Origin: Candidatus Bathyarchaeia archaeon
GTDB lineage: Archaea; Thermoproteota; Bathyarchaeia; Bathyarchaeales; DTEX01
NCBI GenBank assembly: GCA_038867895.1
Contig: JAWBXL010000005.1
Span: forward strand, 7,340 to 71,339
Direction: 5' to 3'
DNA length: 64,000 bases
Part shown: piece by piece, positions 1 through 64,000 of the stretch
Position numbering within the stretch: the stretch's first letter is position 1
How the letters are laid out: each line of letters opens with the position of its first letter
Notes under the pieces: model-generated
The model's input: only the letters and a program-made list of their open reading frames with translations
What the model was told of the DNA's origin: nothing
The model's database searches: none
Translations under genes and position numbers: made by a program

Positions 1-1442
1 TTGGCCTAAACAATCATATACTTGCATGTCTCAGAAGAGCATGCCAACATACCCCCACCCCAAAGAGAGTGAGCGATCCTAGAGAATGGCCCTTTGTAAC
101 AATACAAGTAGCTACATATAATGAGGGTTACACCGTTGCAAGACTTCTTGAAAGCTGCTTGAGGATTGATTATCCGGCCGACAAATTCGAGATAATAGTT
201 GTTGATGATTCAAACGACGAAACTATCGATATACTTATGGATTATGAGAGGAGATATTATCCAAGGATAAAAGTTATACATAGGAATACTAGGGCTGGCT
301 ATAAGGCTGGAGCGCTGAATGAAGCCCTAAAGAACTCTAGAGGAGAATTTATTTTGGTGCTTGACGCAGACTCCATTTTGGAGCCAGATTTTCTGAAAAA
401 GACGATACCATTATTTCTGTCAAACGAGAAGCTAGGTTTTATACAGGGTAGGCCGAAATATTTAAATGCGAGGAAATCTTGGCTAACAAAGACTTTTGCG
501 CTTATAAACGATTGGTTTGCGCATTTTCTTCAGTCATCTCTATCTAAATGCGGCATGATAATTGGTTTTGTAGGACATGGCGGAATATTTAGGAAAAAAG
601 CCTTAGATGATATTGGGGGATGGATGACTGATACCATTGCTGAGGACCTGGATATTGCATACAGGATTCAGCTTAAAGGCTGGGATGCACTTTATCTCGA
701 GGATGCCGCAAGTTTTGAAGAGGTTCCGCCGAGCTATTATTCAGCCGTAATTAGATTTAAAAGGCACCTTAAAGGACCAATACAAAACCTACTCAAATAC
801 TGGTGGTCCATTATTAAGTATAGGAGCCTAAGCCCATTAAAGAAGATTGAGGCTCTCACTCAGCTGGCTTACTCGCTGGTATATCCGCTGGGATTAATAT
901 GCTTGGCATTAACTATCTTTACATATACTGTTGTTCCAGGAATCATAATCGATGGATTCTGGCATTCGATCGCCGGGCTCATGTCATCAGCTCTAATCCT
1001 CGTATCTTTTCCATATATTGCCCTAATGATTTCACCGATTCCATCTTTTCTGATAATTTTAATTACTTCTGCCCCCATCTCAATTTTATTTCCAAAACGT
1101 AGAAAGATTTTAGGGGAAATTGGAGGGGTTGATTTTGGGGTTATTTTTGGGCTCATGCTCGTCTGGTATGATAATATGCTAAATTGTCTATCCTCAATTG
1201 CTGAAATCTTAATGGGCAAAGAGGGAGAGTGGATACCAACTGAAAGGATCCTAAAAAGGAATATTTATGTGGATGGGGGTAAGAGAAGAAGGGAGGCTAT
1301 CTTGAGAATACTTGCTTCAATAACAATCGTATTATTCTTTGTAAACATTTTGCTTACAAATTTTTCATTAAATTCTACTGGAATACTTTTACCAGCAGCA
1401 TTATGGCTTTACTCAGCATACTTGATTATAACAAGGAAATGA
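1..1442 (+). CDS. GT2 family processive glycosyltransferase (cellulose synthase-like), membrane-bound; 5' end probably outside the window
   Basis: Motifs VDDSND, KAGALN, LDAD and AED, plus several C-terminal TM helices. The frame is open from position 3 to the GTG at 69, so the real start is likely upstream of the window. Confidence 0.85.
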   Translation, partial: GLNNHILACLRRACQHTPTPKRVSDPREWPFVTIQVATYNEGYTVARLLESCLRIDYPADKFEIIVVDDSNDETIDILMDYERRYYPRIKVIHRNTRAGYKAGALNEALKNSRGEFILVLDADSILEPDFLKKTIPLFLSNEKLGFIQGRPKYLNARKSWLTKTFALINDWFAHFLQSSLSKCGMIIGFVGHGGIFRKKALDDIGGWMTDTIAEDLDIAYRIQLKGWDALYLEDAASFEEVPPSYYSAVIRFKRHLKGPIQNLLKYWWSIIKYRSLSPLKKIEALTQLAYSLVYPLGLICLALTIFTYTVVPGIIIDGFWHSIAGLMSSALILVSFPYIALMISPIPSFLIILITSAPISILFPKRRKILGEIGGVDFGVIFGLMLVWYDNMLNCLSSIAEILMGKEGEWIPTERILKRNIYVDGGKRRREAILRILASITIVLFFVNILLTNFSLNSTGILLPAALWLYSAYLIITRK

Positions 1443-1479
1443 GAAGAAAAGATATTAATCACTTGGTATAAAATTGTTT

Positions 1480-4371
1480 TTATTCAATATATATTGCTGG
1501 TTTTAGCGGCCTAGCCTGCTGGGCCTTACCCTTCGGGTCATATTTATTCGGGTCATCCTCCCTGTAAACTGTCACACTAGCATTAAATTCTCTTTCAAAG
1601 AACTCTCTCGCCCCCTCTATTTCATAAAACTCGTCTATCACACCAGCCCTCAAAAGATACTGCTTTCTTTCAGAGGGAAGAGCGTTAATTTCCTCTATTA
1701 GGCGACTTACAAACGGCGCTAGAACCTTTGTCATGTTTCTCAACTCTATATCTGACATAAACACCCTCATTGTCTCCTTCATATCAAGTCTCTTTGAAAG
1801 CGATTCTTCTAACAGCCTTATGTAGACTTTCCATTTCCATGAAGAAGCAACATAGTAGCATATTCTCTTTGGCGATAAACACGTTATTCTAAGAATGTTT
1901 TGTGTATCCTCAAGCAGGCCTTTTATGAGGGCCTCAACCTCCTCAGACTTAATATCAACTCTAGATTCATCATACTCTGGCCACTTAGCTATGGAAACAA
2001 AGCCTTCATTTCCAAGCATATCCCATAGTTCCTCGCAAAGAAATGGTGTAAATGGCGCTAGGAGTCTAATCCATATATTGGCGACCTCTCTAAGTACACT
2101 TGGGTTTGGGTTTCCCCTTCGCCTCAGGTACCAGCGTATGTCATTCCAAACCTCATAAAGAGCTATCTCAGCTGCAGACCTCGTCTTCAGATTTTCTATT
2201 GCCTCGGTTACCGCGCGAACTCTTTTCTGAATAACCGACAGCAGCCATTTATCAATGCCTTTAATTTCCTCCTCGCCTGAAAGATTTATTATCTGGCTTA
2301 TCAGCGCATAAAGCGACTTTAATCTAGCATCTATACTTCTTGCGTTCTCATCCCTCCAGTCTGGGTCATCCATGTCCTCTGCGCCAAGAAGTAGCGTCAT
2401 TCTAGTAACATCTGCTCCATATCGGTTTATTGCTTCCTTCAGAGTTAAGAAGTTCCCTTTCGACTTAGACATTTTCTGCCCCTCAATCATTAGCATTCCG
2501 TTGACGCCTATTGCCTTTGGCCATAGCTCCCTCGGAAACAGTGCAACATGCTGGAATATGAAGAAAGATAAGTGGTTTGGAACGAGCTCCTTAGCCGAAA
2601 TTCTTAAGTCAAGAGGGTACCAGTATAGAAATTCATCTCTCATCTCCTTAAGAAACCGTGGCTCTATCCCAGATATCTTAGAAACTTCTTTCAAGTCACC
2701 CTTTCCAAAGAATATATGGTCGAAAACCTCTCTAGTTAATTGTTCAGCGCGAATGTTATACTGCCTGATATGCTTAGCTATCGTGTAAAACGCCATATAT
2801 ATTGTCGAGTCGCTCAGGGTCTCAATTATCCATTCTGGATCCCAAGGTAGGGGTGTTCCTAAGCCAGTCTTCCTTGCGCAAGCCCAGTCTCTAAGCCAGT
2901 CAATCTTGTCATGAAAGTAGGATCTAGCGCTCTCGGGGAATATTTTGGCCGAGCTTACCGCCTCATGCGCCAGGCGCTTCCACTCTGGATCGGAGTATTT
3001 TAGGAACCATTGATCTGATAATATTTTTACCACGCATTTTGTCGTGCATCGGCACACAACCTTCTGTGGAAGATCATACATTGAGGAGGCAATACCTATC
3101 CTTTTGAAGTCCTCTATTATTTGAGCCTTAACGTCCTTAATGGTTTTACCAGCATACTCCCCGCATATTGGCTTCAAAACACCAGTATGAAACTCTTTTC
3201 GATAAATTATTGATGTAGCCTCTTCCAGCTTCGGGTCGAATTGATCCTTTATACCCATCTGTTCAACAATCTCTATAGCTGGATAATCTCCAAAACCCTC
3301 GACACTGATCAATGATATTGGCTTAATGTTCCTGAGGACTTCAGAGGATAATCCGAACCCCTTTAAAAGATCCGTTTTATCCATTAAGTCTTTTAGGGCA
3401 ATCCAGTCAGCTGGTGCATGCGCCGGAACACTATAAACAACCCCGGTTGCAGAGTCTGGGTCAACAAACCATCCCGGCAGTATTGGGAGCTCCCTACCAC
3501 TTATCGGCTCTTTAAAGTACTTGCCAATAAGCTCCCTGCCTTTAAACTCTCTCAAGACCTTAACCTTCCTGAGCTGCTCAGAGAGCTTAAAGGCTGCGCT
3601 TCTGCTTATAATCCACTTCTCGCCATCAACCAGCGCTTCAACATAATCTGCATCCGGATTTATGAACATGTTTGTTACGCCGAAAATTGTCTCTGGTCTA
3701 AATGTCGCCGCTGGAAGATAAGCATCCCCAAAAATGAATTTTATTAAAATATATTCTTCCGGGAAGACTCCCTCTCCAATAAGTCTGTCATGATCTCCCG
3801 TTGGGCTTTGGCATGAAGGACACCAAACAACTGGATGTGTTCCCCTAACAACATATCCCATGTCCCTTAAAGTTAGGTACTGCCACTCAATGAACTTACT
3901 GTAAGTCGGTTCATGGCTTGTCGTATGAAATTCTCTACGCCAGTCGACCGAGAAGCCGATTTTTTTAACGACTTCTCTGCTCTCCCGCGTATAATAGCTC
4001 GCCATGTAGATGGGGTCGACAAACTTTTTAAGCTCCTCTTCTGGGACACCGTCTATCTCCTTAAGAGCTCTTATCAGATCCTCATCGCCACTTTTTATCC
4101 TTAAAGAGGCGCCGAGAATCGGCTCACCAGTCCAGTGCCAAGCCCATGGGAAAAGCGTATTATAGCCTTTCATCCTCATAAACCTAGCATAAACGTCAAC
4201 CCTAGTTGCCGTGAAGCCGTGGCCTAGGTGTAGGGGTCCATTCATGTATGGGTATGGAAATGTCACAAAGCATTTTTTGCGGTTTGGATCTGGGTCTGCC
4301 TCGAATAAATGTGCTTCCTCCCATTTCTTACGCCATTTCTCCTCAATTGCTTCCCAGACTATCTGTGACAC
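1480..4371 (-). CDS. leuS: Leucine--tRNA ligase, archaeal type
   Basis: FPYPYMNGPLHLGH (HIGH) and KMSKS motifs, CP1 editing domain, C-terminal P.KPAIYIE. Confidence 0.98.
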   Translation of the reverse strand: MSQIVWEAIEEKWRKKWEEAHLFEADPDPNRKKCFVTFPYPYMNGPLHLGHGFTATRVDVYARFMRMKGYNTLFPWAWHWTGEPILGASLRIKSGDEDLIRALKEIDGVPEEELKKFVDPIYMASYYTRESREVVKKIGFSVDWRREFHTTSHEPTYSKFIEWQYLTLRDMGYVVRGTHPVVWCPSCQSPTGDHDRLIGEGVFPEEYILIKFIFGDAYLPAATFRPETIFGVTNMFINPDADYVEALVDGEKWIISRSAAFKLSEQLRKVKVLREFKGRELIGKYFKEPISGRELPILPGWFVDPDSATGVVYSVPAHAPADWIALKDLMDKTDLLKGFGLSSEVLRNIKPISLISVEGFGDYPAIEIVEQMGIKDQFDPKLEEATSIIYRKEFHTGVLKPICGEYAGKTIKDVKAQIIEDFKRIGIASSMYDLPQKVVCRCTTKCVVKILSDQWFLKYSDPEWKRLAHEAVSSAKIFPESARSYFHDKIDWLRDWACARKTGLGTPLPWDPEWIIETLSDSTIYMAFYTIAKHIRQYNIRAEQLTREVFDHIFFGKGDLKEVSKISGIEPRFLKEMRDEFLYWYPLDLRISAKELVPNHLSFFIFQHVALFPRELWPKAIGVNGMLMIEGQKMSKSKGNFLTLKEAINRYGADVTRMTLLLGAEDMDDPDWRDENARSIDARLKSLYALISQIINLSGEEEIKGIDKWLLSVIQKRVRAVTEAIENLKTRSAAEIALYEVWNDIRWYLRRRGNPNPSVLREVANIWIRLLAPFTPFLCEELWDMLGNEGFVSIAKWPEYDESRVDIKSEEVEALIKGLLEDTQNILRITCLSPKRICYYVASSWKWKVYIRLLEESLSKRLDMKETMRVFMSDIELRNMTKVLAPFVSRLIEEINALPSERKQYLLRAGVIDEFYEIEGAREFFEREFNASVTVYREDDPNKYDPKGKAQQARPLKPAIYIE

Positions 4372-7157
4372 TACCCATCACGCTCAGCAATAACATCATA
4401 TATTATTGATTCAACTTCCTCTAAAGCTTTAGGAGCATTCTTGACGATGAGACCGCCTGCCTGAGCAAAATCTGCTCTACCACTCCCACCTCCCCCAAGA
4501 ATCTGCCCTACTCTTCTAGCTATCTCGTAGGCTTTTATACCAGCTTTTATGGCTTTATCTCCAGCCTTTATAACGGATCTTGCCTCCCCATTAACACAAA
4601 TAAGAATCACAATTGCGCTTGGATCAATTTTAACAATCTCATTTGAGATTTTGATAAGCAAGTCTACGTTATCTTCCCTGCTACTAACTAGCCGAGAAAC
4701 CAGCTTTAAGCCGCCTATCTCCTTTGCCTCTGAAACATATTTTTCAGCCATGATTTTGGCAATCCTCTCCATTAAGCGATCCCTTTCACGGCGCAGATCC
4801 TTCCACTCGCTGATAACCTTCTCCAGAACCACATCAACTTTCTCGACATGAGTCTCTATTAAATCTGATACGCGGATAACTTTAGTCTCAAGTTCCTGAA
4901 TTCTTTTTATTGCCGGTAACCCAGCACTAAAAATTATTCTCTCAACACCATCTTGAATCCTTTCAGTCCGCAATATCTTGATCACACCAACCTCACCTGT
5001 CAATCTACAATGTGTTCCTCCACAAGCCTCAACCTCCCAGTCGCCAGTCTTAACAACTCTTATCTCCCTGCCTGGAACCACACCGCCCTGATAGAGCCTG
5101 AAACCGTAGATTCGCTCCGCCTCCTCTCTCGGCATCCAAAAGATTTCTACGGGCATATTTTTCATTATCGCCTCATTAGCTAGCTCCTCAATACGATTAA
5201 TCTCCTCCTTTGTGAGCCTCTTCGGATGGGTTATATCTAACCTTGACTGATAAGTATCTTTCTGCGCGCCTGCCTGCCAGACATGCTCCCCCAGAACCCT
5301 CCTAGCAGCTCCCATAAGCAGATGGGTTGCAGTGTGGTGCCGCATTAAGCTAATGCGCCTCTCCCAGTCGATAACCCCCTTAACCTCGCAGCCCTCGCCT
5401 GGAACTAAACCCTCAACAAAGTGAACTACTATGTTTCCGGGAGCCTTTTTAACATTGTAGATCCTAGCTCTACCACCATTAAATTCCAAGTACCCTTGAT
5501 CTGAAGGTTGACCTCCACCTTCAGGATAGAAGGCAGTCCTGTCTAATACGATCATATTTCCATGAACTCTAAGGACTTTAGCTTTAAACTCTTTCATATA
5601 GGCGTCTTCATAGTACAATTGTTTAGTTTCCGGTAAACCAGCGATATTTATATCCAGCTCCTCTATCTCTTCAACCATTTTGAAAGCTGGTCTCTTCGAT
5701 GAAACATGCTTCTCAGCAACATAACTATAGAAACCCTCAGGCACATTAATTTGCAGCCCCTCTGAAGAAGATATCTCGGAAACCACCTCCGGCGTTAAGC
5801 CATGTGAATCATAAAGCTCAACAAGCTTACTTATCGGGATCCCGGTCTCACCCCTCGCCTTAATTTCCCGAACTAAACGTTTAACAATGTCTCTTCCTCT
5901 CTCCAACGTACCTTTATATTTCTCTATTTCAATACTAAGTAGTTCCAGGATCTCATTGCGCATATCCTTCAAGTATGGGAAGTCTCTAGACCAGTAGGAT
6001 ACTTGCATATCAACTATTTCAGGCATCAATTTTTCAATTCCGAGATTTCTTAGGAGCCTATATGCTCTTCTAATAAGCAGCCTTGCCAGATAACCCTCCT
6101 CAACATTCGATGGGACGACGCCCTCAGCTAATATGAAGACTAGGCACTTTGTGTGATCAGAGATAGCGAAGACCTCAACTAATGGATTCATTATCCTCTG
6201 TAATTCATTAACCTCTATGCCCAATTTGTTGGCTATTCGCTTCCAGTTCTCAGTCCTACTAACAGCCTTTGATATACTTATTAGCCCGGATACCTTGGCG
6301 AAATCCGCCAGAAGTTTATAGTCTACGCCGCTCACACCAGCCATCTCCATTATCTTATCCAGTAATTCACCGTACACCGCATGGAAACAACTAACTGCCC
6401 CCTGAGATAACCAAGTAAAACGCTCAATCCCGTAACCAGTATCAACAGTTCTTATAGGTAGCTCAATGAATTCTTCGCCTACAACTTTATATTTCATGAA
6501 TACCAGCGTCGCGACCTCTAGGCCACTGATTATGCTCTCAACATCCGGGCCAGCATTTCCGCCGCCAGACCATATCCCCTCCTTATAAATTATTAGTTCG
6601 GGCTTAACGCCAAGCTCCTTAGTCACGAACTCATGATGATATCTTACGGTCTCGTCCTTCCAGTAGACTTCCTTGTCCGGATAATTGAAGGCATGGTGCC
6701 CACCCATTTCAAATATAGTTAAATGCCTACCAAATGTTGGGCCAACGTTCTCTAAATCTTGGAACCTAATGCATGGCTGGCTTATGACTAGCGGGTTTGC
6801 TGGTGGGGGGGTTATTCCCTCTGTAACATATGGTTGAAAGTCTATTATACTTGCATTAGTGAAGTATAGGTCATCCCTCCACCTCGCAACAACGGGGTAG
6901 GGTTTGATGCGCTTATGACCTCTCTTCTCAAAGAACGATAGGAAAGCTTCCCTCATCTCAGCTAAAGTATAGGGCTTGTTCATTGGAGAATTATCTATAA
7001 ACGTGTATTCTGCGCAACCATAAACATTAGACTCCCCGCATAACACTTGGTCCGAATTCAGCGTCCAGAAGAATTCGCCACATCTTGGACACTTCTTCCT
7101 GACATATCCATTCTCTAAAAAGAAGGGCAATCTATATTCATCCTCACTAAAATACAT
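4371..7157 (-). CDS. alaS: Alanine--tRNA ligase, archaeal type
   Basis: N-terminal CPRC, ASIIDFQP, HLTIFEM, DTGYGIER, editing motifs HHTATH and CGGTHC, C-Ala GGGG domain. Confidence 0.98.
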   Translation of the reverse strand: MYFSEDEYRLPFFLENGYVRKKCPRCGEFFWTLNSDQVLCGESNVYGCAEYTFIDNSPMNKPYTLAEMREAFLSFFEKRGHKRIKPYPVVARWRDDLYFTNASIIDFQPYVTEGITPPPANPLVISQPCIRFQDLENVGPTFGRHLTIFEMGGHHAFNYPDKEVYWKDETVRYHHEFVTKELGVKPELIIYKEGIWSGGGNAGPDVESIISGLEVATLVFMKYKVVGEEFIELPIRTVDTGYGIERFTWLSQGAVSCFHAVYGELLDKIMEMAGVSGVDYKLLADFAKVSGLISISKAVSRTENWKRIANKLGIEVNELQRIMNPLVEVFAISDHTKCLVFILAEGVVPSNVEEGYLARLLIRRAYRLLRNLGIEKLMPEIVDMQVSYWSRDFPYLKDMRNEILELLSIEIEKYKGTLERGRDIVKRLVREIKARGETGIPISKLVELYDSHGLTPEVVSEISSSEGLQINVPEGFYSYVAEKHVSSKRPAFKMVEEIEELDINIAGLPETKQLYYEDAYMKEFKAKVLRVHGNMIVLDRTAFYPEGGGQPSDQGYLEFNGGRARIYNVKKAPGNIVVHFVEGLVPGEGCEVKGVIDWERRISLMRHHTATHLLMGAARRVLGEHVWQAGAQKDTYQSRLDITHPKRLTKEEINRIEELANEAIMKNMPVEIFWMPREEAERIYGFRLYQGGVVPGREIRVVKTGDWEVEACGGTHCRLTGEVGVIKILRTERIQDGVERIIFSAGLPAIKRIQELETKVIRVSDLIETHVEKVDVVLEKVISEWKDLRRERDRLMERIAKIMAEKYVSEAKEIGGLKLVSRLVSSREDNVDLLIKISNEIVKIDPSAIVILICVNGEARSVIKAGDKAIKAGIKAYEIARRVGQILGGGGSGRADFAQAGGLIVKNAPKALEEVESIIYDVIAERDG

Positions 7158-7308
7158 AAAATCCCCTCAATTTAAGTCACGAAATATTAAGGATTTTATG
7201 ACCAAGATAAGTATTGTATCACCGCTCCATCTAGCCTAAACGTGGAAAATCCCCGTTTAATTAGAGACACCAGGGAAAGAGGATAGACTGCATCAACACC
7301 ATCTAAGT

Positions 7309-7632
7309 TCATCCAAAGAGAGATGCTAGTCCCTCTAGCGCCTCTTCTTCTTTTTTCTCCTCTTTTTCCTTCTTTTCCTCTTTCTTTGCTTTCTCCTCTA
7401 CGGCTGAGGGTGGAGCAACTGCGGGGGCAGCTGCCGGGGCTATCATTGGCATAAATGTTGGCGCGGATTTTATAGCCTCATCAATATTTATTTCTGAGAG
7501 GGCTGCTACAAGCGCTTTAACCCTTATTGGGTCGACGTTAACCCCAGCCGCATTAAGAACCCTAGTTAGATTTTCCTCATCTATAGGTTTACCAGCCTTA
7601 TAAAGGAGCATCGCAGCATAGATATACTCCAT
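7309..7632 (-). CDS. rpl12: 50S ribosomal stalk protein P1/L12 (archaeal)
   Basis: [11 protein letters not shown]-terminus, Ala/Pro hinge, Glu/Lys-rich tail, GLASLFG C-terminus. Confidence 0.98.
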
Positions 7633-7732
7633 CTTCTTTCACCCTTCCCCTAAACTTTAGATACACATTCTGCTTTTTGAAGATTGTGGAACTACTACTT
7701 AAAGTTTCTCCTCAGACAGTACTAGGAAATTG

Positions 7733-7793
7733 TTATCAGACCGTCGTGAAGTCCTCATTCCATAGGGTCAGTCTGGGACGGCCTCCTCATCTA
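7733..7793 (-). ncRNA. Box C/D methylation-guide sRNA; predicted targets are the 23S rRNA G2251 and U2593 equivalents
   Basis: Minus strand reads ATGAGGA(C)-GGCCGTCCCAGA-CTGA(D')-ccctatgga-ATGAGGA(C')-CTTCACGACGGT-CTGA(D). Both 12-nt guides are complementary to conserved 23S segments (CUGGGGCGGC and ACCGUCGUGAG). Confidence 0.88.
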
Positions 7794-7849
7794 AGGTAAG
7801 AAAAAGAGCATTGAAATATTTAACTATAACCATTAGTAGTGAAGAAATA

Positions 7850-9937
7850 TTATTGCCTCGCCTTTTGAAGGGCTAATTTAACTATCTCCGAGATATCCAT
7901 TATAATAAGATTATTTTCTAAGCCTTCAGTCTTAACAGCTTCTTCAAGCATAATCAGACATGATGGACAGGCTACAGCCAATATCCCTGCACCAGCATTG
8001 TAGGCCTCCTTAACCCTCATCCTATCAGGATTATATTCGCTATCAAGTAGCAGACCACAACCAAAACCAACATAGCAGTTTCCGCTTCCACCACCACAGC
8101 AGAGAGAGTTTTCCTTATTCCGCTCCAATTCGATGAGATGGATGCCCGGAATGGATCTCAGAATGTTTCTTGGAGCCTCATACTCGCCATTCCATCTGCC
8201 TAGGAAGCATGGATCATGATATGCTATTACCTCGTTGATCTTAGCATCAGCATCAAATTTTATCTTCCCATTCTCAATAAGGTGCCAGAGGAATTGTGTA
8301 TAATGCTCAACATCGAATTTACCGCCGAAATCGCCGTAAAAGTTTCTTATAACGTTATAGGAGTGAGGAGACAAAGTAATAATTTTCTTTACATCAAGGG
8401 CTTCAAAAATCTCTATATTTCGTCTAGCCATCTCTTCAAAGAGGCCGGTCTCGCCGATTTCATAGGCTTCGCTTCCTGAGCAGTTCTCTTTTTCGCCTAA
8501 AATGCCATATGAAATGCCAGATAAAAGTAAGATTTCAGCTAAGCTTTTAGCTGCCGCCTGCGCCCTCGGATGAAATGAGCCCATGTCACCTACATAGAAA
8601 AGGATTTCTATATTATTCTTAAATCGTGGAATATTATTTCCAGCCCATTCAGACCTTTTTGCGCGGGGTAATCCGAAGGGATTTCCATATTTATAAATGT
8701 TCTCCAGCATTTCTCCAACTTTTGAGGGCACTATTCCTCTCTCAATGCTTTTAGATCTTAATCTTCTCGATATTCCAGCGCTGTCCACTTTAACTGGACA
8801 TAGCTCCTTACAAGCGTTACAGAATAAACAGAACCAAGAAATTGTCTCAGCGATCTCCGGCTTCTCAGTTATCGCCGTCCATCCAACGCCCATCGGTCCA
8901 CCATAAACCTTTCCACCCCATATGTTACCACAGATACTCCATATTGGGCATGAGACTTGGCATCTCCCGCATTTAATGCAACGAAGCTGTTCCATTAAAA
9001 TTGGATCTTTAGAGGCTCTGATTCTTCCACCATCATAGAGTATTACATGAACCTCTCTAGCACCATGCACGCCATAAACCCTATGATATTCTATATCAGC
9101 AGTACTACTCACTCCTGAAATCACGTTTACATATGTTGGTGGATAGAGCCCAGCATAACCAGATTGAACCGTCACCTGTAAAAATGCGTCTCTAAAAGTT
9201 GGCACAATCTTCTCAACGCCCGCAACCACTATATAGATGGGCGGTAAAGTAACTATATTGTTTATATTACCCTCATTATGAACGAGGAAAATAGATCCTG
9301 TATCCGCGGCTATAGCATTTGCGCCGCTAATCCCAACATCAGCCTTGATAAACTTCTCTTTTAAGAAGTCTCTTAGGGTGGAAACAAGCTCCTCATGGGA
9401 TGCATCCCCACTAACAGTTAACCCCAAGCAAGGTTCAAGTAAACCAGCTATGTATTCTCTGCTTAGATGAAGCGCCGGGACTATAACGTGCATTGGCTTC
9501 CCTCTAGACATTTGTATTAAAAATTCACCTATGTCCGTCTCGTAAACCTCGTGACCCTTCTCAATAAGATGCTCACGTAGCATTATTTCCTCGGTTACCA
9601 TTGATTTAGCCTTCACGATTATCTTCTTTTTCTCACCAATAATTCTGTCAATTATCTCTAATGCCGAACTGCTGTTCTCAGCAAAATACGCATGCGCACC
9701 AGTAGATTTTATACTTTTAATCGTCTTATCAACATAGTATTCAAGATCTCCTAAAACCTTCTCTCTAACAGATTTTATATATTCAGCTGCCTCCATTAGC
9801 ATAGAATGATTTTTCAAGATATTATTTATAGAACGGAGAAAATTGTTTATGGATCTTCTTAGACCGATCTGGAGGGCAGCATCCTTCTGTGCTTTAGCCA
9901 TTTCGCCAGCAAGTTCCTCGATGTTCATTAATACCAC
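7850..9937 (-). CDS. LUD-domain/4Fe-4S protein fused to CCG domains (LutB/LldF + LutA/LldE-like lactate/hydroxyacid oxidation subunit)
   Basis: KAKSMVTEEI, ETDIGE, NEGN, GVHGAREVHV; CxxCxxCxxxCP twice; CCG-type YHDPC, CCGGG and ACPSC. Confidence 0.85.
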   Translation of the reverse strand: MVLMNIEELAGEMAKAQKDAALQIGLRRSINNFLRSINNILKNHSMLMEAAEYIKSVREKVLGDLEYYVDKTIKSIKSTGAHAYFAENSSSALEIIDRIIGEKKKIIVKAKSMVTEEIMLREHLIEKGHEVYETDIGEFLIQMSRGKPMHVIVPALHLSREYIAGLLEPCLGLTVSGDASHEELVSTLRDFLKEKFIKADVGISGANAIAADTGSIFLVHNEGNINNIVTLPPIYIVVAGVEKIVPTFRDAFLQVTVQSGYAGLYPPTYVNVISGVSSTADIEYHRVYGVHGAREVHVILYDGGRIRASKDPILMEQLRCIKCGRCQVSCPIWSICGNIWGGKVYGGPMGVGWTAITEKPEIAETISWFCLFCNACKELCPVKVDSAGISRRLRSKSIERGIVPSKVGEMLENIYKYGNPFGLPRAKRSEWAGNNIPRFKNNIEILFYVGDMGSFHPRAQAAAKSLAEILLLSGISYGILGEKENCSGSEAYEIGETGLFEEMARRNIEIFEALDVKKIITLSPHSYNVIRNFYGDFGGKFDVEHYTQFLWHLIENGKIKFDADAKINEVIAYHDPCFLGRWNGEYEAPRNILRSIPGIHLIELERNKENSLCCGGGSGNCYVGFGCGLLLDSEYNPDRMRVKEAYNAGAGILAVACPSCLIMLEEAVKTEGLENNLIIMDISEIVKLALQKARQ

Positions 9938-9968
9938 ACCAACTAGTGCATCATTATTTCAAGGTGGT

Positions 9969-11108
9969 TCATGCTGTCTCTTTAAGCACCTTAACCTTAA
10001 ATTCTACTCCAAATTTTTCTCCTTCATCTTTTATTTCCTTGAGAATATTCTTGTGAATTGGTATCCCTATCCTTTTTCTCGTCTCCATTGTTAGCCAAGC
10101 CTTCTCCCCAGGTATCCATATCTCAGCATCCTCCGAAATTTTCCTTAAGCCCTTAATATACTCCTTATATTTCTCGATCCTTTCTAAGAAGGCGTCCAGA
10201 AATGATATTTTATCTACATCTATCACTATCATGAAGTGCCCGACGTTCGCCCGCTCCTTATCAGTTGTATGCTTAACAAACACGCCGTAATTGGCTCCAG
10301 TTAATACACCGCAGAGCACATCAACGACAAGGGCTAAGCCCGCGCCTTTGTGCCCACTAAATTCCTCACCAAGCCCACCTAATGGCAACAGTGAACATTT
10401 CCTAGCTAAAACTTCCTTCGGGTCTTCTACAATTTTTCCCTCAGGAGAAAGAGCCCAGCCAGGCGGTATTTTCTTGTCCTCCTTCGCGTAGACCTCTATC
10501 TTCCCAATTGGGACAACACTTGTGGCGGCATCAAAAAGCACTGGAGGTGGATTCTTTGTTGGAAACCCGACGGCTATTGGATTCGTGCCTATGTTTCTGC
10601 CAACTGTATGCGTGTAGGATACTAGTGCCTCAGAATTCGTCATCACCATGCCAATCATATTTCTTTTAACAGCTTGCAGGGCATAGTAACCAGCTATGCC
10701 AAAGTGGTGGCTATTTCTGATACCAACGGCTGAAACGCCTATTTTTTTAGCCTTCTCAATAGCCATTTCCATGGCATTATACGCAACAACCTGTCCTAAT
10801 CCGGATCCACCGTCGATCAATGCTGTTGAAGCTGTTTCCTTTACAACATTCACTTCGGTTTTTGGGTTTACTGAGCCAACCTGGATGCCAACAGTATACC
10901 TCCTAAGTCTTTGGACGCCATGACTCTCAATCCCCATGAGATCCGCAGTCACAAGAACATCTGCAACGATCCCCGCGTGCTCCCTCGGGACCTTCAGGGA
11001 GGAGAGAACTTCAGCGACGTAATTTTTTAGGGATGCCCATTCGACTCTAACAAACTCATCAGGTGGAATTGGAGGCGTCTTTTCATATATTCTCAACATG
11101 CCGAACAC
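9969..11108 (-). CDS. Ldh_2 family malate/L-lactate/L-sulfolactate-type dehydrogenase (ComC/AllD-like); start may be the ATG at 11099
   Basis: ADLMGIESHG, NSHHFGIAGYYA, GTNPIA, DAATS, GHKGAGL, PGE motifs. Confidence 0.9.
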   Translation of the reverse strand: MFGMLRIYEKTPPIPPDEFVRVEWASLKNYVAEVLSSLKVPREHAGIVADVLVTADLMGIESHGVQRLRRYTVGIQVGSVNPKTEVNVVKETASTALIDGGSGLGQVVAYNAMEMAIEKAKKIGVSAVGIRNSHHFGIAGYYALQAVKRNMIGMVMTNSEALVSYTHTVGRNIGTNPIAVGFPTKNPPPVLFDAATSVVPIGKIEVYAKEDKKIPPGWALSPEGKIVEDPKEVLARKCSLLPLGGLGEEFSGHKGAGLALVVDVLCGVLTGANYGVFVKHTTDKERANVGHFMIVIDVDKISFLDAFLERIEKYKEYIKGLRKISEDAEIWIPGEKAWLTMETRKRIGIPIHKNILKEIKDEGEKFGVEFKVKVLKETA

Positions 11109-11162
11109 CGAATCATTTTTGATACCTTTTGATATTCTTGTCTAAAATATAAAGCTTTTGTT

Positions 11163-11185
11163 TTTTCGTAGAATTGTTACGAAAA
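11163..11185. promoter_or_regulatory. Perfect 8-7-8 palindrome TTTTCGTA-N7-TACGAAAA, candidate transcription-factor operator
   Basis: Lies in the divergent Ldh_2/SDR intergenic region, just upstream of the minus-strand BRE/TATA (CTTTATATTTT, ~11145-11155). Confidence 0.45.
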
Positions 11186-11373
11186 CCGTATTCAATAAAA
11201 CTTAAGAGCGTTCGATACTCTCTATATTTCTTTAAGAAAATTTATAGCTTAATAATCTTATAGTTTTAATCAAAGCGCGTAGTTCTCTTCAAAATAACAT
11301 ATAAGTTAAATAACAAAGCAAAAGTTAAATAAACTCTTTTTCTCTATTAATTTAAAATTATAATATAATCTAG

Positions 11374-12246
11374 GTGAAAAATATGATGAGGTTAAAGGAT
11401 CAAGTTGCCATTATAACTGGTTCTTCACGTGGAATAGGTAGAGCTGCTGCAATACTTTTCGCGCAGGAGGGGGCGGACGTAGTCGTAAACTATGTTAAAG
11501 ATGCGGACGCCGCTCAGAAGGTTGTTGAAAAGATAAAAGAAATGGGTAGAAGAGCAATTGCTGTTCAAGCAGATGTTGGAAATTTAAAGGACCATGAAAA
11601 ATTGGTAAATGCTGCCCTAAATGAGTTCGGGAGAATAGATATATTGTACCATAATGCTGCCATTCACTATATTTGTAAAACTCTTGATGATGTAACAGAA
11701 GATGTCTGGGATTGGACTTATAATGTTATTGTTAAGGGGCCCTTCTTTCTCACAAAGCGCGTAGTTCCCCATATGTTAAAGCAGGGAAGAGGCAATATCC
11801 TCTTTACTTTAACTGGCGGAATCTATAGTGTGCGGCCATCAGATTGGCATTACCTTAGTGCAAAAGCAGCTGTAGCGATGCTCGTTAGGGTTCTCGCGGG
11901 AACCCTTGCGCCTGAAATAAGAGTGAATGCCGTAATGCCAGGAACTGTTATGACGGATATGTTTAGACATCACCCGCCGGAATCCTGGGAGGCCTTAGCA
12001 AAGTCTGCACCTATGGGGAGAATGGCAACCCCAATGGATGTTGCTAGGGCAGCATTATGGCTTGTATCGCCTGAGGCAGAATATATCACAGGTTGCGTTA
12101 TTCCAGTTGATGGAGGAATGACTGCGTGCGCATCAAAAGAAACTATGAAACAGATACTCGAAAGATTATTGCCTGGCTTATCACTATATGATTCTAAGAT
12201 GTACGCACGTTGGCTTAAGGAGATAACTGCGGGACTAGAATTTTAA
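11374..12246 (+). CDS. Classical short-chain dehydrogenase/reductase (SDR)
   Basis: TGSSRGIG, HNAA, YLSAK (YxxxK), IRVNAVMPG, VDGG. Confidence 0.93.
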   Translation: MKNMMRLKDQVAIITGSSRGIGRAAAILFAQEGADVVVNYVKDADAAQKVVEKIKEMGRRAIAVQADVGNLKDHEKLVNAALNEFGRIDILYHNAAIHYICKTLDDVTEDVWDWTYNVIVKGPFFLTKRVVPHMLKQGRGNILFTLTGGIYSVRPSDWHYLSAKAAVAMLVRVLAGTLAPEIRVNAVMPGTVMTDMFRHHPPESWEALAKSAPMGRMATPMDVARAALWLVSPEAEYITGCVIPVDGGMTACASKETMKQILERLLPGLSLYDSKMYARWLKEITAGLEF

Positions 12247-12264
12247 TCAATATAAAAACAGCCT

Positions 12265-13545
12265 TTAAGTTTCTATCACCTCTATATTTAATCTCCTACA
12301 GAAAATCTTTAATTTTTCTCGAAGATCCCCTAATGCCATAACATAATGATTGCCCATAGCGTACTCTATAAATTTCTTTGGATCGCCATTTAATCTTAAA
12401 ATCACCTTAACCTGTTCCTCTATATCGCAATCCTCTATTTTTCCGAAAGATAAATGTAATCTATTAGCCTTCTTTCCCAAAAGTCTTACCAGAGTAGCTG
12501 GTTCCCCTTTTGGGATTTTAGGTCTACATTCTGCTAGAGTAGGTGGTCTATCCCCTATTTCCTTCTGGGTTTTCCCAGAAATTACAACTTCTCCACCTTT
12601 GGCTAATGAGCTTGCCGCTGCACAATGAGCTAATGTTAAAAGGTTACCCTCTAACGAGTAAATATCTGTAATCCAAGCTGAAAAACCACTTAAATACTTG
12701 AGGAATAAGGCAGATAAAAGTGATAAAACGTCACATTCACAGCCTATCGCATAAGAATCTTCTACAAAGCCAAGACATGGATTTATCTGAAGCTCCGCTT
12801 CAATATCTGGATGGCAGCCTATCGCAATCGCATCAAGGTTATATCTATTTAAAATCTCCTTTATTGCTTTATGAACAATTATCCCTTTAGTCAATGAATT
12901 TTTATCTGTTTTTAGGATAACCTTTTCTTGCGAAATCTGCTTCATATCTATCTCTTCACACCTAAGAGACCCCAAAATATTAGTGAATTCGAAGCGTGAA
13001 AGTTGCCTTAATTTAACACCAAACCTCTTTTCGATGGCTTCGATATCGTAGAGGGAAGCTAACATATAATGTGGCAAATTCCCTAATATGCCAATACGGG
13101 CCATTGAAAGTCTATGGATGGCAAAAGCTACCCTCGCTAAAACCGCAATTTTCCCAACAATATCTTTGTCTCCAGGTCTCCCATGCAGCAGCGTTGCCCA
13201 AAATCCTCTTTCTATTAAAGCGCCATAGGCGCTAGCAGAGGTGGGAAAAGAGAAACGCCAAGGTAATGACCAGATTACAATTGGTAATTTTAAGTAATCT
13301 GCCACAGCCACCTGCAAGTGAGCAGTTGCTCCATGAAGACACAGTAAAAGTGCAAGGTCATAATCCTCTTTATTGATAACATCTCCTAATTGATATACTT
13401 GCAATTCATTTACAACAGGGCTAAGTCTTTTTATCTTTACATCTAATCCTTCAAAGGCATTTTCAACAGAATCTATATCGCGTTTAAAACTCTCATCGAC
13501 AACTCTGCCTATTGGCACCAACAAAATACTTGGACGATCACTCAA
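12265..13545 (-). CDS. L-fucose/L-arabinose isomerase-like protein
   Basis: CECD metal motif, LAHC, C-terminal GNHY; length and organisation fit the FucI/AraA-related family. Confidence 0.7.
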   Translation of the reverse strand: MSDRPSILLVPIGRVVDESFKRDIDSVENAFEGLDVKIKRLSPVVNELQVYQLGDVINKEDYDLALLLCLHGATAHLQVAVADYLKLPIVIWSLPWRFSFPTSASAYGALIERGFWATLLHGRPGDKDIVGKIAVLARVAFAIHRLSMARIGILGNLPHYMLASLYDIEAIEKRFGVKLRQLSRFEFTNILGSLRCEEIDMKQISQEKVILKTDKNSLTKGIIVHKAIKEILNRYNLDAIAIGCHPDIEAELQINPCLGFVEDSYAIGCECDVLSLLSALFLKYLSGFSAWITDIYSLEGNLLTLAHCAAASSLAKGGEVVISGKTQKEIGDRPPTLAECRPKIPKGEPATLVRLLGKKANRLHLSFGKIEDCDIEEQVKVILRLNGDPKKFIEYAMGNHYVMALGDLREKLKIFCRRLNIEVIET

Positions 13546-13671
13546 TGGCCTCTTGCCTCCAATTAGATGATCACTCGATCATAATTTTCATATCAGGCGT
13601 AAATTATTCTGAAAAGAATATTCTCACCAAGTTAGATAATAAAACAATAATTATGGAAAAAACGGGTGGAT

Positions 13672-16278
13672 TCATTTCCCTAAGAGGAATTTCGGTATCT
13701 CCTCAGGCTTCGCTTTATATACTCTGCAGAGTAAAGCTCTGCAATACCATGCTCCCGTTTTTTCGTCTAGGGTCGAAGGATCATCTTCTGTTAAGACATT
13801 TGCATTAGATATTAAAGCTCCTCCAAGCCACGGTTCTTCGGTCGGAAGCTCTGGATACCACCATGAGGCTCCTATATTTACTACTTGCGGGTGAATATGT
13901 GGTCCTACTCTAGCCCTCTGCAATATTCTACCTCGGCGTGTTTCAATCCAAACCCAGTCACCATCCACTATACCAAGTTTCCTAGCGGTCTCATAATGTA
14001 TGTCACAGCGTGGCCAAGGATTCTGTTCTCTGAAACCCATACCCCACTGCCTGTATTCGGAGTGAAACATCGGCCGGAATCTTCCACCAGTAGTAAGTAT
14101 GAGAGGATACTCCTTAGCTAATTCGGGAGTTCTCACAGGACTCTCAAAGGGCTCCTCATGTTCAGGAAGAGGATCGTATCCTAAATCTTCCAGTATCGAA
14201 CTCCATATCTCTGCTCTCCTACTTGGAGTAGTGAATCCTCGTGGTTTACCAGTTTTTGGATCAATTAAAGCCCATGGTTTATCCTCCTCTGGGAGATAAC
14301 CCGGGGTGTTTGAGGTAAGCAATCCCATGCGAATAGCATCCTCAAATTTTATTCCAGCTCGGCTCAGTCTATATTCTATTGCCTCTTTATTGTTCTTCCA
14401 TGGGAAATACTCTCCAAAACCAAGGCGTATGGCAAGCCCACGGAAGAGCTCATAATCGCTGTGACGATCTCCCATAGGTTTAACTGCATTTTCTCCTACA
14501 ACAACAGCTTCTTGGTAATCCTCCCAATTGCAACAGTACGGAACTTCTAGACCCTTCGCTGCGGCTGGCAAAACGTAATCTGCAAGGGCTGCAGTAGGCG
14601 TCATAAAGTAGTCTTGAACAACACATAGCTCTAAGTTGGAACTCTTTAAGGCTTTGATCACTAACTTAGTATTTGGTGCCCACATGATAGGGTTTCCGCT
14701 CCATATAATGAGCGCTTTTATCGGATATGGTTTTCCAGTGAGTATTGCCCGCCAGATAAGTGGCATGGATACTGTTAATGTGTGCCCACCAGAGTTTTGA
14801 GGAATCCCCCATACTTTCTGGTAATATTTATTGTATAAGTCAAAGGCTGCCCATGACATTACCTTATATTGATCCATACCTATTTGCTTAAGTTTTGTTT
14901 CGGGTTTTATAAACTCTTGCCCCTCGAGCTCAGACTCTCTTACCACAAGTTTACCATTAATAACTGGCCCCGGACGGGCTCTAAGAAGAGGCCAAATGCC
15001 GCCTTTCACACCATAATTCCCTGTTATTAAGTGGATTATAACCATAGCTATATGATTATCTGAGGCGTTTTTTCCAGCTTGGTAAAGAGATACTCCGGCC
15101 CCTATACCGCCAGGCCTTCTAGTCCAGAACATTCTCGCAGTTTCAATTATTTTTTCAGCTGGTATCCATGTTATTTCTTCAACATACTCAGGCGTATATT
15201 TGCTTACGCGCTCCCACAGCATATCCCAAACAGTTTTGCATTCTACTTCTTTACCATCAACTAATTTAACCTTAAATGTTCCAGAAAGAGATGGTTTGGC
15301 GTCTTGTGGCTGAAATATCATTTCCTCAGAAATCCATATGGCCGGAGCATTACGCATAGTATCCCATACTACAAAGTTTTCACGCGAACCTCCTTGTCTT
15401 ATATCGCTCTCCCTTAATAGTTTTCTGACATCTGTACGAACTAAAAATGGCGCATTAGTCCAGTTCAGCACAAAATCCTTATCAAAAAGTCCCTCCTTCA
15501 TTAAAATATGGATCCAGCCTAAAAATAAAGCACAATCAGTGCCCGGTCTTATTTGTAACCACATGTCACAACATCTGGCAGTTTCTGTTAGTCTAGGATC
15601 AACGCACACCGCGTAAATATTTTCCCTATTAAGCGTAAAAGCGGCCCAAAGCGGTGGAAATGCTTCTTTTATATCCGTCCCAACAAGAACAACATATCTA
15701 GTTTCACTGCTCATTTCCGGCCATTCACGTGAAAAGGCACCAGCCATGCACTGTTCAACAGCTGTTCCTGGGTGGTGACATATTGTGCTTGGGTCACCAA
15801 GGTTAAGGGGATTACCAAACAAATACGCAAAGCGAGAACGGGCCCAGAACGTATCTGAACGCATGGTCCCTTCAATGAAGGCAACACATTCAGGACCATA
15901 TTTATCCCTCAGCTCCTTTAGTTTCTCCGCTATTTCATCTAAAGCTTGCTCATAGGATATGCGTTGCCACTTTCCCTCGCCTCTTTCGCCTACCCTCTTA
16001 AGAGCATACATTAACTGATCTGGATGATAAAGCCATCTTGCCGGGAAATCAGGAATTGTCGCCCGATCATAGCATACAAACTTTTCTTGTGAAAAAGGAT
16101 CTGGATAGACAACCCAAAGCTTCGAAATAGGATGTTCTGGGTTTCCTTCCACCTTTACTATTTTCCCGGTCTTCTTGTCTATGTAGGCAAGAAGCCCACA
16201 GCCCGCGAAGCATCCTCCGGCACCATTGTTACATATAATTCGCTTAACTTCAAGTTCCTCACTCATAAGTATCCCCAT
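13672..16278 (-). CDS. Mo/W-bisPGD oxidoreductase, Cys-ligated (acetylene hydratase/catechol dehydroxylase-like branch), cytoplasmic
   Basis: N-terminal C-x6-C-x3-C...C Fe-S motif, RGEGKWQRIS, STICHH (putative Mo-Cys), IRPGTDCA, FMTPTAALADYVLPAA, FHSE C-terminal domain; no Tat RR signal. Confidence 0.88.
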   Translation of the reverse strand: MGILMSEELEVKRIICNNGAGGCFAGCGLLAYIDKKTGKIVKVEGNPEHPISKLWVVYPDPFSQEKFVCYDRATIPDFPARWLYHPDQLMYALKRVGERGEGKWQRISYEQALDEIAEKLKELRDKYGPECVAFIEGTMRSDTFWARSRFAYLFGNPLNLGDPSTICHHPGTAVEQCMAGAFSREWPEMSSETRYVVLVGTDIKEAFPPLWAAFTLNRENIYAVCVDPRLTETARCCDMWLQIRPGTDCALFLGWIHILMKEGLFDKDFVLNWTNAPFLVRTDVRKLLRESDIRQGGSRENFVVWDTMRNAPAIWISEEMIFQPQDAKPSLSGTFKVKLVDGKEVECKTVWDMLWERVSKYTPEYVEEITWIPAEKIIETARMFWTRRPGGIGAGVSLYQAGKNASDNHIAMVIIHLITGNYGVKGGIWPLLRARPGPVINGKLVVRESELEGQEFIKPETKLKQIGMDQYKVMSWAAFDLYNKYYQKVWGIPQNSGGHTLTVSMPLIWRAILTGKPYPIKALIIWSGNPIMWAPNTKLVIKALKSSNLELCVVQDYFMTPTAALADYVLPAAAKGLEVPYCCNWEDYQEAVVVGENAVKPMGDRHSDYELFRGLAIRLGFGEYFPWKNNKEAIEYRLSRAGIKFEDAIRMGLLTSNTPGYLPEEDKPWALIDPKTGKPRGFTTPSRRAEIWSSILEDLGYDPLPEHEEPFESPVRTPELAKEYPLILTTGGRFRPMFHSEYRQWGMGFREQNPWPRCDIHYETARKLGIVDGDWVWIETRRGRILQRARVGPHIHPQVVNIGASWWYPELPTEEPWLGGALISNANVLTEDDPSTLDEKTGAWYCRALLCRVYKAKPEEIPKFLLGK

Positions 16279-16370
16279 TTTTACAATTAAAGATTTTTTT
16301 ATATGCCTTTTTCTATTTAAAACTTTCTAATAATTCCATCGTTGTTCTTTGGATGTGAAACTCTTATTAT

Positions 16371-17216
16371 TTAGAGGGTGATGTCACCCAGGTTCACGTC
16401 CCTTTCAGTTGTTATTATACCAATAACTTTTTTCTTGTAGCCTTCCTTCTCTATTTCAAGCAGGTATTTATGCCTCCATTCTAGATTTTTAAGCCAGAAG
16501 TCTCCAAACTCGTCGGTGTACACTTCATATTTTCTGCCAGTATACAAGTCTATCGCTGTAACTTTAGCGTTTTCAATAACCTCTTTCTTCGCCGAGTTTA
16601 TTATGGTGCCCGCTATAAATGGCTTTGGCAAATTCAGATAATATACTCGAGGTTTTGTTCCATATTCTGGGTGGAGCACCTCAGTCTTTTCTAGGAGCAC
16701 CTTTAGTTCTTCTTCATCCCCAAAGATTATAGCATTTCTTTGGCATGCATCTACACATCTTGGGACACCACGCTTATAAAGTGGGTCAGCGCCATCTAAA
16801 AGATGAGCGCAAAACGTGCATTTCTGTGCTATGCCAAGCTTCTCGTTAAAGTAGATTGCTCCATATGGACAAGAATCATAACATAATGGTTTATCAACGT
16901 CTCTGCATCCATTACATCTATCCGGCCTTATTAATACTATTCCGTCAGATCTCTTCACTATTGCTCCGATTCTACACGCCCTGATGCAGGGCGGATTATC
17001 GCAGTGCATGCAATTCATGGGTATGTAGGTGACCTTTACTTTTGGAATAGTTCCCCGCTCCACTTCCTTAACCCATCTCCATGCAGCCCCTAAATCTGGT
17101 TGTGGCTTAGCGTACGGAGACCAGTCGTTATCTACATGCTCATCCTTACAAGCAATTTGACAAACATAACAGCCTACGCATTCAGCAACGTTAATAATCA
17201 TAACTTTCTTTCCCAT
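16371..17216 (-). CDS. 4Fe-4S dicluster protein with C-terminal beta-sandwich, pyrogallol transhydroxylase beta subunit (BthL)-like
   Basis: Four Cys groups; CKDEH...W...ERG, AQKCTFCAHLLD, GTKPRVYY, TDEFGDF and LGDITL match the recalled BthL architecture. Confidence 0.85.
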   Translation of the reverse strand: MGKKVMIINVAECVGCYVCQIACKDEHVDNDWSPYAKPQPDLGAAWRWVKEVERGTIPKVKVTYIPMNCMHCDNPPCIRACRIGAIVKRSDGIVLIRPDRCNGCRDVDKPLCYDSCPYGAIYFNEKLGIAQKCTFCAHLLDGADPLYKRGVPRCVDACQRNAIIFGDEEELKVLLEKTEVLHPEYGTKPRVYYLNLPKPFIAGTIINSAKKEVIENAKVTAIDLYTGRKYEVYTDEFGDFWLKNLEWRHKYLLEIEKEGYKKKVIGIITTERDVNLGDITL

Positions 17217-17218
17217 AT

Positions 17219-19801
17219 CTACTCACCATATTGCCCTTTTTTCTTTAATAATTTTTCTAATTCAGATCGGTCAACTTTTCTTATATCTGCTAAGAAGCCC
17301 GTTACAACCATCTCAGGGATCCTTACAGGCTCTCCAGCCTTATACTTCTCATATGGTGATGGACAAATAAGGTTTATTGCTCCTCCTCTATCAACCTTGT
17401 CTTCTAAGGATATTATGTCTAGATGTGAGCCATGCTGTATTAGTAGAGCCCCTGGGATTATTCTCTCAGTTACATAGGCTCCGAAGAGAACTGCCCCTCT
17501 ATCGTTATAGACCATAGTTATATCACCATGCTTAATACCCTTTTTAGCAGCATCTACTGGATGGATCCATACTGGCTCATAGAAATATCCATCCGGTCCC
17601 ATTATCTTACATGAGGGCAGCATCCATAACCATGGGATGTCATCGCCTATAGTATGATGTCTCCATCGTGGATGCGCAGAAACAACTATAAATGGGTATC
17701 TTTTCGATCTTAGGCTGCCACTAGATTCTTCATGTTCAACCCACTTAGCTAGCGGAGGTCTTTCTTTATCACCAGGAGCATATTTTTGAATCCTTTGAGA
17801 GACAAACTCTATTTTTCCTGTGGGAGTTGTTAAACCGCTTCCCTTCTTGTAGAACCAAGCCATGCCACCCTCATGTTCCTCAAAGCCCATGATTTCCTTC
17901 TTTATTTTAATCCATTCTTCCCAAGTTGGAGCGCTATAAATATAAAGTTTCTTCTTCTTAAAGTCTTCCCAAGAAATCTCTCTTGAAATCATTGTTTCTT
18001 CATATGCTTTCTTCATCAATTCCTCTGGAGGCGGGAAAGCGTCGGCAACACCAAGTCTTTCGGCCAACATCCTGTATATTTCATAGTCACTTTTTGATTC
18101 TCCAAGAGGCGCTACAGCTTTATCTTGATAAGCAATGCCATACATATCACTATGATGGATATTTATGAGATCCTCATGCTCAAATATTGTTTGCGCTGGC
18201 AATATTATATCCGCGAAAAGAGCATCATTCTCTAACCAAGGAGTTACCGATACAATAAGCTCGATCTTTGGACTTCTAAAGGCTTCAATCATCCTATACC
18301 CGTGATTCCAGCATTGAGTAAGACAGGAGTTTTCATTCCATATCATCTTAATGCCAGGATGGTTGTCGCGTGGGGGATATCTAAATAGCTTGAATTGATC
18401 GTCTCCAGAACAGACTATTGTATTTTTTCCATACCAATATACTGGTGGATTAAGTATCGCTTCAGCCACTAATGTTTTTATTATAGGTAATGCTTTATCC
18501 AGCGGTGGAGATGAAACATATCCAAGACATACCGGTAAAGATGGTATTCCCTTACCAAACTGTGCGCTTTCTGGATATTGGGGAACTGGCGGTAATTTTT
18601 CGAAGGCAAGCCCGGGCAGGAATCTAACAACCCTTAAAAATTGTCTTCCTGGTTTCCCAAGACCCTGCATGGCTAGCAAGTATGCCTCAATTCTCGCTGT
18701 CATATGCGCCAAGAAGCCTCTTTGCTTTGGACCACCATAGTGAACTGCTAAAGATGTTCTCTTTTTCGCCCATGTCCTAGCCAAAGCCCTAATGACCCAC
18801 GAAGAAACACCAGTTATATTCTCAGCCCATTCAGGAGTCTTCGGTATACCATCTTCTTCTCCTAAAACATACCTCTTAAACTCCTCAAAACCTACGCAAT
18901 GAGTCTCTATATATTCTTTATCATATGTATCCTCCGTAATCCAGACGTAAGCTATAGCTAAATAAAGCGCCGCATCAGTATTAGGTTTAATTGGAACCCA
19001 CTTATCAGCATGGATTGCTTCAGCATAGTTTAAATCTGGGGATATACCTATTATTTTTATTCCAGCTTTCTTTAAAAAGTCGCAGAAAAACGTGCCTATC
19101 TGGCCCGCGAAACCTGGAACTGTCGTTTCAGGATCACAACCACTAAATATTACCATTTCGCAATTTTCTAAAATATCGTCCCATATAGCATCTTGGCTTG
19201 GCTCCCCCACCGAAGAGTCAAAACCCCAAACATGCTTCGCCCCATAATAATACCCTTCCCAGCTATCCGGATTTCTTACAACAATTGTCCAACCACTTCC
19301 TAAAGCATTAAAGAGATGATGAGCCCACGAATGTGTTGTTTGAATATATCCTGATTGACCATGCCCATCAGCCATAACTAATATTGGTTCCGTAGATCCA
19401 TATGTTTGCCTAATCCTGTCTATCTCCTTTACAATTATATCTAGCGCTTCATCCCAAGAAATCCTAACATAACCACTTTTACCTCTATTCTGTGGATTTC
19501 TGTTTTCTGGATTCCAGTCTATCCTCTTAAGCGGATAAAGTACTCTGGTTCGTGAGTTTAATCGCTTTCTATGAGCGAAAGAAGGAGTCCATGGAACACA
19601 CTTTCTATTGGGCCTAGTAAAGACGCCCCTGCTGGTTCTTATCTCATAAACATTGACGTTTTCAGGTATTATAGAGGGGAGGCACCTGACTATCTTATTA
19701 TTCCTAACGTGCACCTCGATAGGTAATGCTGAACCAGCAACACCACAAAATCCGGAAGAAACATATACAATTTTTTCCGAGCTGTCAATAGGATTTTCCA
19801 A
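17219..19801 (-). CDS. Mo-bisPGD enzyme, pyrogallol-phloroglucinol transhydroxylase alpha subunit (AthL)-like
   Basis: NPDSWEG Ser-ligand motif, RNPQNRG, RISWDEA, MQGLGKPG, HPRW, VWIHPVDA, DRGAV; no N-terminal Fe-S motif; 2 bp from the BthL-like gene. Confidence 0.87.
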   Translation of the reverse strand: MENPIDSSEKIVYVSSGFCGVAGSALPIEVHVRNNKIVRCLPSIIPENVNVYEIRTSRGVFTRPNRKCVPWTPSFAHRKRLNSRTRVLYPLKRIDWNPENRNPQNRGKSGYVRISWDEALDIIVKEIDRIRQTYGSTEPILVMADGHGQSGYIQTTHSWAHHLFNALGSGWTIVVRNPDSWEGYYYGAKHVWGFDSSVGEPSQDAIWDDILENCEMVIFSGCDPETTVPGFAGQIGTFFCDFLKKAGIKIIGISPDLNYAEAIHADKWVPIKPNTDAALYLAIAYVWITEDTYDKEYIETHCVGFEEFKRYVLGEEDGIPKTPEWAENITGVSSWVIRALARTWAKKRTSLAVHYGGPKQRGFLAHMTARIEAYLLAMQGLGKPGRQFLRVVRFLPGLAFEKLPPVPQYPESAQFGKGIPSLPVCLGYVSSPPLDKALPIIKTLVAEAILNPPVYWYGKNTIVCSGDDQFKLFRYPPRDNHPGIKMIWNENSCLTQCWNHGYRMIEAFRSPKIELIVSVTPWLENDALFADIILPAQTIFEHEDLINIHHSDMYGIAYQDKAVAPLGESKSDYEIYRMLAERLGVADAFPPPEELMKKAYEETMISREISWEDFKKKKLYIYSAPTWEEWIKIKKEIMGFEEHEGGMAWFYKKGSGLTTPTGKIEFVSQRIQKYAPGDKERPPLAKWVEHEESSGSLRSKRYPFIVVSAHPRWRHHTIGDDIPWLWMLPSCKIMGPDGYFYEPVWIHPVDAAKKGIKHGDITMVYNDRGAVLFGAYVTERIIPGALLIQHGSHLDIISLEDKVDRGGAINLICPSPYEKYKAGEPVRIPEMVVTGFLADIRKVDRSELEKLLKKKGQYGE

Positions 19802-20032
19802 CGCTTTCGCCCCGAAACTTGAGTTTTCTCTTCAACGCCGATAAAAGCTTTTCGATTACTAATTCTGGTATCTTTTAAAGCAGATGCATGAAATAGAATT
19901 TATAGAAAACCAGCTATCCTAAATCTAAAGATTAATGTTTCTTAATCAAAAAATTAAATGCCAAACGTGCTAAAATAAAAGTGTTCTTAAATGAGTAAAA
20001 AAGACTACCTAAAAATTAAGGAAAACAAAAAA

Positions 20033-21139
20033 TTAAAAATCTATTAGATTTTTTGGATTTTCGAGAAAATACCTTATCTCTTGAAGGAAACGAACAGCAG
20101 GGACACCCTCTATAATTCGGTGGTCATATGTTAAAGCTAAGTAGACCATGGACCTAATTTTTATTTGATCATCTACAACAACTGGTCTCTTTTTTACGGC
20201 TCCAACACCAAGAATCGCGGCTTGAGGATAGTTAATTATTGGAGTATTGAAAAGAGCCCCAAACATGCCGACGTTTGTTATAGTGAAAGTGCCGTCAGCA
20301 ACATCATCAAAAGACAATTTTCCCTCTCTGGCTTTTTTAGCCAGAAGATCGATCGCTTCAGAGATTTGTTTCAAGCTCATCTTATCCGCTGCCTTTATAA
20401 CGGGAACAACTAGCCCCCTTTCTCCCGCATAGACAGCGACCCCTATATTATAATATTTTTTGACTATAATTTTGTCGTCTTCAAGGGAGGAATTGATGAT
20501 TGGATATTTCTTCAGGGCTTGAACAACGGCCTTTACAACAAATGCGGTAAAGTTTACGTCATGACCCTCTTTTTTCAGCTGTTCACGCAAACTTAACAGT
20601 TCCGTTACATCAGCTTCCGCAAATGTGGTGACATGAGCAACTGTGCGCATGCTCAATGACATAGCCTCAGCCATAGTTTTTCTCCAGCCCTCTAACGGAA
20701 TAATCTCCACATTCTCTGCCTTTTCAACTGGAGCTCCAATCTCCTCTTCTCTCGGGATAAAGGGAAGCAGATCTTTCTCAGTTATTATCCCGTCGGGTCC
20801 TGTGCCTCTTATCTTAGATAAATCTATCCCATATTTCTTCGCCAATCTTTTCGCTAAAGGCGAAGCTGCCACCTTCACTTTCTCTACAGCTAAAGTTTCT
20901 CGGGATATCTCCTCTTCTACTAAGGCTATAACTTCCCCAACTGGAACAATAGATCCTTCCTCCTTTAGAATCCTTAATGTCCCTGAGACTGGAGACGTTA
21001 TTTCCGCCGTCGCCTTCGCCGTCTCTATTTCGGCAATAGTCTCTCCTCTTTCAACTTTTTCGCCATCTCTTTTTCTCCACCTTACAATAGTTGCTTCCCG
21101 CATAGTTGGATCCAACTTAGGAAGAACAACCTCCGCCAA
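20033..21139 (-). CDS. 2-oxoacid/acetoin dehydrogenase E2 dihydrolipoamide acyltransferase
   Basis: Lipoyl domain ETAKA, E3-binding ASPLAKRLA...GTGPDG, catalytic TYDHRIIEG. The ORF-track start lies near 21139. Confidence 0.93.
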   Translation of the reverse strand: MAEVVLPKLDPTMREATIVRWRKRDGEKVERGETIAEIETAKATAEITSPVSGTLRILKEEGSIVPVGEVIALVEEEISRETLAVEKVKVAASPLAKRLAKKYGIDLSKIRGTGPDGIITEKDLLPFIPREEEIGAPVEKAENVEIIPLEGWRKTMAEAMSLSMRTVAHVTTFAEADVTELLSLREQLKKEGHDVNFTAFVVKAVVQALKKYPIINSSLEDDKIIVKKYYNIGVAVYAGERGLVVPVIKAADKMSLKQISEAIDLLAKKAREGKLSFDDVADGTFTITNVGMFGALFNTPIINYPQAAILGVGAVKKRPVVVDDQIKIRSMVYLALTYDHRIIEGVPAVRFLQEIRYFLENPKNLIDF

Positions 21140-21149
21140 TGCTAATCCC

Positions 21150-23168
21150 TCACTTAGATATTCTTAGAACTGCTTCCATGATTTTATTCTCATCAGGAAT
21201 ATAAAATTTCTCTAAGGGAGGGCTAAATGGTACTGGAGTGAAAGGTGCACCTACTCTTACTATCGGAGCATCTAAGTAGCCCAGCGCTTTTTCCGCGATC
21301 AAGGCAGCAACCTCAGCTCCAAAGCCGCCTGTTACTGGCGCTTCATGCACGATAACAATTTTTCCAGTCTTCTTAACAGAGGATAGTATAGTATCTTCAT
21401 CTAATGGTAATAATGTTCTTGGATCAATAACCTCAACACTTATATTTCTCTTCTCTAAAATTTCAGCGGCCGCAAGCGCTTTATGAACCATTAATCCAGT
21501 AGCTATAATTGTGACGTCATCACCTTCTCTCTTAATATCAGCCTTTCCTAACGGAACCATATATTCACCTGTAGGTATTCTCCCTCTTAATCCATACATC
21601 ATTTTATGCTCAAAGAAGATAACGGGGTCATCATCTCTTATCGATGCTTTCAGTAGCCCCTTAGCATCATAAGGTGTGGAGGGCATGACTATTTTTAATC
21701 CAGGCACATTCAAGAACCATGCTTCAGGCGACTGACTATGATGTAAACCCATAGACGCGCCGGCGCCAAAAGGTGCTCTTATAACTATCGGAACCGAAGC
21801 CTTCCCGCCATAATTATACCTCATTTTCGCAGCAACATTAACTATCTGATCCATCGCTATAGTCAAGAAATCTGCAAACATTATCTCGGCAACAGGTCTC
21901 ATGCCGAGAAGGGCAGCTCCAACAGCCGCGCCAACAATTACTGATTCAGATATTGGTGTACCAATTACCCTATCTGGAAACTCATCGCATAATCCCTTTG
22001 TTGGCGGCCAGAGACCTCCGCGTGATGGCCCTATAGTGTCAGGGCCCAAATCTTCCCCTAAAAGAATTACGGATGGATCTCTTCTCATTTCTTCTTTAAG
22101 AGCTTCATTTAGCGCTTCGCCAAAACTTACTTCTTTAACAGCCCCCTTATAATGCTTTATATCTATATATTCCGCCTCCCTTAACAAATATTCTCCATAT
22201 ACATCCCTCAGCGCCTCCTCAGGTTCAGGGAATGAGCTCTCTTCCGCAAATCTAATAGCCTCATTTATCTCCAACTCAACTTGTTTCCTCAATTCATTTT
22301 CCATCTCCGGCGTCAATATCCCTTTCTCCAAGAGAAAGTTCCTATATCGGATCAATGGATCTTTTTTCATCCATGCTTCAATCTCTTCTTTTGGTCTTCT
22401 CTCCGGATATCCGGTTTCCGCGTGATCCCGTATTCTATATGTTTTACATTCAATCAGGGATGGCCCATAGCCGACACGCGCTTTTTCAACGGCTTTCTGG
22501 ACAGTCTCATGAACGGTAAGTACATCATTGCCATCAATGGTAAATCCATCAATTCCATAAGCTATAGCTCTATCCGCAAGGTTTTCAATAGGGCAATGAC
22601 TGCGATAAGGAGTCCACATAGCATACTGGTTATTTTCAATTATATATATTACTGGCAACTTTTTAACAGCCGCAAAGTTTAAAGCTTCATGGAAATCGCC
22701 TCGCTGCGTCGCTCCATCCCCCAAAAAACATAGAACCACGGAACTTCTCTTCTTTAGCTTACAATAAAGTGCGGCGCCCGTGGATAAACATAAATGCCCT
22801 CCAACTATACCAGTAGTCCCTATAATGCCACGCTCATTATCCCCCATATGATGAGTTGTCACTTTTCCTCTAGCAGGTCCCGTACTTTTTCCAAAGATTC
22901 CTGCCATTAATATTTTAGCTGGTACACGCATGAGTAATGCCGGCCTAGCTCTAAGCGACGGAACAATATAGTCATCGGATCTCAGTTTAAAGCATGCCCC
23001 AACATATATGGCTTCTTGACCAATATGCGAATGAGGTAGCTCCAGTATTCCCCCATGATTGGGCATTCCATAATATCTCTCAATCAGCTTTTCATCGAAA
23101 TTTCTTGCAAGCAACATATACTTGTAAATTTCTATTAGATCAGATTCAGTTAAACTCATTTTCATCAC
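21150..23168 (-). CDS. Fused E1 alpha/beta subunit of a TPP-dependent 2-oxoacid/acetoin dehydrogenase
   Basis: GQEA, GDGA...HEALN...ENN TPP motif, TYR..H; beta half with GED, TPISE, EIMFADF, HSQS. Confidence 0.93.
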   Translation of the reverse strand: MMKMSLTESDLIEIYKYMLLARNFDEKLIERYYGMPNHGGILELPHSHIGQEAIYVGACFKLRSDDYIVPSLRARPALLMRVPAKILMAGIFGKSTGPARGKVTTHHMGDNERGIIGTTGIVGGHLCLSTGAALYCKLKKRSSVVLCFLGDGATQRGDFHEALNFAAVKKLPVIYIIENNQYAMWTPYRSHCPIENLADRAIAYGIDGFTIDGNDVLTVHETVQKAVEKARVGYGPSLIECKTYRIRDHAETGYPERRPKEEIEAWMKKDPLIRYRNFLLEKGILTPEMENELRKQVELEINEAIRFAEESSFPEPEEALRDVYGEYLLREAEYIDIKHYKGAVKEVSFGEALNEALKEEMRRDPSVILLGEDLGPDTIGPSRGGLWPPTKGLCDEFPDRVIGTPISESVIVGAAVGAALLGMRPVAEIMFADFLTIAMDQIVNVAAKMRYNYGGKASVPIVIRAPFGAGASMGLHHSQSPEAWFLNVPGLKIVMPSTPYDAKGLLKASIRDDDPVIFFEHKMMYGLRGRIPTGEYMVPLGKADIKREGDDVTIIATGLMVHKALAAAEILEKRNISVEVIDPRTLLPLDEDTILSSVKKTGKIVIVHEAPVTGGFGAEVAALIAEKALGYLDAPIVRVGAPFTPVPFSPPLEKFYIPDENKIMEAVLRISK

Positions 23169-23497
23169 CCCTGATCTCTATCGCGTTCATTAAGATTAAT
23201 GGATGAATGCTTATAAGATTTTTATTATTATTCTGCTTTCCCAGAACTGTTAGTTTTGAGGGACAATGTTACTTAAAAGTTTTCTTTACTAACAAAGGGA
23301 GATTAAATTAGGAAGTGTAATTGTACTCTAAGCGTGATCCAAATATGCCCTGTAAGTAAAATGCTAAATAATCTTAGCATTGCATTTCCAAAAAAAGAAA
23401 AGTTAGCAAATCGTTGCATTAATTTAATTAGGAAGTAGATAGCCAAAGTATTTTTGGATTAAAGAAAACTTTAACCATTTTTAGGGGGTGCCGTCCC

Positions 23498-24643
23498 ATG
23501 AAAATTCTGGAATATGAGGCGAAGCTGATACTTTCAAAATATGGGATCCCGGTGCCTAAAGGTATCCTAGCCACAAACGTGGTAGAAGCCCGAGAGGTAG
23601 CTCAGAAACTAAGACCTCCATTTGCCGTTAAAGCGCAGGTTCCAGTATCTGGAAGAGGAAAGGCTGGCGGAATTCTTTTCGCAGAATCTATTAAGGATAT
23701 AGAGAAAGCTGCTGAGGAACTATTTAACAGGAAGATAAAAGGAGCCCCTGTTCGAAAGATACTTGTCGAAGAAAGAATTGATATTCTCAAAGAACTCTAT
23801 CTTGGAATGAGCATTGAGAGACTTGAGAAAACCTATGTAATAGTTGGGTCAACTAAAGGTGGAATAGACGTAGAGGAAATCGCCAAAGAATCCCCTCACA
23901 AAGTTTTTAGATTTTCAATAGATCCATTTTATGGTTTTCAGTTTTATCACGCTAAACAATTCGTGAAAAGAATGGGATATTCTGGAAACCGTCTTCTATT
24001 GCTTGCAAATATCCTTTACAGTTTATATAGGGCTGGAATCGATCTTGACGCTGAACTAATTGAGATAAATCCTTTAGCGGAAACCCGAGAAGGAGACTTT
24101 ATAGCGGTCGATGCCAGAATAATAATCGATGATAACGCCTTATTCCGTCACCCGGAATATAGGAATAAAATATTTGAAGAAGATCTTTCGCCCCAAGAAA
24201 TTGAAGCAATTAAAAATGGTTTAGCCTATGTTAAGTTAGATGGAGATATAGGTGTAATAGGCAATGGTGCTGGTCTTACCATGGCAACTCTCGATCTCAT
24301 ACAGTTCTATGGCGGAAAACCAGCAAACTTCCTTGATGTTGGTGGGGGGGCTCCTGCCGAAAAAATAGCTACCGCCATACGGATAGTGCTTTCTGACTCA
24401 GATGTAAAAGCGCTTCTAGTGAACATTCTTGGCGGAATAACTCGTTGCGATGAAGTAGCTAGGGGAATCATTCAGGCTATAAGAGGATTAAATGAAAAGA
24501 AGCCAATCGTTGTTCGATTGCTAGGAACTAATGAGGAAGAAGGAAGACAAATATTAACAGAAGCTGGCATTCACGTATTAGATAACATGGAGGTGGCGGC
24601 GCAAAAAGTGGTGGAAGTAGCGAGGGAAGGAAAATGGGGATAA
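23498..24643 (+). CDS. sucC: Succinyl-CoA synthetase beta subunit (or related ADP-forming acyl-CoA ligase)
   Basis: EYEAK, VKAQV..GRGKAGG, EINPL, GNGAGL, ANFLDVGGG, GGITRCD. Confidence 0.93.
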   Translation: MKILEYEAKLILSKYGIPVPKGILATNVVEAREVAQKLRPPFAVKAQVPVSGRGKAGGILFAESIKDIEKAAEELFNRKIKGAPVRKILVEERIDILKELYLGMSIERLEKTYVIVGSTKGGIDVEEIAKESPHKVFRFSIDPFYGFQFYHAKQFVKRMGYSGNRLLLLANILYSLYRAGIDLDAELIEINPLAETREGDFIAVDARIIIDDNALFRHPEYRNKIFEEDLSPQEIEAIKNGLAYVKLDGDIGVIGNGAGLTMATLDLIQFYGGKPANFLDVGGGAPAEKIATAIRIVLSDSDVKALLVNILGGITRCDEVARGIIQAIRGLNEKKPIVVRLLGTNEEEGRQILTEAGIHVLDNMEVAAQKVVEVAREGKWG

Positions 24644-25506
24644 TAGTTGACAAGAATACGAGAGTAATAGTTCAAGGCATAACTGGTAAAGAAGGAAGCT
24701 TCCACACAAAATTAATGCTTGAGTATGGAACGAAAATAGTTGCTGGCGTAACTCCTGGAAAAGGAGGATCAAAAATTCATGACGTTCCAATCTATGACAC
24801 AGTTGAAGAAGCCATCGAAAAGCATCCAGCAGATGCTTCTATAATCTTTGTTCCAGCACCCTTCGCGGCGGATGCTGCTCTAGAAGCCTTGGAGTCTGGA
24901 ATAAAGATTCTAGTTATAATAACAGAGCATATGCCCATTAGAGATACTATTAGCGTTATAGCTTATGCCCGTCAAAGAGGTGCCACGGTGATAGGCCCTA
25001 ATACTCCTGGGATAATAACGCCAGGGGAATGTAAAATTGGAATAATGCCAACTCATATATTTAGACCCGGGAGAATAGGCATAGTTTCTAGGAGTGGAAC
25101 GCTTACATACGAGATAACCGCGGAGATAACTAGAATGGGATTAGGAGAATCTACATGTATAGGTATAGGGGGAGATCCAATAGTTGGTTTAAGCTTCATT
25201 GACATCTTAAAGCAATTTAAAGACGATCCGCAGACAGAAGCGGTGGTTCTTGTAGGCGAAATAGGTGGAAATCTTGAGGAAACCGCGGCAGAATACATAT
25301 TAAAAGAGAAATATCCAAAACCTGTTGTCGCTTTTATAGCTGGACGGAAAGCGCCGCCAGAAAAACGTATGGGTCATGCAGGTGCGATAATAATGGGAGA
25401 GACAGGGACCGCCGAAAGTAAAATCAAAGCTTTCAGAGAAGCTGGTGTTGAAGTGGCTGAAAAGCCAAGAGACGTTGCCGCACTACTGAAAAAATTATTT
25501 AAATAA
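24634..25506 (+). CDS. sucD: Succinyl-CoA synthetase alpha subunit
   Basis: [35 protein letters not shown] (phospho-His). Confidence 0.95.
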
Positions 25507-25579
25507 AATAAGGTTAACAAAGGAATATAGCAAAGCTTATATTATTTATCTTCCCCTACAAAAATTTGAGCGAGTTCAT

Positions 25580-26302
25580 ATGGTCATATTGAAGTGTAAA
25601 GATCTGGTCAAACGCTTCGGTGGAATACGGGCTTTATCAAATCTAACATTTGAAGTTAATGATGACGAGATTTTTGGCATTATTGGTCCAAACGGGTCTG
25701 GAAAAACAACCCTTTTTAATGTTATAACAGGCGTTTATCGACCGGATGCAGGAAGCATCGAATATAAAGGTCGTTCTATTGTGGGGTTGTCTCCTCATGA
25801 GATTTCTAGAATGGGAATTATTAGAGCATATCAGATACCTCGTCCATTCACGAGACTTACCATATTAGAAAATTGTGTTGTGGCAGCACTCTCTACTCAA
25901 AAGATAAGCTATAATGAAGCGGTTAAATATAGTCTAGAAGCATTAGAGCTGCTGAAATTAGGAGATTTAATAAATGTTCCCGCCGGCTCTTTACTTCCCT
26001 TTCAACTTAAAAGACTTGAGATGGCAAGGGCTCTGGCTTGCAGGCCAAAACTTCTTCTTTTAGATGAACCAGCAGCTGGGATGCGAAAAGAAGAGATCAG
26101 CTATTTAGCAGAACTCATTGATAAGATATTCAATGAGGGAACCAAAATAATTTTGGTGGAGCATAGAATGGAGCTTATTACGCGAGTAGCCAAGAGGGTC
26201 ATGGTTATGTATCGTGGCACAAAATTGTTTGAGGGAGAACCAAAAGAAGTGTTAAGCGCTCCAGAAGTCATAGAAGCATATTTGGGAGAGGGTATTAAAT
26301 GA
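25580..26302 (+). CDS. HAAT/Liv-type ABC transporter ATPase (LivG-like)
   Basis: GPNGSGKT, LLLDEPAAG, VEH, EAYLG. Confidence 0.93.
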   Translation: MVILKCKDLVKRFGGIRALSNLTFEVNDDEIFGIIGPNGSGKTTLFNVITGVYRPDAGSIEYKGRSIVGLSPHEISRMGIIRAYQIPRPFTRLTILENCVVAALSTQKISYNEAVKYSLEALELLKLGDLINVPAGSLLPFQLKRLEMARALACRPKLLLLDEPAAGMRKEEISYLAELIDKIFNEGTKIILVEHRMELITRVAKRVMVMYRGTKLFEGEPKEVLSAPEVIEAYLGEGIK

Positions 26303-27024
26303 AAAATTCGAATCCGCTTTTGAAGGTAGATAATATTGATGTTTCTTATGGGCGTATAGATGTTCTTTGGGATATTTCCATGGAAATAAGGGAGGGAACA
26401 GTTGTCGCTTTAGTGGGAATGAATGGGGCGGGAAAATCAACTCTAGTTAAGACTATAACCGGTCTTCTTCGCCCAAAGAAGGGCGCTATCTATTTTGAGG
26501 ATAAAAGAATAGACGGTCTTGATCCCTGGCGCATCGCCGAGCTTGGTATAATTCAGGTGCCTGAGGGACGAAGACTCTTTACTAGAATGACTGTTAAAGA
26601 AAACCTGCTTATGGGCTGTTACCTTAAAGAGAGAAGAAAAAAAGCTGCTCAAAAGCTTAAAGAAATCTACCAGCTATTTCCAATATTAGCCGAAAGGGAG
26701 AAGCAGGAAGCTGGAACTTTAAGCGGAGGAGAACAGCAAATGCTCGCTATAGCAAGAGCCTTAATGGCGGAGCCTAAACTATTAATATTTGATGAGGTAA
26801 CATTAGGCTTAGCACCAAAGGTTAGAGAGGATATATACAGAAAGCTCGATGAGATAAAGCGTTTAGGAGTAACGATTCTCCTTATAGATGAGAATGTTCA
26901 AAGGAGTCTCGAGCTCAGCGATTACGCATATGTTCTAGAATCAGGCCGAATCACTTTACATGGAGAAACAAAAGAGCTGCTTAAAAATAAAGATATGATG
27001 ATAAAATTTTATTTTGGCATTTAA
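26299..27024 (+). CDS. HAAT/Liv-type ABC transporter ATPase (LivF-like)
   Basis: GMNGAGKS, VPEGRRLF, LSGGEQQMLA; overlaps the upstream gene via ATGA. Confidence 0.93.
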   Translation: MKNSNPLLKVDNIDVSYGRIDVLWDISMEIREGTVVALVGMNGAGKSTLVKTITGLLRPKKGAIYFEDKRIDGLDPWRIAELGIIQVPEGRRLFTRMTVKENLLMGCYLKERRKKAAQKLKEIYQLFPILAEREKQEAGTLSGGEQQMLAIARALMAEPKLLIFDEVTLGLAPKVREDIYRKLDEIKRLGVTILLIDENVQRSLELSDYAYVLESGRITLHGETKELLKNKDMMIKFYFGI

Positions 27025-27335
27025 TGAAGGAAATATTATTTACTACTTTTCCTTTTGGCACCTTTCAAAAGACAAAAGATGTTGATGAAATTATGCTCTT
27101 ACTCTGAGGGAGAGGGCTATTCACGATAAGCAATTTTTTATGTCAAATTTAAGCATTTACTCAGCAATAATATCATCAACAAAGAACACGCAAAACTTCC
27201 TCTAAACCTAATACACTTATGGAAAGGACAATTTTAGAGATATTTTTAATTATGAAGAGATCTACTATGGGTCAATAAGGATTTTAGAGGAAAAGAGAGA
27301 AAATGAAAAATATAGAGACTGAACTTAATAAAATC

Positions 27336-29075
27336 CTAACCGTGGAGCCATTCAGGCTTGCTTAAATAGTTATCATCACCAAGTGTCTCTATTATTTTTT
27401 CATAACCAGGTTTGGGAACTATTGGTAAAAGCACATGCGATTGATAATCCTTGTTACGATAGATTTTATGGAGCGTAATTTTACTGCTGCAAAGGTGCGG
27501 GTGAAAGTGTATTTGCATTTCAGGATCCCTAGGAGACTCCGCGCTCTCTATTTCCAATTTTATACGGTGACCAGCTTTAAATACGTTTACTACAACGCCA
27601 AGGGCTATCATATACTCATATATTCTGCCCGGTTCTACAGGCTCTTGGGATGTATGCGGATGATATGGCTCTCCTGGCTTAGATTTTTCTGGATCAATAG
27701 CCCTATGAGATGCTTTTAAGTAACCTTTACCAAGGGTAATATCTTTGCCATCTGGCGTCACATCACATAGTCTAACTATCCAGTTTGTATCGTCTTGGTC
27801 TATAGAAGCATAAAAGTATATGGCTACAGGACCCATCACTTCCAAGTCTCTTGGTAAAGGCGGGGTCATATATTTGACAGAGTCTCTTTTATTGGATAGC
27901 CAAAGAGGTCGATATAAATAGCAGTCTGGTTCTGGCTGATCAAGCTCGGGCGCGAACGAAAGCCATTCCCACCGACGTAAGTATAACTTAACCCATTTAA
28001 TATCTTTTGGCGGCCACCCCGTTAGGTAGCGCCACTCATTAGCCCCCATAACAAACAATTTTATTGGTGGATCCCTCATAATACCAGTATCGATTCCTTT
28101 AAGCCAATAATCAAACCACCTAAGAGCTTCCTCCCGATCTTCCCTCCATGGACGTTCCTCAGGACCCACAGGTTTCACCAAAAGTTTCTTAATAGAATTA
28201 ACATTCATGTAAAGATGCCAGAAGGCGCGAGCCTCATGAGCCAGTTTACCAACAATGTATACTGGAACTTTTATCTTATCATAGTAGGGATAAATTGATC
28301 TTTCTCGCCAATATGGTCCGTCGAGAGGATTAAGCATAATATCAAAGAAGAGAGGGCATTTTTGCGGATAATGTAACAAGTGATAGAGCATCGTATAGTA
28401 CCTTATGTCCGGGTTACTTAAGAGTCCCTTGACTCTCTGTTCAAGTTTTTCCTTGGGCAAGACCTTCATCATTTCTGATACAGCATTTCTTGGCGCAAAA
28501 CCACAAGTTAAGCCTGCATGGCGACCATACCATAAATGATAGAGAAACAATCCAAGAATTCCGCCGTGATATGCTAAATCACGGTAAGCGTCCACATATA
28601 TGTGGGAAACAAAGATGGCTTTTAGGCTGGGCGGCTGGTGTATGGCCGTTTTTAATGCTGTCGCTGCATAGTAAGAGTAACCAAGCATACCAACATTACC
28701 ATTAGACCAGGGTTGCTGAGCAGCCCATTCTACAAGGTCATAGCCATCTTTTCCCTCCTGCATGGAGAAAAATGTATATTCACCCTCCGACTTTCCTGTA
28801 CCCCTTACGTCAGCTATTATATGAACGTATCCTCTGGGCACAAAGTACTCGATATCGCCAGCCTCTATATTACCATCCCAGAAGGCACTCTCATAAAGCG
28901 GTTGCGGTGGTATCAACAAATCCTGTATGTCTTTGCCATAAGGTCCCATCGACAATAATACTGGAAATTTTCCTTCCGATTTAGGGCGGAAGACATTAAC
29001 CGTCAGGCGTACACCATCACGCATAGTCACGTAGACGTCTCTTTCCTCAACAATTTCATACATCAGCTCACCCAT
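27336..29075 (-). CDS. CocE/NonD family serine hydrolase (S15-like esterase/acylase)
   Basis: MRDGVRL, PYGK, DVRGTGKSEG, WSNGNVGMLGYSYYA nucleophile motif, C-terminal jelly-roll (FKAGHRIKLEI). Confidence 0.92.
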   Translation of the reverse strand: MGELMYEIVEERDVYVTMRDGVRLTVNVFRPKSEGKFPVLLSMGPYGKDIQDLLIPPQPLYESAFWDGNIEAGDIEYFVPRGYVHIIADVRGTGKSEGEYTFFSMQEGKDGYDLVEWAAQQPWSNGNVGMLGYSYYAATALKTAIHQPPSLKAIFVSHIYVDAYRDLAYHGGILGLFLYHLWYGRHAGLTCGFAPRNAVSEMMKVLPKEKLEQRVKGLLSNPDIRYYTMLYHLLHYPQKCPLFFDIMLNPLDGPYWRERSIYPYYDKIKVPVYIVGKLAHEARAFWHLYMNVNSIKKLLVKPVGPEERPWREDREEALRWFDYWLKGIDTGIMRDPPIKLFVMGANEWRYLTGWPPKDIKWVKLYLRRWEWLSFAPELDQPEPDCYLYRPLWLSNKRDSVKYMTPPLPRDLEVMGPVAIYFYASIDQDDTNWIVRLCDVTPDGKDITLGKGYLKASHRAIDPEKSKPGEPYHPHTSQEPVEPGRIYEYMIALGVVVNVFKAGHRIKLEIESAESPRDPEMQIHFHPHLCSSKITLHKIYRNKDYQSHVLLPIVPKPGYEKIIETLGDDNYLSKPEWLHG

Positions 29076-29476
29076 CTTTAAATCACCAGATAAAACATAG
29101 ATTGAGAAAAGTGCATATTAGCCTTTTGATTTTCTCTTTATTTCGATTTGGGAAGCCAAAGGTTTATGATAGGCGTTGGCATTTAATTAAGCGTTACATT
29201 ACGGGCACGTTTGGCAGAATGATAACTTTTATATGGATTAGACATTTCTCTTAGAATTCTTCTTAACCTTAAAACCATTTCCCCGTTAGAGACTACAATC
29301 TTAGCTCTGACCACCAGCCTTTAAGGACTAAGATTCCAGAAAAAGGGATTCTCAATTAAGAGAGAAATCTTATTCATGGAGGGATCCTAAAAACTGGATT
29401 GGAAGAAGGGCTTAAAGTGAGCATCTGGGTTCATTATCATCTTCGTAATGGATCGGCAAGCAGTCCATAAACTATT

Positions 29477-30031
29477 TTACGGATATATTCTTGCAGGTTT
29501 TATTTCTAAGGGTACATAAACAATTTCATATATCACCCCAATTAAAGGCTCTGTATCAAGATAAAAGTAATGAGAACCGTGGAACATCCCCTGCTGCAAG
29601 ATTTTGATGCCCTTTGTTTTGAATGCCTCTAAATCTTTTTTCACTTCTTCTAAAGAATTGTATCTTCTACCAACATGATGAAGCCCCTCTCCTTTTGTTT
29701 CAAGAAACTCTTTATGGATGCTTGGTCCTTCTTGAGGCTCTATCAACTCATAATATATATCACCCATTTTCGCAATAGCTACTTTTAGGGTGTAATTGGC
29801 TGGTCTCTCTCTGACGTAAGTCTCTCTATGAAATGGTGGAACAAAATAATGGATAATCCACGGCTCAACTCCAAGAATCTCGTGATGCCTTTTTAAAGAC
29901 TCCTCAAGGTTTTTTGCAACAGCAGCAACATGATTGATCTTACCAGCTTTTATAACATTCTGCGAATACATGGTAAAAACCATATAGCAGCGCCATATAA
30001 GACTTTTGCTAATGATATGGAAGACAATCAA
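29477..30031 (-). CDS. VOC family protein (methylmalonyl-CoA epimerase-like); true start likely at a downstream Met (~29983)
   Basis: INHVA, YELIEP, FLETKGEGLHHVG, YLDT...IYEI. Confidence 0.85.
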   Translation of the reverse strand: MIVFHIISKSLIWRCYMVFTMYSQNVIKAGKINHVAAVAKNLEESLKRHHEILGVEPWIIHYFVPPFHRETYVRERPANYTLKVAIAKMGDIYYELIEPQEGPSIHKEFLETKGEGLHHVGRRYNSLEEVKKDLEAFKTKGIKILQQGMFHGSHYFYLDTEPLIGVIYEIVYVPLEIKPARIYP

Positions 30032-30136
30032 AACCCAAACAAAAACTATTGATAACCTGCATGTTCAAAACCTAATTTTTCAATTTAGTGAACAACAATT
30101 AATACTAAAAAATTAAAAAAAGGTGATTTGTGGAGC

Positions 30137-31426
30137 CTACCCAAGCTGGAAGTTTTGTGTGCGGAGTGGAGTTTCTGGCTTTACTCCAAGCTGCGGGCGT
30201 ACATAAACTATTCTCATCGTCCATCCTTCTGGTGCTAACTCAAATTGTGCAAGTGTGTTGGATGTTTCGCATAAATGATCCTCTCTAAACTTCACGCGGC
30301 CCACAGGGGTCTCCATGTCGATCTTTGCAAACGCGTTGTTTATAGCGTTTCTATCTAAGGTACCTGCTATCTTTACAGCTTCAAGCGCCACGAAGAAGTT
30401 CATGTACGCGATGCCTTCCATGTGCGTCATACTCATGTCTCCTAGGTATTTCTTCCACTCTGTTCTATACCACTCATTTCCCTTGAATGGCAGGGTATAC
30501 CACCAGTGTGTCTCTGCCACAACACCTTCAGCTAAATCTCTTCCAAGAGCTTCTGCCTCAGGTATCTTCATACATCTACCCACACCAAACATCTTTGGCT
30601 GATAGCCCATTGCAGCACATTGCCTACGGAATGAAATCCACTCAACAGGTGTAGTATTAACTAAAACTACATCCACGCCCTCTTCCATAAACTTCTTAAT
30701 TATGGCTGTAAGGTCCGTGGTGCCTGGGGGAATAAAGCCTGGGAAGAATATCTTAAAGCCCGCAGCCTCCACTCTCGGAACGATTTTCTTATATGCGTCG
30801 CGGCCTGAAGTATCATCAGTGTATACTACTCCAATCTTATTAATTTTCGCTTTATATTGGCTTAGGAAGCCTTCCCATAGCTCTCCATAAACTGTATAGT
30901 TAAAGCCTGCGGTCCAGTACCATACGAATTTACCTCCAGGAACTGACGGAAGAGCTGAGCCTGCTATAGTATCTATTGGAGACCCGCCTATTGCTGGGAT
31001 TCCTCCCACTTTTTCAATGCTAATTACTGCTGGCACAGTAAATGGTGGAGGCGCGCCATAAAGAATTATCACATGCACTACCTTCTCGGTTACCATCTTT
31101 GTCGCAAGCTCAACGTATCTTGCAACGCTGCTTTCGCCATCATAAATTATAAGTTCTATTGGGTGATACTTGCCTGTTCCCGAAAGATAAATGCCTCCCT
31201 TTGCGTTTATTTCAGTTGTCCATGCAGTCCACTGTATCCTAGCCCTTATATTCTCAGGTGCATAAGCCCCGGTCAAATTTGTTACTATTCCTATTTTAAT
31301 TGGTTCGCCAACCTCCCTAGCTGGAGGTAATGTAGAGTAATAATAGTAGACACCTGCCACAGCCGCGATGACTACAATCACGATAATAGCAACAGCCTGC
31401 AATTTGGTGATAGCGTTCGCCCTCAA
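30137..31426 (-). CDS. Liv/HAAT-type ABC substrate-binding protein, N-terminally anchored
   Basis: Hydrophobic N-terminal anchor, IKIG..TNLTG, INAKGGI, YDGES, TPVGRVKF. Confidence 0.88.
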   Translation of the reverse strand: MRANAITKLQAVAIIVIVVIAAVAGVYYYYSTLPPAREVGEPIKIGIVTNLTGAYAPENIRARIQWTAWTTEINAKGGIYLSGTGKYHPIELIIYDGESSVARYVELATKMVTEKVVHVIILYGAPPPFTVPAVISIEKVGGIPAIGGSPIDTIAGSALPSVPGGKFVWYWTAGFNYTVYGELWEGFLSQYKAKINKIGVVYTDDTSGRDAYKKIVPRVEAAGFKIFFPGFIPPGTTDLTAIIKKFMEEGVDVVLVNTTPVEWISFRRQCAAMGYQPKMFGVGRCMKIPEAEALGRDLAEGVVAETHWWYTLPFKGNEWYRTEWKKYLGDMSMTHMEGIAYMNFFVALEAVKIAGTLDRNAINNAFAKIDMETPVGRVKFREDHLCETSNTLAQFELAPEGWTMRIVYVRPQLGVKPETPLRTQNFQLG

Positions 31427-31754
31427 AATTTCTTCCCTCCAGACAACATATTAAATGGTAGAGGATATAAAATTTTCTTCATTATAAGATTAATAAATTA
31501 GTTTTAACATATTTATTAGCAATGTGCCCAAAATTTCTTGAAAATTTAGTTTAAGGTTTATTTATATAAATTTAGGAAGCATCAGAACCCACAAGACAAA
31601 AATCACAAAAACTTTATATAATAAAATCTCACTTAAAATCCATTAACAACCTTCCAATCCGCAAACTGAAAAATAAAAATTAATTAGAGTTAAAGCAAAA
31701 ACACTAAAAATAAGAGAGCTTAAAATAGTGAAGATGGAGGCAAAGATCTAAAAC

Positions 31755-32621
31755 ATGATTGACATCATATTGATGGGTATTTTTGTAGGCGCTGTGTATG
31801 GACTCATTGGTTTAGGCCTTTCTTTAATTTTTACGGGTATCAGGAACAACATGAATATAATGCATGGGCAAATGGCTCTTTTAGGGAGTTACTTTGCTTT
31901 TACTGCATCTACATTTCTAGGGATTGACCCTCTGTTATCTTTAATTATAGTTCTTCCTGTTGCTTTTTGTGTAGGCTTTATATTGCAATATACATTACTA
32001 AACAGAGTGGTGTTAGAGCCTCCAACTTACATCTTGACTACCGTGGGAATTAGCTTGGTAATTGAAAATTCAATCCTCATAATCTATGGTCCAGATTTAA
32101 AAAGCTTAACGCCCTATACCGCAGATTTTGTTAAAACATTCACATCCTTCGCATCAGACCTCCGCATACCCAACGTATACATAATAGATTTTGTTACCGC
32201 AGTAATCGCGATGATGCTTATTTTCGTTTTTCTAAAATACACTTATATGGGAAGAGCTATAAGAGCTACATCTCAAGATCATGTGGCTGCTAATCTTCTC
32301 GGAGTAAATGATAGGAAGATTTATGCGACTACATTTGGTATAGGGTCAAGTCTTGCTGCTTTGGGCGGATTTTTTGCAGGTCTCACTTATGCTTTTGAAC
32401 CCTTCTACGGTCCTCTTTACTTGAGTCTAGCGCTTGCTGTTATGATATTGGGGGGTCTGGGTAGCATCCGTGGCGCGGTGGTAGGGGGAATTATCATAGG
32501 ATTAATCCAAGCGGTAGTTTCATATCTCCTGGGAATAACATGGGCTCAATTAGCATCAAACGCTGTGACACTAATTTTTCTTGCATTCAAACCAGAAGGA
32601 ATATTCGGGTATAGGGTATGA
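31755..32621 (+). CDS. ABC permease (LivH-like)
   Basis: GLSLIF...MNIMHG, GRAIRATSQD..AANLLGVN, ILGGLGS. Confidence 0.92.
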   Translation: MIDIILMGIFVGAVYGLIGLGLSLIFTGIRNNMNIMHGQMALLGSYFAFTASTFLGIDPLLSLIIVLPVAFCVGFILQYTLLNRVVLEPPTYILTTVGISLVIENSILIIYGPDLKSLTPYTADFVKTFTSFASDLRIPNVYIIDFVTAVIAMMLIFVFLKYTYMGRAIRATSQDHVAANLLGVNDRKIYATTFGIGSSLAALGGFFAGLTYAFEPFYGPLYLSLALAVMILGGLGSIRGAVVGGIIIGLIQAVVSYLLGITWAQLASNAVTLIFLAFKPEGIFGYRV

Positions 32622-33553
32622 TTAAAACAAAGTTCAAATTTAAAAGAAATCTCTCTTTGATCCTTGCAATCCTTATAGTGGCTTCTTTAATGCCTTTAGG
32701 ATTACCACCCGCTTATATAACTCTATTATTTCTATTTTACATATACATGACAATGGCTAATGTTTTTGATCTTCTTTCCAGCTACTCTGGAATGTTAGCT
32801 CTCGGTTTTCACGGATTTATTGGTTTTGGAGGGTATGTGACTAGTATTGCAACAACATACTGGGGCTTTTCCGCCTTACCTAGTTTACTTCTTAGCGGGG
32901 CTCTTTGTGCTTTACTTGCCCTAGCAACATCATTCTTAATCTCAAAAATGAGGGGCTTATATTTTGCTGTGGGCACTCTTGTGACAGCCCAGATCCTCTT
33001 TTATTGGTTCCAAAGCTGGACTTATGTGGGTGGGGGTTATGGAATGCCAGTAGTATCCTACGTCACTCTCCACGGTCTCTATTACATCTCATTAGCATTC
33101 GCTCTCATATCAATATTCACTTCTTATACTCTCATTCGTAGTAGAATAGGATTGAGACTCAAAGCTATAGCAGACGATGACTTAGCTGCCAGCACGTATG
33201 GCATCGACGTCTTTAAAACCAAACTTTTATGCTGGGTTATATCATCAATCTTTGCAGGTTTTTCCGGAGGATTATATTTCATTTATTCAAACTTTATTTC
33301 ACCGGGAGCTGCTTTCAGCTTCTACTGGACATTAAGTGCAATAGCAGCCGTAGCTATCGGAGGAAGACGGACAACCCTCGGTCCCATTCTAGGAGCATTC
33401 ATCGTTGTTCTGCTACGACAAACTTTCCTAACATTATTACCAGGACTAAGCGCGCTAGTTTATGGAATTCTAATAATAATTGTCTTATTTTTATTTCCTC
33501 ATGGAATTATAGGATACATAGGTACCTTTTTAGGTAAGGAAAAACAAAAATAA
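32618..33553 (+). CDS. ABC permease (LivM-like)
   Basis: YSGMLALG, GLYFAVGTL, SRIGLRLKAIADD..AA, GPILGA, PHGIIG. Confidence 0.92.
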   Translation: MIKTKFKFKRNLSLILAILIVASLMPLGLPPAYITLLFLFYIYMTMANVFDLLSSYSGMLALGFHGFIGFGGYVTSIATTYWGFSALPSLLLSGALCALLALATSFLISKMRGLYFAVGTLVTAQILFYWFQSWTYVGGGYGMPVVSYVTLHGLYYISLAFALISIFTSYTLIRSRIGLRLKAIADDDLAASTYGIDVFKTKLLCWVISSIFAGFSGGLYFIYSNFISPGAAFSFYWTLSAIAAVAIGGRRTTLGPILGAFIVVLLRQTFLTLLPGLSALVYGILIIIVLFLFPHGIIGYIGTFLGKEKQK

Positions 33554-33884
33554 GCTCATAATTTAAATTAGAGTGCTTTGTCTCTTATTTTTCTCGGACA
33601 TTTTCTTTTTAATTCTTCGTCACTCTTGCAAAAATAAATTGAATAATTTATTCAGCCATCACATGATCAGCTAATGCGCTTCTCCTACTATACCACGCTC
33701 ATTGATTGATCTTAAAGACTCGAAAAATGCTTGATGATAAATCCTTTCTGAACATTAATATCCATTAATAAATTGCCTATTTTTAAGGGAGTTTGCTGAC
33801 TTGCTTGTCTGATATTCGCCATGAAATTATTATATTTTACTCTAAGCATACTAAAATAATGATGGCTCCTTTGAGGAGGTATCT

Positions 33885-34802
33885 ATGAATTTAAAGGAGA
33901 AGATAAAGAAATTTGCTCTTGAAGAGGAAAAGATAGATTTTTTTGGCGTAGCTTCTGTGGACAGGTTTAAATACGCGCCAGAAGGGCATAGACCAGAGGA
34001 TCTATTAGTAGGTGCAAGATCTATCATCTCTATGGGCGTAAGAATACTGGAAGGTGTTAGAGAAGCTGCAATAAGGGTCCAGTATAAAGGCTTTCCAAGA
34101 TATTTAATTTACTCCCAGCTGTGGTATGGATACAGTTTGCCAAATTGGATAATATTAGATCGCATAGCCTGGTTAGTTGCAAACATGCTAGAAAAAGAAG
34201 GGTATGTCGCTTTACCTATACCATCTAGTGGCGCGGAGTGGAAAACTGAAAGAGAAGATACGAGAACGTACGGTCAATTCTCAAATAGACATGCAGCTGT
34301 AGCGGCGGGGCTGGCTGAATTCGGGCTAAATAGACTCGCATTAAATCCTATAACAGGTCCAAGAGCTAGGTGGGTAAGCGTGATAACAACCGCAGAACTA
34401 GAACCAGATCCTCTTTATGATGGACCAAAATTATGCAGACCAGATATTTGCGCAAAATTGTGTAAAGAAAAATTTGGTGTACATAAACCAATTTGCCATA
34501 ATGTCTGTCCCGCTAATGCATTTTTGACTGAAAAAATGGAGAAGGTAACTATCGGAGACAGGATCTATTATTATCCGGATATAGATATGGTGAAATGTGC
34601 CTGGGTGGGGGCTTCTGGCTCGCTTAGTAATACTGTGATCGTACCAGAAAATGTTAAGACTTTTACGGACATTAGAAGGGAAGTTGCGAGACGTAATGAT
34701 CCAATCGTTCAGCGGGAGATGACGTTTGCTCACAGAGCCCATTATTGCGGGAGATGCATGAATCTATGTCCATCCCCTAATTTTGAAATCCCACAGATCT
34801 AA
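33885..34802 (+). CDS. QueG/reductive dehalogenase-like corrinoid iron-sulfur protein
   Basis: FGVAS, P.DLL..ARSII, FSNRHAAVAAGLAEFG.N.L...GPR, two Fe-S Cys groups (C..C...CHNVCP; C...W...CGRCMNLCP). Confidence 0.8.
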   Translation: MNLKEKIKKFALEEEKIDFFGVASVDRFKYAPEGHRPEDLLVGARSIISMGVRILEGVREAAIRVQYKGFPRYLIYSQLWYGYSLPNWIILDRIAWLVANMLEKEGYVALPIPSSGAEWKTEREDTRTYGQFSNRHAAVAAGLAEFGLNRLALNPITGPRARWVSVITTAELEPDPLYDGPKLCRPDICAKLCKEKFGVHKPICHNVCPANAFLTEKMEKVTIGDRIYYYPDIDMVKCAWVGASGSLSNTVIVPENVKTFTDIRREVARRNDPIVQREMTFAHRAHYCGRCMNLCPSPNFEIPQI

Positions 34803-34858
34803 ATTTATTCCCTTTCTTCACTTTTAACATTATTTAAGAGAAGAATGCGAGTATCATA

Positions 34859-35869
34859 TTATGGAACAAGTACTTGTCTCCCTATCACTCTGCCAGTCTC
34901 TAGATCGTCAAAGGCTTTTTCAGCTTCTTCAAGTTTTCGAACAACCGTTACATTGGATTTAATTTTTTTCTTCTCAGCTAATTTTACAACATTAATAAAG
35001 TCTAATTGATTGCCAACAAAGCTGCCTGTCAATTGCGCCTCTTTAAATATTAGGGGGCCAATCGAATATTTTATTTCGCCTCCCTCCATACCAACTATAA
35101 TATATTTTCCACGTTTAGCTAAAGCTGATGAAAACAAGGAAAACGTTTTTTCTGAGCCAACTAAATCAATGATGACGTCGCTCCCTTTTCCCTCGGTTAT
35201 TCTTAATATTTCATCAACAACATCTTCTTTGCTTGCATTAACAACATAATCTGCCCCGAACTGCTCAGCCATTTTTAGGGTTTCTTCCCTTCTACTAACA
35301 CCTATTATTGTGGCTCCGCTGATAACTCTGGCCATCTGGATAACCATTGTTCCAAGGCCCCCACCAGCCCCAATAACCGTAAGGACCTTTGATGGATTAA
35401 GCTCAGCCTTTCTTAAAGCTCTATATGAGGTTACACCTGAACAGGAAAGGGGCGCAGCATCCTCAAAAGAGAGATTCTTTATCTTAAGTAGATACCTATA
35501 ATGTGGGACCCTGACATACTCGGCAAAACCACCATCCGCATTGATCCCAAGGTGAATCGGTTTCTCACACAGATTATTCTCCCCAATTTTACAATAATAG
35601 CAAGAATCACATCCTATCCAAGGGTTAACAACCACTCGATCATTCTTTGCAAATTCTTGAACCTTATCACCAACCTCTTCGATAATGCCTGCAATTTCAT
35701 GGCCAAGCGTTAGGGGTAATCCTGTAGTGCGTCTCTTTTTTATGTGAAGGTCTGAATGACATACGCCTGCAGCCCTAACTCTCACAAGAACATCAAAGTC
35801 TTTAACTTTCGGAGTATCAACATCCACCAACTCTATTCTACCAACTTCCACCAATCTAACAGCCTTCAT
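34859..35869 (-). CDS. Zn-dependent alcohol dehydrogenase (MDR family)
   Basis: GVCHSD, GHE, structural Zn CDSCYYC...C, GAGGGLG. Confidence 0.95.
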   Translation of the reverse strand: MKAVRLVEVGRIELVDVDTPKVKDFDVLVRVRAAGVCHSDLHIKKRRTTGLPLTLGHEIAGIIEEVGDKVQEFAKNDRVVVNPWIGCDSCYYCKIGENNLCEKPIHLGINADGGFAEYVRVPHYRYLLKIKNLSFEDAAPLSCSGVTSYRALRKAELNPSKVLTVIGAGGGLGTMVIQMARVISGATIIGVSRREETLKMAEQFGADYVVNASKEDVVDEILRITEGKGSDVIIDLVGSEKTFSLFSSALAKRGKYIIVGMEGGEIKYSIGPLIFKEAQLTGSFVGNQLDFINVVKLAEKKKIKSNVTVVRKLEEAEKAFDDLETGRVIGRQVLVP

Positions 35870-36070
35870 ACCTTTAACCTCTCAAATATTTAAAGCACAA
35901 AAAAGTTTAAAATATTTATGCTTTAAACTTATTACGTTTTACCAAGATGATTAAAATTTAACGCTTTATATTTTTGGAACCTATATTAGAAAATAAGATA
36001 AGAAATGTTATGAAAAATCTATATATGATAAAGAACGTATCTGAAATTTATTGTAGGGTGAATCGAAATT

Positions 36071-37675
36071 TTATTCTTCTAGAATAAGATATTCGTCTGA
36101 AGCAACATTATTTGGGTCAAATGCTCTCTTAAATTTAGATTGCCAGCGCCACGCCTCGGGATGAGTACACTCTTTTAAAATCCTTTCTTTTTCTTCTTTA
36201 GTAGGCATGAGGAAAACATCTATGGGTCCGCCCATGCCCCCAATATATCCCATCTTTCTTCCAACCTCTTCTCCTCTAATACGATATTTTATTGCAGCAT
36301 TTTTTGATTCAGGGTCGCTTACATCAAATAGACAGAAGTTCTCCATATACATTGCTCCTCCTCCCCCACGTATTGCAAATGTTCCCATGAGCGCATCAAC
36401 CCCATCATCAACAATTAGCTTCTTTTCTATCAACTCCTTTTTATGTCTAAGACTCTCCTCAAAGATTGGTAGCAGACTTAATGGAGACCCATAGGGCGAA
36501 TAACCGGGCGTATAACCCCCAGCATAATAGTTCCAGTTTTTATAGCAAAGCCTAAATAACCAAATGAATGTTAACTCTTTTATAGCTTGATCTTCGCATT
36601 CCTCAACAATCCATCCTCCAGTCTCTTCCAGTATTTTCTTTAAGGCAGCGTTCTGCCATTCAAGATGCTTCTTTGTGTTTCCAACAAGTATTATTTGGTA
36701 AGATTTCCTCATTTTCTCCGTAAGTCTTTTGGTCTCCGGATCTTTAAGAACCTCCTCAAGATGATATATCGTTTTATTTGGGTCTAATAAAATCTTAATT
36801 ATTGCCGCTTCTAATTCCTCACCGAAAAAATTAAACTGCCTATGAACAATATAACCTATCTTAGCATCCCATATCCTATACGCGGACATTAACATCGCTT
36901 CGAAGGACGGGAACGCAATAGTATGTACATCAACGTTCTCCGGTAATTTTAGCCTATATATTGGTAATGACCCAGTAACCTCTAGCTTTTCTGGACCCGG
37001 CCAAGGATGAAGTTTAACAGCAATCTTTGTGACTACGCCAAAGGAACCATGAGTCCCCCAAACCCCCCTAAGTAGTCCCCTTACGCTGGGACCAGGCCCT
37101 TCCCCACAGAACCACCCGCAGCCAGAACCAAGAGAACCTGTCCTTACAATTTCACCATTAGGTAACACCCACTCAGCCGCCAACAAATTTTCACAACCAC
37201 GTCCCATAAAAACTCCAAATGGGCTTTCTCCATGATAGCATGTAGTATACGCGACCACTGAGCATGAGGCGCCAGCTCCAATAATGACACATGATAAACC
37301 TTTTTTCATAGCTTCCGCCTGAAGTTCCGCAGCAATAACATAGGGCTCTACTATGGCGTACATAGCATCCTCGTTTATTTCTATGATTCTATTCATTCTC
37401 CTTAAATCAAGCAAGATTGTTCTGGGAGATGAAACGAGAGCCGATGGTGACCATCCAGTTGAATGGCATTTAACTTTTATGTGATAGCGATTACAAATCT
37501 TTATTATTGCTTGTACATCTTCTACGCTTCCAGGGAGCAGTACTGCCTCGGGTCTTACTGGCTTAAAATCTCCACCAATAAAGCTATAACTATCTAAAAT
37601 CACTGGATCCTCAGAAATATTTTCTGGCCCCACAACATCTTCAAGCGCTTTATATTCCTCCCTCTTCAAAACCAT
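36071..37675 (-). CDS. FAD-binding oxidoreductase, VAO/PCMH (GlcD-like) superfamily
   Basis: PEAVLLPGS.EDVQ, LDLRRMNRI, VEPYV, EWVLPNGE, GVVTK, C-terminal FDPNN. Confidence 0.85.
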   Translation of the reverse strand: MVLKREEYKALEDVVGPENISEDPVILDSYSFIGGDFKPVRPEAVLLPGSVEDVQAIIKICNRYHIKVKCHSTGWSPSALVSSPRTILLDLRRMNRIIEINEDAMYAIVEPYVIAAELQAEAMKKGLSCVIIGAGASCSVVAYTTCYHGESPFGVFMGRGCENLLAAEWVLPNGEIVRTGSLGSGCGWFCGEGPGPSVRGLLRGVWGTHGSFGVVTKIAVKLHPWPGPEKLEVTGSLPIYRLKLPENVDVHTIAFPSFEAMLMSAYRIWDAKIGYIVHRQFNFFGEELEAAIIKILLDPNKTIYHLEEVLKDPETKRLTEKMRKSYQIILVGNTKKHLEWQNAALKKILEETGGWIVEECEDQAIKELTFIWLFRLCYKNWNYYAGGYTPGYSPYGSPLSLLPIFEESLRHKKELIEKKLIVDDGVDALMGTFAIRGGGGAMYMENFCLFDVSDPESKNAAIKYRIRGEEVGRKMGYIGGMGGPIDVFLMPTKEEKERILKECTHPEAWRWQSKFKRAFDPNNVASDEYLILEE

Positions 37676-37934
37676 TTTTTCACCCCTGTGACCATAATTA
37701 TACTGTAATGATATTGGTTTATTATCGCAGATTGCTATTTAGCCTTTACGGAAAGTAGGATTAATGTGGGAATTTTCGATCTGATCGCTTTTTGCGAAAT
37801 AGGATTTCAGAACCAGTTTATAATGGTTAAATCCTCTCTATCATTTTTGATTGCCGCTAAAAGCTATACATAAAATTTAAATTAAATCACAAATAACTTC
37901 TGTAGAAAGAGCAAATCGAGCTGGTGAATTAAAG

Positions 37935-39356
37935 TTGATTAAAGGCAAAAATAGGGCAGTTAATGACTTAAGAGACGCTATTGCTCTAGCCGAAGAGAAT
38001 AACGAGCTTGTTAGAATAAAAAAGCCAGTTAATGTTGAACTCGAACTCGCTGGTGAATATTTAAAATATGCTGGCGGAGTTCCAATCCCACCACCAACAA
38101 AAATCGGACCAGTAGTACTTTTCGAAAACGTATTTCGCCTCATCAACTCACAAAAGATCCAGTACAAAATACCTGTTATAGCTGGTGTTTTAGGAAGCCG
38201 GGAGAGGGTTGCACAGTATCTGGGCGTAAACAGAGAGAATCTTTCTTTAAAGATGCTGGAAGCTATAGAGAATCCTATGCCTCTGAGATATGTTAGCGAT
38301 GCACCCTGTCAGGAAGTCGTGATTGACAAAAATATTAATTTGTTAGAGCAGTTACCTATACCAGTTTTATCGTATGATTGCGCTGGCCCCAGCATCACGA
38401 TGGGTCTAATGCGGGCATTAGATCCAGAAACCGGACATGGAGATGTAACCTTCCATAGAATAATTGTTGTCGGCCCAGACACGTTAACCGCATTTATGAG
38501 CCCAATAAGGCATATAAAACAAATGCAATTGAAGGCTGAAAAGAAAAATAAGCCTTTTCCCGTCTCAATAAATATTGGTCTTGATCCATTTACCGCGATA
38601 TCTGCTGGTCTTTCCCCTCCAACCGGAACAGACATTGATGAGCTGACCGTGGCAGGAGCTTTAAAAGGATCACCTATAGAGGTTGTAAAGTGCAAAACAA
38701 TTGATTGCGAAGCTATCGCTAACGCGGAAATAGTGATTGAAGCGGAAGTGCAGCCAAATGTAATGCTGATGGAAGATTTAATTACGAAAAAGGGATGGAC
38801 AATACCCGAAATGGCTGGATATATGGGGAGAGCAGTCCCAGCGCAAGTTCTTAAAGTTAAAGCAATAACTCACAGGGAGGATGCTATATATCAGACATTA
38901 ATTAATCCGGGCGAGGAACACAACATTATTGCGGGAATCCCGGGTGAAGCTGAGATTACAAATGCTATTTGGAGGGCAGGTTATAAGGATCTTCTCAAAA
39001 ATATATATCTCCCACCAGCGGGCGGAGGGAAATTGATGTGTGTTATACAAGTGAAAAAGAGGGATAGTGGGGATGATATGGAAGTCAGGAATATTGCTAT
39101 GATCGCGCTTGCAACAAGACTTGAAATCCGCTGCGCAATCATAGTTGATGAGGATGTGGAGATATATGATCCAATGGATTTATGGTGGGCTTTAACAACA
39201 AGATTTAACGCAAAAGAAGGTCTCGTAATCTTAGATCAAATTAAATCATGGCCTGGTTTAGCTGAATATGTACGCGATAATAAAATGATCCTCGACTGCA
39301 CTCTTCCATGGAGTGAAAAAGAAAAATATTTTAGACCACGTTTCAAGCGAGGATAA
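37935..39356 (+). CDS. UbiD family prFMN-dependent decarboxylase, AroY/LpdC (protocatechuate/gallate decarboxylase)-like clade
   Basis: DVTFHR, INIGLDP, PEMAGY, GEEH..AGIP.EA, PAGGGKL, IIVDEDV and TTRF closely follow recalled AroY/LpdC signature segments. Confidence 0.88.
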   Translation: MIKGKNRAVNDLRDAIALAEENNELVRIKKPVNVELELAGEYLKYAGGVPIPPPTKIGPVVLFENVFRLINSQKIQYKIPVIAGVLGSRERVAQYLGVNRENLSLKMLEAIENPMPLRYVSDAPCQEVVIDKNINLLEQLPIPVLSYDCAGPSITMGLMRALDPETGHGDVTFHRIIVVGPDTLTAFMSPIRHIKQMQLKAEKKNKPFPVSINIGLDPFTAISAGLSPPTGTDIDELTVAGALKGSPIEVVKCKTIDCEAIANAEIVIEAEVQPNVMLMEDLITKKGWTIPEMAGYMGRAVPAQVLKVKAITHREDAIYQTLINPGEEHNIIAGIPGEAEITNAIWRAGYKDLLKNIYLPPAGGGKLMCVIQVKKRDSGDDMEVRNIAMIALATRLEIRCAIIVDEDVEIYDPMDLWWALTTRFNAKEGLVILDQIKSWPGLAEYVRDNKMILDCTLPWSEKEKYFRPRFKRG

Positions 39357-39766
39357 CCAGAGAAGACCACAATAGAAGAAGCCCTTAGCGCTTGGTTATC
39401 TTTAACTCTTTTGTCAAAAGGCATAGTTACGTAGTATTTTTCCTAAGATTATTTTCATCTTAAAGGACGCTATTGGTCTTAATATTAACAGGCTATTTCT
39501 TCATCAATGTTATCAGCTTTAATCAGTTTAGCAACCTAAATTTATTTTTCTTAGCGAACTTTTACTGTATAGATTTTCTTTGAATATTCCGCAAGGAAAT
39601 TCGCGCGCCCATTTCTGGTTCAGATAGAGGAGAAGAGTATAGGAAAATCTAGGAAGACAAATAATTTAAATCAAAAATCTTTATGAACTCCACAAATTAG
39701 ATGTAGACAAAAAAGCTCTTTAATACTCCCATTAAAAATAAAAGGTTATTCTAAAATATTTGATTT

Positions 39767-40510
39767 ATGGAGAAGTGGAGAATTGTCGATTATGAATTTA
39801 GTGATCCTTTCTTAAACTTGGCGGTTGAGGAAGCTATTTTATTAGCAGTTGATAAAGGTCTCTCACCAAGCACTATACGTTTCTGGAGAAATGACAGGTC
39901 AGTAATTATTGGTCGTTCTCAAGACATATTTAAGGAAGTTAACATTGACTCATGCACTAAATACGATATAAGGATTGTGAGGAGATTTACTGGTGGAGGA
40001 GCTGTTTATAATGATTATGGAAATCTGAATTGGTCCATTATCATAGATAAATCTAGCACTTTATATCCTAAGGGCATCTTTGAATTGTATGAAAAAGCTT
40101 GCAGGGCTGTGGTTGAAGGCTTAATGCATTTAGGTGTTAAGGCGGAATTTAGACCACCAAACTCAATATGGGTTGAGGGCAAAAAAATTTCTGGGCTAGC
40201 TGCCTATATTAAAAAAAATTCAGTGCTATGTCACGGTACGCTTCTCATAAACGCTGACCTGCTAATTCTTTCAGAGGTTCTGTCCAATATACTCCACCCA
40301 GTAACTAATATTGAGAAATATTTGAGGGTGGATAATCCCCTATCACATGTTAAAAAGTCTATTCTCTATGGTTTTAGAAGATTATATAAAATAGACTTTT
40401 ACCATGATAAACTAACAAGCTATGAAAAAGAGACGGCTAGACAGCTATATACAAACAAGTTTACTAAAGATATCTGGAATCTTAGAGGAATCTTTCCACA
40501 CGATTCATAG
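39767..40510 (+). CDS. lplA: Lipoate-protein ligase A (catalytic domain)
   Basis: NLAVEEA, RFWRN...IGRSQ, VRRFTGGGAVY, KKISG, HGTLL. Confidence 0.9.
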   Translation: MEKWRIVDYEFSDPFLNLAVEEAILLAVDKGLSPSTIRFWRNDRSVIIGRSQDIFKEVNIDSCTKYDIRIVRRFTGGGAVYNDYGNLNWSIIIDKSSTLYPKGIFELYEKACRAVVEGLMHLGVKAEFRPPNSIWVEGKKISGLAAYIKKNSVLCHGTLLINADLLILSEVLSNILHPVTNIEKYLRVDNPLSHVKKSILYGFRRLYKIDFYHDKLTSYEKETARQLYTNKFTKDIWNLRGIFPHDS

Positions 40511-40599
40511 CTTGCTAAAAACATCTTTTTTCAATGTATAAATAAACAGGGTTAGATTAAAAATAAATACTTTTTGATAAAAGTTGATGATGCTATCTT

Positions 40600-41913
40600 C
40601 TAGGGGTAATCAAATATTATTGCACCGTATTCAAACGTTTTCGTTAAAACCTCTGGGCCAGTCTCCCTCACTACCACCACGTTTTTGAGCCTTCCGCCAC
40701 CTATCCCCGGTATAAAGAGGTTTGGATGAAATCTGAAAGTCATGTTTCTTTCAATTTTTATCGGTTTATCTAAGGAGAGACCGGAAATATTCGGTGGCTC
40801 GTGTGATAATGTTCCTATTCCATCAGCTCCCCATCCAAGAGATGGTGGAATCGGGCTTATACCAGGTATAAATGGGATGTCTGGCACCTCTCGTATATAC
40901 TTTTTATATCCATATTCCTCCAGTACTTTTTCACCAGCTAAGAAGACATCGGCTGTTGTAACGCCAGGTCTTAGCACTTTAAGCGCTGCCTGCGTAGAAT
41001 CATAAAGAGCCTTGTAGATCTCCCTTTGCTGTTCCGTAGGCTTGCCAACAGTTCCAAATAAGGATATTGTCGAGCAATAACCGAGGAATTGCGCACCTAT
41101 ATCAAAATACCACGGATCACCATACTGAAGCTTCCGATCTGTTGTGAGTCTAAAATATGGTGCAACATTCGGCCCAGAGAGAACCTGGGGGGACCATGTT
41201 AGCCAGTCTACGTTTTCTTTATAATAATAATGAGCTATCGCAGCAGCCACCTCACATTCTTTAACACCTTCATTAAGCATATTTAGCGCAACTGCAGCCG
41301 CATTATTTGTAATGGCTGTTGACATCCTGATTAGTTTAATTTCTTCTTCACATTTTGAAGCTCTCCTCAGACGGAGCGCTTGATCATCAACGACCTCAAA
41401 GCTTGGCAACTTGTTTTTCAATTCCATACCAAGAGCATAGGGCATTACATCCACCGCTATTCTACCACTTCGAACGCCCTCTTTCTCAAAAATTCCTGTT
41501 AAATGTTTAAAGAAGTGTACGAGGGCCTCTGGCCGGATGAACATTCCACCTATAGGAGCTCTAAGTGGACGAATATGGTCTTTTGGTATCCAGTCAATTC
41601 TCTCCTCAATCCATAAGTAGTCGCCTGACCATGGAAATAAGTATGGATCACCATTTTGGAATAAGAGAGATGCGATTGCTGTCTCTATAGCTCCAAGTTC
41701 ATAAAACATAAAGTAATCTGTCACATAACGTATATTTCCAGGAAGGCAACATAGATATGCGTCGATGCCATAATCCTTCATAGCCTTCTGAAGAGTTTCC
41801 ACGCGATATTTCCTTAATTTATAAAAATCAATAGTCGCTACTTCATGAATATAGGACATTATTTTTCTCACCGGCTGATTAATTTTTATATACTTCCTTA
41901 AAACTCTTTCCAT
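40600..41913 (-). CDS. M24 (pita-bread fold) Xaa-Pro peptidase/creatinase-like protein with degenerate metal ligands
   Basis: Creatinase_N-like NIRYVTD, K..EEI, FDIG...GYCS, HEPP; most canonical metal ligands are replaced. Confidence 0.8.
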   Translation of the reverse strand: MERVLRKYIKINQPVRKIMSYIHEVATIDFYKLRKYRVETLQKAMKDYGIDAYLCCLPGNIRYVTDYFMFYELGAIETAIASLLFQNGDPYLFPWSGDYLWIEERIDWIPKDHIRPLRAPIGGMFIRPEALVHFFKHLTGIFEKEGVRSGRIAVDVMPYALGMELKNKLPSFEVVDDQALRLRRASKCEEEIKLIRMSTAITNNAAAVALNMLNEGVKECEVAAAIAHYYYKENVDWLTWSPQVLSGPNVAPYFRLTTDRKLQYGDPWYFDIGAQFLGYCSTISLFGTVGKPTEQQREIYKALYDSTQAALKVLRPGVTTADVFLAGEKVLEEYGYKKYIREVPDIPFIPGISPIPPSLGWGADGIGTLSHEPPNISGLSLDKPIKIERNMTFRFHPNLFIPGIGGGRLKNVVVVRETGPEVLTKTFEYGAIIFDYP

Positions 41914-41983
41914 ATTTTAGGTAAGTGAAAATAAATAAGGGTAATTTAGCTTTGCAGGAGAAACTCGCAGTAAGAGGAATTTG

Positions 41984-42733
41984 CTATTGCGTGGCTCGTT
42001 TGAAAAAGTCTAAGACAACTGGTATGAAAATATCTTCGCGTACACTTCTAATGTTATGTCCCGTGCTAGGCATAATTAGCAGCTCACCTTTTGGAAGAGA
42101 TCTATAAAATCGCACAGCCTCTTCTACTGGAATCAAACCATCGCGATCACCTACAGAAACTAAAACTGGAAAGTCTGCTCGTTTAATATATTCCTCGCTC
42201 AAAGTTTTTGACCCCTTATTTTGCATGAAGGAAGCTGCTTCTTTAAGGAGGTTTCTCCAACGTTTTCCATGAAGTTTCTGAAGTGTTTCTGCAAATTTTG
42301 GATCCTCGCTTACTATTCTGTCAGGATCCATTTTGTCAATTATGGATCGAACCGCGTTTTCATCCCAGTAAATTTTTGAGGCGTGCATTACGAGGGCCTT
42401 GACTCTGCCGGGATGCCTAATGCCAGCCATTAAGCCCACAAATCCGCCTAAACTATAACCGCACACAAGAACAGATTCTAGATGTAATGCATCAAGAATC
42501 TTGATGAAGTCGTCTACGAAAAGTTTGTCTGATAATCTCCCATCGGGATTATCTGTTAGACCATGACCGCGCATATCTACAGCGATTACGCGATATTCTC
42601 TAGAAAAGAATGGAATAAATCTCCTCCAATCGCTTTCAATTGATCCTAATAAACCATGTAAAAGAATTAGGGGTTTGCCTTCCCCACTCTCCTCTAGATG
42701 GAAAGTAGTGTTATCTATCCGTATGCTTAACAT
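41984..42733 (-). CDS. Alpha/beta hydrolase (enol-lactonase/esterase-like)
   Basis: LLHG, DMRGHG, GYSLGG nucleophile, GDRD acid, TGH His. Confidence 0.92.
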   Translation of the reverse strand: MLSIRIDNTTFHLEESGEGKPLILLHGLLGSIESDWRRFIPFFSREYRVIAVDMRGHGLTDNPDGRLSDKLFVDDFIKILDALHLESVLVCGYSLGGFVGLMAGIRHPGRVKALVMHASKIYWDENAVRSIIDKMDPDRIVSEDPKFAETLQKLHGKRWRNLLKEAASFMQNKGSKTLSEEYIKRADFPVLVSVGDRDGLIPVEEAVRFYRSLPKGELLIMPSTGHNIRSVREDIFIPVVLDFFKRATQ

Positions 42734-42967
42734 TATAAATAATTCTATAGAATTATCTTAATAAGGATTTAATGAATAAAGTGGAGAAGACTCCGTGAAA
42801 ACTTTATAGTGTTTAGTAATGAGTTGAGTCCCTCTTTGGCAACATAGAGAACGCACGGTTCTCCAGTAATAAACGCCTGATTAAGCCGAAAACTTGCAGG
42901 AGAACAGAAAGATAAAAATTATTTATAGTGAGGACTACAAAAGATATAATCAGTTTTGGTGATATAA

Positions 42968-44895
42968 ATGGCGATAACAAATTGTTCTGTTGAGTGGCCT
43001 TACTTAGTAGATTACGAGAAGATAAACAATGTTGAAACAGATGTACTAATTATTGGGGGTGGCATAGCTGGTTCCTGGGCGGCTATAACCGCCGCGAGGA
43101 GAGGTGTAAAAGTTGCTGTTGTCGATGAAATGGATGTTTTTTCCGCTGGTCCTGCTGGTTGCGACCACTGGAACTTTGCTTTCGATAATCCAGCTTGCAA
43201 GGTTAAGCCCGATGAAGCAATTGAGATTTTAGAGCGTATTACTGGGGGGCGTGTCACAGGAATTGCTCGCTATGTAACCTTTAACGAGTCATTTCAGACT
43301 CTTTTGGAGCTTGAGAGACTCGGCGCAAAAATTAGGGATACGGAGGACGAGTTTAAGGGGGCACCATTTAGAGACGAGGAAACCAAGCTGCTATATGCTT
43401 ATGATTATGACATAAAAAGCAGCATAAGGGTCTGGGGGCAAACATTCAGACAAGCGCTTTATGAAGAGCTTGTAAGGCTACGAATCTCGCTGTATAATCG
43501 AATTTTAACTACAAGTTTACTTACTGAGAAGGGGAAAATTGGAGCACGTGTGGTGGGAGCGACGGGTGTCAACGTGCGAACTGGTGAATTCTATGTCTTT
43601 AATGCAAAGGCTATAGTGCTATGTACGGGGGGTATTGATGGTGCTTGTAGGATTTGGGGCTATTGGGGTTATTGTTTTAATTCATTAGCCTCTCCCTCGC
43701 AAGTTGGTATAGGTCATGCAATGGCCTTTAATGCAGGCGCTGAATTAGCCCTACTAGATTCTTTTGGAGTAGGTCTAAGGTCTCATGGTGAGATGCCATC
43801 ATATGCTACTGGCAATCCCGGTAATACATGGTATCCATGCACAATAGTTGACGCTAAAGGAAGGGAAATACCATGGATCGACAAGTACGCGAAAAAACTC
43901 TTAAGTCATTAGAGGAACGCGTTCGCTCAAGCTTGCGTGGCTATAAAGCTGCTACGGGTGTACCTACATGGCCAGCGGAACTGTTCCCAAAACCAATAGC
44001 CTATTATCCTTCCTCTAGAGAAGCACAAGATGATTTCTTCGAGCGCACGAAAAGGGGAGAGTATAAACTACCGCTTTATGCTGATCTGCCAGGCATGCCT
44101 GAGCATGAGAGAAGGGTCATTTTTGGTTTAATGGTAGCGCAGGAGGGAAAAACGTGGATCTTATACAGGAATCTAACGCAAGCAGGATTTGACCCAGATA
44201 AGGATATGCTTCAGAGCTACTGGTTCGGTGCTTCACCACCGTTGCGCTCAGCCCTGGACCCGCTAGAACACATATATTTTCAGGGAGGGGGCGGAATTGT
44301 GTATAACTGGGATTTCAAAACAAGCCTTGAGGGATTATATGTTGCCGGAGACGCATGCATATACAGTTCGGAACACTCTGGAGCCGCTGTTACCGGACGC
44401 TGGGCTGGAGCTAAAGCCGCTGATTATGCGAGAGGAACATCTTTTGGAGAAGTTATCTGGGATCAAGTTGAGAGGGAGAAACAGCGTGTTTATGCTCCAA
44501 CAAAAAGAACTAAAGGTATAAACTGGAAAGAGCTTAACGTCGCCATATGTAAGGTTATGCGCACATACGTTAACGATCTGACCAATGAAGAAATGTTGAA
44601 AATAGCCTTAAAGTGGCTTGAGGAGCTGGAGCAAGGCGAGGCCCAAAAGCTTGTTGCAAGAAACCCGCATGAGCTGGCAAGATCATTAGAAACACTTGGT
44701 GTTTTAACAAACGCAAAATTAATAGTGCTATATACATTAGAAAAAATGCGTAGGGGTAGAGTAGAAGGGATGTTAACGATGAGATTGAAGGAGGATGGCG
44801 GAACCGAATTTAGGGATCTCCCGCCCAGATGGTGGCTCCTTCTACCATATGCCCCTACATATAGGGAGAATTATGAGAAGCATAAACCATGGTGA
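42968..44895 (+). pseudogene. AprA/SdhA-like FAD flavoprotein split by a -1 frameshift (ORFs 42968-43912 and 43873-44895)
   Basis: The first half has DVLIIGGGIAG, GCDHW and AKAIVLCTGG; the second half has TSLEGLYVAGD and ARNPHEL. The frame changes at an A6 run (43892-43897). Sequencing error is not excluded. Confidence 0.75.
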
Positions 44896-45308
44896 TAAGT
44901 ATGAGCGAGATAAAGAAATATTACGCGCCAGTAGAGGTAAGCTCCATAATAGAATTTGATCCAAGCATATGTGATGGATGCTACCCAGCTTTCCGTGAGC
45001 CGCTTTGCGTTAAGGCCTGCAGGATGGATATTCTCATACCGAATCCAAATGATAGGAGCAAGCCGCCAATACTTATTTATCCGGACGAATGTTGCGAGTG
45101 CGGTTGCTGCGTCCATGCCTGTCCGAAGTCTCTACAGGGGGCAATAAAAATGAACTGGCCAACACATAAGCTGCCTAGATGGAAGAGAAAAGAGACTGGC
45201 GAGCACTTCCGTGTTGGAATGCCAAATCCACCGCCACCAAACCCAAGGCCACCAGTCGGAGGATGGTACCCGGAAGTAAAAAGGAAGAAAGAAGAAAAAA
45301 TTTCTTAA
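44889..45308 (+). CDS. AprB-like 2x[4Fe-4S] ferredoxin subunit with extended C-terminal tail
   Basis: CDGC...CVKAC..D and YPDECCECGCCVHACP; WKRKETGE tail; overlaps the flavoprotein stop. Confidence 0.8.
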   Translation: MVISMSEIKKYYAPVEVSSIIEFDPSICDGCYPAFREPLCVKACRMDILIPNPNDRSKPPILIYPDECCECGCCVHACPKSLQGAIKMNWPTHKLPRWKRKETGEHFRVGMPNPPPPNPRPPVGGWYPEVKRKKEEKIS

Positions 45309-45506
45309 ACTTCTTTATTTTCAATTTTATAGCGACATAGATCCTTACGTCTGGACAGGAATCTTCATGATAAATCTAAATATGCAAAGGAATCTAGAAG
45401 CATATATATTCTCTTAAAGGATGTGAGTGGTGATAGTGCAGAAAAACTATATTTATAATTGGGGAGATAAAGTAGAAAAGTTGCGGATTATTCCAAAGTT
45501 TATTTG

Positions 45507-45613
45507 TGGCGCCGCCGGACGGACTCGAACCGTCGACCCACGGGTTAACAGCCTCAGCCCCTGAGCACACTTGCCCATAGGCCCGCTGCTCTACCTAACT
45601 GAGCTACGGCGGC
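45507..45613 (-). tRNA. tRNA-Asn(GTT) with a 30-nt intron at position 30/31 (45553-45582); CCA encoded
   Basis: GCCGCCG acceptor stem, GCTCAG..GGTAGAGC D arm, GCGGG/CCCGT stem with CT-GTT-AA loop after intron removal, GGTTCGAGTCC T arm, GCCA end; BHB motif present. Confidence 0.95.
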
Positions 45614-45749
45614 TCGCTCTACTGGTCAGCGGCGCCATTAAATTTGAGGTGCCATGGAATATTTAAGTTTTAATTTCGTTCTTATATTTCATAGCAATAT
45701 TCTTAAATAGGATTATCTCTAAGAATATTTTTGGTGTAGATCGTTTCCG

Positions 45750-45827
45750 GGGCCCGTAGCTCAGCTAGGTTAGAGCGGCGGGCTCATAACCCGCGGGTCG
45801 CCGGTTCGAGTCCGGTCGGGCCCACCA
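45750..45827 (+). tRNA. tRNA with CAT anticodon, most likely tRNA-Ile2 (agmatidine-modified); CCA encoded
   Basis: GGGCCCGTAGCTCAG...GCGGG-CTCATAA-CCCGC...TTCGAGT...CGGGCCCACCA. The GGGCCC acceptor stem with A73 is Ile-like, not initiator-like. Confidence 0.92.
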
Positions 45828-45873
45828 TTCTTCTCTTATTTCCATGTGTTTTTATTAAAACTTGAAGTAGTTT

Positions 45874-47270
45874 TCACTCTCCGGATATCTTCGCCTCCTT
45901 AATCCTTATTGCTGGGAAGAAGTGGCCCTCCCCCGAAGGTTCTTCCTTCCTTAGATATTAAGTCGATGTTCTTTAGGAAGTCTAATATGTGTTCCCCAAC
46001 TATCAGATTCTTTACTGGGAAGGCTTTCTCTCCATTCTCTATTAGGAAGCCCTCATCTATCGTCGTTGAGAGCTCGCCTGAAACAATGTTTGGTGTAAAG
46101 GATGCATTAACGGCGAGTACTCCTCTCCTAGTCTCCCCTATAATCTCGTCTAACGTGCATTCGCCCGGCTTAACCCTAACGTTGCTTGGACCTGCGTCAA
46201 CATAGCCTCTATATCCGTCTCTAATTGCATGAGCGGTAGACTCAACATTCATGATCCCCCGCAGAATAAGAGTTATGCAGGAATGTTAGGACCACACCGT
46301 CCTCAATAACCTTTACTGGTCTTTTTGGGACACCCTCCCCATCATATGCGCTACTGGCAACTGCCCCTGGAATAGTTCCGTCATCAATAATTTCAAGGTC
46401 TTCTGGCGATATCTGTTTGCCAATGAGGTTTGAGGCGAATGTTCTCCCCTTAACCGCCCGCTCGCCTGAGAGGGCTGAGAGTAGGCTCATGAAAAGTGTG
46501 CTAGAAACCTCTGGAAGAAGTATAAGCGGCAGCACCCCGCTCTTAATTTTTCTGGAGCCAAACTGTTCTATAGCCTTCTCAGCGGCTTTCCGCCCAATCC
46601 AGTATGGATTTATGCCGAACAGCCGTGTACTGTAATCAAATTCATAGGAGCCTCCAACATCATCACCCTTCCTGTATACCGGCCGTATATAGACTGAGGC
46701 GATGGTCTTCTCGTCCTCAATGTTAACCTCGGTTGAGGCCATTAAGCGGAGCATCGTATAACTTGCATGAAATTCGCCCCGGTACATTCCACCCCTACGC
46801 GTGTCCTCGCATGCTTCGATCATACCCCTTAGGGATTCTCTTGCATCTTCAAGAGATAAGTCGACTATCTCTTTATCGCATAGCCCAAGAACTATTTGCG
46901 CCTTTGAAGGCCCGGGTATACCCTTAAAGTATGGATCTGGTTGAGCAGCCCTAGCATACTTGACGGCCTTCTTAACGATTTCCTCTATGTCTTTTTCGTC
47001 TAGGCTCTGGGTGTAGGCTACGCCTAAACCCCTGTTCTTAAAGACCCTTACGCCTATACCCCTCAATATTCCAGAGGATAATGCCTTGGCAACACCATTC
47101 TCAACGTTTATACTATTAATTCTCTCTTCAAAATACCTTGCCTCACAGAAGCGTGCTCCTAAGATAGGCCCCTTCTCAACAATAGATTCAAGTAGATCTT
47201 CAACCAATAATAGAGCCATCCATAAGCCAATTATAAAGGCATCAATAGAACCCATATTTATTTCTTTCAT
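45874..47270 (-). pseudogene. TldD/PmbA family protein (PmbA/TldE-like) interrupted by two +1 G-run frameshifts; true start probably ~47210-47222
   Basis: GIGVRVF, DDGT, YDGEGVP, HNSYSA, N.VSGELS. Removing one G at 46256-46260 and one at 45930-45934 gives ...SAGIMNVEST... and ...GHFFPAIRIKEAKISGE* with a stop at 45874. Confidence 0.8.
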
Positions 47271-47294
47271 GGAGATATTAGCTTCTCCAGCTTT

Positions 47295-48281
47295 CTAGAC
47301 TGGCGGGGGTGTAAGCATTCTTTTAGGCGAGGGCATCCTAGACCACCTTAAAAAGTCCTCCGAGGGTGGCTCATCAGAATATAATTTCTTCCTAAGCGCT
47401 TCGAGCATCTGATTTTCTCTCCCCAGAAACTCCGCGGCGGTAGAAACTCTATGACCTATACTCAAGGCATACTCATTTATTGGCTCAATTATGCTTTCCC
47501 ATCTTTCGTCTCTCAAGATGTGATGATCAAGAATAACTTCAGGCACATGCTTAACAATAGTCTTTATGTTCTCTAAGGAGATATTTATATCTTCCATTCT
47601 CATTCTAAAGTCCGCGAGGTATGTTGGTGGCCCACCTATTATAGCCAGCTTAGGCCTACCTTCAATAATCGTGTTTAGGGTTTCTCGGGATATTGGCCCC
47701 TGAACATCCGGCGCGAAAAGTATGTTTTCATCCTTATACTTTATGGTCGTCATTAGAACCCATCCTAGACTTGATTCTTCTGGACCGTGGAAAACTGGCT
47801 TGGAAAAAGATATTCTTGTGTCGCCAAAGATAAATGTTCTTTCATCAGCAACTTCAAGTTTCTCAGCGTGGCTTCCGCTCGTCCTAGCGAATAGCCATCC
47901 ACGCCTCCTTTGACTAAAGTTCACATGCTCTTTAAAGCTCTTTGCCAACACAATCTTACCTCCATATATTTTCTCAGCTATTTCAGCCGAGCACCAATTA
48001 TATGCCCAGTCAGTATATGATGGTGTGTGATGATCAAAGTGGTAGTGGCTGACTGTTATAACATCAGATTTCTCAGCGAACCTTACTATCTCCGCCCGCC
48101 TATTTTTGAGGGCAATATACTCACGTGGGTGGGGCGGAAAACCATAGCGGTTTGGAGCAAGCGAGACGCCAGCATCCAATAGCACCTTTACATCCGGGGT
48201 CTCAATATAAGTGCACATGGATCTAACCCCTAGACTCTCAAAGGCTACTGGTAGAACCGTTATCTCACCAGAATACTGCAT
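47295..48281 (-). CDS. Archaeal MBL-fold metallohydrolase (UPF0282-like)
   Basis: ESLGVRSM, SHYHFDHH, HG, DVQGP, GGPP.YL, DHH.LRD. Confidence 0.85.
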   Translation of the reverse strand: MQYSGEITVLPVAFESLGVRSMCTYIETPDVKVLLDAGVSLAPNRYGFPPHPREYIALKNRRAEIVRFAEKSDVITVSHYHFDHHTPSYTDWAYNWCSAEIAEKIYGGKIVLAKSFKEHVNFSQRRRGWLFARTSGSHAEKLEVADERTFIFGDTRISFSKPVFHGPEESSLGWVLMTTIKYKDENILFAPDVQGPISRETLNTIIEGRPKLAIIGGPPTYLADFRMRMEDINISLENIKTIVKHVPEVILDHHILRDERWESIIEPINEYALSIGHRVSTAAEFLGRENQMLEALRKKLYSDEPPSEDFLRWSRMPSPKRMLTPPPV

Positions 48282-48354
48282 CCTAACACCGCAATACTTA
48301 TTGAATAAAAAATATAAGAATAATTAAGATTTTGGTAACGCTTGCATCAATCGA

Positions 48355-48495
48355 CTAAAGAATCTCTTCTCGAAAAACCTCATATTTAACTTCAACATCG
48401 GGAAATCTTGCCTTAACATGCTCGACAATTTCTAGGACTTGTTCTCTTCTACAACCTATGATGATTACTGCATCACGTCCATCTTCACACATCAT
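48355..48495 (-). CDS. Small hypothetical protein, 46 aa (MMCEDGRDAVIIIGCRREQVLEIVEHVKARFPDVEVKYEVFREEIL)
   Basis: Below the ORF-track cutoff; GGTGG SD upstream; beta-alpha-beta-like amphipathic pattern; fills the gap co-directionally. Confidence 0.55.
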   Translation of the reverse strand: MMCEDGRDAVIIIGCRREQVLEIVEHVKARFPDVEVKYEVFREEIL

Positions 48496-48527
48496 GATTC
48501 CACCGAAATATAATGCTCTTAGATAAG

Positions 48528-48592
48528 GGGCTCAGCACTCAAGATCTACATCACTGATTCTAAGCTCAGAAGGGTCAGACTCGTCATCACCC
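48528..48592 (-). ncRNA. Box C/D sRNA (targets not identified)
   Basis: GGGT-G-ATGACGA(C)-GTCTGACCCTT-CTGA(D')-gcttagaatca-GTGATGT(C')-AGATCTTGAGTG-CTGA(D)-GCCC, with a terminal stem and 11-12 nt guides. Confidence 0.8.
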
Positions 48593-48687
48593 AAAAATAA
48601 GTCTTCTATAGACAACAATATTAAGTTAATCCCTTTAGAGAAGAATCCCTTGACTATATAAGCAAGATCCTACAAATAAATTTATTA

Positions 48688-49302
48688 TTGCAGCAGTCAT
48701 CACCAAAGCGTGGTAAAAAAAAGATGGTCGAGGAAAGAAGTATTAAGTTCTGGCAAGACTACGGTTCGCCCACACCAACCTCTGGACTAGAGGTTAGGGT
48801 GGCTATCTTCTTAGTGCTTTTGATGCTGTGCGTCTTCATAACAATTATTGGAACAACCACTAGGATTGAAATTGATGAGGCACGGAGATTAATTCAAGAG
48901 CAAAATAACCTAAGAGAAGCAGTAAAGAGCACTGGCCTTCAAGTAATTTTTGGCAATAATTTTATGCACGCATTAATAATGTTTGTTCCTATAGTTGGGC
49001 CCTGCTGGGGCTTCTACGTCCTATATAATACTGGAAGGTTCATAGCCGCCCTCAGCATTATTGAAAGAGTTAATCCCGTTTTAACAACACTCACATTATT
49101 CTTCTTCCCGTTCACTTGGATGGAATATATTTCTTATGCACTAGCAATATCTGAAAGTCTATTCCTAGCCTATTCAATAATTAGGCGAGAGTTTAAAAGA
49201 GAGTTTATAGTGGCATCCAAGTTTATTGTCTTCTGCGCGATACTTCTGTTGGCCGCCGCTTTCATCGAATTCCACATGATATTTCTTCTCGAACTACCCT
49301 AA
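48688..49302 (+). CDS. SpoIIM-like integral membrane protein; start likely ATG at 48724
   Basis: IFGNN..AL.MFVP..G, NTG, P...EY, LLLAAAFIE pattern. Confidence 0.75.
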   Translation: MQQSSPKRGKKKMVEERSIKFWQDYGSPTPTSGLEVRVAIFLVLLMLCVFITIIGTTTRIEIDEARRLIQEQNNLREAVKSTGLQVIFGNNFMHALIMFVPIVGPCWGFYVLYNTGRFIAALSIIERVNPVLTTLTLFFFPFTWMEYISYALAISESLFLAYSIIRREFKREFIVASKFIVFCAILLLAAAFIEFHMIFLLELP

Positions 49303-49371
49303 AAATTTAAAGGCTCTAACATGTCTACTTTTTATCGACTAGTAAATCTGTAAGCTGAAGGGTGTGTAATT

Positions 49372-50346
49372 TTGGGCTATGAGCTTTGGACCGAAAAATA
49401 TCGGCCGCGCACCTTAGATGAGATAATTGATCAGGATGAGATAGTTGCCAGACTTAAGAGCTTTGTTAAAGCTAAAAATGTTCCGCATTGCATATTTGCT
49501 GGGCCGCCAGGAACTGGTAAGACGACGGCAGCCCTCTGCCTAGCCCATGACCTCTATGGTGAGAACTACCGTGAATATATCATGGAGCTCAATGCCAGCG
49601 ATGAAAGGGGCATAAACGTTATTAGAGAAACCGTTAAAACTTTTGCGAGGACTAAACCTATAGGTGAAGTTACATTCAAACTATTGATTCTGGATGAAGC
49701 GGATAACATGACTGATGATGCACAACAAGCATTGAGGAGGACAATGGAGCGTTATAGTGAAACAGCCCGCTTCATTTTAATAGCTAATTACAGCGGAAAG
49801 ATAATTGAGCCAATACAGTCTAGGTGCGCTCCCTTCAGATTTACCTACCTACCATCTGATGCTGTTGCTAAGAGGATTAGGCATATTTGCGAGAGGGAGA
49901 ATGTTGAGATAACTGATGATGGGGTAGAAGCTATACTCGAGCTTAGCGGGGGAGACCTCAGAAAGACGCTGAATATCCTCCAGACAGCAGCCTCCACGGG
50001 CAAGCCGGTTACAGCTGACTTAGTATACGCGGTTGTGGGCAAAGCTAACCCAGCTGACATTAGAGACATGATGCTCACTGCCCTAAACGGAGACTTTATA
50101 GCTGCCAGAAATAAGCTAAAAGAGCTAACGCGAAAATACGGGCTCGCCGGAATAGATATAATAAGGCAGATACATGGCGAGGTATTCCGCCTCAATATTC
50201 CAGATAACTGGAAGGTTAATCTCATGGATATTATTGGCGAGATAGATTATAGGCTTGTCAGGGGCGCAACGGAGGAAGTGCAGCTCAGCACGCTTTTAGC
50301 GAGGCTCGTTGAAGCTGGCCACGAAATGAAGAAGAGCCTTAAATAG
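49372..50346 (+). CDS. rfcS: Replication factor C small subunit
   Basis: WTEKYRP, GPPGTGKT, ELNASDERG, LDEAD, SRC; no intein. Confidence 0.98.
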   Translation: MGYELWTEKYRPRTLDEIIDQDEIVARLKSFVKAKNVPHCIFAGPPGTGKTTAALCLAHDLYGENYREYIMELNASDERGINVIRETVKTFARTKPIGEVTFKLLILDEADNMTDDAQQALRRTMERYSETARFILIANYSGKIIEPIQSRCAPFRFTYLPSDAVAKRIRHICERENVEITDDGVEAILELSGGDLRKTLNILQTAASTGKPVTADLVYAVVGKANPADIRDMMLTALNGDFIAARNKLKELTRKYGLAGIDIIRQIHGEVFRLNIPDNWKVNLMDIIGEIDYRLVRGATEEVQLSTLLARLVEAGHEMKKSLK

Positions 50347-50360
50347 ATTGGGCGGTTTAA

Positions 50361-51602
50361 ATGTCCTCAGCATCGCCTCCAGTCCCATGGACAATAAAAT
50401 ATAAGCCTAAATCTTTATCCGAAGTTATTGGAAACGAGGAATCAAAAAAAAGGATAGTTGAGTGGCTGCGTTCTTGGGAGAAAGGTATACCCGAAAAGAA
50501 GGCGCTGTTTATTTATGGCCCACCCGGCATCGGAAAAACGGCGACCGTTGAGGCTCTGGCAAACGATTTTAACATGGAACTCATAATGACGGATGCAAGC
50601 ACATATAGAACTGAGGAGACCGTTAAGCGCTTCGCTGGGAGAGCATCTCAGATGGGTTCCCTATTTGGCAAGAAGAAACTCATCGTATTTGATGAGGTTG
50701 ATGGTATAACTGGCACGGCTGACACTGGTGGCCTAGCGGAGATAATTAAGGTTATAGAAAATACTAGGGTTCCGGTGATATTAATTGCAAACGACGCTTG
50801 GGATCCGAGGTTCGCGTCTCTAAGGGGTATCTCCCTCCTCGTGGAATTTAAGAGGTTACCTGTAACAGAGGTTGTGAAGCATTTAGTGAGGATATGCGCT
50901 AAAGAAGGGATTACTGCTGAAGAGAAGGCCTTAAAATTTATAGCGGAGAGAAGCAGTGGTGATGTTAGGTCAGCGATACTAGACCTGCAGGCACTCGCCC
51001 AAGGAAAAGACAAGCTAACCTATGAGGATGTCTCTTGGCTGGCTATGCGCGACAGGAAAGAAGAGATATTTAATGTTTTAAGAATGATTTTTTATGCTAA
51101 GAGCGTTACCTCCGCCAAAATGGCGGTTAATATGGCCGATATAGATCTAGATATGCTATTTGAATGGATATATGAGAACATTCCATATCACATTAAAAAT
51201 CCCTCCGAGCTCGCTGCGGCAATGGATGCTATCTCTAGGGCAGACTTATATAGGGGGATACTAAAGGAGACTGGAGACTGGTCTTTCCTTAGATATATCA
51301 TAGATTGGATGACTGTTGGTGTGGCCTTTTCTTGGAGTAGAAAGGCTACTGGCTGGGTCCCATTCAGGTTTCCTGAGCGCATAAAAACTGCATCCATTAC
51401 AAAAGAGGAGAGGGAGATGCTCGAGGAAATTGGCAAAAGAATCGGGAAGAGATGTCATTTATCCGCCTCACGCGCTATAGTCGAGGTTCTCCCGTACTTA
51501 GCCATAATACTCCAGAATGATCCTAAGATGGGTAAGGGTATAGCTAGGTGGATGAACTTAACTGATGAGATGGTCTCATTTATAATGAGGAGATATGGCT
51601 GA
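50361..51602 (+). CDS. rfcL: Replication factor C large subunit
   Basis: WTIKYKP, GPPGIGKT, FDEVDG, GDVRSAI.DLQ, RD; follows rfcS. Confidence 0.96.
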   Translation: MSSASPPVPWTIKYKPKSLSEVIGNEESKKRIVEWLRSWEKGIPEKKALFIYGPPGIGKTATVEALANDFNMELIMTDASTYRTEETVKRFAGRASQMGSLFGKKKLIVFDEVDGITGTADTGGLAEIIKVIENTRVPVILIANDAWDPRFASLRGISLLVEFKRLPVTEVVKHLVRICAKEGITAEEKALKFIAERSSGDVRSAILDLQALAQGKDKLTYEDVSWLAMRDRKEEIFNVLRMIFYAKSVTSAKMAVNMADIDLDMLFEWIYENIPYHIKNPSELAAAMDAISRADLYRGILKETGDWSFLRYIIDWMTVGVAFSWSRKATGWVPFRFPERIKTASITKEEREMLEEIGKRIGKRCHLSASRAIVEVLPYLAIILQNDPKMGKGIARWMNLTDEMVSFIMRRYG

Positions 51603-51606
51603 GATC

Positions 51607-52143
51607 TTAGGGCTCCTCTCGAATATGTTTTATGATGTGCCCAACCTCTGGCAATATTATTTCTTTAAGCGCCAAGAGAGCGCTCTGTGGAGAGCCTGGT
51701 AAGCAGAATATTACTTTCCCTCCAGCGACCCCAGCGGTTGCTCGAGTTATAACTACTGCTGAGCCAATCTCTCTATAACTTAGCATCCTAAATATTTCGC
51801 CAAAACCTGGAATCTCCTTCTCAAATAGTGGGTGAATGGCCTCTATTGTTATGTCTCTTGGGCTTAAGCCTGTTCCCCCACACGTTATTATAGCATCAAC
51901 CTTACGCGACTTAAGAGCTCTCATAATAGCCTTCTGGATCTGTTCCCTATCATCCGAAACAATCTTACGCATACTCACCTTATGCCCATTCTCCCTAAGA
52001 ACCCTAATTATTAGATCCCCAGTCTCATCATCTAATTTTCCAGTCTCAACATACTTCTTATATCTAGAGGTGCTGCATGTTATTACCGCAAAGTTTAGGT
52101 TCTTAGGGGCCTCGGCCTTATGCTTAAGGGTCGTCTCGCTCAT
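51607..52143 (-). CDS. moaB: Molybdopterin adenylyltransferase MoaB/MogA family
   Basis: GGTG.SPRD.T.EA, IPGFGE.FR, LPGSP. Confidence 0.93.
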   Translation of the reverse strand: MSETTLKHKAEAPKNLNFAVITCSTSRYKKYVETGKLDDETGDLIIRVLRENGHKVSMRKIVSDDREQIQKAIMRALKSRKVDAIITCGGTGLSPRDITIEAIHPLFEKEIPGFGEIFRMLSYREIGSAVVITRATAGVAGGKVIFCLPGSPQSALLALKEIILPEVGHIIKHIREEP

Positions 52144-52580
52144 TACTTATCTTTCACCTTTTTAACCACACGTATATCCTGAATCGACGTATAGGGGTAT
52201 TGCCCCTCAAAATCTTTCTCATATTTTTTAACCATGTCCCAGATGGTTAGCAGGGCCATGGATGCCGCGACGAGGGCTTCCATTTCAACACCCGTCTGGG
52301 CCCTAGATTTGACGGTAGCTTCAACCTCAAGGGTGCTCTCATCAACAATCTTCACATTTATATCCACGTTTGTTATGGGTATTGGGTGGCAAAGGGGTAT
52401 AAGTGCTGGAGTATTTTTTGCCGCAAGTATACCAGCTATTTTCGCAGCATATATTGGATCGCCCTTCTCAACGGAGCCCTCCTTGATCAGCCTAACGGTC
52501 TCCGGCCTAAGCTTTATTCTCCCCCTAGCAGTAGCCTCACGATAAATCTCCGGCTTAGCAGTTATATCAACCATGCTCAT
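52143..52580 (-). CDS. moaC: Cyclic pyranopterin monophosphate synthase
   Basis: MVDITAK, KGD, LIPLCHP, TGVEMEAL, WDMVK. Confidence 0.97.
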   Translation of the reverse strand: MSMVDITAKPEIYREATARGRIKLRPETVRLIKEGSVEKGDPIYAAKIAGILAAKNTPALIPLCHPIPITNVDINVKIVDESTLEVEATVKSRAQTGVEMEALVAASMALLTIWDMVKKYEKDFEGQYPYTSIQDIRVVKKVKDK

Positions 52581-52608
52581 GGCTACTCACATCACATTTA
52601 TTCAGATT

Positions 52609-53217
52609 TTACCGCCGCTGGAATTTAGAAATCTCCTCCTCAAGCCTACTTATATACTTTAGCAGTTCTCTAGCAGACTGCTCAAGACTTAAGACATTCA
52701 TCTTAAAACTTTCTAAGTTCTTCTTGAGATAGTCAAGTCTCATATGAACTGTCTCTGGCAAATATATCCTTGAAATATAGTCCTTAGCATCAGATATCTC
52801 CTTTAATCTTAAAACCTCAGATATACTCTTTGATGGATCCCTCACTACCTCCTTAGCTAAATTTATGAGATCTTGGCTTTGCGCTACAGCCTTTCTCAAA
52901 TACTCGATGGAGCTCTTTGGCGAGCTTTGCGCCTGCGCAGACACTTTTAGACTCTCGACAAAACTATCTATTGGCTGAATAAACCCACTAAATGCCTTCT
53001 TTATTGAAGATGCCCTCTCCGGCTTAAGAATCAGCATAATATTCTTAATCTCTTCGCTAGTTTCCTTCATACTCTTCACGTAATTTTCGGAGTCGGCTAG
53101 AAGCTTCGAGGGAGGAGCCTCTTCATAAAGGACATTAGCCAAAATATTTCTCGAGACGCTTTCTAATAAACTCTCAAGATAGGATATTTTAGACTCTAAA
53201 TCCTTAACCATCAACAA
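52609..53217 (-). CDS. Hypothetical alpha-helical/coiled-coil protein
   Basis: 202-aa ORF co-directional with moaC; heptad-like pattern; no recognised motif. Confidence 0.7.
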   Translation of the reverse strand: MLMVKDLESKISYLESLLESVSRNILANVLYEEAPPSKLLADSENYVKSMKETSEEIKNIMLILKPERASSIKKAFSGFIQPIDSFVESLKVSAQAQSSPKSSIEYLRKAVAQSQDLINLAKEVVRDPSKSISEVLRLKEISDAKDYISRIYLPETVHMRLDYLKKNLESFKMNVLSLEQSARELLKYISRLEEEISKFQRR

Positions 53218-53315
53218 AGCACATCACACTATAAAAGTTACTCTTAAGAGAGATAAAGATTTAATTTATATCTGGTTTTCGATCCGTTTTTATTTTTCCG
53301 AGAGGATACTCCATT

Positions 53316-54344
53316 ATGTTGGTAAGGGAAATGGCCAGAGAAATTTTTGAGGTTTCTGAGGATATTCCACTTTTAGGTTGTATTGCTTTTGGTTTAATTG
53401 ATAGGGGGACAAATGTTATCCAAGTTCGCCCAACAACAATCTGCCCTCTCTCATGCATATTTTGTTCAACGGATGCTGGTCCAACATCCAAGTTTAGGCG
53501 AACAGAATATGTTGTGCCACAAGATTATCTACTTGAAACATTTAAGAGAATCGTCGTCTTCAAGGGCAGTCGAAATATTGAGGCTCATGTAGATACCGTG
53601 GGCGATCCAATAACCTATAAGAACATAGTAGAGTTGGTATCCGGCTTAAGCCAAATTAATGGTGTAGAGGTCATTTCTATGCAGACGCATGGATCAATCT
53701 TAACCGAGAAACTCCTTGATGATCTCTCTGATGCTGGTCTGACCAGAATAAATATTTCTTTGGATGCTCTTGACCAAGATCTTGCACGGAAATTGACTAG
53801 GGCAGATTGGTATAACCCATCAAGAATAGTTGAGTTAATGCATCACATAGTCTCAAATACAAAGATTGATCTACTTATCGCGCCACTATGGATTCCCAGA
53901 ATAAATGATTCTGAAATGCCAAAGATAATTAGGCTTGCATTAGATTTAGGGGCTGGGAAAAAGTTTCCTCCCATAGGCATACAGAAGTATCTTGTGCATA
54001 AATATGGGCGGAAGGCTAAGGGCGTTAGGCCAATGCCCTGGGGAGAGTTCTATGAGAGACTCAGGAAATGGGAGAAGGAGTTTGGCATCAAGCTTGTTCT
54101 AAGACCAGAGGATTTTAGGATACATAAGCGGGCAAGAATCCCGGTGCCCTATAGGCGCCATGAAACCATACGCGTCGAGGTAATTGGACTTGGATGGCTT
54201 AGGGGTGAACTGCTTGCCGTAGATTTGAATCGAACTAGAAGCATAACTCTAGTAAATGCTCATGGAATTCCGATAGGCGCTAAAATAAAGGCCCGCATAA
54301 TATCTAACAAGGATAACATTTTTGTTGCCGAGCCCACTCCATAA
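53316..54344 (+). CDS. Archaeal radical SAM protein with C-terminal TRAM-like domain
   Basis: IDRGTN..QVRP, CPLSCIFC, SMQTHG; C-terminal OB/TRAM segment. Confidence 0.88.
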   Translation: MLVREMAREIFEVSEDIPLLGCIAFGLIDRGTNVIQVRPTTICPLSCIFCSTDAGPTSKFRRTEYVVPQDYLLETFKRIVVFKGSRNIEAHVDTVGDPITYKNIVELVSGLSQINGVEVISMQTHGSILTEKLLDDLSDAGLTRINISLDALDQDLARKLTRADWYNPSRIVELMHHIVSNTKIDLLIAPLWIPRINDSEMPKIIRLALDLGAGKKFPPIGIQKYLVHKYGRKAKGVRPMPWGEFYERLRKWEKEFGIKLVLRPEDFRIHKRARIPVPYRRHETIRVEVIGLGWLRGELLAVDLNRTRSITLVNAHGIPIGAKIKARIISNKDNIFVAEPTP

Positions 54345-54380
54345 TTATTTAGGTTCCCCTCCGCGGGATAGGGAAGGAGT

Positions 54381-55058
54381 ATGCGCATAATTATTGATAG
54401 AAGGGTTGCCGTAGATTTTCCGGAATTAAGGGTTCTTGCGGCTCTCATTGAGAATTTAAGAATCACTACAGAAAATCCTGACCTAGAAAACCTTAGGAGT
54501 AAGGTTATTGAGGAGGTTAAGTCTAAGTATAGAATTGAAACTCTGAAGGATGTTCCAAGCGTGAGGGCTTATAGGGACTTCTTCTGGAGGATTGGTTTAG
54601 ATCCAACTAAGAGTAGGCCGGCTGCTGAGGCGCTCATAAGGCGGATACTCCTCAAAAACCCTTTACCAAAAATCAATACTTTTGTGGATTCACTGAATAT
54701 AGCCTCCATTAAATCTGAGGTTGCGATAGGCTCATTTGACGCCGATAAGATTTCCGGGGATAAAGTTATCATTAGATATGCGCATGGAGGCGAGGAATTT
54801 TATGGTATAGGTATGAACAGGCCATTAATAATGAAGGGTTGTGAGATAGTACTCTTAGACAACTCTGGCTTAATTGCAATGTATCCTCATAGGGATTCAG
54901 AGCGGACAAAGATAACAGAGAACACCAAAAAAGCCCTTCTAATTTTCTGTGGTGTGCCGGGCGTAGGGATGAATATGCTAAGCAGATCTATGAATATAAC
55001 AGTCGATTTAATTACAAAATTCTGCGGTGGAACCATATCGCCCGTAGAGGTTGAGTAA
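54381..55058 (+). CDS. B3/4 domain protein (PheRS beta-like, putative tRNA trans-editing factor)
   Basis: RAYRDFFWRIG.DPTK.RPAAEAL.RR, LP.IN..VD..N, RDS.RT.IT. Confidence 0.88.
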   Translation: MRIIIDRRVAVDFPELRVLAALIENLRITTENPDLENLRSKVIEEVKSKYRIETLKDVPSVRAYRDFFWRIGLDPTKSRPAAEALIRRILLKNPLPKINTFVDSLNIASIKSEVAIGSFDADKISGDKVIIRYAHGGEEFYGIGMNRPLIMKGCEIVLLDNSGLIAMYPHRDSERTKITENTKKALLIFCGVPGVGMNMLSRSMNITVDLITKFCGGTISPVEVE

Positions 55059-55060
55059 AA

Positions 55061-55825
55061 ATGCCAAGAAGATTCAGGCTGCTTATGGAAGAATCAGAAA
55101 GAAAAAGAGATTCAAGAATAGTTTTAGCCCTCGATATAATTGATGAGAATCCAGAAAAAATCTTCTCAAGAAGTATGTCCATAATTGAGCAGGTTAACGA
55201 GTACATATGCGCCGTAAAAATAAATAACCATCTTATTCTACCCTTAGGTCTCTTTAATGGAGTAAAAAAGATTATTGAGAGATCAAAAGAGCTTGATCTC
55301 CCAGCGATAGCCGACTGCAAAGCTAATGATATCGGAGGCACAAACCGGGTAATAGCCGAAAATTACTTTAGAGCAGGGTTTGACGCCTTAATAGCTAATC
55401 CATTCGTCGGGTGGGAGGATGGTTTACAACCAATATTTGAGGTTGCCGATAAACTGGGGCGCGGCATCATACTTTTAACATACATGAGCCATAAGGCTGC
55501 TTGGGAAGGGTATGGACAAAACGTTTATGATGCAGTCTCCGGAAAGATAAAGCCCCAATACCTTATCTTCGCTGAAAAGGCTCTTTCATGGGGTGCCGAT
55601 GGTGTTATAGTTGGCGCAACATACCCGGAAAAAATAAGAGACGTTTACAGCATTTTGAGGGGTTCTATACCAATATATTCGCCTGGAATAGGTGCGCAGG
55701 GCGGAGACATAAAGAGAGCGGTCTCGGCTGGCTCACATTACCTAGTTGTTGGGAGATCAATAGTTGAAGCTGATGACCCATCTAAATCAGCCAGAAGCAT
55801 AAGAGACATTATAAACGAAGTTTAA
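55061..55825 (+). CDS. pyrF: Orotidine 5'-phosphate decarboxylase
   Basis: LALD, DCKANDIG.TN (DxKxxDI), MSH, VGAT, PGIGAQGG, VGRSI. Confidence 0.96.
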   Translation: MPRRFRLLMEESERKRDSRIVLALDIIDENPEKIFSRSMSIIEQVNEYICAVKINNHLILPLGLFNGVKKIIERSKELDLPAIADCKANDIGGTNRVIAENYFRAGFDALIANPFVGWEDGLQPIFEVADKLGRGIILLTYMSHKAAWEGYGQNVYDAVSGKIKPQYLIFAEKALSWGADGVIVGATYPEKIRDVYSILRGSIPIYSPGIGAQGGDIKRAVSAGSHYLVVGRSIVEADDPSKSARSIRDIINEV

Positions 55826-55849
55826 AAGGAACCAAAAAAGATTTTAGGC

Positions 55850-55925
55850 TGCAGCTGACCTTAGCTGTCCGTCCATTAGTCATTAGTATCTCCTAAGCGA
55901 CGGGCTTCTTCATCGGTCAGCTGCA
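55850..55925 (-). ncRNA. Candidate box C/D-like sRNA with an 11-bp terminal stem and variant boxes
   Basis: TGCAGCTGACC-G-ATGAAGA(C)-AGCCCGTCGCTT-AGGA(D'?)...ATGACTA(C'?)-ATGGACGGACAG-CTAA(D variant)-GGTCAGCTGCA; the stem is perfect. Confidence 0.55.
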
Positions 55926-55970
55926 CAACTAACTTATTTATAGACCAACAAGTTAAGCGTTTCCATTCGA

Positions 55971-56114
55971 TTATTTAGACCATAGTTCGCGTCTCAGGAG
56001 ATCTCTGACCGCAGCCCTTATAGCTGCACTTCTACTAGGATACATGTTTTGCCTAACGAGCTCATCGAGTCCCTCAAGATAAGCCTCCGGAAGTAAAACT
56101 GTAACTAACTTCAT
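55971..56114 (-). CDS. CdrS-like ribbon-helix-helix transcription regulator, 47 aa (MKLVTVLLPEAYLEGLDELVRQNMYPSRSAAIRAAVRDLLRRELWSK)
   Basis: Missed by the ORF track; GGAGGTG SD and upstream TATA; vT..lP....lD.LV....yPsRS.AIR.AVRdL signature of the archaeal CopG/CdrS family. Confidence 0.88.
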   Translation of the reverse strand: MKLVTVLLPEAYLEGLDELVRQNMYPSRSAAIRAAVRDLLRRELWSK

Positions 56115-56147
56115 GAAAGCCCACCTCCACTAACTCCACCTAATATG

Positions 56148-56160
56148 TTAATGTCATTAA
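56148..56160. promoter_or_regulatory. Palindrome TTAATG-T-CATTAA between the TATA box and the RHH gene; candidate autoregulatory operator
   Basis: Perfect 6-1-6 inverted repeat directly downstream (minus strand) of TTTTATAAAA at 56163-56172. Confidence 0.4.
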
Positions 56161-56359
56161 GATTTTATAAAAATTTTAGATTAAAATTCACCAAGTAATC
56201 GGTCTCTTTTAAGCGCTCTCAAAAAACATGTAAACAATGTATATAGATTTTACACTATTATAGTAAAAGGGTTGAATCCCTTCGACGCATTTTTGCTATC
56301 TATGTTTTTATGGCAATCATTTATGTTTAGGAGTTAGATCCCAGTAATAATCCTTCGAT

Positions 56360-56827
56360 TTATTCTTCTCCGCCCTCTTCCTCTCCCTCTCCTTCTTCTC
56401 TCTCCCTTAATAACGCTGATTTCTCTATAGAGGCCTTCTGCATAACGTCCTCTGTAACATATATGTCTGCACCAGCTCTAACAGCAAGTGCTATAACGTC
56501 ACTCGGTCTACCATCAATAATGCTTTCACCTTTCTCACCCTCAAGAATCACTCTCGCCAGAAATCTATTCGATTGAAGATCATAGATCTCACCTCTCTTA
56601 ACCCTGATACTCATCTCACCAAGCACATTCATCATGAAGTCATGGGTGTTTGGCACTGGTAGATGCTCCCCGCTTAAAGCAATAGCTATTGATGAAGCCT
56701 CTGCCCCGCCAACAGCTATAACTAAAACTCTTTCTCTATCGTCTTCTAGAAGGAGAATCGGGGTTGGACCGAAGGGTGTATCAACCTGCGCAACTCCAGA
56801 AACCCGAACTTTAGTAGATTCATCCAT
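56360..56827 (-). CDS. Bifunctional nuclease family protein (DUF151)
   Basis: I.VG..EA.SIA, P.THD, F.A...IDGRPSD.IALAVR. Confidence 0.9.
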   Translation of the reverse strand: MDESTKVRVSGVAQVDTPFGPTPILLLEDDRERVLVIAVGGAEASSIAIALSGEHLPVPNTHDFMMNVLGEMSIRVKRGEIYDLQSNRFLARVILEGEKGESIIDGRPSDVIALAVRAGADIYVTEDVMQKASIEKSALLREREEGEGEEEGGEE

Positions 56828-56962
56828 TAAATTACTTCCATTGATTGTTGAGTTAAATCTTTAGCTAACCCAATAAATATACTTTTCTATATAAGATTTA
56901 TTAGAATATATACTAAGAGAATATATACTGGAAGATGAAGTTTTATCAGAAACTTTCTTTTA

Positions 56963-58246
56963 ATGAATCTACAAAAACCATTTGATCCAAACCCTCGAAA
57001 TGTTTTTATGGCGTCATGGATATTAGTTGAGTGGCGTGGTGAAAGAATGTTAGAATCTCCCTTTGATTCAAAAACTTTCGTTGAGAGGCAGATTGAGGAA
57101 ATTAAGCGGGTTATTGGTAATAGTAAAGCACTAGTCGCGGTCTCTGGTGGTGTTGACAGCTCAACTTGCGCCGTATTAACTCACATGGCTATAGGCGATA
57201 ACCTTGTTTGCGTTTTTCTCGATGACGGTTTCATGAGACTTAATGAACCTGAGATTGTTGCCAAGGCCCTCTCAAAACCGCCCATTAACCTCCCAGTAAA
57301 GATTGAGCGAGTTCAAGAGCGCTTCTTAAATGCGCTTGCTGGCATTAAGGATGCCGAGGAAAAACGCAAGGCCTTTAGGGCAACCTTCTATGAGGTTCTG
57401 AGCGAGATAGCGAGGAGGGAGGAATGCGAGTACCTTATACAGGGGACTATCCTAGCCGACGTAATTGAAACTAAAGGTGGGATAAAAACTCAGCATAATG
57501 TCTTAGAGCAGATTGGAATAAATCCACGCGAGCTATATGGTTTCAAGGTTGTTGAGCCGCTTGCAAGCCTACTAAAATGGCAGGTTAGGGAGGTTGCCCG
57601 TTACCTAAAAATTCCACCTGAAATAAGTGAGCGCCAACCTTTTCCAGGACCTGGACTCTCTGTTAGGGTCATCGGCGAGATTAAACCAGATAAACTCATA
57701 ACTTTAAAAAAGGCAACAGCAGTTGTTGAAGATTATCTAGCAATCTATAAGCCAAGCCAATATTTTGCGGCCATAATAGATAATAGATTTAAGCCTAACC
57801 CAAATCTCAAGAAAATTAAGGCTGTTGCCGCAACCTCTCTTGGCGTTAAGCCTGAAAGTATTTCGGTTAAAGTCTTTAGCGATAAGGCTACTGGGGTTAA
57901 GAAGAATAGGCGCAGATATGGCAACATTGTCGCTGTGAGGTGCATTCAAGATGGGACGTATACGCCCCCACTAAATAGCCTTCTTGAAATGCAGAAGAAT
58001 ATCATTGAGTCCAATCCATCTGTTACAAGAGTACTATATTTAATTCATGATTCTGGCATTAAAAAACCATATTCAATAGTAATTAGGGCAATCAAGACAG
58101 AGGACTTTTTAATAGCCAGCGTTGCGGAGGTACCGTGGGATTGCTTAATTAAATGTGCCAGGCGAATCCTCGAAGACTGTCCTGATGTTTCTAACGTATA
58201 TTATGATACGACACCTAAGCCTCCAGCAACAATTGAAATGGAATGA
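56963..58246 (+). CDS. guaAB: GMP synthase ATP-pyrophosphatase subunit (GuaAB) with expanded C-terminal domain; start probably ATG at 57047
   Basis: SGGVDSS, QGTI..DVIE, IKTQHNV, K..VR, RQPFPGPGL.VR, KPPATIE.E. Confidence 0.92.
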   Translation: MNLQKPFDPNPRNVFMASWILVEWRGERMLESPFDSKTFVERQIEEIKRVIGNSKALVAVSGGVDSSTCAVLTHMAIGDNLVCVFLDDGFMRLNEPEIVAKALSKPPINLPVKIERVQERFLNALAGIKDAEEKRKAFRATFYEVLSEIARREECEYLIQGTILADVIETKGGIKTQHNVLEQIGINPRELYGFKVVEPLASLLKWQVREVARYLKIPPEISERQPFPGPGLSVRVIGEIKPDKLITLKKATAVVEDYLAIYKPSQYFAAIIDNRFKPNPNLKKIKAVAATSLGVKPESISVKVFSDKATGVKKNRRRYGNIVAVRCIQDGTYTPPLNSLLEMQKNIIESNPSVTRVLYLIHDSGIKKPYSIVIRAIKTEDFLIASVAEVPWDCLIKCARRILEDCPDVSNVYYDTTPKPPATIEME

Positions 58247-58264
58247 GGGGTTTATCTTACTACC

Positions 58265-58282
58265 TTATAAACATGTTTATAA
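58265..58282. promoter_or_regulatory. 18-bp perfect palindrome TTATAAACATGTTTATAA overlapping the TATA region of the arcadin-1 gene
   Basis: Exactly self-complementary; ~25-45 bp upstream of the ATG at 58308. Confidence 0.4.
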
Positions 58283-58307
58283 TGTTATCTTAAGTTGGTG
58301 TATATTT

Positions 58308-58628
58308 ATGAGAGTTCGAGTTCATAGGATAGAATCGTATAGAGACTTAGATGGGAATCTTGGTAAGCGTATAGAGCTCGTCCAAGAGGAGACAAGTCCA
58401 AGATTTATTGTCAGGCCGGAGAGCGAGGAGGCTAGAGTGGTTCAGGACATGATTAGAGTATTACAGCAGCAGATACCATTATTTAACATACAGTCCCAAA
58501 TAGCTATGCCAAAAATAATTTTGTTTCTAACTGAGCGAGAATATGAAGAACTTGGCGTAGATTTCGACGTTAACCGCGTATATGAGGTTAACTTATCCAA
58601 TCAAACTATAAAGTTCAAAGAGGTTTAG
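58308..58628 (+). CDS. Arcadin-1-like protein (106 aa)
   Basis: D..G...RIELV.E, amphipathic central helix and PKIILFLTE.EYE.LG....V...YEV match recalled Pyrobaculum arcadin-1. The ORF-track start at 58155 overlaps guaAB and is rejected. Confidence 0.78.
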   Translation: MRVRVHRIESYRDLDGNLGKRIELVQEETSPRFIVRPESEEARVVQDMIRVLQQQIPLFNIQSQIAMPKIILFLTEREYEELGVDFDVNRVYEVNLSNQTIKFKEV

Positions 58629-58672
58629 CCGGGAAAACGGAGCCCAAGAAAACAGTTTCCGGGGGAGGCAAG

Positions 58673-58948
58673 TTGAAGGTTAGGGCCCACGTATTTGTGA
58701 GTGGTAGGGTTCAAGGGGTCTTCTTTAGGCATGAAACTAAGTTGAAAGCTATGCAAAACAATGTAACCGGATGGGTCCGCAATTTGCCGGACGGCCGAGT
58801 AGAAGCCGTTTTTGAGGGCGATAAGGAGGCGGTGGAGGCGATGATAGAGTTTTGCCAGAGGGGGCCGCCGGGAGCTAAAGTTGAGAATGTAGAGGTTATA
58901 TGGGAGAACCCAACCAACGAGTTCAAAGACTTTAGAATCAGATACTAG
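58673..58948 (+). CDS. acyP: Acylphosphatase
   Basis: VSGRVQGVFFR, GWVRNLPDGRVE, GPP.A.V. Confidence 0.97.
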   Translation: MKVRAHVFVSGRVQGVFFRHETKLKAMQNNVTGWVRNLPDGRVEAVFEGDKEAVEAMIEFCQRGPPGAKVENVEVIWENPTNEFKDFRIRY

Positions 58949-59041
58949 GTAAGTATTAAATGTTTCTCCTTGCCACCAAAACGAATATTAATGTTGATTT
59001 ACTTTTATTGCTTGTCAGCGAGCTGATAGGTTTGTGAGTTA

Positions 59042-59416
59042 ATGGGGTGGGATATATTGAGTGAGGGGTGGATACAGGCATCTGAAAGAGCTCTTGAGCA
59101 AATAAGGAAGTTAGCTGAAAGGAAAGATATGGATAGACTTGAGTTAGTTCAGTCAATGCGCTTCATCCTAATGGCTCTTCATAGAAGCTTACTCGGATGG
59201 ATGAACTGGGTAAACAATCCAGATATAATGGTCGCCTTCACTAAGGATGAGCTTGCTGAAATGAATAAGAGACTGGCTGACTTCGTTCAAGAGTTCATAA
59301 AGTATGATATCGAGGTTACAAAGCAGGGTGCTAGGAAGAGCAGTATGAGCTTAGAGGCGAGAAGAGAGGCTGAGGAAAGGGCCAGGAGAGAGCCGGGAGA
59401 AACCTTCTATATTTAG
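59042..59416 (+). CDS. DUF2153-like archaeal protein
   Basis: W, DRLELV, SL.GW..WV.NP..M, F..YDIE.T pattern. Confidence 0.7.
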   Translation: MGWDILSEGWIQASERALEQIRKLAERKDMDRLELVQSMRFILMALHRSLLGWMNWVNNPDIMVAFTKDELAEMNKRLADFVQEFIKYDIEVTKQGARKSSMSLEARREAEERARREPGETFYI

Positions 59417-59488
59417 GTATTAGAGAGAGTTAAGGAGATTACTACCAAAAGAAAAGCGGAGATATGAAATAATAGATAAATTCCTTAC

Positions 59489-59875
59489 TTATCTTGGTAC
59501 TTTAAAATGGGATTCTTTTCCCTGGCTAACATATTCTCCGCTGAGCTGCTCACGCACTATTGAAGCTACTCGGATAAAATTCTCTGAACCAAGATATTGT
59601 CTAGGTTTTATGATTATGTAATGTTCTGTCTCTTCAAAGAGAAGTAACCCCAGTAAATCCTTTGGGAAAAACCTTTGCACATCCTCTATACTTCTCTTCC
59701 TCAGCGGTTGACTAGCCCCAGATATAAGAGCAAAATGATCCTCCTCAATGTTGGACTTAACATAAGCCTTGAGTATCCGCGAAATCTCTTCAAGATCCCC
59801 AGAAATAATCTTTAAAATATTGAGCAAATCATCTATGCGTCTTAAAATATCCTTAATGTTAACATCATCCTCCAT
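59489..59875 (-). CDS. Hypothetical protein
   Basis: 128-aa ORF with an N-terminal coiled coil and a conserved-looking C-terminal IKPRQYLG..F...GEYVSQGK.SHF domain. Confidence 0.72.
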   Translation of the reverse strand: MEDDVNIKDILRRIDDLLNILKIISGDLEEISRILKAYVKSNIEEDHFALISGASQPLRKRSIEDVQRFFPKDLLGLLLFEETEHYIIIKPRQYLGSENFIRVASIVREQLSGEYVSQGKESHFKVPR

Positions 59876-60057
59876 TTATGATACCCCCGGAATTATTCCA
59901 GGGGAATAATGATGACTATACAATTATTAGCTCATCGCGCCTGAAAAGTTTATATTTTAGAAAATTTCGCGTTTCTTATAAAGGTTAAATTTATTTTGTT
60001 ACGTCAGATATCTATTTCTGATATCTAAGATGCTTTCTGAAGGAAGGGTCTTCAAAG

Positions 60058-61098
60058 ATGCTAAAAATTGATGGTGGACAGAAGAGTGGCAGCGGAACTA
60101 TTCTGCGCCTATCGGTCGCTTTCGCTAGCATTCTAGGTGAACCTCTATATATCTATAACATTAGGAAAAAGCGAAGCGAACCGGGTTTAAGGCCACAGCA
60201 CTTGGAGTCGGTTCTTACCGCGGCTAAGCTTTGTAACGCCGAGATTAAAGGGGCTTATGTTGGTTCTCAGGAGCTCTGGTTTGAGCCTAAAGAAATAAGT
60301 GGTGGGGAGATATATGCTGAGATAGGGACAGCTGGGAGCATACCAATGCTAATAATGACTGTCCTGCCAATATGCACGTTCGCTAAGAAGCCCGTCACAT
60401 TGAAGATCTCAAAGGGTGGAACCGACGTCAAAAATTCTCCAACTATAAACTATTTGATAAATGTTTCCCTAAGGATTCTTGAAAGGATGGGGTTAAAGGC
60501 GGAGATCGAGGTTAAGAAGTATGGGTATTATCCGAGGGGTATGGGCGAAGTTATATTAAGGGTTCAGCCATCCAAAGGGCTTAAGCCCATAAGGCTTGAG
60601 GAGTTCGGCGAGATAAACTCTGTCGGAGGGGTCTCCCTCTGCACATTTCTAGCGGACAGAAAGGTTGCTGAAAGGCAAGCTAAAGAAGCCAAGAAAATTC
60701 TGAGGGCTAGAGGTTTAGACCCGAAGATCCGCATAATAAATGATTTCTCAAACCCCCTACAGAAGGGTAGTTCACTTGTCCTCTGGGCCGAAACCGATAA
60801 GGGAGCGCTCTTGGGGAGCGACTCAATAGGCGAGCTCGGAAAAACTAGTGAGGCGGTCGCTCAAGACGCTGCGAAAGGACTTCTCGAAGAGATCGATGCC
60901 AAGGCGACTGTTGATGTGCATATGGCTGATATACTGGTTCCCTATGTAGCATTAGCAGAGGGCGAGTCAGTATACTTAACAAGAATGTTCTCTGATCACC
61001 TTGAATCAAATATATGGCTTGCCGAAGAGATACTTGGCGTTAAATTTGATGTTAAGAAGATAAATGGTCTCTATAGGGTTGAGAAGAGGGGATCTTGA
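60058..61098 (+). CDS. rtcA: RNA 3'-terminal phosphate cyclase
   Basis: IDG...SG.ILR, R..PGLRPQH, GGTDV, GYYPRG.GEV, VDVHMAD, DHL.SN. Confidence 0.95.
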   Translation: MLKIDGGQKSGSGTILRLSVAFASILGEPLYIYNIRKKRSEPGLRPQHLESVLTAAKLCNAEIKGAYVGSQELWFEPKEISGGEIYAEIGTAGSIPMLIMTVLPICTFAKKPVTLKISKGGTDVKNSPTINYLINVSLRILERMGLKAEIEVKKYGYYPRGMGEVILRVQPSKGLKPIRLEEFGEINSVGGVSLCTFLADRKVAERQAKEAKKILRARGLDPKIRIINDFSNPLQKGSSLVLWAETDKGALLGSDSIGELGKTSEAVAQDAAKGLLEEIDAKATVDVHMADILVPYVALAEGESVYLTRMFSDHLESNIWLAEEILGVKFDVKKINGLYRVEKRGS

Positions 61099-62215
61099 AT
61101 TGACCAACGAGGTTTTTAGAGCGAAGGTAAGGGGAATTTATAGTACAGCACTAACAAAGATCTTGCTTGACAACGGCTTTAGAATAGTTCAACCTTCAAG
61201 GGCGATAAGGGAAAGATTTAATCTGCCAATCGCAGAAGAAAATTACCAACCAGATATTGAGATATTCGACAGATTTGATAAGCAGGGCATTAATGTAATT
61301 GGCAGAGCTGCCGCCGTTAGTAAAGTTTCATCTGCATTGCTAGATTTACTTGATGATGTAATAATTAGACGTCAGATACCGATTTTTGCGACCGCCCAAT
61401 TATTCAGCGGGGATGGTGCGCACTCAGGATTAAATGAGGATTTATATGAGGCGATAAGGGATATAGAGGATGCGTCATCCGATATGAGGATGCGCATTGA
61501 TGTCGAATTTCCATCTCTCTCGAAGAAAAAATTGGATGAAATAAGAAGTGCTATTGTGCCAACTTTAAGTGGGCATCATTATTATAAGGCCTGTGGGGGA
61601 AAGATTGCTGGCATGCTTGAGATGGCTGAGAAGCTCCTTGAAAGCGGCTATCCCCCCAAAGAGACTGAAGGGATTTTTAAAGAATGTGTATCACGCGAGT
61701 ACCCCCATGAAAACTCGAAGATAAGTATAGAGCACGTAAAAATCAACGGTAGAATTTTTAATCTCGGTGAGGCGCATATGGCCGAATTTAACGAGAGTGA
61801 GAAGCATATGAAGCTCATTAGAGTCTTCTCTTCTCAAGGTGTTTACGATGGGCTTAACGTTCCAAAGGAGCCGGGCGACTACGCCGTCACAACCCTCAGG
61901 ATAGGCGACTGGTTTCTCCGGACATCATATTTCTCTAGAGATGGCGAGTATAAAGGTACTTATGTGAACATAAACACTCCAATAGAACTCTATCCGACTA
62001 AGATAAGATATGTGGATCTTGAGGTCGATATCTGCATGTGGCCGGATGGGAGAACACGAAAGATAGATTTTGAGAAATTAGACAAGTTTGCGCAGATGTG
62101 TTATATCTCAAAGAGATTAAAAGATATTGTTTATGAGAAAGCTAAAGAATTAATGAACTCTTTAAGAGTTGATTTAGAAATTGAAGCCAAAACTATCGGT
62201 AAGGGGACGCACTAA
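61064..62215 (+). CDS. FAU-1/AU-binding-like ribonuclease with DUF402 domain; start likely TTG ~61099
   Basis: VRGIYSTALT, IVQPS..IRERF, LDEIR..VPT..GHH..K, G.YDGL, G.YVNINTPIE, YVDLEVD. Confidence 0.85.
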   Translation: MVSIGLRRGDLELTNEVFRAKVRGIYSTALTKILLDNGFRIVQPSRAIRERFNLPIAEENYQPDIEIFDRFDKQGINVIGRAAAVSKVSSALLDLLDDVIIRRQIPIFATAQLFSGDGAHSGLNEDLYEAIRDIEDASSDMRMRIDVEFPSLSKKKLDEIRSAIVPTLSGHHYYKACGGKIAGMLEMAEKLLESGYPPKETEGIFKECVSREYPHENSKISIEHVKINGRIFNLGEAHMAEFNESEKHMKLIRVFSSQGVYDGLNVPKEPGDYAVTTLRIGDWFLRTSYFSRDGEYKGTYVNINTPIELYPTKIRYVDLEVDICMWPDGRTRKIDFEKLDKFAQMCYISKRLKDIVYEKAKELMNSLRVDLEIEAKTIGKGTH

Positions 62216-62276
62216 ACCAATTTAACAAATTCCTAAAGTAAAGAATATATTTCTCCCTTTGCATCTTTTTTAGCTG

Positions 62277-63260
62277 GTGAAGGTTATGGCAGGCACATTG
62301 AAGTTAAGGCTTGCGATGCTCGCGACGTTAGCTATAATAATAGGAATATCCACGCTTGTCATAACGGTTATACTCTCGTATCTTGGAGCCAGTCTCATAA
62401 CCATAGGGGTCTTCGTAGTTATAGTGAATGTTTTCCAGTGGCTTATAGCTCCATACATAATTGATGCGATTTATAGAACTAGAAAAGTTTCGAGAGGCGA
62501 GAGACCCGAGCTATATGAAGTTCTTAAGAGAGTGAGCGCTAAAAGCGGAATTAAAACACCAGAATTGAGGATTGCTGATATCTCAATACCAAATGCGTTC
62601 GCATATGGCTCGCCCTTAACTGGCAATAGAGTGGCAGTTACATCCGGGTTACTTAATACATTGAGTCTAGATGAAGTTGAGGCGGTTATAGGACATGAGG
62701 TTGGACACTTAAAGCACCGAGATGTTCAAATAATGATGTTCGTGTCCCTTCTTCCAGCAATATTCTACTATATTGGCTATTCACTGATGTGGTCATCAAT
62801 GTACTATGGTAGCAGAAGAGATAGCCGTGGAAATGGAGGGCTTGCCGCATTAATTGGTTTTCTCAGCATTACCATATACTGGATTCTAACATTATTCACG
62901 TTACATCTTAGCAGATTAAGGGAGTATTATGCTGATAGGCATAGTGCTTCAGTAGTGCCTGATGGCGCAAGAAAACTTTCACTTGGTCTGGTGAAAATAG
63001 TTGAGTCAACGACAAGAGTGCGTACGCGCTACGCTAACCTAGGAAGCCTAAGCTCCTTCAAGGCGCTCTTTATCGCCGATCCAGATAGTGCCTTGAGTGA
63101 CTTAAATGATCTTTCAAGATATGGATTCGCAAAAGATGAAAGTGCTCTTCTAACAAAGTATTTAGAGCGAAAAGTGACTTTGGCTGACCGTGTAGTCGAA
63201 TTATTCTCAACGCATCCAAACATTGTTAAAAGATTGAAGGCACTTCTGGAAGCAGCGTAA
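62277..63260 (+). CDS. htpX: Zinc metalloprotease HtpX (M48)
   Basis: PNAFAYG, GHEVGH (HExxH), SRLREYYAD, FSTHP. Confidence 0.95.
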   Translation: MKVMAGTLKLRLAMLATLAIIIGISTLVITVILSYLGASLITIGVFVVIVNVFQWLIAPYIIDAIYRTRKVSRGERPELYEVLKRVSAKSGIKTPELRIADISIPNAFAYGSPLTGNRVAVTSGLLNTLSLDEVEAVIGHEVGHLKHRDVQIMMFVSLLPAIFYYIGYSLMWSSMYYGSRRDSRGNGGLAALIGFLSITIYWILTLFTLHLSRLREYYADRHSASVVPDGARKLSLGLVKIVESTTRVRTRYANLGSLSSFKALFIADPDSALSDLNDLSRYGFAKDESALLTKYLERKVTLADRVVELFSTHPNIVKRLKALLEAA

Positions 63261-63360
63261 GTCTCAATTTAAACCATAATATTTTCTGGCAACAGTAATT
63301 TTAACCTAAGAAATATAGAAGTATTTAAACTACTTTTTCTTTAAATTTTATGCTCATGTT

Positions 63361-63972
63361 TTGGTGGTGCCGATGAGTTTAGATATTGAATTTGAAGTTC
63401 CTTCATGGGATGAAATTTATGAAATGCTGCTAACTTTGGCTGACACGATAAAGAGGGACTCGTTTAACCCAGATGTTATTGTTGGCGTTTCACGCGGCGG
63501 CTGGCCTCCAGCAAGAGTTATGTCAGACCTCCTTGGGAATGTTGAGCTGGCCAGTATTCGTGTAGAATTTTATCGTAACGTATCTGAGACTGGCAGTGAA
63601 CCAGTTATAACTCAGCCCCTCTCTCTTCCAGTTAAGGGTAAAAGTGTGCTTATTATGGATGATGTTGCGGATACTGGAAAGAGCTTAAAGGTTGTTAGGG
63701 ATCATGTCGCCAGGGGCGGCGCTGGGAGCATCAAGATTGCGACAATTTATTATAAACCTTGGAGCATAATTGTTCCAGACTATTATGTGAGGGTTACAAG
63801 ACGCTGGATAGTCTTTCCATGGGAGAGGAGAGAAACGGTTAGGAGCCTTATTGGGAGATGCAGGCGCGATGGAATATCGATTGATGAAGTTAGGAGGAGA
63901 CTGACTGAGGGTGGAATGGATGAACGCCTACTGGAGAGATTTATAGCAGAGGTTCTGGAGGAAGAAAAATGA
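63361..63972 (+). CDS. Type I phosphoribosyltransferase (xanthine/hypoxanthine-guanine PRT-like); start likely ATG at 63373
   Basis: SRGG, VLIMDDVADTGKS PRPP loop, W.VFPWE. Confidence 0.9.
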   Translation: MVVPMSLDIEFEVPSWDEIYEMLLTLADTIKRDSFNPDVIVGVSRGGWPPARVMSDLLGNVELASIRVEFYRNVSETGSEPVITQPLSLPVKGKSVLIMDDVADTGKSLKVVRDHVARGGAGSIKIATIYYKPWSIIVPDYYVRVTRRWIVFPWERRETVRSLIGRCRRDGISIDEVRRRLTEGGMDERLLERFIAEVLEEEK

Positions 63973-64000
63973 TAGAGGCGGAAGTTTTAGGCAAGTATCT

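Follow-up and report, generated by a model that had tools for sequence, protein, structure and literature searches.

What does a hot-spring archaeon of the Bathyarchaeia do with molybdenum enzymes, a decarboxylase and an importer encoded within one ~37.5-kb block? The block lies at positions 7850-45308 of the window, by which we mean the whole 64,000-nucleotide stretch analysed. A first-pass annotation read it as a route on which gallate or tannin is imported, de-esterified and decarboxylated, and the product is converted from pyrogallol to phloroglucinol, reduced by a short-chain dehydrogenase (SDR), opened hydrolytically and fermented with ATP gain. All the gene families named beforehand correspond to real open reading frames, and their family assignments hold (Table 1).

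A block of genes and its conserved core

The block is bordered on the left by housekeeping LeuRS and AlaRS genes and on the right by tRNA-Met, TldD/PmbA and RFC, in a genome (G000) of 1.7 Mb that is 94.4% complete. Across positions 11000-30999, all 30 bins are covered by DNA contigs of three other studies, each listed piece showing 0-1 differences, and these contigs bridge the gene junctions of this interval. The assembly across it is real.

Table 1 Predicted features of the block, in window coordinates (indented lines are parts of the entry above)
Feature	Position	Strand	Group	Support
LutB-type LUD/Fe-S/CCG fusion; Ldh_2-family 2-hydroxyacid dehydrogenase	7850..11108	-	periphery	
Classical SDR, 290 aa, candidate ring or keto reductase	11374..12246	+	core	adh_short_C2, E 4.1e-57
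L-arabinose/L-fucose-isomerase-fold protein, 426 aa, rare family	12265..13545	-	core	Foldseek on AF2 model
AH-like bis-MGD Mo/W enzyme, cytoplasmic, acetylene-hydratase/catechol-dehydroxylase branch, 868 aa	13672..16278	-	core	
BthL-like iron-sulfur subunit, 281 aa	16371..17216	-	core	Pfam Fer4_11, CarboxypepD_reg
PgtL/AthL-like bis-MGD catalytic subunit, 860 aa	17219..19801	-	core	PDB 4v4c_A
E2 and fused E1 alpha-beta, 2-oxoacid/acetoin-type dehydrogenase	20033..23168	-	periphery	Pfam
 E2	20033-21139	-		Pfam
 Fused E1 alpha-beta	21150-23168	-		Pfam
Succinate-CoA ligase beta and alpha (SucCD)	23498..25506	+	periphery	NCBIfam equivalogs
Two ABC ATPases, LivG/LivF type	25580..27024	+	core	Pfam ABC_tran, BCA_ABC_TP_C
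CocE/NonD hydrolase and VOC protein	27336..30031	-	periphery	
 CocE/NonD hydrolase (Peptidase_S15 Pfam)	27336-29075	-		TIGR00976, 313.7 bits, cut-off 66.3
 VOC protein	29477-30031	-		family assignment
Liv-type (Peripla_BP_6) binding protein	30137..31426	-	core	Pfam, E 2.8e-47
Two Liv-type permeases	31755..33553	+	core	Pfam BPD_transp_2
Fe-S protein (305 aa, +), Zn-ADH (-), VAO/PCMH-type flavoprotein (-)	33885..37675	.	periphery	
 Zn-ADH	34859-35869	-		family assignment
 VAO/PCMH-type FAD protein	36071-37675	-		FAD-domain match
UbiD, prFMN-type decarboxylase, AroY-like, 473 aa	37935..39356	+	core	three UbiD Pfam domains
Lipoate-protein ligase (LplA)	39767..40510	+	periphery	Pfam LplA-B_cat, E 2e-50
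M24/creatinase-fold protein	40600..41913	-	core	Pfam M24, Creatinase_N
Alpha/beta hydrolase (-), split SdhA/AprA-like flavoprotein (+), small ferredoxin (+)	41984..45308	.	periphery	
 Alpha/beta hydrolase	41984-42733	-		Pfam

Twelve of the genes constitute a core: the five of a Liv-type ABC importer, UbiD, the isomerase-fold protein, the SDR, the AH-like enzyme, the PgtL/BthL-like pair and the M24-fold protein. A sister species of the same genus (G002) carries all twelve within 16.8 kb (C3:113565-130398) at 60-95% protein identity. Both gene order and genomic context differ there, and no LeuRS/AlaRS match was found around the cluster. The linkage has been kept at this level of identity despite rearrangement, and for these twelve genes the clustering is more than chance. 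Nucleotide identity to the sister species is 84-87% for the M24-fold gene, the most conserved of the cluster (93-95% in protein), and 66-74% for nine of the ten other genes compared, the SDR gene standing at 80.6%. Metagenome locus L019 has the G002 arrangement up to its end, which truncates the AthL-like gene; the BthL and M24 positions fall past that end. A third Bathyarchaeia record (L012) holds an AH-like fragment, the isomerase-fold gene, the SDR and M24 (76%), and in L020 the isomerase-fold gene and SDR are still together. Contig C33 of the block-bearing genome carries a paralogous module of M24/Creatinase_N, AH-like, Liv ABC and PgtL-like genes.

Linkage conserved in G002 and, in parts, in L012, L019 and L020 backs the functional link first proposed among the importer, UbiD, the SDR and the two Mo enzymes. 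The idea of a single island survives for the twelve genes that synteny in relatives keeps together and fails for the rest of the 37.5 kb: the G002 core cluster is without E1-E2, SucCD, CocE, VOC, ADH, VAO, LplA, alpha/beta hydrolase, LUD and Ldh_2. These peripheral genes are lineage-specific neighbours outside the conserved unit, and may extend the pathway in the block-bearing genome.

Molybdenum enzymes, decarboxylase and importer

The assignment of an AthL/BthL-like pair was confirmed. The catalytic subunit matches the large subunit of pyrogallol hydroxytransferase best (4v4c_A, E 9.4e-118, residues 25-823), with TMAO reductase next at 4.6e-65. Its partner, separated by a 2-bp gap and 74% identical to the G002 copy, matches 4v4c_B (E 4.9e-47, residues 4-280), including the C-terminal CarboxypepD_reg-type (beta-barrel) domain. 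A Pfam search returned no Molybdop_Fe4S4 match, that is, no N-terminal Fe-S domain, in the AthL-like protein. Its residues H147, D179, S180, W181 and Y409 align with H144, D174, S175, W176 and Y404 of 4v4c_A, retaining the catalytic His/Asp/Ser/Tyr, as conversion of gallate through pyrogallol would have it. Against that route, among the positions that we take to form the pocket of PgtL, R153 and W354 correspond to T156 and P358, the 5-residue loop at Y560 is missing, and it is a paralog, C4b, that keeps the pocket Arg. With 8 PgtL-like paralogs in the genome, nothing singles out the block's copy for pyrogallol. At least 119 uncharacterised proteins, alpha- and betaproteobacterial ones included, appear closer to it (53-73% identity) than the Pelobacter enzyme does.

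The AH-like enzyme, 77% identical to its G002 copy, matches acetylene hydratase best (2e7z, E 1.1e-98). The alignment retains the Cys metal ligand, His stands in place of the neighbouring Ile, and Phe, not Asp, follows the second cluster Cys. With six matches to the AH-like enzyme in its own genome, both enzyme types are multiplied in the block-bearing organism. Across 61 related genomes, this one included, PgtL-like genes occur in 7, AH-like genes in 7 and both in 6, all carriers belonging to one genus. In the accessible parts of published work, PgtL and RhL are given as the two enzymes of the Ser-ligand group known to hydroxylate rings, and catechol dehydroxylases as the bis-MGD clade nearest acetylene hydratase, present in Archaea.

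Could these proteins instead be S-/N-oxide, polysulfide or similar reductases within an energy-metabolism island for anaerobic respiration? Their best NCBIfam models are S/N-oxide reductase subfamilies, and many relatives carry the automatic name TMAO reductase in source records. Yet the model scores lie far under the cut-offs (bisC_fam 327.7 versus 1017; DMSO_red_II 257.6 versus 985), no family cut-off being reached, and the hydroxyl-transfer and hydratase PDB matches are ~50 and 45 E-value orders ahead of the reductases. We found no twin-arginine motif within the first 90 residues of the Mo enzymes and, by Pfam, no membrane-anchor homologue adjacent to them; respiratory operons are also not typically linked to decarboxylase, SDR and importer genes. 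The enzymes look cytoplasmic and non-respiratory, and we regard a respiratory island as highly improbable.

UbiD was previously placed in the AroY/LpdC clade. It does fall on the AroY/LpdC side, away from HmfF and housekeeping UbiD, with AroY protocatechuate decarboxylase as best PDB match (5o3m, E 3.4e-93; HmfF 2.8e-65, UbiD 3.2e-32), but it groups in a separate, deep archaeal clade of 12 rows and scores 253 bits on the VdcC model against a cut-off of 650. The G002 counterpart is 70-71% identical and a further match (P0136) 69%. Orthologs occur in 3 of 401 genomes of the phylum, one of them (G207) solitary beside an MFS transporter, which suggests that UbiD can work outside the core module. 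Bacterial relatives at 39-43% identity are automatically named gallate decarboxylase subunit C by JGI, a point for the gallate route, and the nearest characterised relatives all use aromatic or heteroaromatic acids.

In the importer, the ATPases are 70% and 73% identical to the G002 copies inside the sister cluster and the permeases 60% and 67%. The binding protein, 68% identical to a G002 copy that adjoins UbiD, has an N-terminus that reads as a hydrophobic anchor. Transcription was seen only through short contigs of one RNA library from a close relative, possibly DNA-containing; among them the binding protein has the highest word depth (57.6), a weak hint.

SDR, isomerase-fold and M24-fold proteins

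The SDR belongs to the conserved core, as expected of a phloroglucinol reductase, but that assignment was not borne out. The protein passes only the generic glucose-1-dehydrogenase subfamily model (225 bits, cut-off 215) and its PDB matches are FabG-type, versicolorin and tetrahydroxynaphthalene reductases reaching comparable E values; judged by these comparisons it is generic and indistinguishable from FabG-type reductases. It is 88% identical to its counterpart in G002, 87% in L012 and 83% in L020, and always adjoins the isomerase-fold gene.

That neighbour has no Pfam match and no PDB sequence match, and only 13 relatives at E<=1e-5 among 5.8 billion proteins. Its AF2 model (pLDDT 87.9, pTM 0.90) finds L-arabinose isomerases first by Foldseek (TMq 0.73-0.80, best E 6.5e-21), then FucI, and its Atlas features place it with AraA/FucI clusters (score 0.97). 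Isomerase-fold gene and SDR are adjacent in every record with a close copy of the former (63% or more; G000, G002/L013/L019, L012, L020). The gene clusters around its distant relatives carry ThDP-enzyme, MBL, luciferase-like and permease genes and lack Mo enzymes. ThDP enzymes of this kind cleave alicyclic diones. An aldose-ketose isomerase fold is unexpected for aromatic catabolism.

These features fit a non-aromatic core substrate, a cyclitol-like or sugar-derived hydroxy-ketone, with the isomerase-fold protein, SDR and M24-fold hydrolase at the centre and the Mo enzymes and UbiD in side reactions: the AraA/FucI fold is clear, its pairing with the SDR is the tightest of the cluster, and both the SDR's one subfamily model and the ThDP neighbours agree. 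We consider such a substrate unlikely. It is at odds with the aromatic and heteroaromatic acids of UbiD's characterised relatives, and Pfam detects no sugar kinase, aldolase or glycosidase in the core. Characterised members of both Mo-enzyme branches are, in the literature accessible to us, known for aromatic rings or acetylene.

The M24-fold protein probably starts at residue 19, where its Atlas record begins. Aligned with 1pv9, it keeps D209 and has D220->T, H284->W, E313->H and E327->K, so that four of five canonical metal ligands are replaced; an ordinary prolidase (~360 aa) is encoded separately on C1. Both facts count against peptide or amino-acid catabolism, in which S15 and M24 peptidases would cooperate with a branched-chain amino-acid importer, an ADP-forming CoA ligase and a branched-chain 2-oxoacid dehydrogenase, the Mo enzymes and UbiD being unrelated neighbours. 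Pfam names do line up with that scheme (Peptidase_S15, Peptidase_M24, BPD_transp_2, BCA_ABC_TP_C, E1/E2, SucCD), and Bathyarchaeia have been described, in a source available in part, as peptide users. However, the G002 importer is linked with UbiD and Mo enzymes rather than S15 or E1-E2, and the S15 protein scores 313.7 bits as CocE/NonD against 85.2 as Xaa-Pro dipeptidyl-peptidase. The E1 protein has its top scores on pyruvate-dehydrogenase E1 models (passing the E1-beta subfamily cut-off, 347 versus 321), with no branched-chain 2-oxoacid model among the matches listed. A peptide-degrading role seems very doubtful.

Peripheral genes and a proposed route

On the gallate route, CocE or the alpha/beta hydrolase would de-esterify, AthL/BthL isomerise pyrogallol, and E1-E2 with SucCD supply acyl-CoA and ATP. 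The E1-E2 genes immediately precede the AthL-like gene in the same orientation (gap 231 bp). The step to acyl-CoA and ATP lost its footing: conservation does not extend to E1-E2, SucCD or CocE, an E1 homologue is missing altogether from G002 (100% complete), and SucCD passes the NCBIfam equivalog cut-offs of an ordinary succinate-CoA ligase (462 versus 370; 434 versus 336). A CocE-type paralog (41%) adjoins the core genes in L012. Hydrolytic ring opening fared no better. Families here match the order of known enzymes in the bacterial route, as far as the accessible published account goes, but the known ring openers DPGC (cyclase) and TAL (BKACE) have no counterpart within the window; the genome (94.4% complete) has two cyclase-family genes on other contigs, and a search of it gave no BKACE. 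The scheme also leaves the AH-like, isomerase-fold and M24-fold proteins, all core members, without a role. Even with PgtL/BthL and AroY as best PDB matches, the specific sequence from gallate through pyrogallol to phloroglucinol is improbable.

We consider it reasonably probable that the block holds an accessory catabolic module for hydroxylated aromatic acids or phenols, its core most likely degrading plant-type phenolic acids without oxygen. An aromatic acid would enter through the membrane-anchored binding protein and ABC transporter and lose its carboxyl group to the AroY-like decarboxylase. Two cytoplasmic bis-MGD enzymes, the PgtL/BthL-like pair and the single-subunit enzyme of the acetylene-hydratase/catechol-dehydroxylase branch, would then move, add or remove ring hydroxyls anaerobically. 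The SDR would reduce the activated ring or keto intermediate, and the resulting hydroxy-ketone would pass to the isomerase-fold and metal-ligand-poor M24-fold proteins, the latter perhaps a non-peptidase hydrolase standing in for the cyclase-type ring opener.

Within the literature searched, the earlier remark that archaea have no characterised pathway of this sort stands, and no paper ties Bathyarchaeia to such enzymes; one paper, accessible in part, remarks on a phloroglucinol cluster in Archaeoglobus from bioinformatics. Among the peripheral genes, only the FAD domain of the VAO-type protein aligns, with p-cresol methylhydroxylase and eugenol oxidase types (E 1e-21 to 1e-12), and the SdhA/AprA-like flavoprotein is split over two overlapping frames, a split pair that recurs on contig C30. 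In keeping with the proposed module, a MoaC gene lies 7 kb from the island, and the block-bearing genome has one gene for a UbiX-type flavoprotein.

A twelve-gene core and its local neighbours

The first-pass annotation had read the 37.5-kb block as a single gallate/polyphenol island. An ORF listing, combined with Pfam, NCBIfam and PDB-sequence searches of the window proteins, recovered every gene family it had named at its position. The unity of the island held only for part of it. Searching with all window proteins by tblastn, we found twelve genes together in G002, a sister species of the same genus (C3:113565-130398; see table). These encode a five-gene Liv-type ABC importer, a UbiD, a 426-aa isomerase-fold protein, an SDR, an acetylene-hydratase-like (AH-like) Mo/W enzyme, a PgtL/BthL-like pair and an M24-fold protein. 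The window has these twelve genes scattered across 11374-41913 and interspersed with others; gene order and flanks differ in G002, whose contig stops 1.2 kb beyond the cluster. The G002 cluster held no match to the LUD/Fe-S/CCG, Ldh_2, E1, E2, SucC, SucD, CocE, VOC, ADH, VAO or LplA genes, the 305-aa Fe-S protein, the alpha/beta hydrolase or the split flavoprotein, and no E1 homologue was found anywhere in G002, which is rated 100% complete. Three further records were compared. A metagenome locus (L019) follows the G002 arrangement as far as it extends and breaks off within the PgtL-like gene. A third Candidatus Bathyarchaeia record (L012) holds an AH-like fragment, the 426-aa gene, the SDR and the M24-fold gene (76%), and additionally a CocE-type paralog (41%) and LUD-like and VAO-like genes. 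In locus L020, the 426-aa gene still adjoins the SDR. By these comparisons, the island consists of twelve conserved core genes and a set of genome-specific neighbours.

Features of the window and arrangement of the core in G002
Feature	Window position	Strand	Order in G002	Identity to G002 protein	Closest matches or remarks
Binding protein			1	68%	
UbiD	37935-39356		2	70%	AroY E 3.4e-93, then HmfF 2.8e-65, then UbiD proper 3.2e-32
426-aa protein			3	72%	
SDR			4	88%	
AH-like, 868 aa	13672-16278		5	77%	2e7z acetylene hydratase E 1.1e-98; next thiosulfate reductase 3.7e-53
Two permeases			6	60% and 67%	
Two ATPases			7	70% and 73%	
PgtL-like, 860 aa	17219-19801	-	8	73%	4v4c_A (pyrogallol hydroxytransferase large subunit) E 9.4e-118, residues 25-823
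BthL-like, 281 aa	2 bp downstream of PgtL-like		9	74%	4v4c_B E 4.9e-47, full length
M24-fold protein	40600-41913	-	10	90-95%	
SdhA/AprA/TfrA-like flavoprotein, two ORFs	42968-43912, 43873-44895	+			40-base overlap, different frames
Small ferredoxin	44889-45308				after split flavoprotein
tRNA-Met	45750-45827	+			right end of block
MoaC	52143-52580	-			sole copy found in genome; 7 kb from island
Radical SAM gene	53316-54344	+			near MoaC

The source genome, G000, comprises 1.71 Mb in 81 contigs and is 94.4% complete; the window corresponds to C5:7340-71339. The block is bordered by LeuRS/AlaRS on one side and by tRNA-Met, TldD/PmbA and RFC on the other. Across 11000-30999, DNA contigs from three other studies covered all 30 bins with 0-1 differences per listed piece and spanned the gene junctions, so the gene arrangement is no assembly artefact. 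We rejected an integrative island: no att-like, tRNA-Met-derived repeat of at least 14 bases was found at the left border, and GC content does not stand apart from that of the flanks. The segment 11374-19801 was partly present in 17 of 19 listed runs, 15 of the 17 being labelled hot springs metagenome; the runs that hold it span 10 studies, and one of these studies may be the source. Evidence of expression comes from one RNA-library run (a sediment sample) holding part of the stretch, the uncovered parts being uninformative. Its contigs (305-483 bases, 1-20 differences from the window) map to the SDR/isomerase-fold junction, AH-like gene, AH/BthL junction, E1, CocE and binding protein. They hint only weakly at transcription, and in a close relative. 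Genes for molybdopterin synthesis lie close to the Mo-enzyme cluster, namely MoaC and a radical SAM gene that could be MoaA.

Two kinds of Mo/W enzyme and their paralogs

In the PDB-sequence search, the large subunit of the PgtL/BthL-like pair matched pyrogallol hydroxytransferase of Pelobacter acidigallici (AthL/BthL, 4v4c) best; the next structures were TMAO and DMSO reductases at about 1e-65. The two systems share a two-subunit, cytoplasmic make-up. As in the Pelobacter enzyme, the large subunit is without an N-terminal Fe-S domain: it gave no Molybdop_Fe4S4 Pfam match, and its N-terminus carries no Cys motif. The small subunit (Pfam Fer4_11 and CarboxypepD_reg) shares with BthL the ferredoxin-type cluster motifs and an unusual C-terminal beta-barrel domain; the match to 4v4c_B takes in this CarboxypepD_reg-type domain, which is missing from ordinary four-cluster subunits. 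That the Mo enzymes are respiratory reductases seems highly improbable to us: TMAO and DMSO reductases rank only second to 4v4c_A, and the first 90 residues of both the PgtL-like and the AH-like enzyme are free of a twin-arginine motif.

Window residues H147, D179, S180, W181 and Y409 align with H144, D174, S175, W176 and Y404 of 4v4c_A. Of these, we take His144, Asp174 and Tyr404 to be catalytic and Ser175 to be the metal ligand, and we assign Arg153, Trp354 and Tyr560 to the substrate pocket; these roles and numbers reportedly go back to Messerschmidt et al. in 2004. The pocket residues are lost in the window protein, with T156 in place of R153, P358 in place of W354 and the five-residue Y560 loop missing. 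Across nine sequences (the eight PgtL-like paralogs of G000 and the G002 ortholog), the His, Asp, Ser and Trp are invariant and the Tyr is kept in seven, but in place of R153 they carry, in turn, T, M, E, P, L, M, R, K and T, the retained Arg being that of paralog C4b. We infer from this alignment that the chemistry is probably kept while the pocket differs. Such a hypervariable pocket residue across eight paralogs offers a natural series for studying PgtL/RhL substrate specificity. The window pair departs from the Pelobacter enzyme also in being archaeal, in coming from hot springs and in being one of eight paralogs. The family exceeds 6000 proteins at E<=1e-20. Among the matches listed, 119 non-self proteins are 53-73% identical, all uncharacterised; those named are from Bathyarchaeia, Nitrososphaerota, Conexivisphaera calida and alpha-/betaproteobacteria, and the Pelobacter enzyme is not named among them. 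RehLS of Aromatoleum (Azoarcus) anaerobium is likewise a PgtL-family two-subunit hydroxylase; its pathway, which further involves the membrane dehydrogenase BtdLS, with no counterpart noticed in the window, and the ring-cleaving BqdLMS, requires nitrate respiration.

The AH-like enzyme retains the Cys metal ligand of acetylene hydratase. Near the N-terminus it carries C16-x6-C23-x3-C27, in which Phe and not Asp follows the second Cys, and the Ile neighbouring the ligand is replaced by His. Acetylene hydratase presumably needs the Asp beside its cluster Cys and a hydrophobic pocket with Ile beside the Cys ligand; because both residues are replaced, we rejected the idea that this protein is an acetylene hydratase. 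By its nearest solved relative, it would belong with the catechol dehydroxylases known from Eggerthella and Gordonibacter (Dadh, Cldh and relatives). In the dehydroxylase paper (eLife 2020), that clade is recognised by having acetylene hydratase as its nearest characterised bis-MGD enzyme, and it includes archaeal members. Acetylene hydratase is also the best solved relative of the window protein in the PDB ranking. Like the small Gordonibacter type, the window enzyme is a single soluble subunit.

Both kinds of enzyme are multiplied in this 1.7-Mb genome, which carries eight PgtL-like genes (further contigs C4, C7, C33, C36, C63 and C68) and six AH-like genes (C8, C12, C33 and C44). Within the 61 related genomes, G000 included, PgtL-like genes occur in seven, all of one genus, AH-like genes in seven and both in six; in the phylum sample, 13 of 401 genomes carry PgtL-like genes, and a single other family accounts for eight of these. 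A similar pattern recurs on contig C33, with M24/Creatinase_N, AH-like, MBL-fold, Liv ABC, binding-protein and PgtL-like genes, and C7 carries BthL, PgtL-like and a Liv ABC system. Two adjoining loci on C4 (L007, G000:C4:42001-60000; L008, G000:C4:60001-76981) contain two PgtL/BthL pairs with a NarJ/TorD-type chaperone, next to an MFS transporter, polyferredoxins and an HdrA/MvhD-like fusion. About 9 kb off lie a cyclase-family gene, a CoA-transferase III, an enoyl-CoA hydratase and a DUF35/thiolase pair, and the same stretch includes an aldehyde:ferredoxin oxidoreductase and a CocE-type paralog. The C4 loci could represent another site of phenolic degradation, one equipped with an outlet for electrons.

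The decarboxylase, the SDR and two possibly recruited folds

The first-pass annotation had placed the UbiD in the AroY/LpdC clade. Of 329 relatives at E<=1e-30, we took the best 120, which comprise a small archaeal set 59-71% identical to the window protein, bacterial proteins at 38-44% and then HmfF at 34%; some of the bacterial proteins are automatically named gallate decarboxylase subunit C or 3,4-dihydroxybenzoate decarboxylase. Our tree had 110 rows: 108 of the best 120 (>=430 aa; 12 shorter ones dropped), the window protein and the housekeeping UbiD. A 12-row archaeal clade with a long stem (100% SH-aLRT) takes in the window protein. With three long-branch rows added, that clade has as its sister (92) an 89-row bacterial clade that includes the automatic decarboxylase names, and a further split (100) sets all 104 rows apart from HmfF and the housekeeping UbiD. 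The protein appears to fall on the AroY/LpdC side of that split, but in a separate archaeal clade, and it scores 253 bits against the NCBIfam VdcC model, short of the cut-off of 650. It has the three-domain fold of AroY, LpdC and VdcC, with AroY as nearest solved structure, and its His-Arg and Glu-x-x-Gly-Tyr stretches match those of AroY in an alignment judged by eye. It differs from these enzymes in being about 40% identical (by eye) and in having no B (UbiX) or D subunit gene adjoining it. No small plus-strand ORF flanks it, and the one UbiX-type gene of the genome (PF02441), on contig C52, may serve the housekeeping UbiD.

That housekeeping UbiD is a distinct gene, about 30% identical, and 55 of the 61 related genomes carry it. 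An intact ortholog of the AroY-like gene occurs in G002 alone among these 61, together with a decayed remnant in G016, another member of the genus (L016, G016:C20, 8754-9441). The remnant, 83-94% identical, amounts to UbiD residues 117-347 broken into three frame pieces; it has no core genes beside it and points to gene loss within the genus. Orthologs were found in three of 401 phylum genomes sampled. In G207, a genome from another family (L027, G207:C2, 7554-10926), a 69% ortholog adjoins an MFS transporter and housekeeping genes and no other core gene, a pair that resembles a minimal decarboxylase-plus-transporter unit. Another match at 69% is among the listed relatives, possibly from L012.

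Among the family models and solved structures searched, the SDR matched only generic SDR models and FabG-type structures. Its clustering with polyphenol-type enzymes in an anaerobic setting resembles the PGR-DPGC-TfD-TAL phloroglucinol cluster of Clostridium scatologenes.

The 426-aa protein gave no Pfam and no PDB sequence match and has 13 relatives only. Its predicted model (pLDDT 87.9, pTM 0.90) resembles L-arabinose isomerases (AraA; TMq 0.73-0.80, 13-16% identity), with L-fucose isomerases next, and an Atlas search agrees on the AraA/FucI direction. By this prediction, the protein has the L-arabinose/L-fucose isomerase superfamily fold. A non-aromatic hydroxy-ketone could be the substrate of the core, given an isomerase-type fold beside an SDR; with a hydroxybenzoate-type decarboxylase and a PgtL-like enzyme in the same conserved set, we regard this as improbable. 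In six distinct records with relatives at 26-35% identity (L014/L023, apparently one bacterial locus, L021, L022, L024 and L025), the window's Mo enzymes, UbiD and SDR are absent nearby. In two of these records (L022, 5327-11272; L024, 3-5035), relatives 32-35% identical belong to a repeated set with a ThDP enzyme, an MBL-fold protein, a luciferase-like protein and an amino-acid-type permease, which appears to be another uncharacterised catabolic cluster.

The M24-fold protein aligns with Pyrococcus prolidases. Taking the M24 ligands to be Asp, Asp, His, Glu and Glu, with numbering from P. furiosus prolidase, only one of five is kept (D271), the others being T, W, H and K; we therefore rejected an M24 metallopeptidase (prolidase or aminopeptidase P). 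An ordinary prolidase is a separate gene in G000. Peptide catabolism as the purpose of the block, which the prolidase-like alignment might suggest, appears very unlikely in view of the lost ligands. The gene is nevertheless the most constrained of the core: at the nucleotide level it is 84-87% identical to G002, where the SDR reaches 80.6% and nine of the ten remaining genes lie between 66% and 74%. Its true start codon is probably 54 bases downstream of the listed one, since the Atlas record starts at residue 19 and the G002 match at residue 18. In two other genomes of the genus, G018 (C35:5620-11321) and G016 (C18:18128-23694), split E1 alpha and beta genes have, some 3 kb away, a 406-aa gene of the M24/creatinase type that is 31-32% identical to the window copy, which hints that an association of M24-fold proteins with ThDP enzymes recurs.

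Ring opening and readings of the core

We consider a catabolic module for hydroxylated aromatic acids the most economical reading of the core, and on balance a probable one. The products of the twelve genes would import the acid, decarboxylate it, tailor its hydroxyls independently of O2 through two Mo/W enzymes, reduce it and process it further with two recruited folds. The exact route of the first-pass annotation, from gallate through pyrogallol and phloroglucinol to ring opening and acyl-CoA, is a special case that we judge unlikely. The UbiD, PgtL-like enzyme and SDR could supply its early steps, but it leaves three core genes without a role, depends on non-conserved neighbours and is missing the known ring-opening enzymes. 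By Pfam, the window has no cyclase-family DPGC, BKACE-family TAL or 3-hydroxyacyl-CoA-dehydrogenase-family gene; in this it is unlike the C. scatologenes cluster, with the M24-fold and AraA-fold genes instead. BKACE (PF05853) was not found in G000 at its 94.4% completeness. Two genes of the cyclase family (PF04199) lie on C4 and C75, and the C4 gene, with its CoA-transferase, enoyl-CoA hydratase and thiolase some 9 kb from two PgtL-like genes, is a candidate for DPGC.

The E1-E2 pair lies directly upstream of the PgtL-like gene on the same strand, and BqdLMS resembles pyruvate-dehydrogenase components. By its position, E1-E2 is an attractive lead for a partner that cleaves the ring in the manner of Bqd, but we set it aside because G002 is without E1. 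Unlike in the RehLS/BqdLMS pathway, E1-E2 is not conserved with the core. G000 has one E3 candidate.

More tentatively, the aromatic-acid reading can be extended to a new anaerobic route through polyphenol rings in a thermophilic Bathyarchaeia lineage, a possibility that we hold to be rather less than even. At least 14 cytoplasmic Mo/W enzymes, eight PgtL-like and six AH-like or dehydroxylase-like, would tailor the ring hydroxyls. After reduction by the SDR, an arabinose-isomerase-fold ketol isomerase and a metal-free M24/creatinase-fold hydrolase would process the ring, standing in for the bacterial cyclase and BKACE. To our knowledge, neither fold has a role in any described aromatic pathway, which makes both proteins candidates for new enzyme chemistry.

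Bathyarchaeia are among the commonest archaea of anoxic sediments. An overview of the group describes lignin use via O-demethylation of methoxylated aromatics; the fate of the hydroxylated rings left afterwards is a question that this module may bear on. If the route is real, Bathyarchaeia, hitherto credited with O-demethylation of lignin-derived aromatics, would gain their first aromatic pathway that degrades the ring. Among the papers searched, we found none whose main text gives Bathyarchaeia pyrogallol, gallate-decarboxylase, polyphenol or UbiD-type enzymes. The phloroglucinol paper (mBio 2023) reports the bacterial cluster in Archaeoglobus from bioinformatics only. The conserved archaeal module puts concrete genes to the question by joining a hydroxybenzoate-type decarboxylase with both known ring-modifying kinds of bis-MGD enzyme, and, if borne out, would extend anaerobic polyphenol turnover to archaea and hot springs.

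At the right end of the block, the flavoprotein is split between two ORFs. A paralogous pair on contig C30, 72% and 69% identical to the window ORFs, shows the identical split. A sequencing error is therefore less likely than a genuine form with two genes or a programmed frameshift.

Follow-up and report, generated by a model that had tools for sequence, protein, structure and literature searches.

The window, the whole 64,000-nucleotide stretch of DNA that was analysed (Candidatus Bathyarchaeia archaeon from a hot spring, GCA_038867895.1 JAWBXL010000005.1:7340-71339), contains adjacent genes for an alpha and a beta subunit, followed on the same strand by a second Mo/W enzyme gene (Table 1). 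The alpha stop codon and the beta start codon are 2 bases apart. A Pfam search detected PF00384 and PF01568 in alpha, and PF13247 (2e-21) and PF13620 (2.6e-11) in beta. Hot-spring metagenomes from three other studies contain the locus with zero differences; it is real and widespread.

Table 1. Coordinates of the genes and sequence features at the locus, counted from the first letter of the window
Feature	Position	Strand	Basis or remark
SDR-family oxidoreductase	11374..12246	plus	Pfam; PDB matches to FabG-like SDRs
L-fucose/L-arabinose-isomerase-like protein (426 aa)	12265..13545	minus	last gene of the co-directional run
Acetylene-hydratase-like (AH-like) Mo/W enzyme (868 aa)	13672..16278	minus	92 nt downstream of beta
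Beta subunit (281 aa)	16371..17216	minus	reading frame as in the initial annotation
CarboxypepD_reg / Ig-like C-terminal domain of beta (residues 201-274)	16395..16616	minus	PF13620; as BthL domain III
Cys group III of beta (C101, C104, C112, C116)	16869..16916	minus	alignments to BthL, PsrB, PcrB, NarH
Alpha subunit (860 aa)	17219..19801	minus	TTG start; reading frame as in the initial annotation
Tyr409 in VPQYPES (alpha)	18575..18577	minus	aligns with AthL Tyr404
NPDSWEG motif (alpha residues 177-183)	19253..19273	minus	Asp179, Ser180 align with AthL Asp174, Ser175
His147, His of DGHG (alpha)	19361..19363	minus	aligns with AthL His144
Fused E1 alpha-beta and E2, 2-oxoacid (acetoin-type) dehydrogenase complex	20033..23168	minus	Pfam; directly upstream of alpha
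Liv-type ABC uptake system	25580..33553	both	parts separated by unrelated genes
Liv-type ABC: two ATPases	25580-27024	plus	
Liv-type ABC: binding protein	30137-31426	minus	
Liv-type ABC: two permeases	31755-33553	plus	

Both subunits find their best solved relative in the transhydroxylase AthL/BthL, as expected from the initial annotation, which had described a transhydroxylase-like pair. In a PDB sequence search, alpha matched AthL (4v4c_A) over residues 25-823 with an E value of 9.4e-118 and 397.6 bits, followed by the TMAO/DMSO reductases as the next family, at no more than 223 bits; beta matched BthL (4v4c_B) over residues 4-280 (E 4.9e-47, 163.9 bits). Chance cannot account for matches of this strength. 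The first 100 residues of the alpha translation contain neither a twin-arginine (RR) motif nor a CxxCxxxC motif, and the Pfam search found no PF04879 domain in alpha. Its sequence places alpha in the AthL family, as a predicted catalytic subunit with a Ser-ligated Mo/W bis-MGD cofactor; having neither the FS0 cluster motif nor an export signal, it would act in the cytoplasm.

The alpha translation shows VVRNPDSWEGYYYG and MADGHGQSGY. The roles of AthL His144, Asp174, Ser175 and Tyr404, as catalytic residues or Mo ligand, were reportedly described by Messerschmidt and colleagues in 2004. When aligned with the P. acidigallici enzyme, as the initial annotation had proposed, alpha has an equivalent at every one of these positions, with Ser180 as the putative Mo ligand; the absence of the His, Asp and Tyr equivalents, named there as part of a refuting outcome, is thus not observed. 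The NPDSWEG motif is invariant in the 98 alphas that we compared, and the columns of His147, Asp179 and Ser180 are likewise unchanged in 98 of 98. The Tyr409 column is a tyrosine in all 10 AthL-type rows and in 20 of the 22 rows of the query's subclade, but it is so in just 23 of the 88 rows that make up the four-cluster clade described below, and the chemistry may therefore differ across that clade. The surroundings of the metal site have changed too: the positions of AthL Y152/R153 are occupied by T155/T156, and the AthL-type segments SSHH.WG and GG.GGACR are replaced by DGHGQSG and GGPKQRG. Thus the NPDSWEG and DGHG motifs recognized earlier, and the divergence of the pocket around them, are borne out, and the pocket differences extend clade-wide.

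The beta subunit, by its sequence a ferredoxin-like electron-transfer protein, has four complete Cys groups, which were also correctly read earlier: CVGCYVCQIAC, CMHCDNPPCIRAC, CNGCRDVDKPLCYDSC and CTFC...CVDAC, the last with 17 residues between its two halves. All 16 cysteines align with the 16 of PsrB, a four-cluster protein (2vpw_B, E 1.2e-31), whereas by the same alignments four are absent from BthL: the fourth of group II and the first three of group III. By alignment, the cluster absent from BthL is the one ligated by Cys81 (16974-16976) and the first three cysteines of group III; that beta has ligands for one cluster more than BthL agrees with the initial annotation. The spacing of group III, C-x2-C-x7-C-x3-C, which the initial annotation had not remarked on, is longer by an insert of 5 residues than in BthL, PsrB, PcrB and NarH; among 121 beta sequences the middle spacing was x7 to x9 in 40, x2 in 67 and unparsed in 14. 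The Cys104 column holds a tryptophan in NarH and an alanine in PcrB. That 107 of 121 close beta homologues retain all 16 cysteines speaks for the fourth cluster being under selection. We take the group-III cluster missing from BthL to be the distal FS4, which serves membrane-bound respiratory relatives as the port to their redox partners.

To place the pair, we built a tree (FastTree) of 98 alphas and two outgroup rows, rooted on these two long-branch rows; AthL itself is absent from it, and two further alphas of this 1.7-Mb genome, on contigs C4 (1115 bits to 4v4c_A) and C7 (879 bits), served as stand-ins. The AthL-type clade comprises 10 rows (support 99), and the query falls outside it, in a sister clade of 88 rows (support 100). 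Three-cluster betas accompany the AthL-type alphas in all 8 cases in which a beta was seen, the other 2 rows having none. In the sister clade, 52 betas have 16 Cys, 6 have 15 and 3 are cut off, while for 27 rows no beta was found. Five of the 15-Cys betas lack only the second group-III Cys, as do NarH and PcrB; in the sixth it is the third group-II Cys that is missing. The three-cluster pattern is thus seen in 8/8 AthL-type betas and in 0/61 betas of the query's clade. Four clusters are the family norm, and their reduction to three is confined to the AthL-type clade in the sample examined, so that the loss would mark the redox-neutral enzyme. The clade sister to AthL/BthL is large and uncharacterised and, as judged from this tree, the query pair represents another type of paralogue.

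The paralogues within the genome lead to the same view. Two AthL-type pairs, at C4:69444-72875 and C7:19742-23131, have alphas that score 1115.1 and 879.3 bits against 4v4c_A, compared to 397.6 bits for the query alpha, and their betas lack Cys 8-11, exactly the BthL pattern. The query's type is represented in this genome by six pairs or alphas, and AthL-type pairs adjoin four-cluster-type pairs at seven loci of bacterial genomes as well as on C4. The initial annotation had seen in the query an archaeal transhydroxylase-like pair whose fourth cluster set it apart. The likeness and the four clusters hold, but four clusters are not unusual in the sister clade (107/121 close homologues; 52/61 betas seen), and the true AthL/BthL-type pairs lie on C4 and C7; because of these closer pairs and the clade-wide four-cluster betas, the query is no special transhydroxylase. 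We therefore consider it highly improbable that alpha-beta is a further, redox-neutral pyrogallol-phloroglucinol transhydroxylase isoenzyme in which the fourth cluster is a relic of its ancestry that does no harm. That AthL is the best solved match, that alpha retains its His, Asp, Ser and Tyr and that no catalytic role is known for the three clusters of BthL itself would all agree with an isoenzyme. Against this stand the two far closer counterparts in the same genome, the clade split supported at 99 and 100, the clade-wide change of the pocket segments and the selection that appears to act on the fourth cluster.

In the 231-nt gap that separates E2 from alpha, T-runs follow the E2 stop and TATA-like boxes precede alpha. 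The E1/E2 genes are absent from the orthologous locus of a sister species (G002) and from 78 of 78 loci of other genomes, and are probably a transcription unit separate from alpha-beta. These 78 loci come from the best 80 of at least 613 relatives and are not a random sample. Across them, alpha and beta are joined by no recurring third component, the next cluster being DctP at 12 of 78. No gene for an NrfD-type anchor (PF03916) was found in the 94.4%-complete genome. On contig C33, as in G002, a transporter of the same Liv type separates the AH-like gene from alpha, and the two binding proteins that we checked have weak PDB matches only, to urea and Leu/Ile/Val binders. A UbiD-family decarboxylase is encoded within the window (Pfam), and a cyclase-family gene is found on C4, the contig of an AthL-type pair. 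An Ldh_2 gene is also among the locus neighbours.

Taken together, these data point to alpha-beta as a cytoplasmic net hydroxylase or dehydroxylase that would exchange electrons with a soluble partner, a reading to which we assign a probability of about 0.58. A full four-cluster wire suggests that the enzyme, unlike the transhydroxylase, probably moves electrons in or out. Since group III would form the distal FS4, the port in relatives, we infer a net two-electron reaction, either water-dependent hydroxylation or reductive dehydroxylation, in accord with the earlier proposal that the fuller wire points to net electron flow. Electrons would pass along Mo - FS1 - FS2 - FS3 - FS4, to or from a partner for which a ferredoxin or an HdrD-like CCG protein is a candidate. 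The substrate would be a hydroxylated, probably aromatic compound, possibly a phenolic, imported by the neighbouring ABC transporter. Alpha-beta may be one module of an anaerobic polyphenol-type conversion toolkit of this archaeon, a setting suggested by the two AthL-type pairs, the C4 cyclase-family gene, the UbiD-family decarboxylase and the adjoining AthL-type and four-cluster-type pairs.

The link between cluster number and net redox is a putative one: BthL retains three clusters despite a redox-neutral reaction. Resorcinol hydroxylase (RhLS/RehLS), a net hydroxylase of this family, is the relative that bears on it. With regard to a phenolic substrate, the weak binding-protein matches, the mixed neighbours of the proteobacterial members and the linked sugar-isomerase-like and SDR genes speak against it.

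These same neighbours bear on another reading, in which the substrate is non-aromatic and the enzyme either reduces S-/N-oxides, like the DMSO/TMAO/BisC enzymes, or hydroxylates an aliphatic compound, a cyclitol or a compound derived from a sugar. The isomerase-like, SDR and Ldh_2 genes nearby would suit such an enzyme. The isomerase-like gene, present as a single copy in the genome, and the SDR gene are both linked to the locus, with orthologues of 72% and 88% identity, respectively, at the G002 locus. The isomerase-like protein has no Pfam and no PDB match; it resembles SftI weakly in NCBIfam (61.9 bits against a cut-off of 700), and by its Atlas features it scores 0.97 against clusters of arabinose/fucose isomerases. 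Proteobacterial clade members adjoin 2-hydroxyacid dehydrogenases, FAD proteins and TctC/TRAP transporters, a mixture that is not clearly aromatic. The solved relatives next after AthL are DMSO and TMAO reductases, and the top NCBIfam models for alpha are bisC_fam, dmsA_ynfE and TorA. However, no NCBIfam model attains its cut-off with alpha, and these three fall far short of theirs (327.7 vs 1017.55, 289.2 vs 777.7 and 277.5 vs 909, respectively), while the AthL match lies about 175 bits above that of any S-/N-oxide reductase. Alpha shares the NPDSWEG, His and Tyr signature with AthL-type proteins, and genes of the transhydroxylase type are plentiful in its genome context. A non-aromatic substrate is thus rather unlikely.

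The net hydroxylase or dehydroxylase that we favour may have a partner next door. A neighbouring Mo enzyme had been named as a possible redox partner in the initial annotation; it is present and can be further specified as AH-like, with 334.4 bits to acetylene hydratase (2e7z_A), the Cys of its STICHH segment aligned with the metal-ligand Cys, and an N-terminal C-x6-C-x3-C...C motif of its own that is common to four paralogues. By its sequence it is assigned to the branch that includes the catechol dehydroxylases, which PMC7028382 reports as closest to acetylene hydratase. In a redox-coupled pair, alpha-beta would hydroxylate a polyphenol with water and send the two electrons along its four-cluster wire to the AH-like enzyme, which would remove a hydroxyl with them, so that a hydroxyl is shifted with neither an external acceptor nor a co-substrate. 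The reported kinship to dehydroxylases would fit this, as would the contiguous order alpha, beta, AH-like, with gaps of 2 and 92 nt. In G002 the orthologues of alpha and beta have an AH-like orthologue (77% identity) linked to them, and on C33 another alpha, one without its own beta, has a second AH-like gene at a distance of 6 kb. AH-like genes occur in 4 of 40 relatives, all four with AthL-family genes, and in 0 of 34 relatives without AthL-family genes, these genomes being kin and not independent. One metatranscriptome contig spans the beta 3' end and the entire gap up to the AH-like start, a weak hint only.

Other observations speak against such a pair. The 92-nt gap contains a TATA-like box, TTTAAATA, which permits separate transcription. 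In G002 the genes are rearranged: transporter genes separate the AH-like gene from alpha-beta, which is encoded on the other strand. Two of the four AH-like paralogues, on C8 and C44, have no AthL-family gene nearby. Only 5 of the 78 loci from other genomes have an AH-like gene inside the ~6-kb flanks. Redox coupling of the two neighbours is therefore distinctly improbable. We rate as very unlikely a 'split transhydroxylase', in which alpha-beta and the AH-like enzyme would reposition hydroxyls via the beta wire, without the tetrahydroxybenzene co-substrate that AthL needs. We hold the same doubt, jointly, for a related variant in which four-cluster paralogues beside AthL-type pairs (C4 and the seven bacterial loci) would supply tetrahydroxybenzene.

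Among known systems, AthL/BthL (PgtL) of Pelobacter acidigallici (PDB 4v4c/4v4d/4v4e, EC 1.97.1.2) shares with the query pair the cytoplasmic alpha-beta form, the missing FS0 in alpha, the NPDSWEG, His and Tyr positions and the Ig-like C-terminal domain of beta. In contrast to AthL/BthL-type pairs, the query belongs to the sister clade, has changed pocket segments and 16 rather than 12 beta Cys (four clusters instead of three), and carries the group-III insert. The AH-like neighbour differs from 2e7z_A by an insert at about residues 275-352, by His in place of Ile after the ligand Cys, and by its C-x6-C-x3-C motif, where acetylene hydratase has C-x2-C-D-x2-C. By the description in PMC7028382, it may be likened to the gut-bacterial catechol dehydroxylases Dadh and Cldh.

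The four Cys groups of beta recur in PsrB (2vpw_B), ArrB (6cz7_B), PcrB (4ydd_B), NarH (1q16_B) and DmsB, NarH and PcrB also resembling the clade's 15-Cys variants. Unlike these complex iron-sulfur molybdoenzymes, the query has no export signal in either subunit, no membrane anchor gene close by, none of NrfD type found in the genome, and no alpha FS0, and its beta has the additional Ig-like domain.

Resorcinol hydroxylase, RhLS/RehLS, is membrane-associated and belongs to a nitrate reducer, and its gene cluster also includes a pyruvate-dehydrogenase-like ring-cleavage complex (bqdLMS). This would echo the E1/E2 genes beside alpha, but the latter look separate and are missing at the G002 locus. 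The name RhLS/RehLS does not occur among the 120 + 120 + 120 homologues listed. RhLS/RehLS of Aromatoleum (Azoarcus) anaerobium appears as a Ser-ligated relative of PgtL in PMC10100899, and its pathway and GenBank entry EF078692.1 are given in PMC10084136. It belongs to the same family as the query and carries out net, oxygen-independent phenol hydroxylation, the type of reaction that we propose for alpha-beta.

The alpha–beta pair in the window is a variant within a known family. Its sequence characters mark it as a four-cluster sister type of the pyrogallol transhydroxylase, and the pair probably carries out net redox chemistry. Both open reading frames (ORFs) lie where the initial annotation had placed them, with two bases between the alpha stop codon and the beta start codon. 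Every motif it had quoted is found in the translations: alpha contains MADGHGQSGY and VVRNPDSWEGYYYG, and beta contains CVGCYVCQIAC, CMHCDNPPCIRAC, CNGCRDVDKPLCYDSC and CTFC...CVDAC. Pfam assigns molybdopterin oxidoreductase and dinucleotide-binding domains to alpha, and a 4Fe-4S dicluster domain and a C-terminal carboxypeptidase-regulatory-like (Ig-like) domain to beta; no NCBIfam model reached its curated cut-off for either subunit. The best solved match of alpha is AthL of the Pelobacter acidigallici pyrogallol–phloroglucinol transhydroxylase AthL/BthL (4v4c_A; 397.6 bits, E 9.4e-118, residues 25-823), followed by DMSO and TMAO reductases at no more than 223 bits. Beta best matches BthL (4v4c_B; 163.9 bits, residues 4-280) and then PsrB, a protein with four clusters. 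Like AthL, alpha carries neither a twin-arginine motif nor an FS0 Cys motif.

Alignment to the P. acidigallici structure, proposed earlier as a check, showed that the His, Asp, Ser and Tyr equivalents are all present in alpha. AthL residues His144, Asp174, Ser175 and Tyr404, whose roles were reportedly described by Messerschmidt et al. in 2004, align with the identical residues His147, Asp179, Ser180 and Tyr409. Of the motif columns compared across the 98 alphas of our tree, only Pro varies, being kept in 96; the columns for His, Asn, Asp, Ser, Trp and Glu are invariant. At the Tyr404 position, Tyr is present in 10/10 rows of the AthL-type clade and in 20/22 rows of the subclade containing the query alpha; in the whole four-cluster clade, Tyr is found in only 23 of 88 rows and 48 have a gap. 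Segments near the pocket also differ by clade (DGHGQ(S/T)G versus SSHH.WG; GGPKIRGPYSH versus GG.GGACR). The earlier remark that the pocket diverges from AthL was right: the core residues are retained, whereas the surrounding segments are clade-specific.

The four complete Cys groups reported for beta were borne out, as each of its 16 Cys has a counterpart among the 16 Cys of PsrB in the alignment. BthL, by contrast, lacks Cys 4 of group II and Cys 1-3 of group III, all four of which the query beta has. We take the group-III cluster to be FS4, the distal cluster facing the membrane anchor; Rothery, Workun and Weiner in 2008, together with work on DmsB C102, are said to have identified FS4 as the distal cluster and a [3Fe-4S] cluster in NarH. 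If group III corresponds to FS4, the cluster that BthL lacks and the query retains would be the exit or entry port of the wire. In the column of query Cys104, NarH has Trp and PcrB has Ala. The group-III Cys of the query are unusually spaced (C-x2-C-x7-C-x3-C). Among 121 betas (the query and its best 120 homologues), the spacing is long (x7 to x9) in 40, x2 in 67 and unparsed in 14; all 16 Cys are present in 107, the ligands of the group-III cluster are missing from three, and Cys104 alone is missing from 11.

The query genome (1.7 Mb in 81 contigs, 94.4% complete, with the window on contig C5) contains about 17 bis-MGD-type genes, seen as 18 ORFs matching alpha. Its closest database matches bear names that assign it to Bathyarchaeia. 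Eight AthL-family alphas (C5, C4a, C36, C68, C33, C63, C4b and C7, named by contig) and six BthL-family beta genes were found. Four of these betas (C5, C36, C4a and C68) retain the full set of 16 Cys; in the other two (C7 and C4b), exactly the four Cys absent in BthL are absent. The C4b and C7 alphas also score far above the query alpha against AthL (1115.1 and 879.3 bits). Together, these scores and the BthL-like Cys loss place genuine transhydroxylase-type enzymes elsewhere in the genome; the C4 and C7 pairs are likely this archaeon's true transhydroxylase counterparts. The query pair belongs to a type with six representatives in the genome beside these two. The initial interpretation of a transhydroxylase-like pair with a fuller wire thus holds as to family and wire, but the pair belongs to a different type. 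A literature search found no papers linking Bathyarchaeia to transhydroxylase.

Several paralogues have distinctive surroundings or gene structures. The gene for a 297-aa polyferredoxin follows the C4 AthL-type pair. The C63 alpha has an N-terminal NarJ/TorD-like (Nitrate_red_del) chaperone domain fused to it, and stand-alone Nitrate_red_del-family chaperone genes adjoin the C4a pair and occur in two sampled loci, L038 and L040. One further Mo-enzyme gene on C7 is divided by a single in-frame TGA, which may mark either a selenocysteine codon or a break.

Location of the features discussed (coordinates without a contig name refer to the window; L-numbers are loci from sampled genomes)
Feature	Location	Strand	Remark
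Alpha	17219-19801	minus	860 aa, TTG start
Beta	16371-17216	minus	281 aa
AH-like (acetylene-hydratase-like) enzyme	13672-16278	minus	
AH-like paralogue	C33:3406-5973		
AH-like paralogue	C8:6386-8929		
AH-like paralogue	C44:4399-6957		
AthL-type pair	C4:69444-72875	plus	outside window; three-cluster beta; 1115 bits
AthL-type pair	C7:19742-23131	minus	outside window; three-cluster beta; 879 bits
AthL-family alpha with chaperone domain	C63:2286-5795	minus	1169 aa; locus L013
Mo-enzyme gene in two ORFs	C7:3478-6143	minus	737 aa, 151 aa
CCG-domain gene	7850-9937		
LUD, 4Fe-4S, two-CCG fusion and adjoining Ldh_2-family dehydrogenase	7850-11108	minus	fusion 695 aa, LutB/LutA-like
FAD_binding_4 oxidoreductase and divergent UbiD-family gene	36071-39356		
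UbiD-family decarboxylase	37935-39356		in window
Lipoate-protein ligase	39767-40510		after UbiD-family gene
Peptidase M24 gene	40600-41913		creatinase/prolidase-like
PmbA/TldD-type peptidase	45899-47270	minus	two overlapping ORFs (342 aa, 117 aa)
Moco biosynthesis genes	51607-54344		MoaB/Mog-like, MoaC, radical-SAM protein
Mixed-pair loci	L041, L050, L055, L068, L074, L075, L091		Chloroflexota, Desulfobacterota, Actinomycetota MAGs
Betas without group III Cys 2	L041, L048, L053, L061, L086		His, Arg or Asn there instead

To place the pair within its family, we scanned one genome per prokaryotic species and obtained at least 613 relatives, of which the best 80 were fetched as 78 loci, all from MAGs. 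In these loci, and in those of the query genome and three relatives, ORFs were called, each alpha was paired with its downstream beta and the 16 Cys columns were read. The resulting FastTree of 98 alphas, a fast rather than careful method, was rooted with two distantly related Mo enzymes from the query genome, the branches of which are long, and it represents the best-scoring loci rather than a random sample. Because the best 80 were MAGs throughout and isolates such as P. acidigallici and A. anaerobium were not among them, the tree includes neither AthL nor RhL, the latter from the known net hydroxylase RhLS. The AthL-type clade (10 rows, support 99) has three-cluster betas in 8/8 cases seen, and two rows have no beta. 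The four-cluster clade (88 rows, support 100) comprises 52 betas with 16 Cys, six with 15 and three cut by contig ends, and none was found for 27 rows. The query falls into a subclade of 23 rows from Bathyarchaeia, Nitrososphaerales, Methanomethylicota, Myxococcota and Alphaproteobacteria MAGs. Among the six 15-Cys betas, one lacks Cys 3 of group II and five lack only Cys 2 of group III, where NarH has Trp and PcrB has Ala; these five may carry a [3Fe-4S] cluster at group III.

The alpha family is very large: 6152 of 8000 scored candidates match at E ≤0.001. The best 120 matches, all at 1046 bits or more, include Nitrososphaerota, Conexivisphaera calida, and Alpha- and Betaproteobacteria at 53–59% identity. 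The four-cluster clade itself amounts to thousands of proteins from Bathyarchaeia, Nitrososphaerota, Chloroflexota, Desulfobacterota, Actinomycetota and Alphaproteobacteria, among which we identified no characterised member. The name resorcinol hydroxylase is absent among the best 120 alpha and best 120 beta homologues listed, and neither it nor AthL appears among the best 120 matches listed for the C7 alpha (all at least 1280 bits).

The genes around the pair form a co-directional run of E1 (an alpha–beta fusion) and E2 of a 2-oxoacid dehydrogenase, alpha, beta, the AH-like enzyme and an L-fucose/arabinose-isomerase-like protein. Next comes an SDR gene on the opposite strand, and a Liv-type ABC transporter is encoded close by. 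We considered E1/E2 as part of the system and rejected this as unsupported: the 231-nt gap between E2 and alpha has T-runs right after the E2 stop and TATA-like boxes before alpha, and E1/E2 are absent both at the locus of the sister species G002 and in 78/78 loci. The 92-nt gap between beta and the AH-like gene has a TTTAAATA box, and a long T-run is absent. In G002, the orthologues are still together, rearranged over both strands (alpha 73%, beta 74%, AH-like 77%, isomerase-like 72% and SDR 88%, with the ABC genes). A similar set on C33 combines another AH-like gene, an ABC system and an alpha without beta. Among 40 relatives, AthL-family genes occur in six, all of one genus and hence kin rather than independent cases; AH-like genes occur in four of these six and were not found in the remaining 34. 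Outside the genus, an AH-like gene lies in the fetched flank of 5/78 loci.

The AH-like enzyme, one of four close paralogues in the genome, matches acetylene hydratase (2e7z_A) with 334.4 bits and keeps the Cys metal ligand, and the next residue is His, not Ile. All four paralogues share the N-terminal motif C-(H/N)-x-G-x-G-G-C-x3-C-G-(L/F)-L-A-Y, the Cys spacing of which (C-x6-C-x3-C) presumably departs from that of acetylene hydratase. A peptidase M24 gene recurs near AH-like loci (on C33, in the window and in L040). A dehydroxylase role for the AH-like enzyme is plausible because catechol dehydroxylases are described as the closest relatives of acetylene hydratase (PMC7028382).

A membrane partner for the wire was sought in the genome and in the neighbourhoods. 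No gene for an NrfD-type anchor was found in the 94.4%-complete genome, and the 78 loci have no recurring third gene beside alpha and beta. The commonest other neighbours are DctP (12), DctM (10), an unknown protein of 296 aa (9), DctQ (7), SDR (6) and an IclR regulator (6). Without an anchor gene or a recurring third gene, the redox partner, if any, would be soluble or encoded elsewhere. Of about 16 genes for CCG-domain (HdrD-like) proteins in the genome, five are located no more than about 7 kb from an AthL-family or AH-like gene. It is possible, as a lead only, that these proteins are redox partners. One of the five is in the window, where a LutB/LutA-like fusion of LUD, 4Fe-4S and two CCG domains adjoins an Ldh_2-family dehydrogenase gene.

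The family itself and the two AthL-type pairs in the genome speak for a possible phenolic substrate of the pair. An AthL-type pair lies directly beside a four-cluster pair in seven bacterial loci, as on C4 of the query genome, which suggests that the two types work in one pathway. These adjoining pairs also favour a phenolic substrate, as do the UbiD-family decarboxylase gene in the window and a gene of the phloroglucinol-pathway cyclase family on C4, one of two such matches in the genome. The UbiD family includes gallate and hydroxyarylic acid decarboxylases. In contrast, non-aromatic hydroxy compounds would also fit the isomerase-like and SDR genes linked to the pair and the gene neighbours seen in Proteobacteria. 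A search of the genome, at 94.4% completeness, detected no BKACE. The ABC binding proteins have weak PDB matches only, to urea and Leu/Ile/Val binders, and resemble no aromatic-acid binder in the PDB. The Ser-ligated relatives PgtL and RhL both perform hydroxylations (PMC10100899), the resorcinol pathway is encoded by rehLS, btdLS and bqdLMS (PMC10084136), and a phloroglucinol pathway has its gene cluster reported in Archaeoglobus (PMC10470551).

Elsewhere in the window, a FAD_binding_4 oxidoreductase gene is divergent from the UbiD-family gene, and the radical-SAM protein among the Moco biosynthesis genes may be MoaA. The third domain of a PmbA/TldD-type peptidase is divided between two ORFs, pointing to a frameshift or a misassembly. 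An 8.9-kb stretch recurs without differences in hot-spring metagenome contigs of three further studies. Contigs of one metatranscriptome contain near-identical pieces of the genes for the AH-like enzyme and the isomerase-like protein, and also of positions 16273-16663, which span the intergenic gap and the 3' end of beta; such contigs show neither level nor strand and may include DNA carry-over, so they give a weak hint of transcription of the locus.

Bathyarchaeia are abundant in sediments and hot springs and are linked to lignin and polyphenol use. On an ordinary reading, the pair is just another paralogue in its family. As a four-cluster, probably net-redox type, it belongs to a set (eight AthL-family alphas, four AH-like enzymes and about 17 bis-MGD genes in 1.7 Mb) that provides expressible candidates for O2-independent hydroxylation or dehydroxylation. 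To our knowledge, AthL/BthL is the sole Mo enzyme that shifts hydroxyl groups from phenol to phenol. The comparison sharpens the definition of this enzyme: among the sequences sampled, the redox-neutral transhydroxylase clade is marked by a derived loss of the group-III (distal) cluster, whereas the much larger sister clade retains the complete wire.
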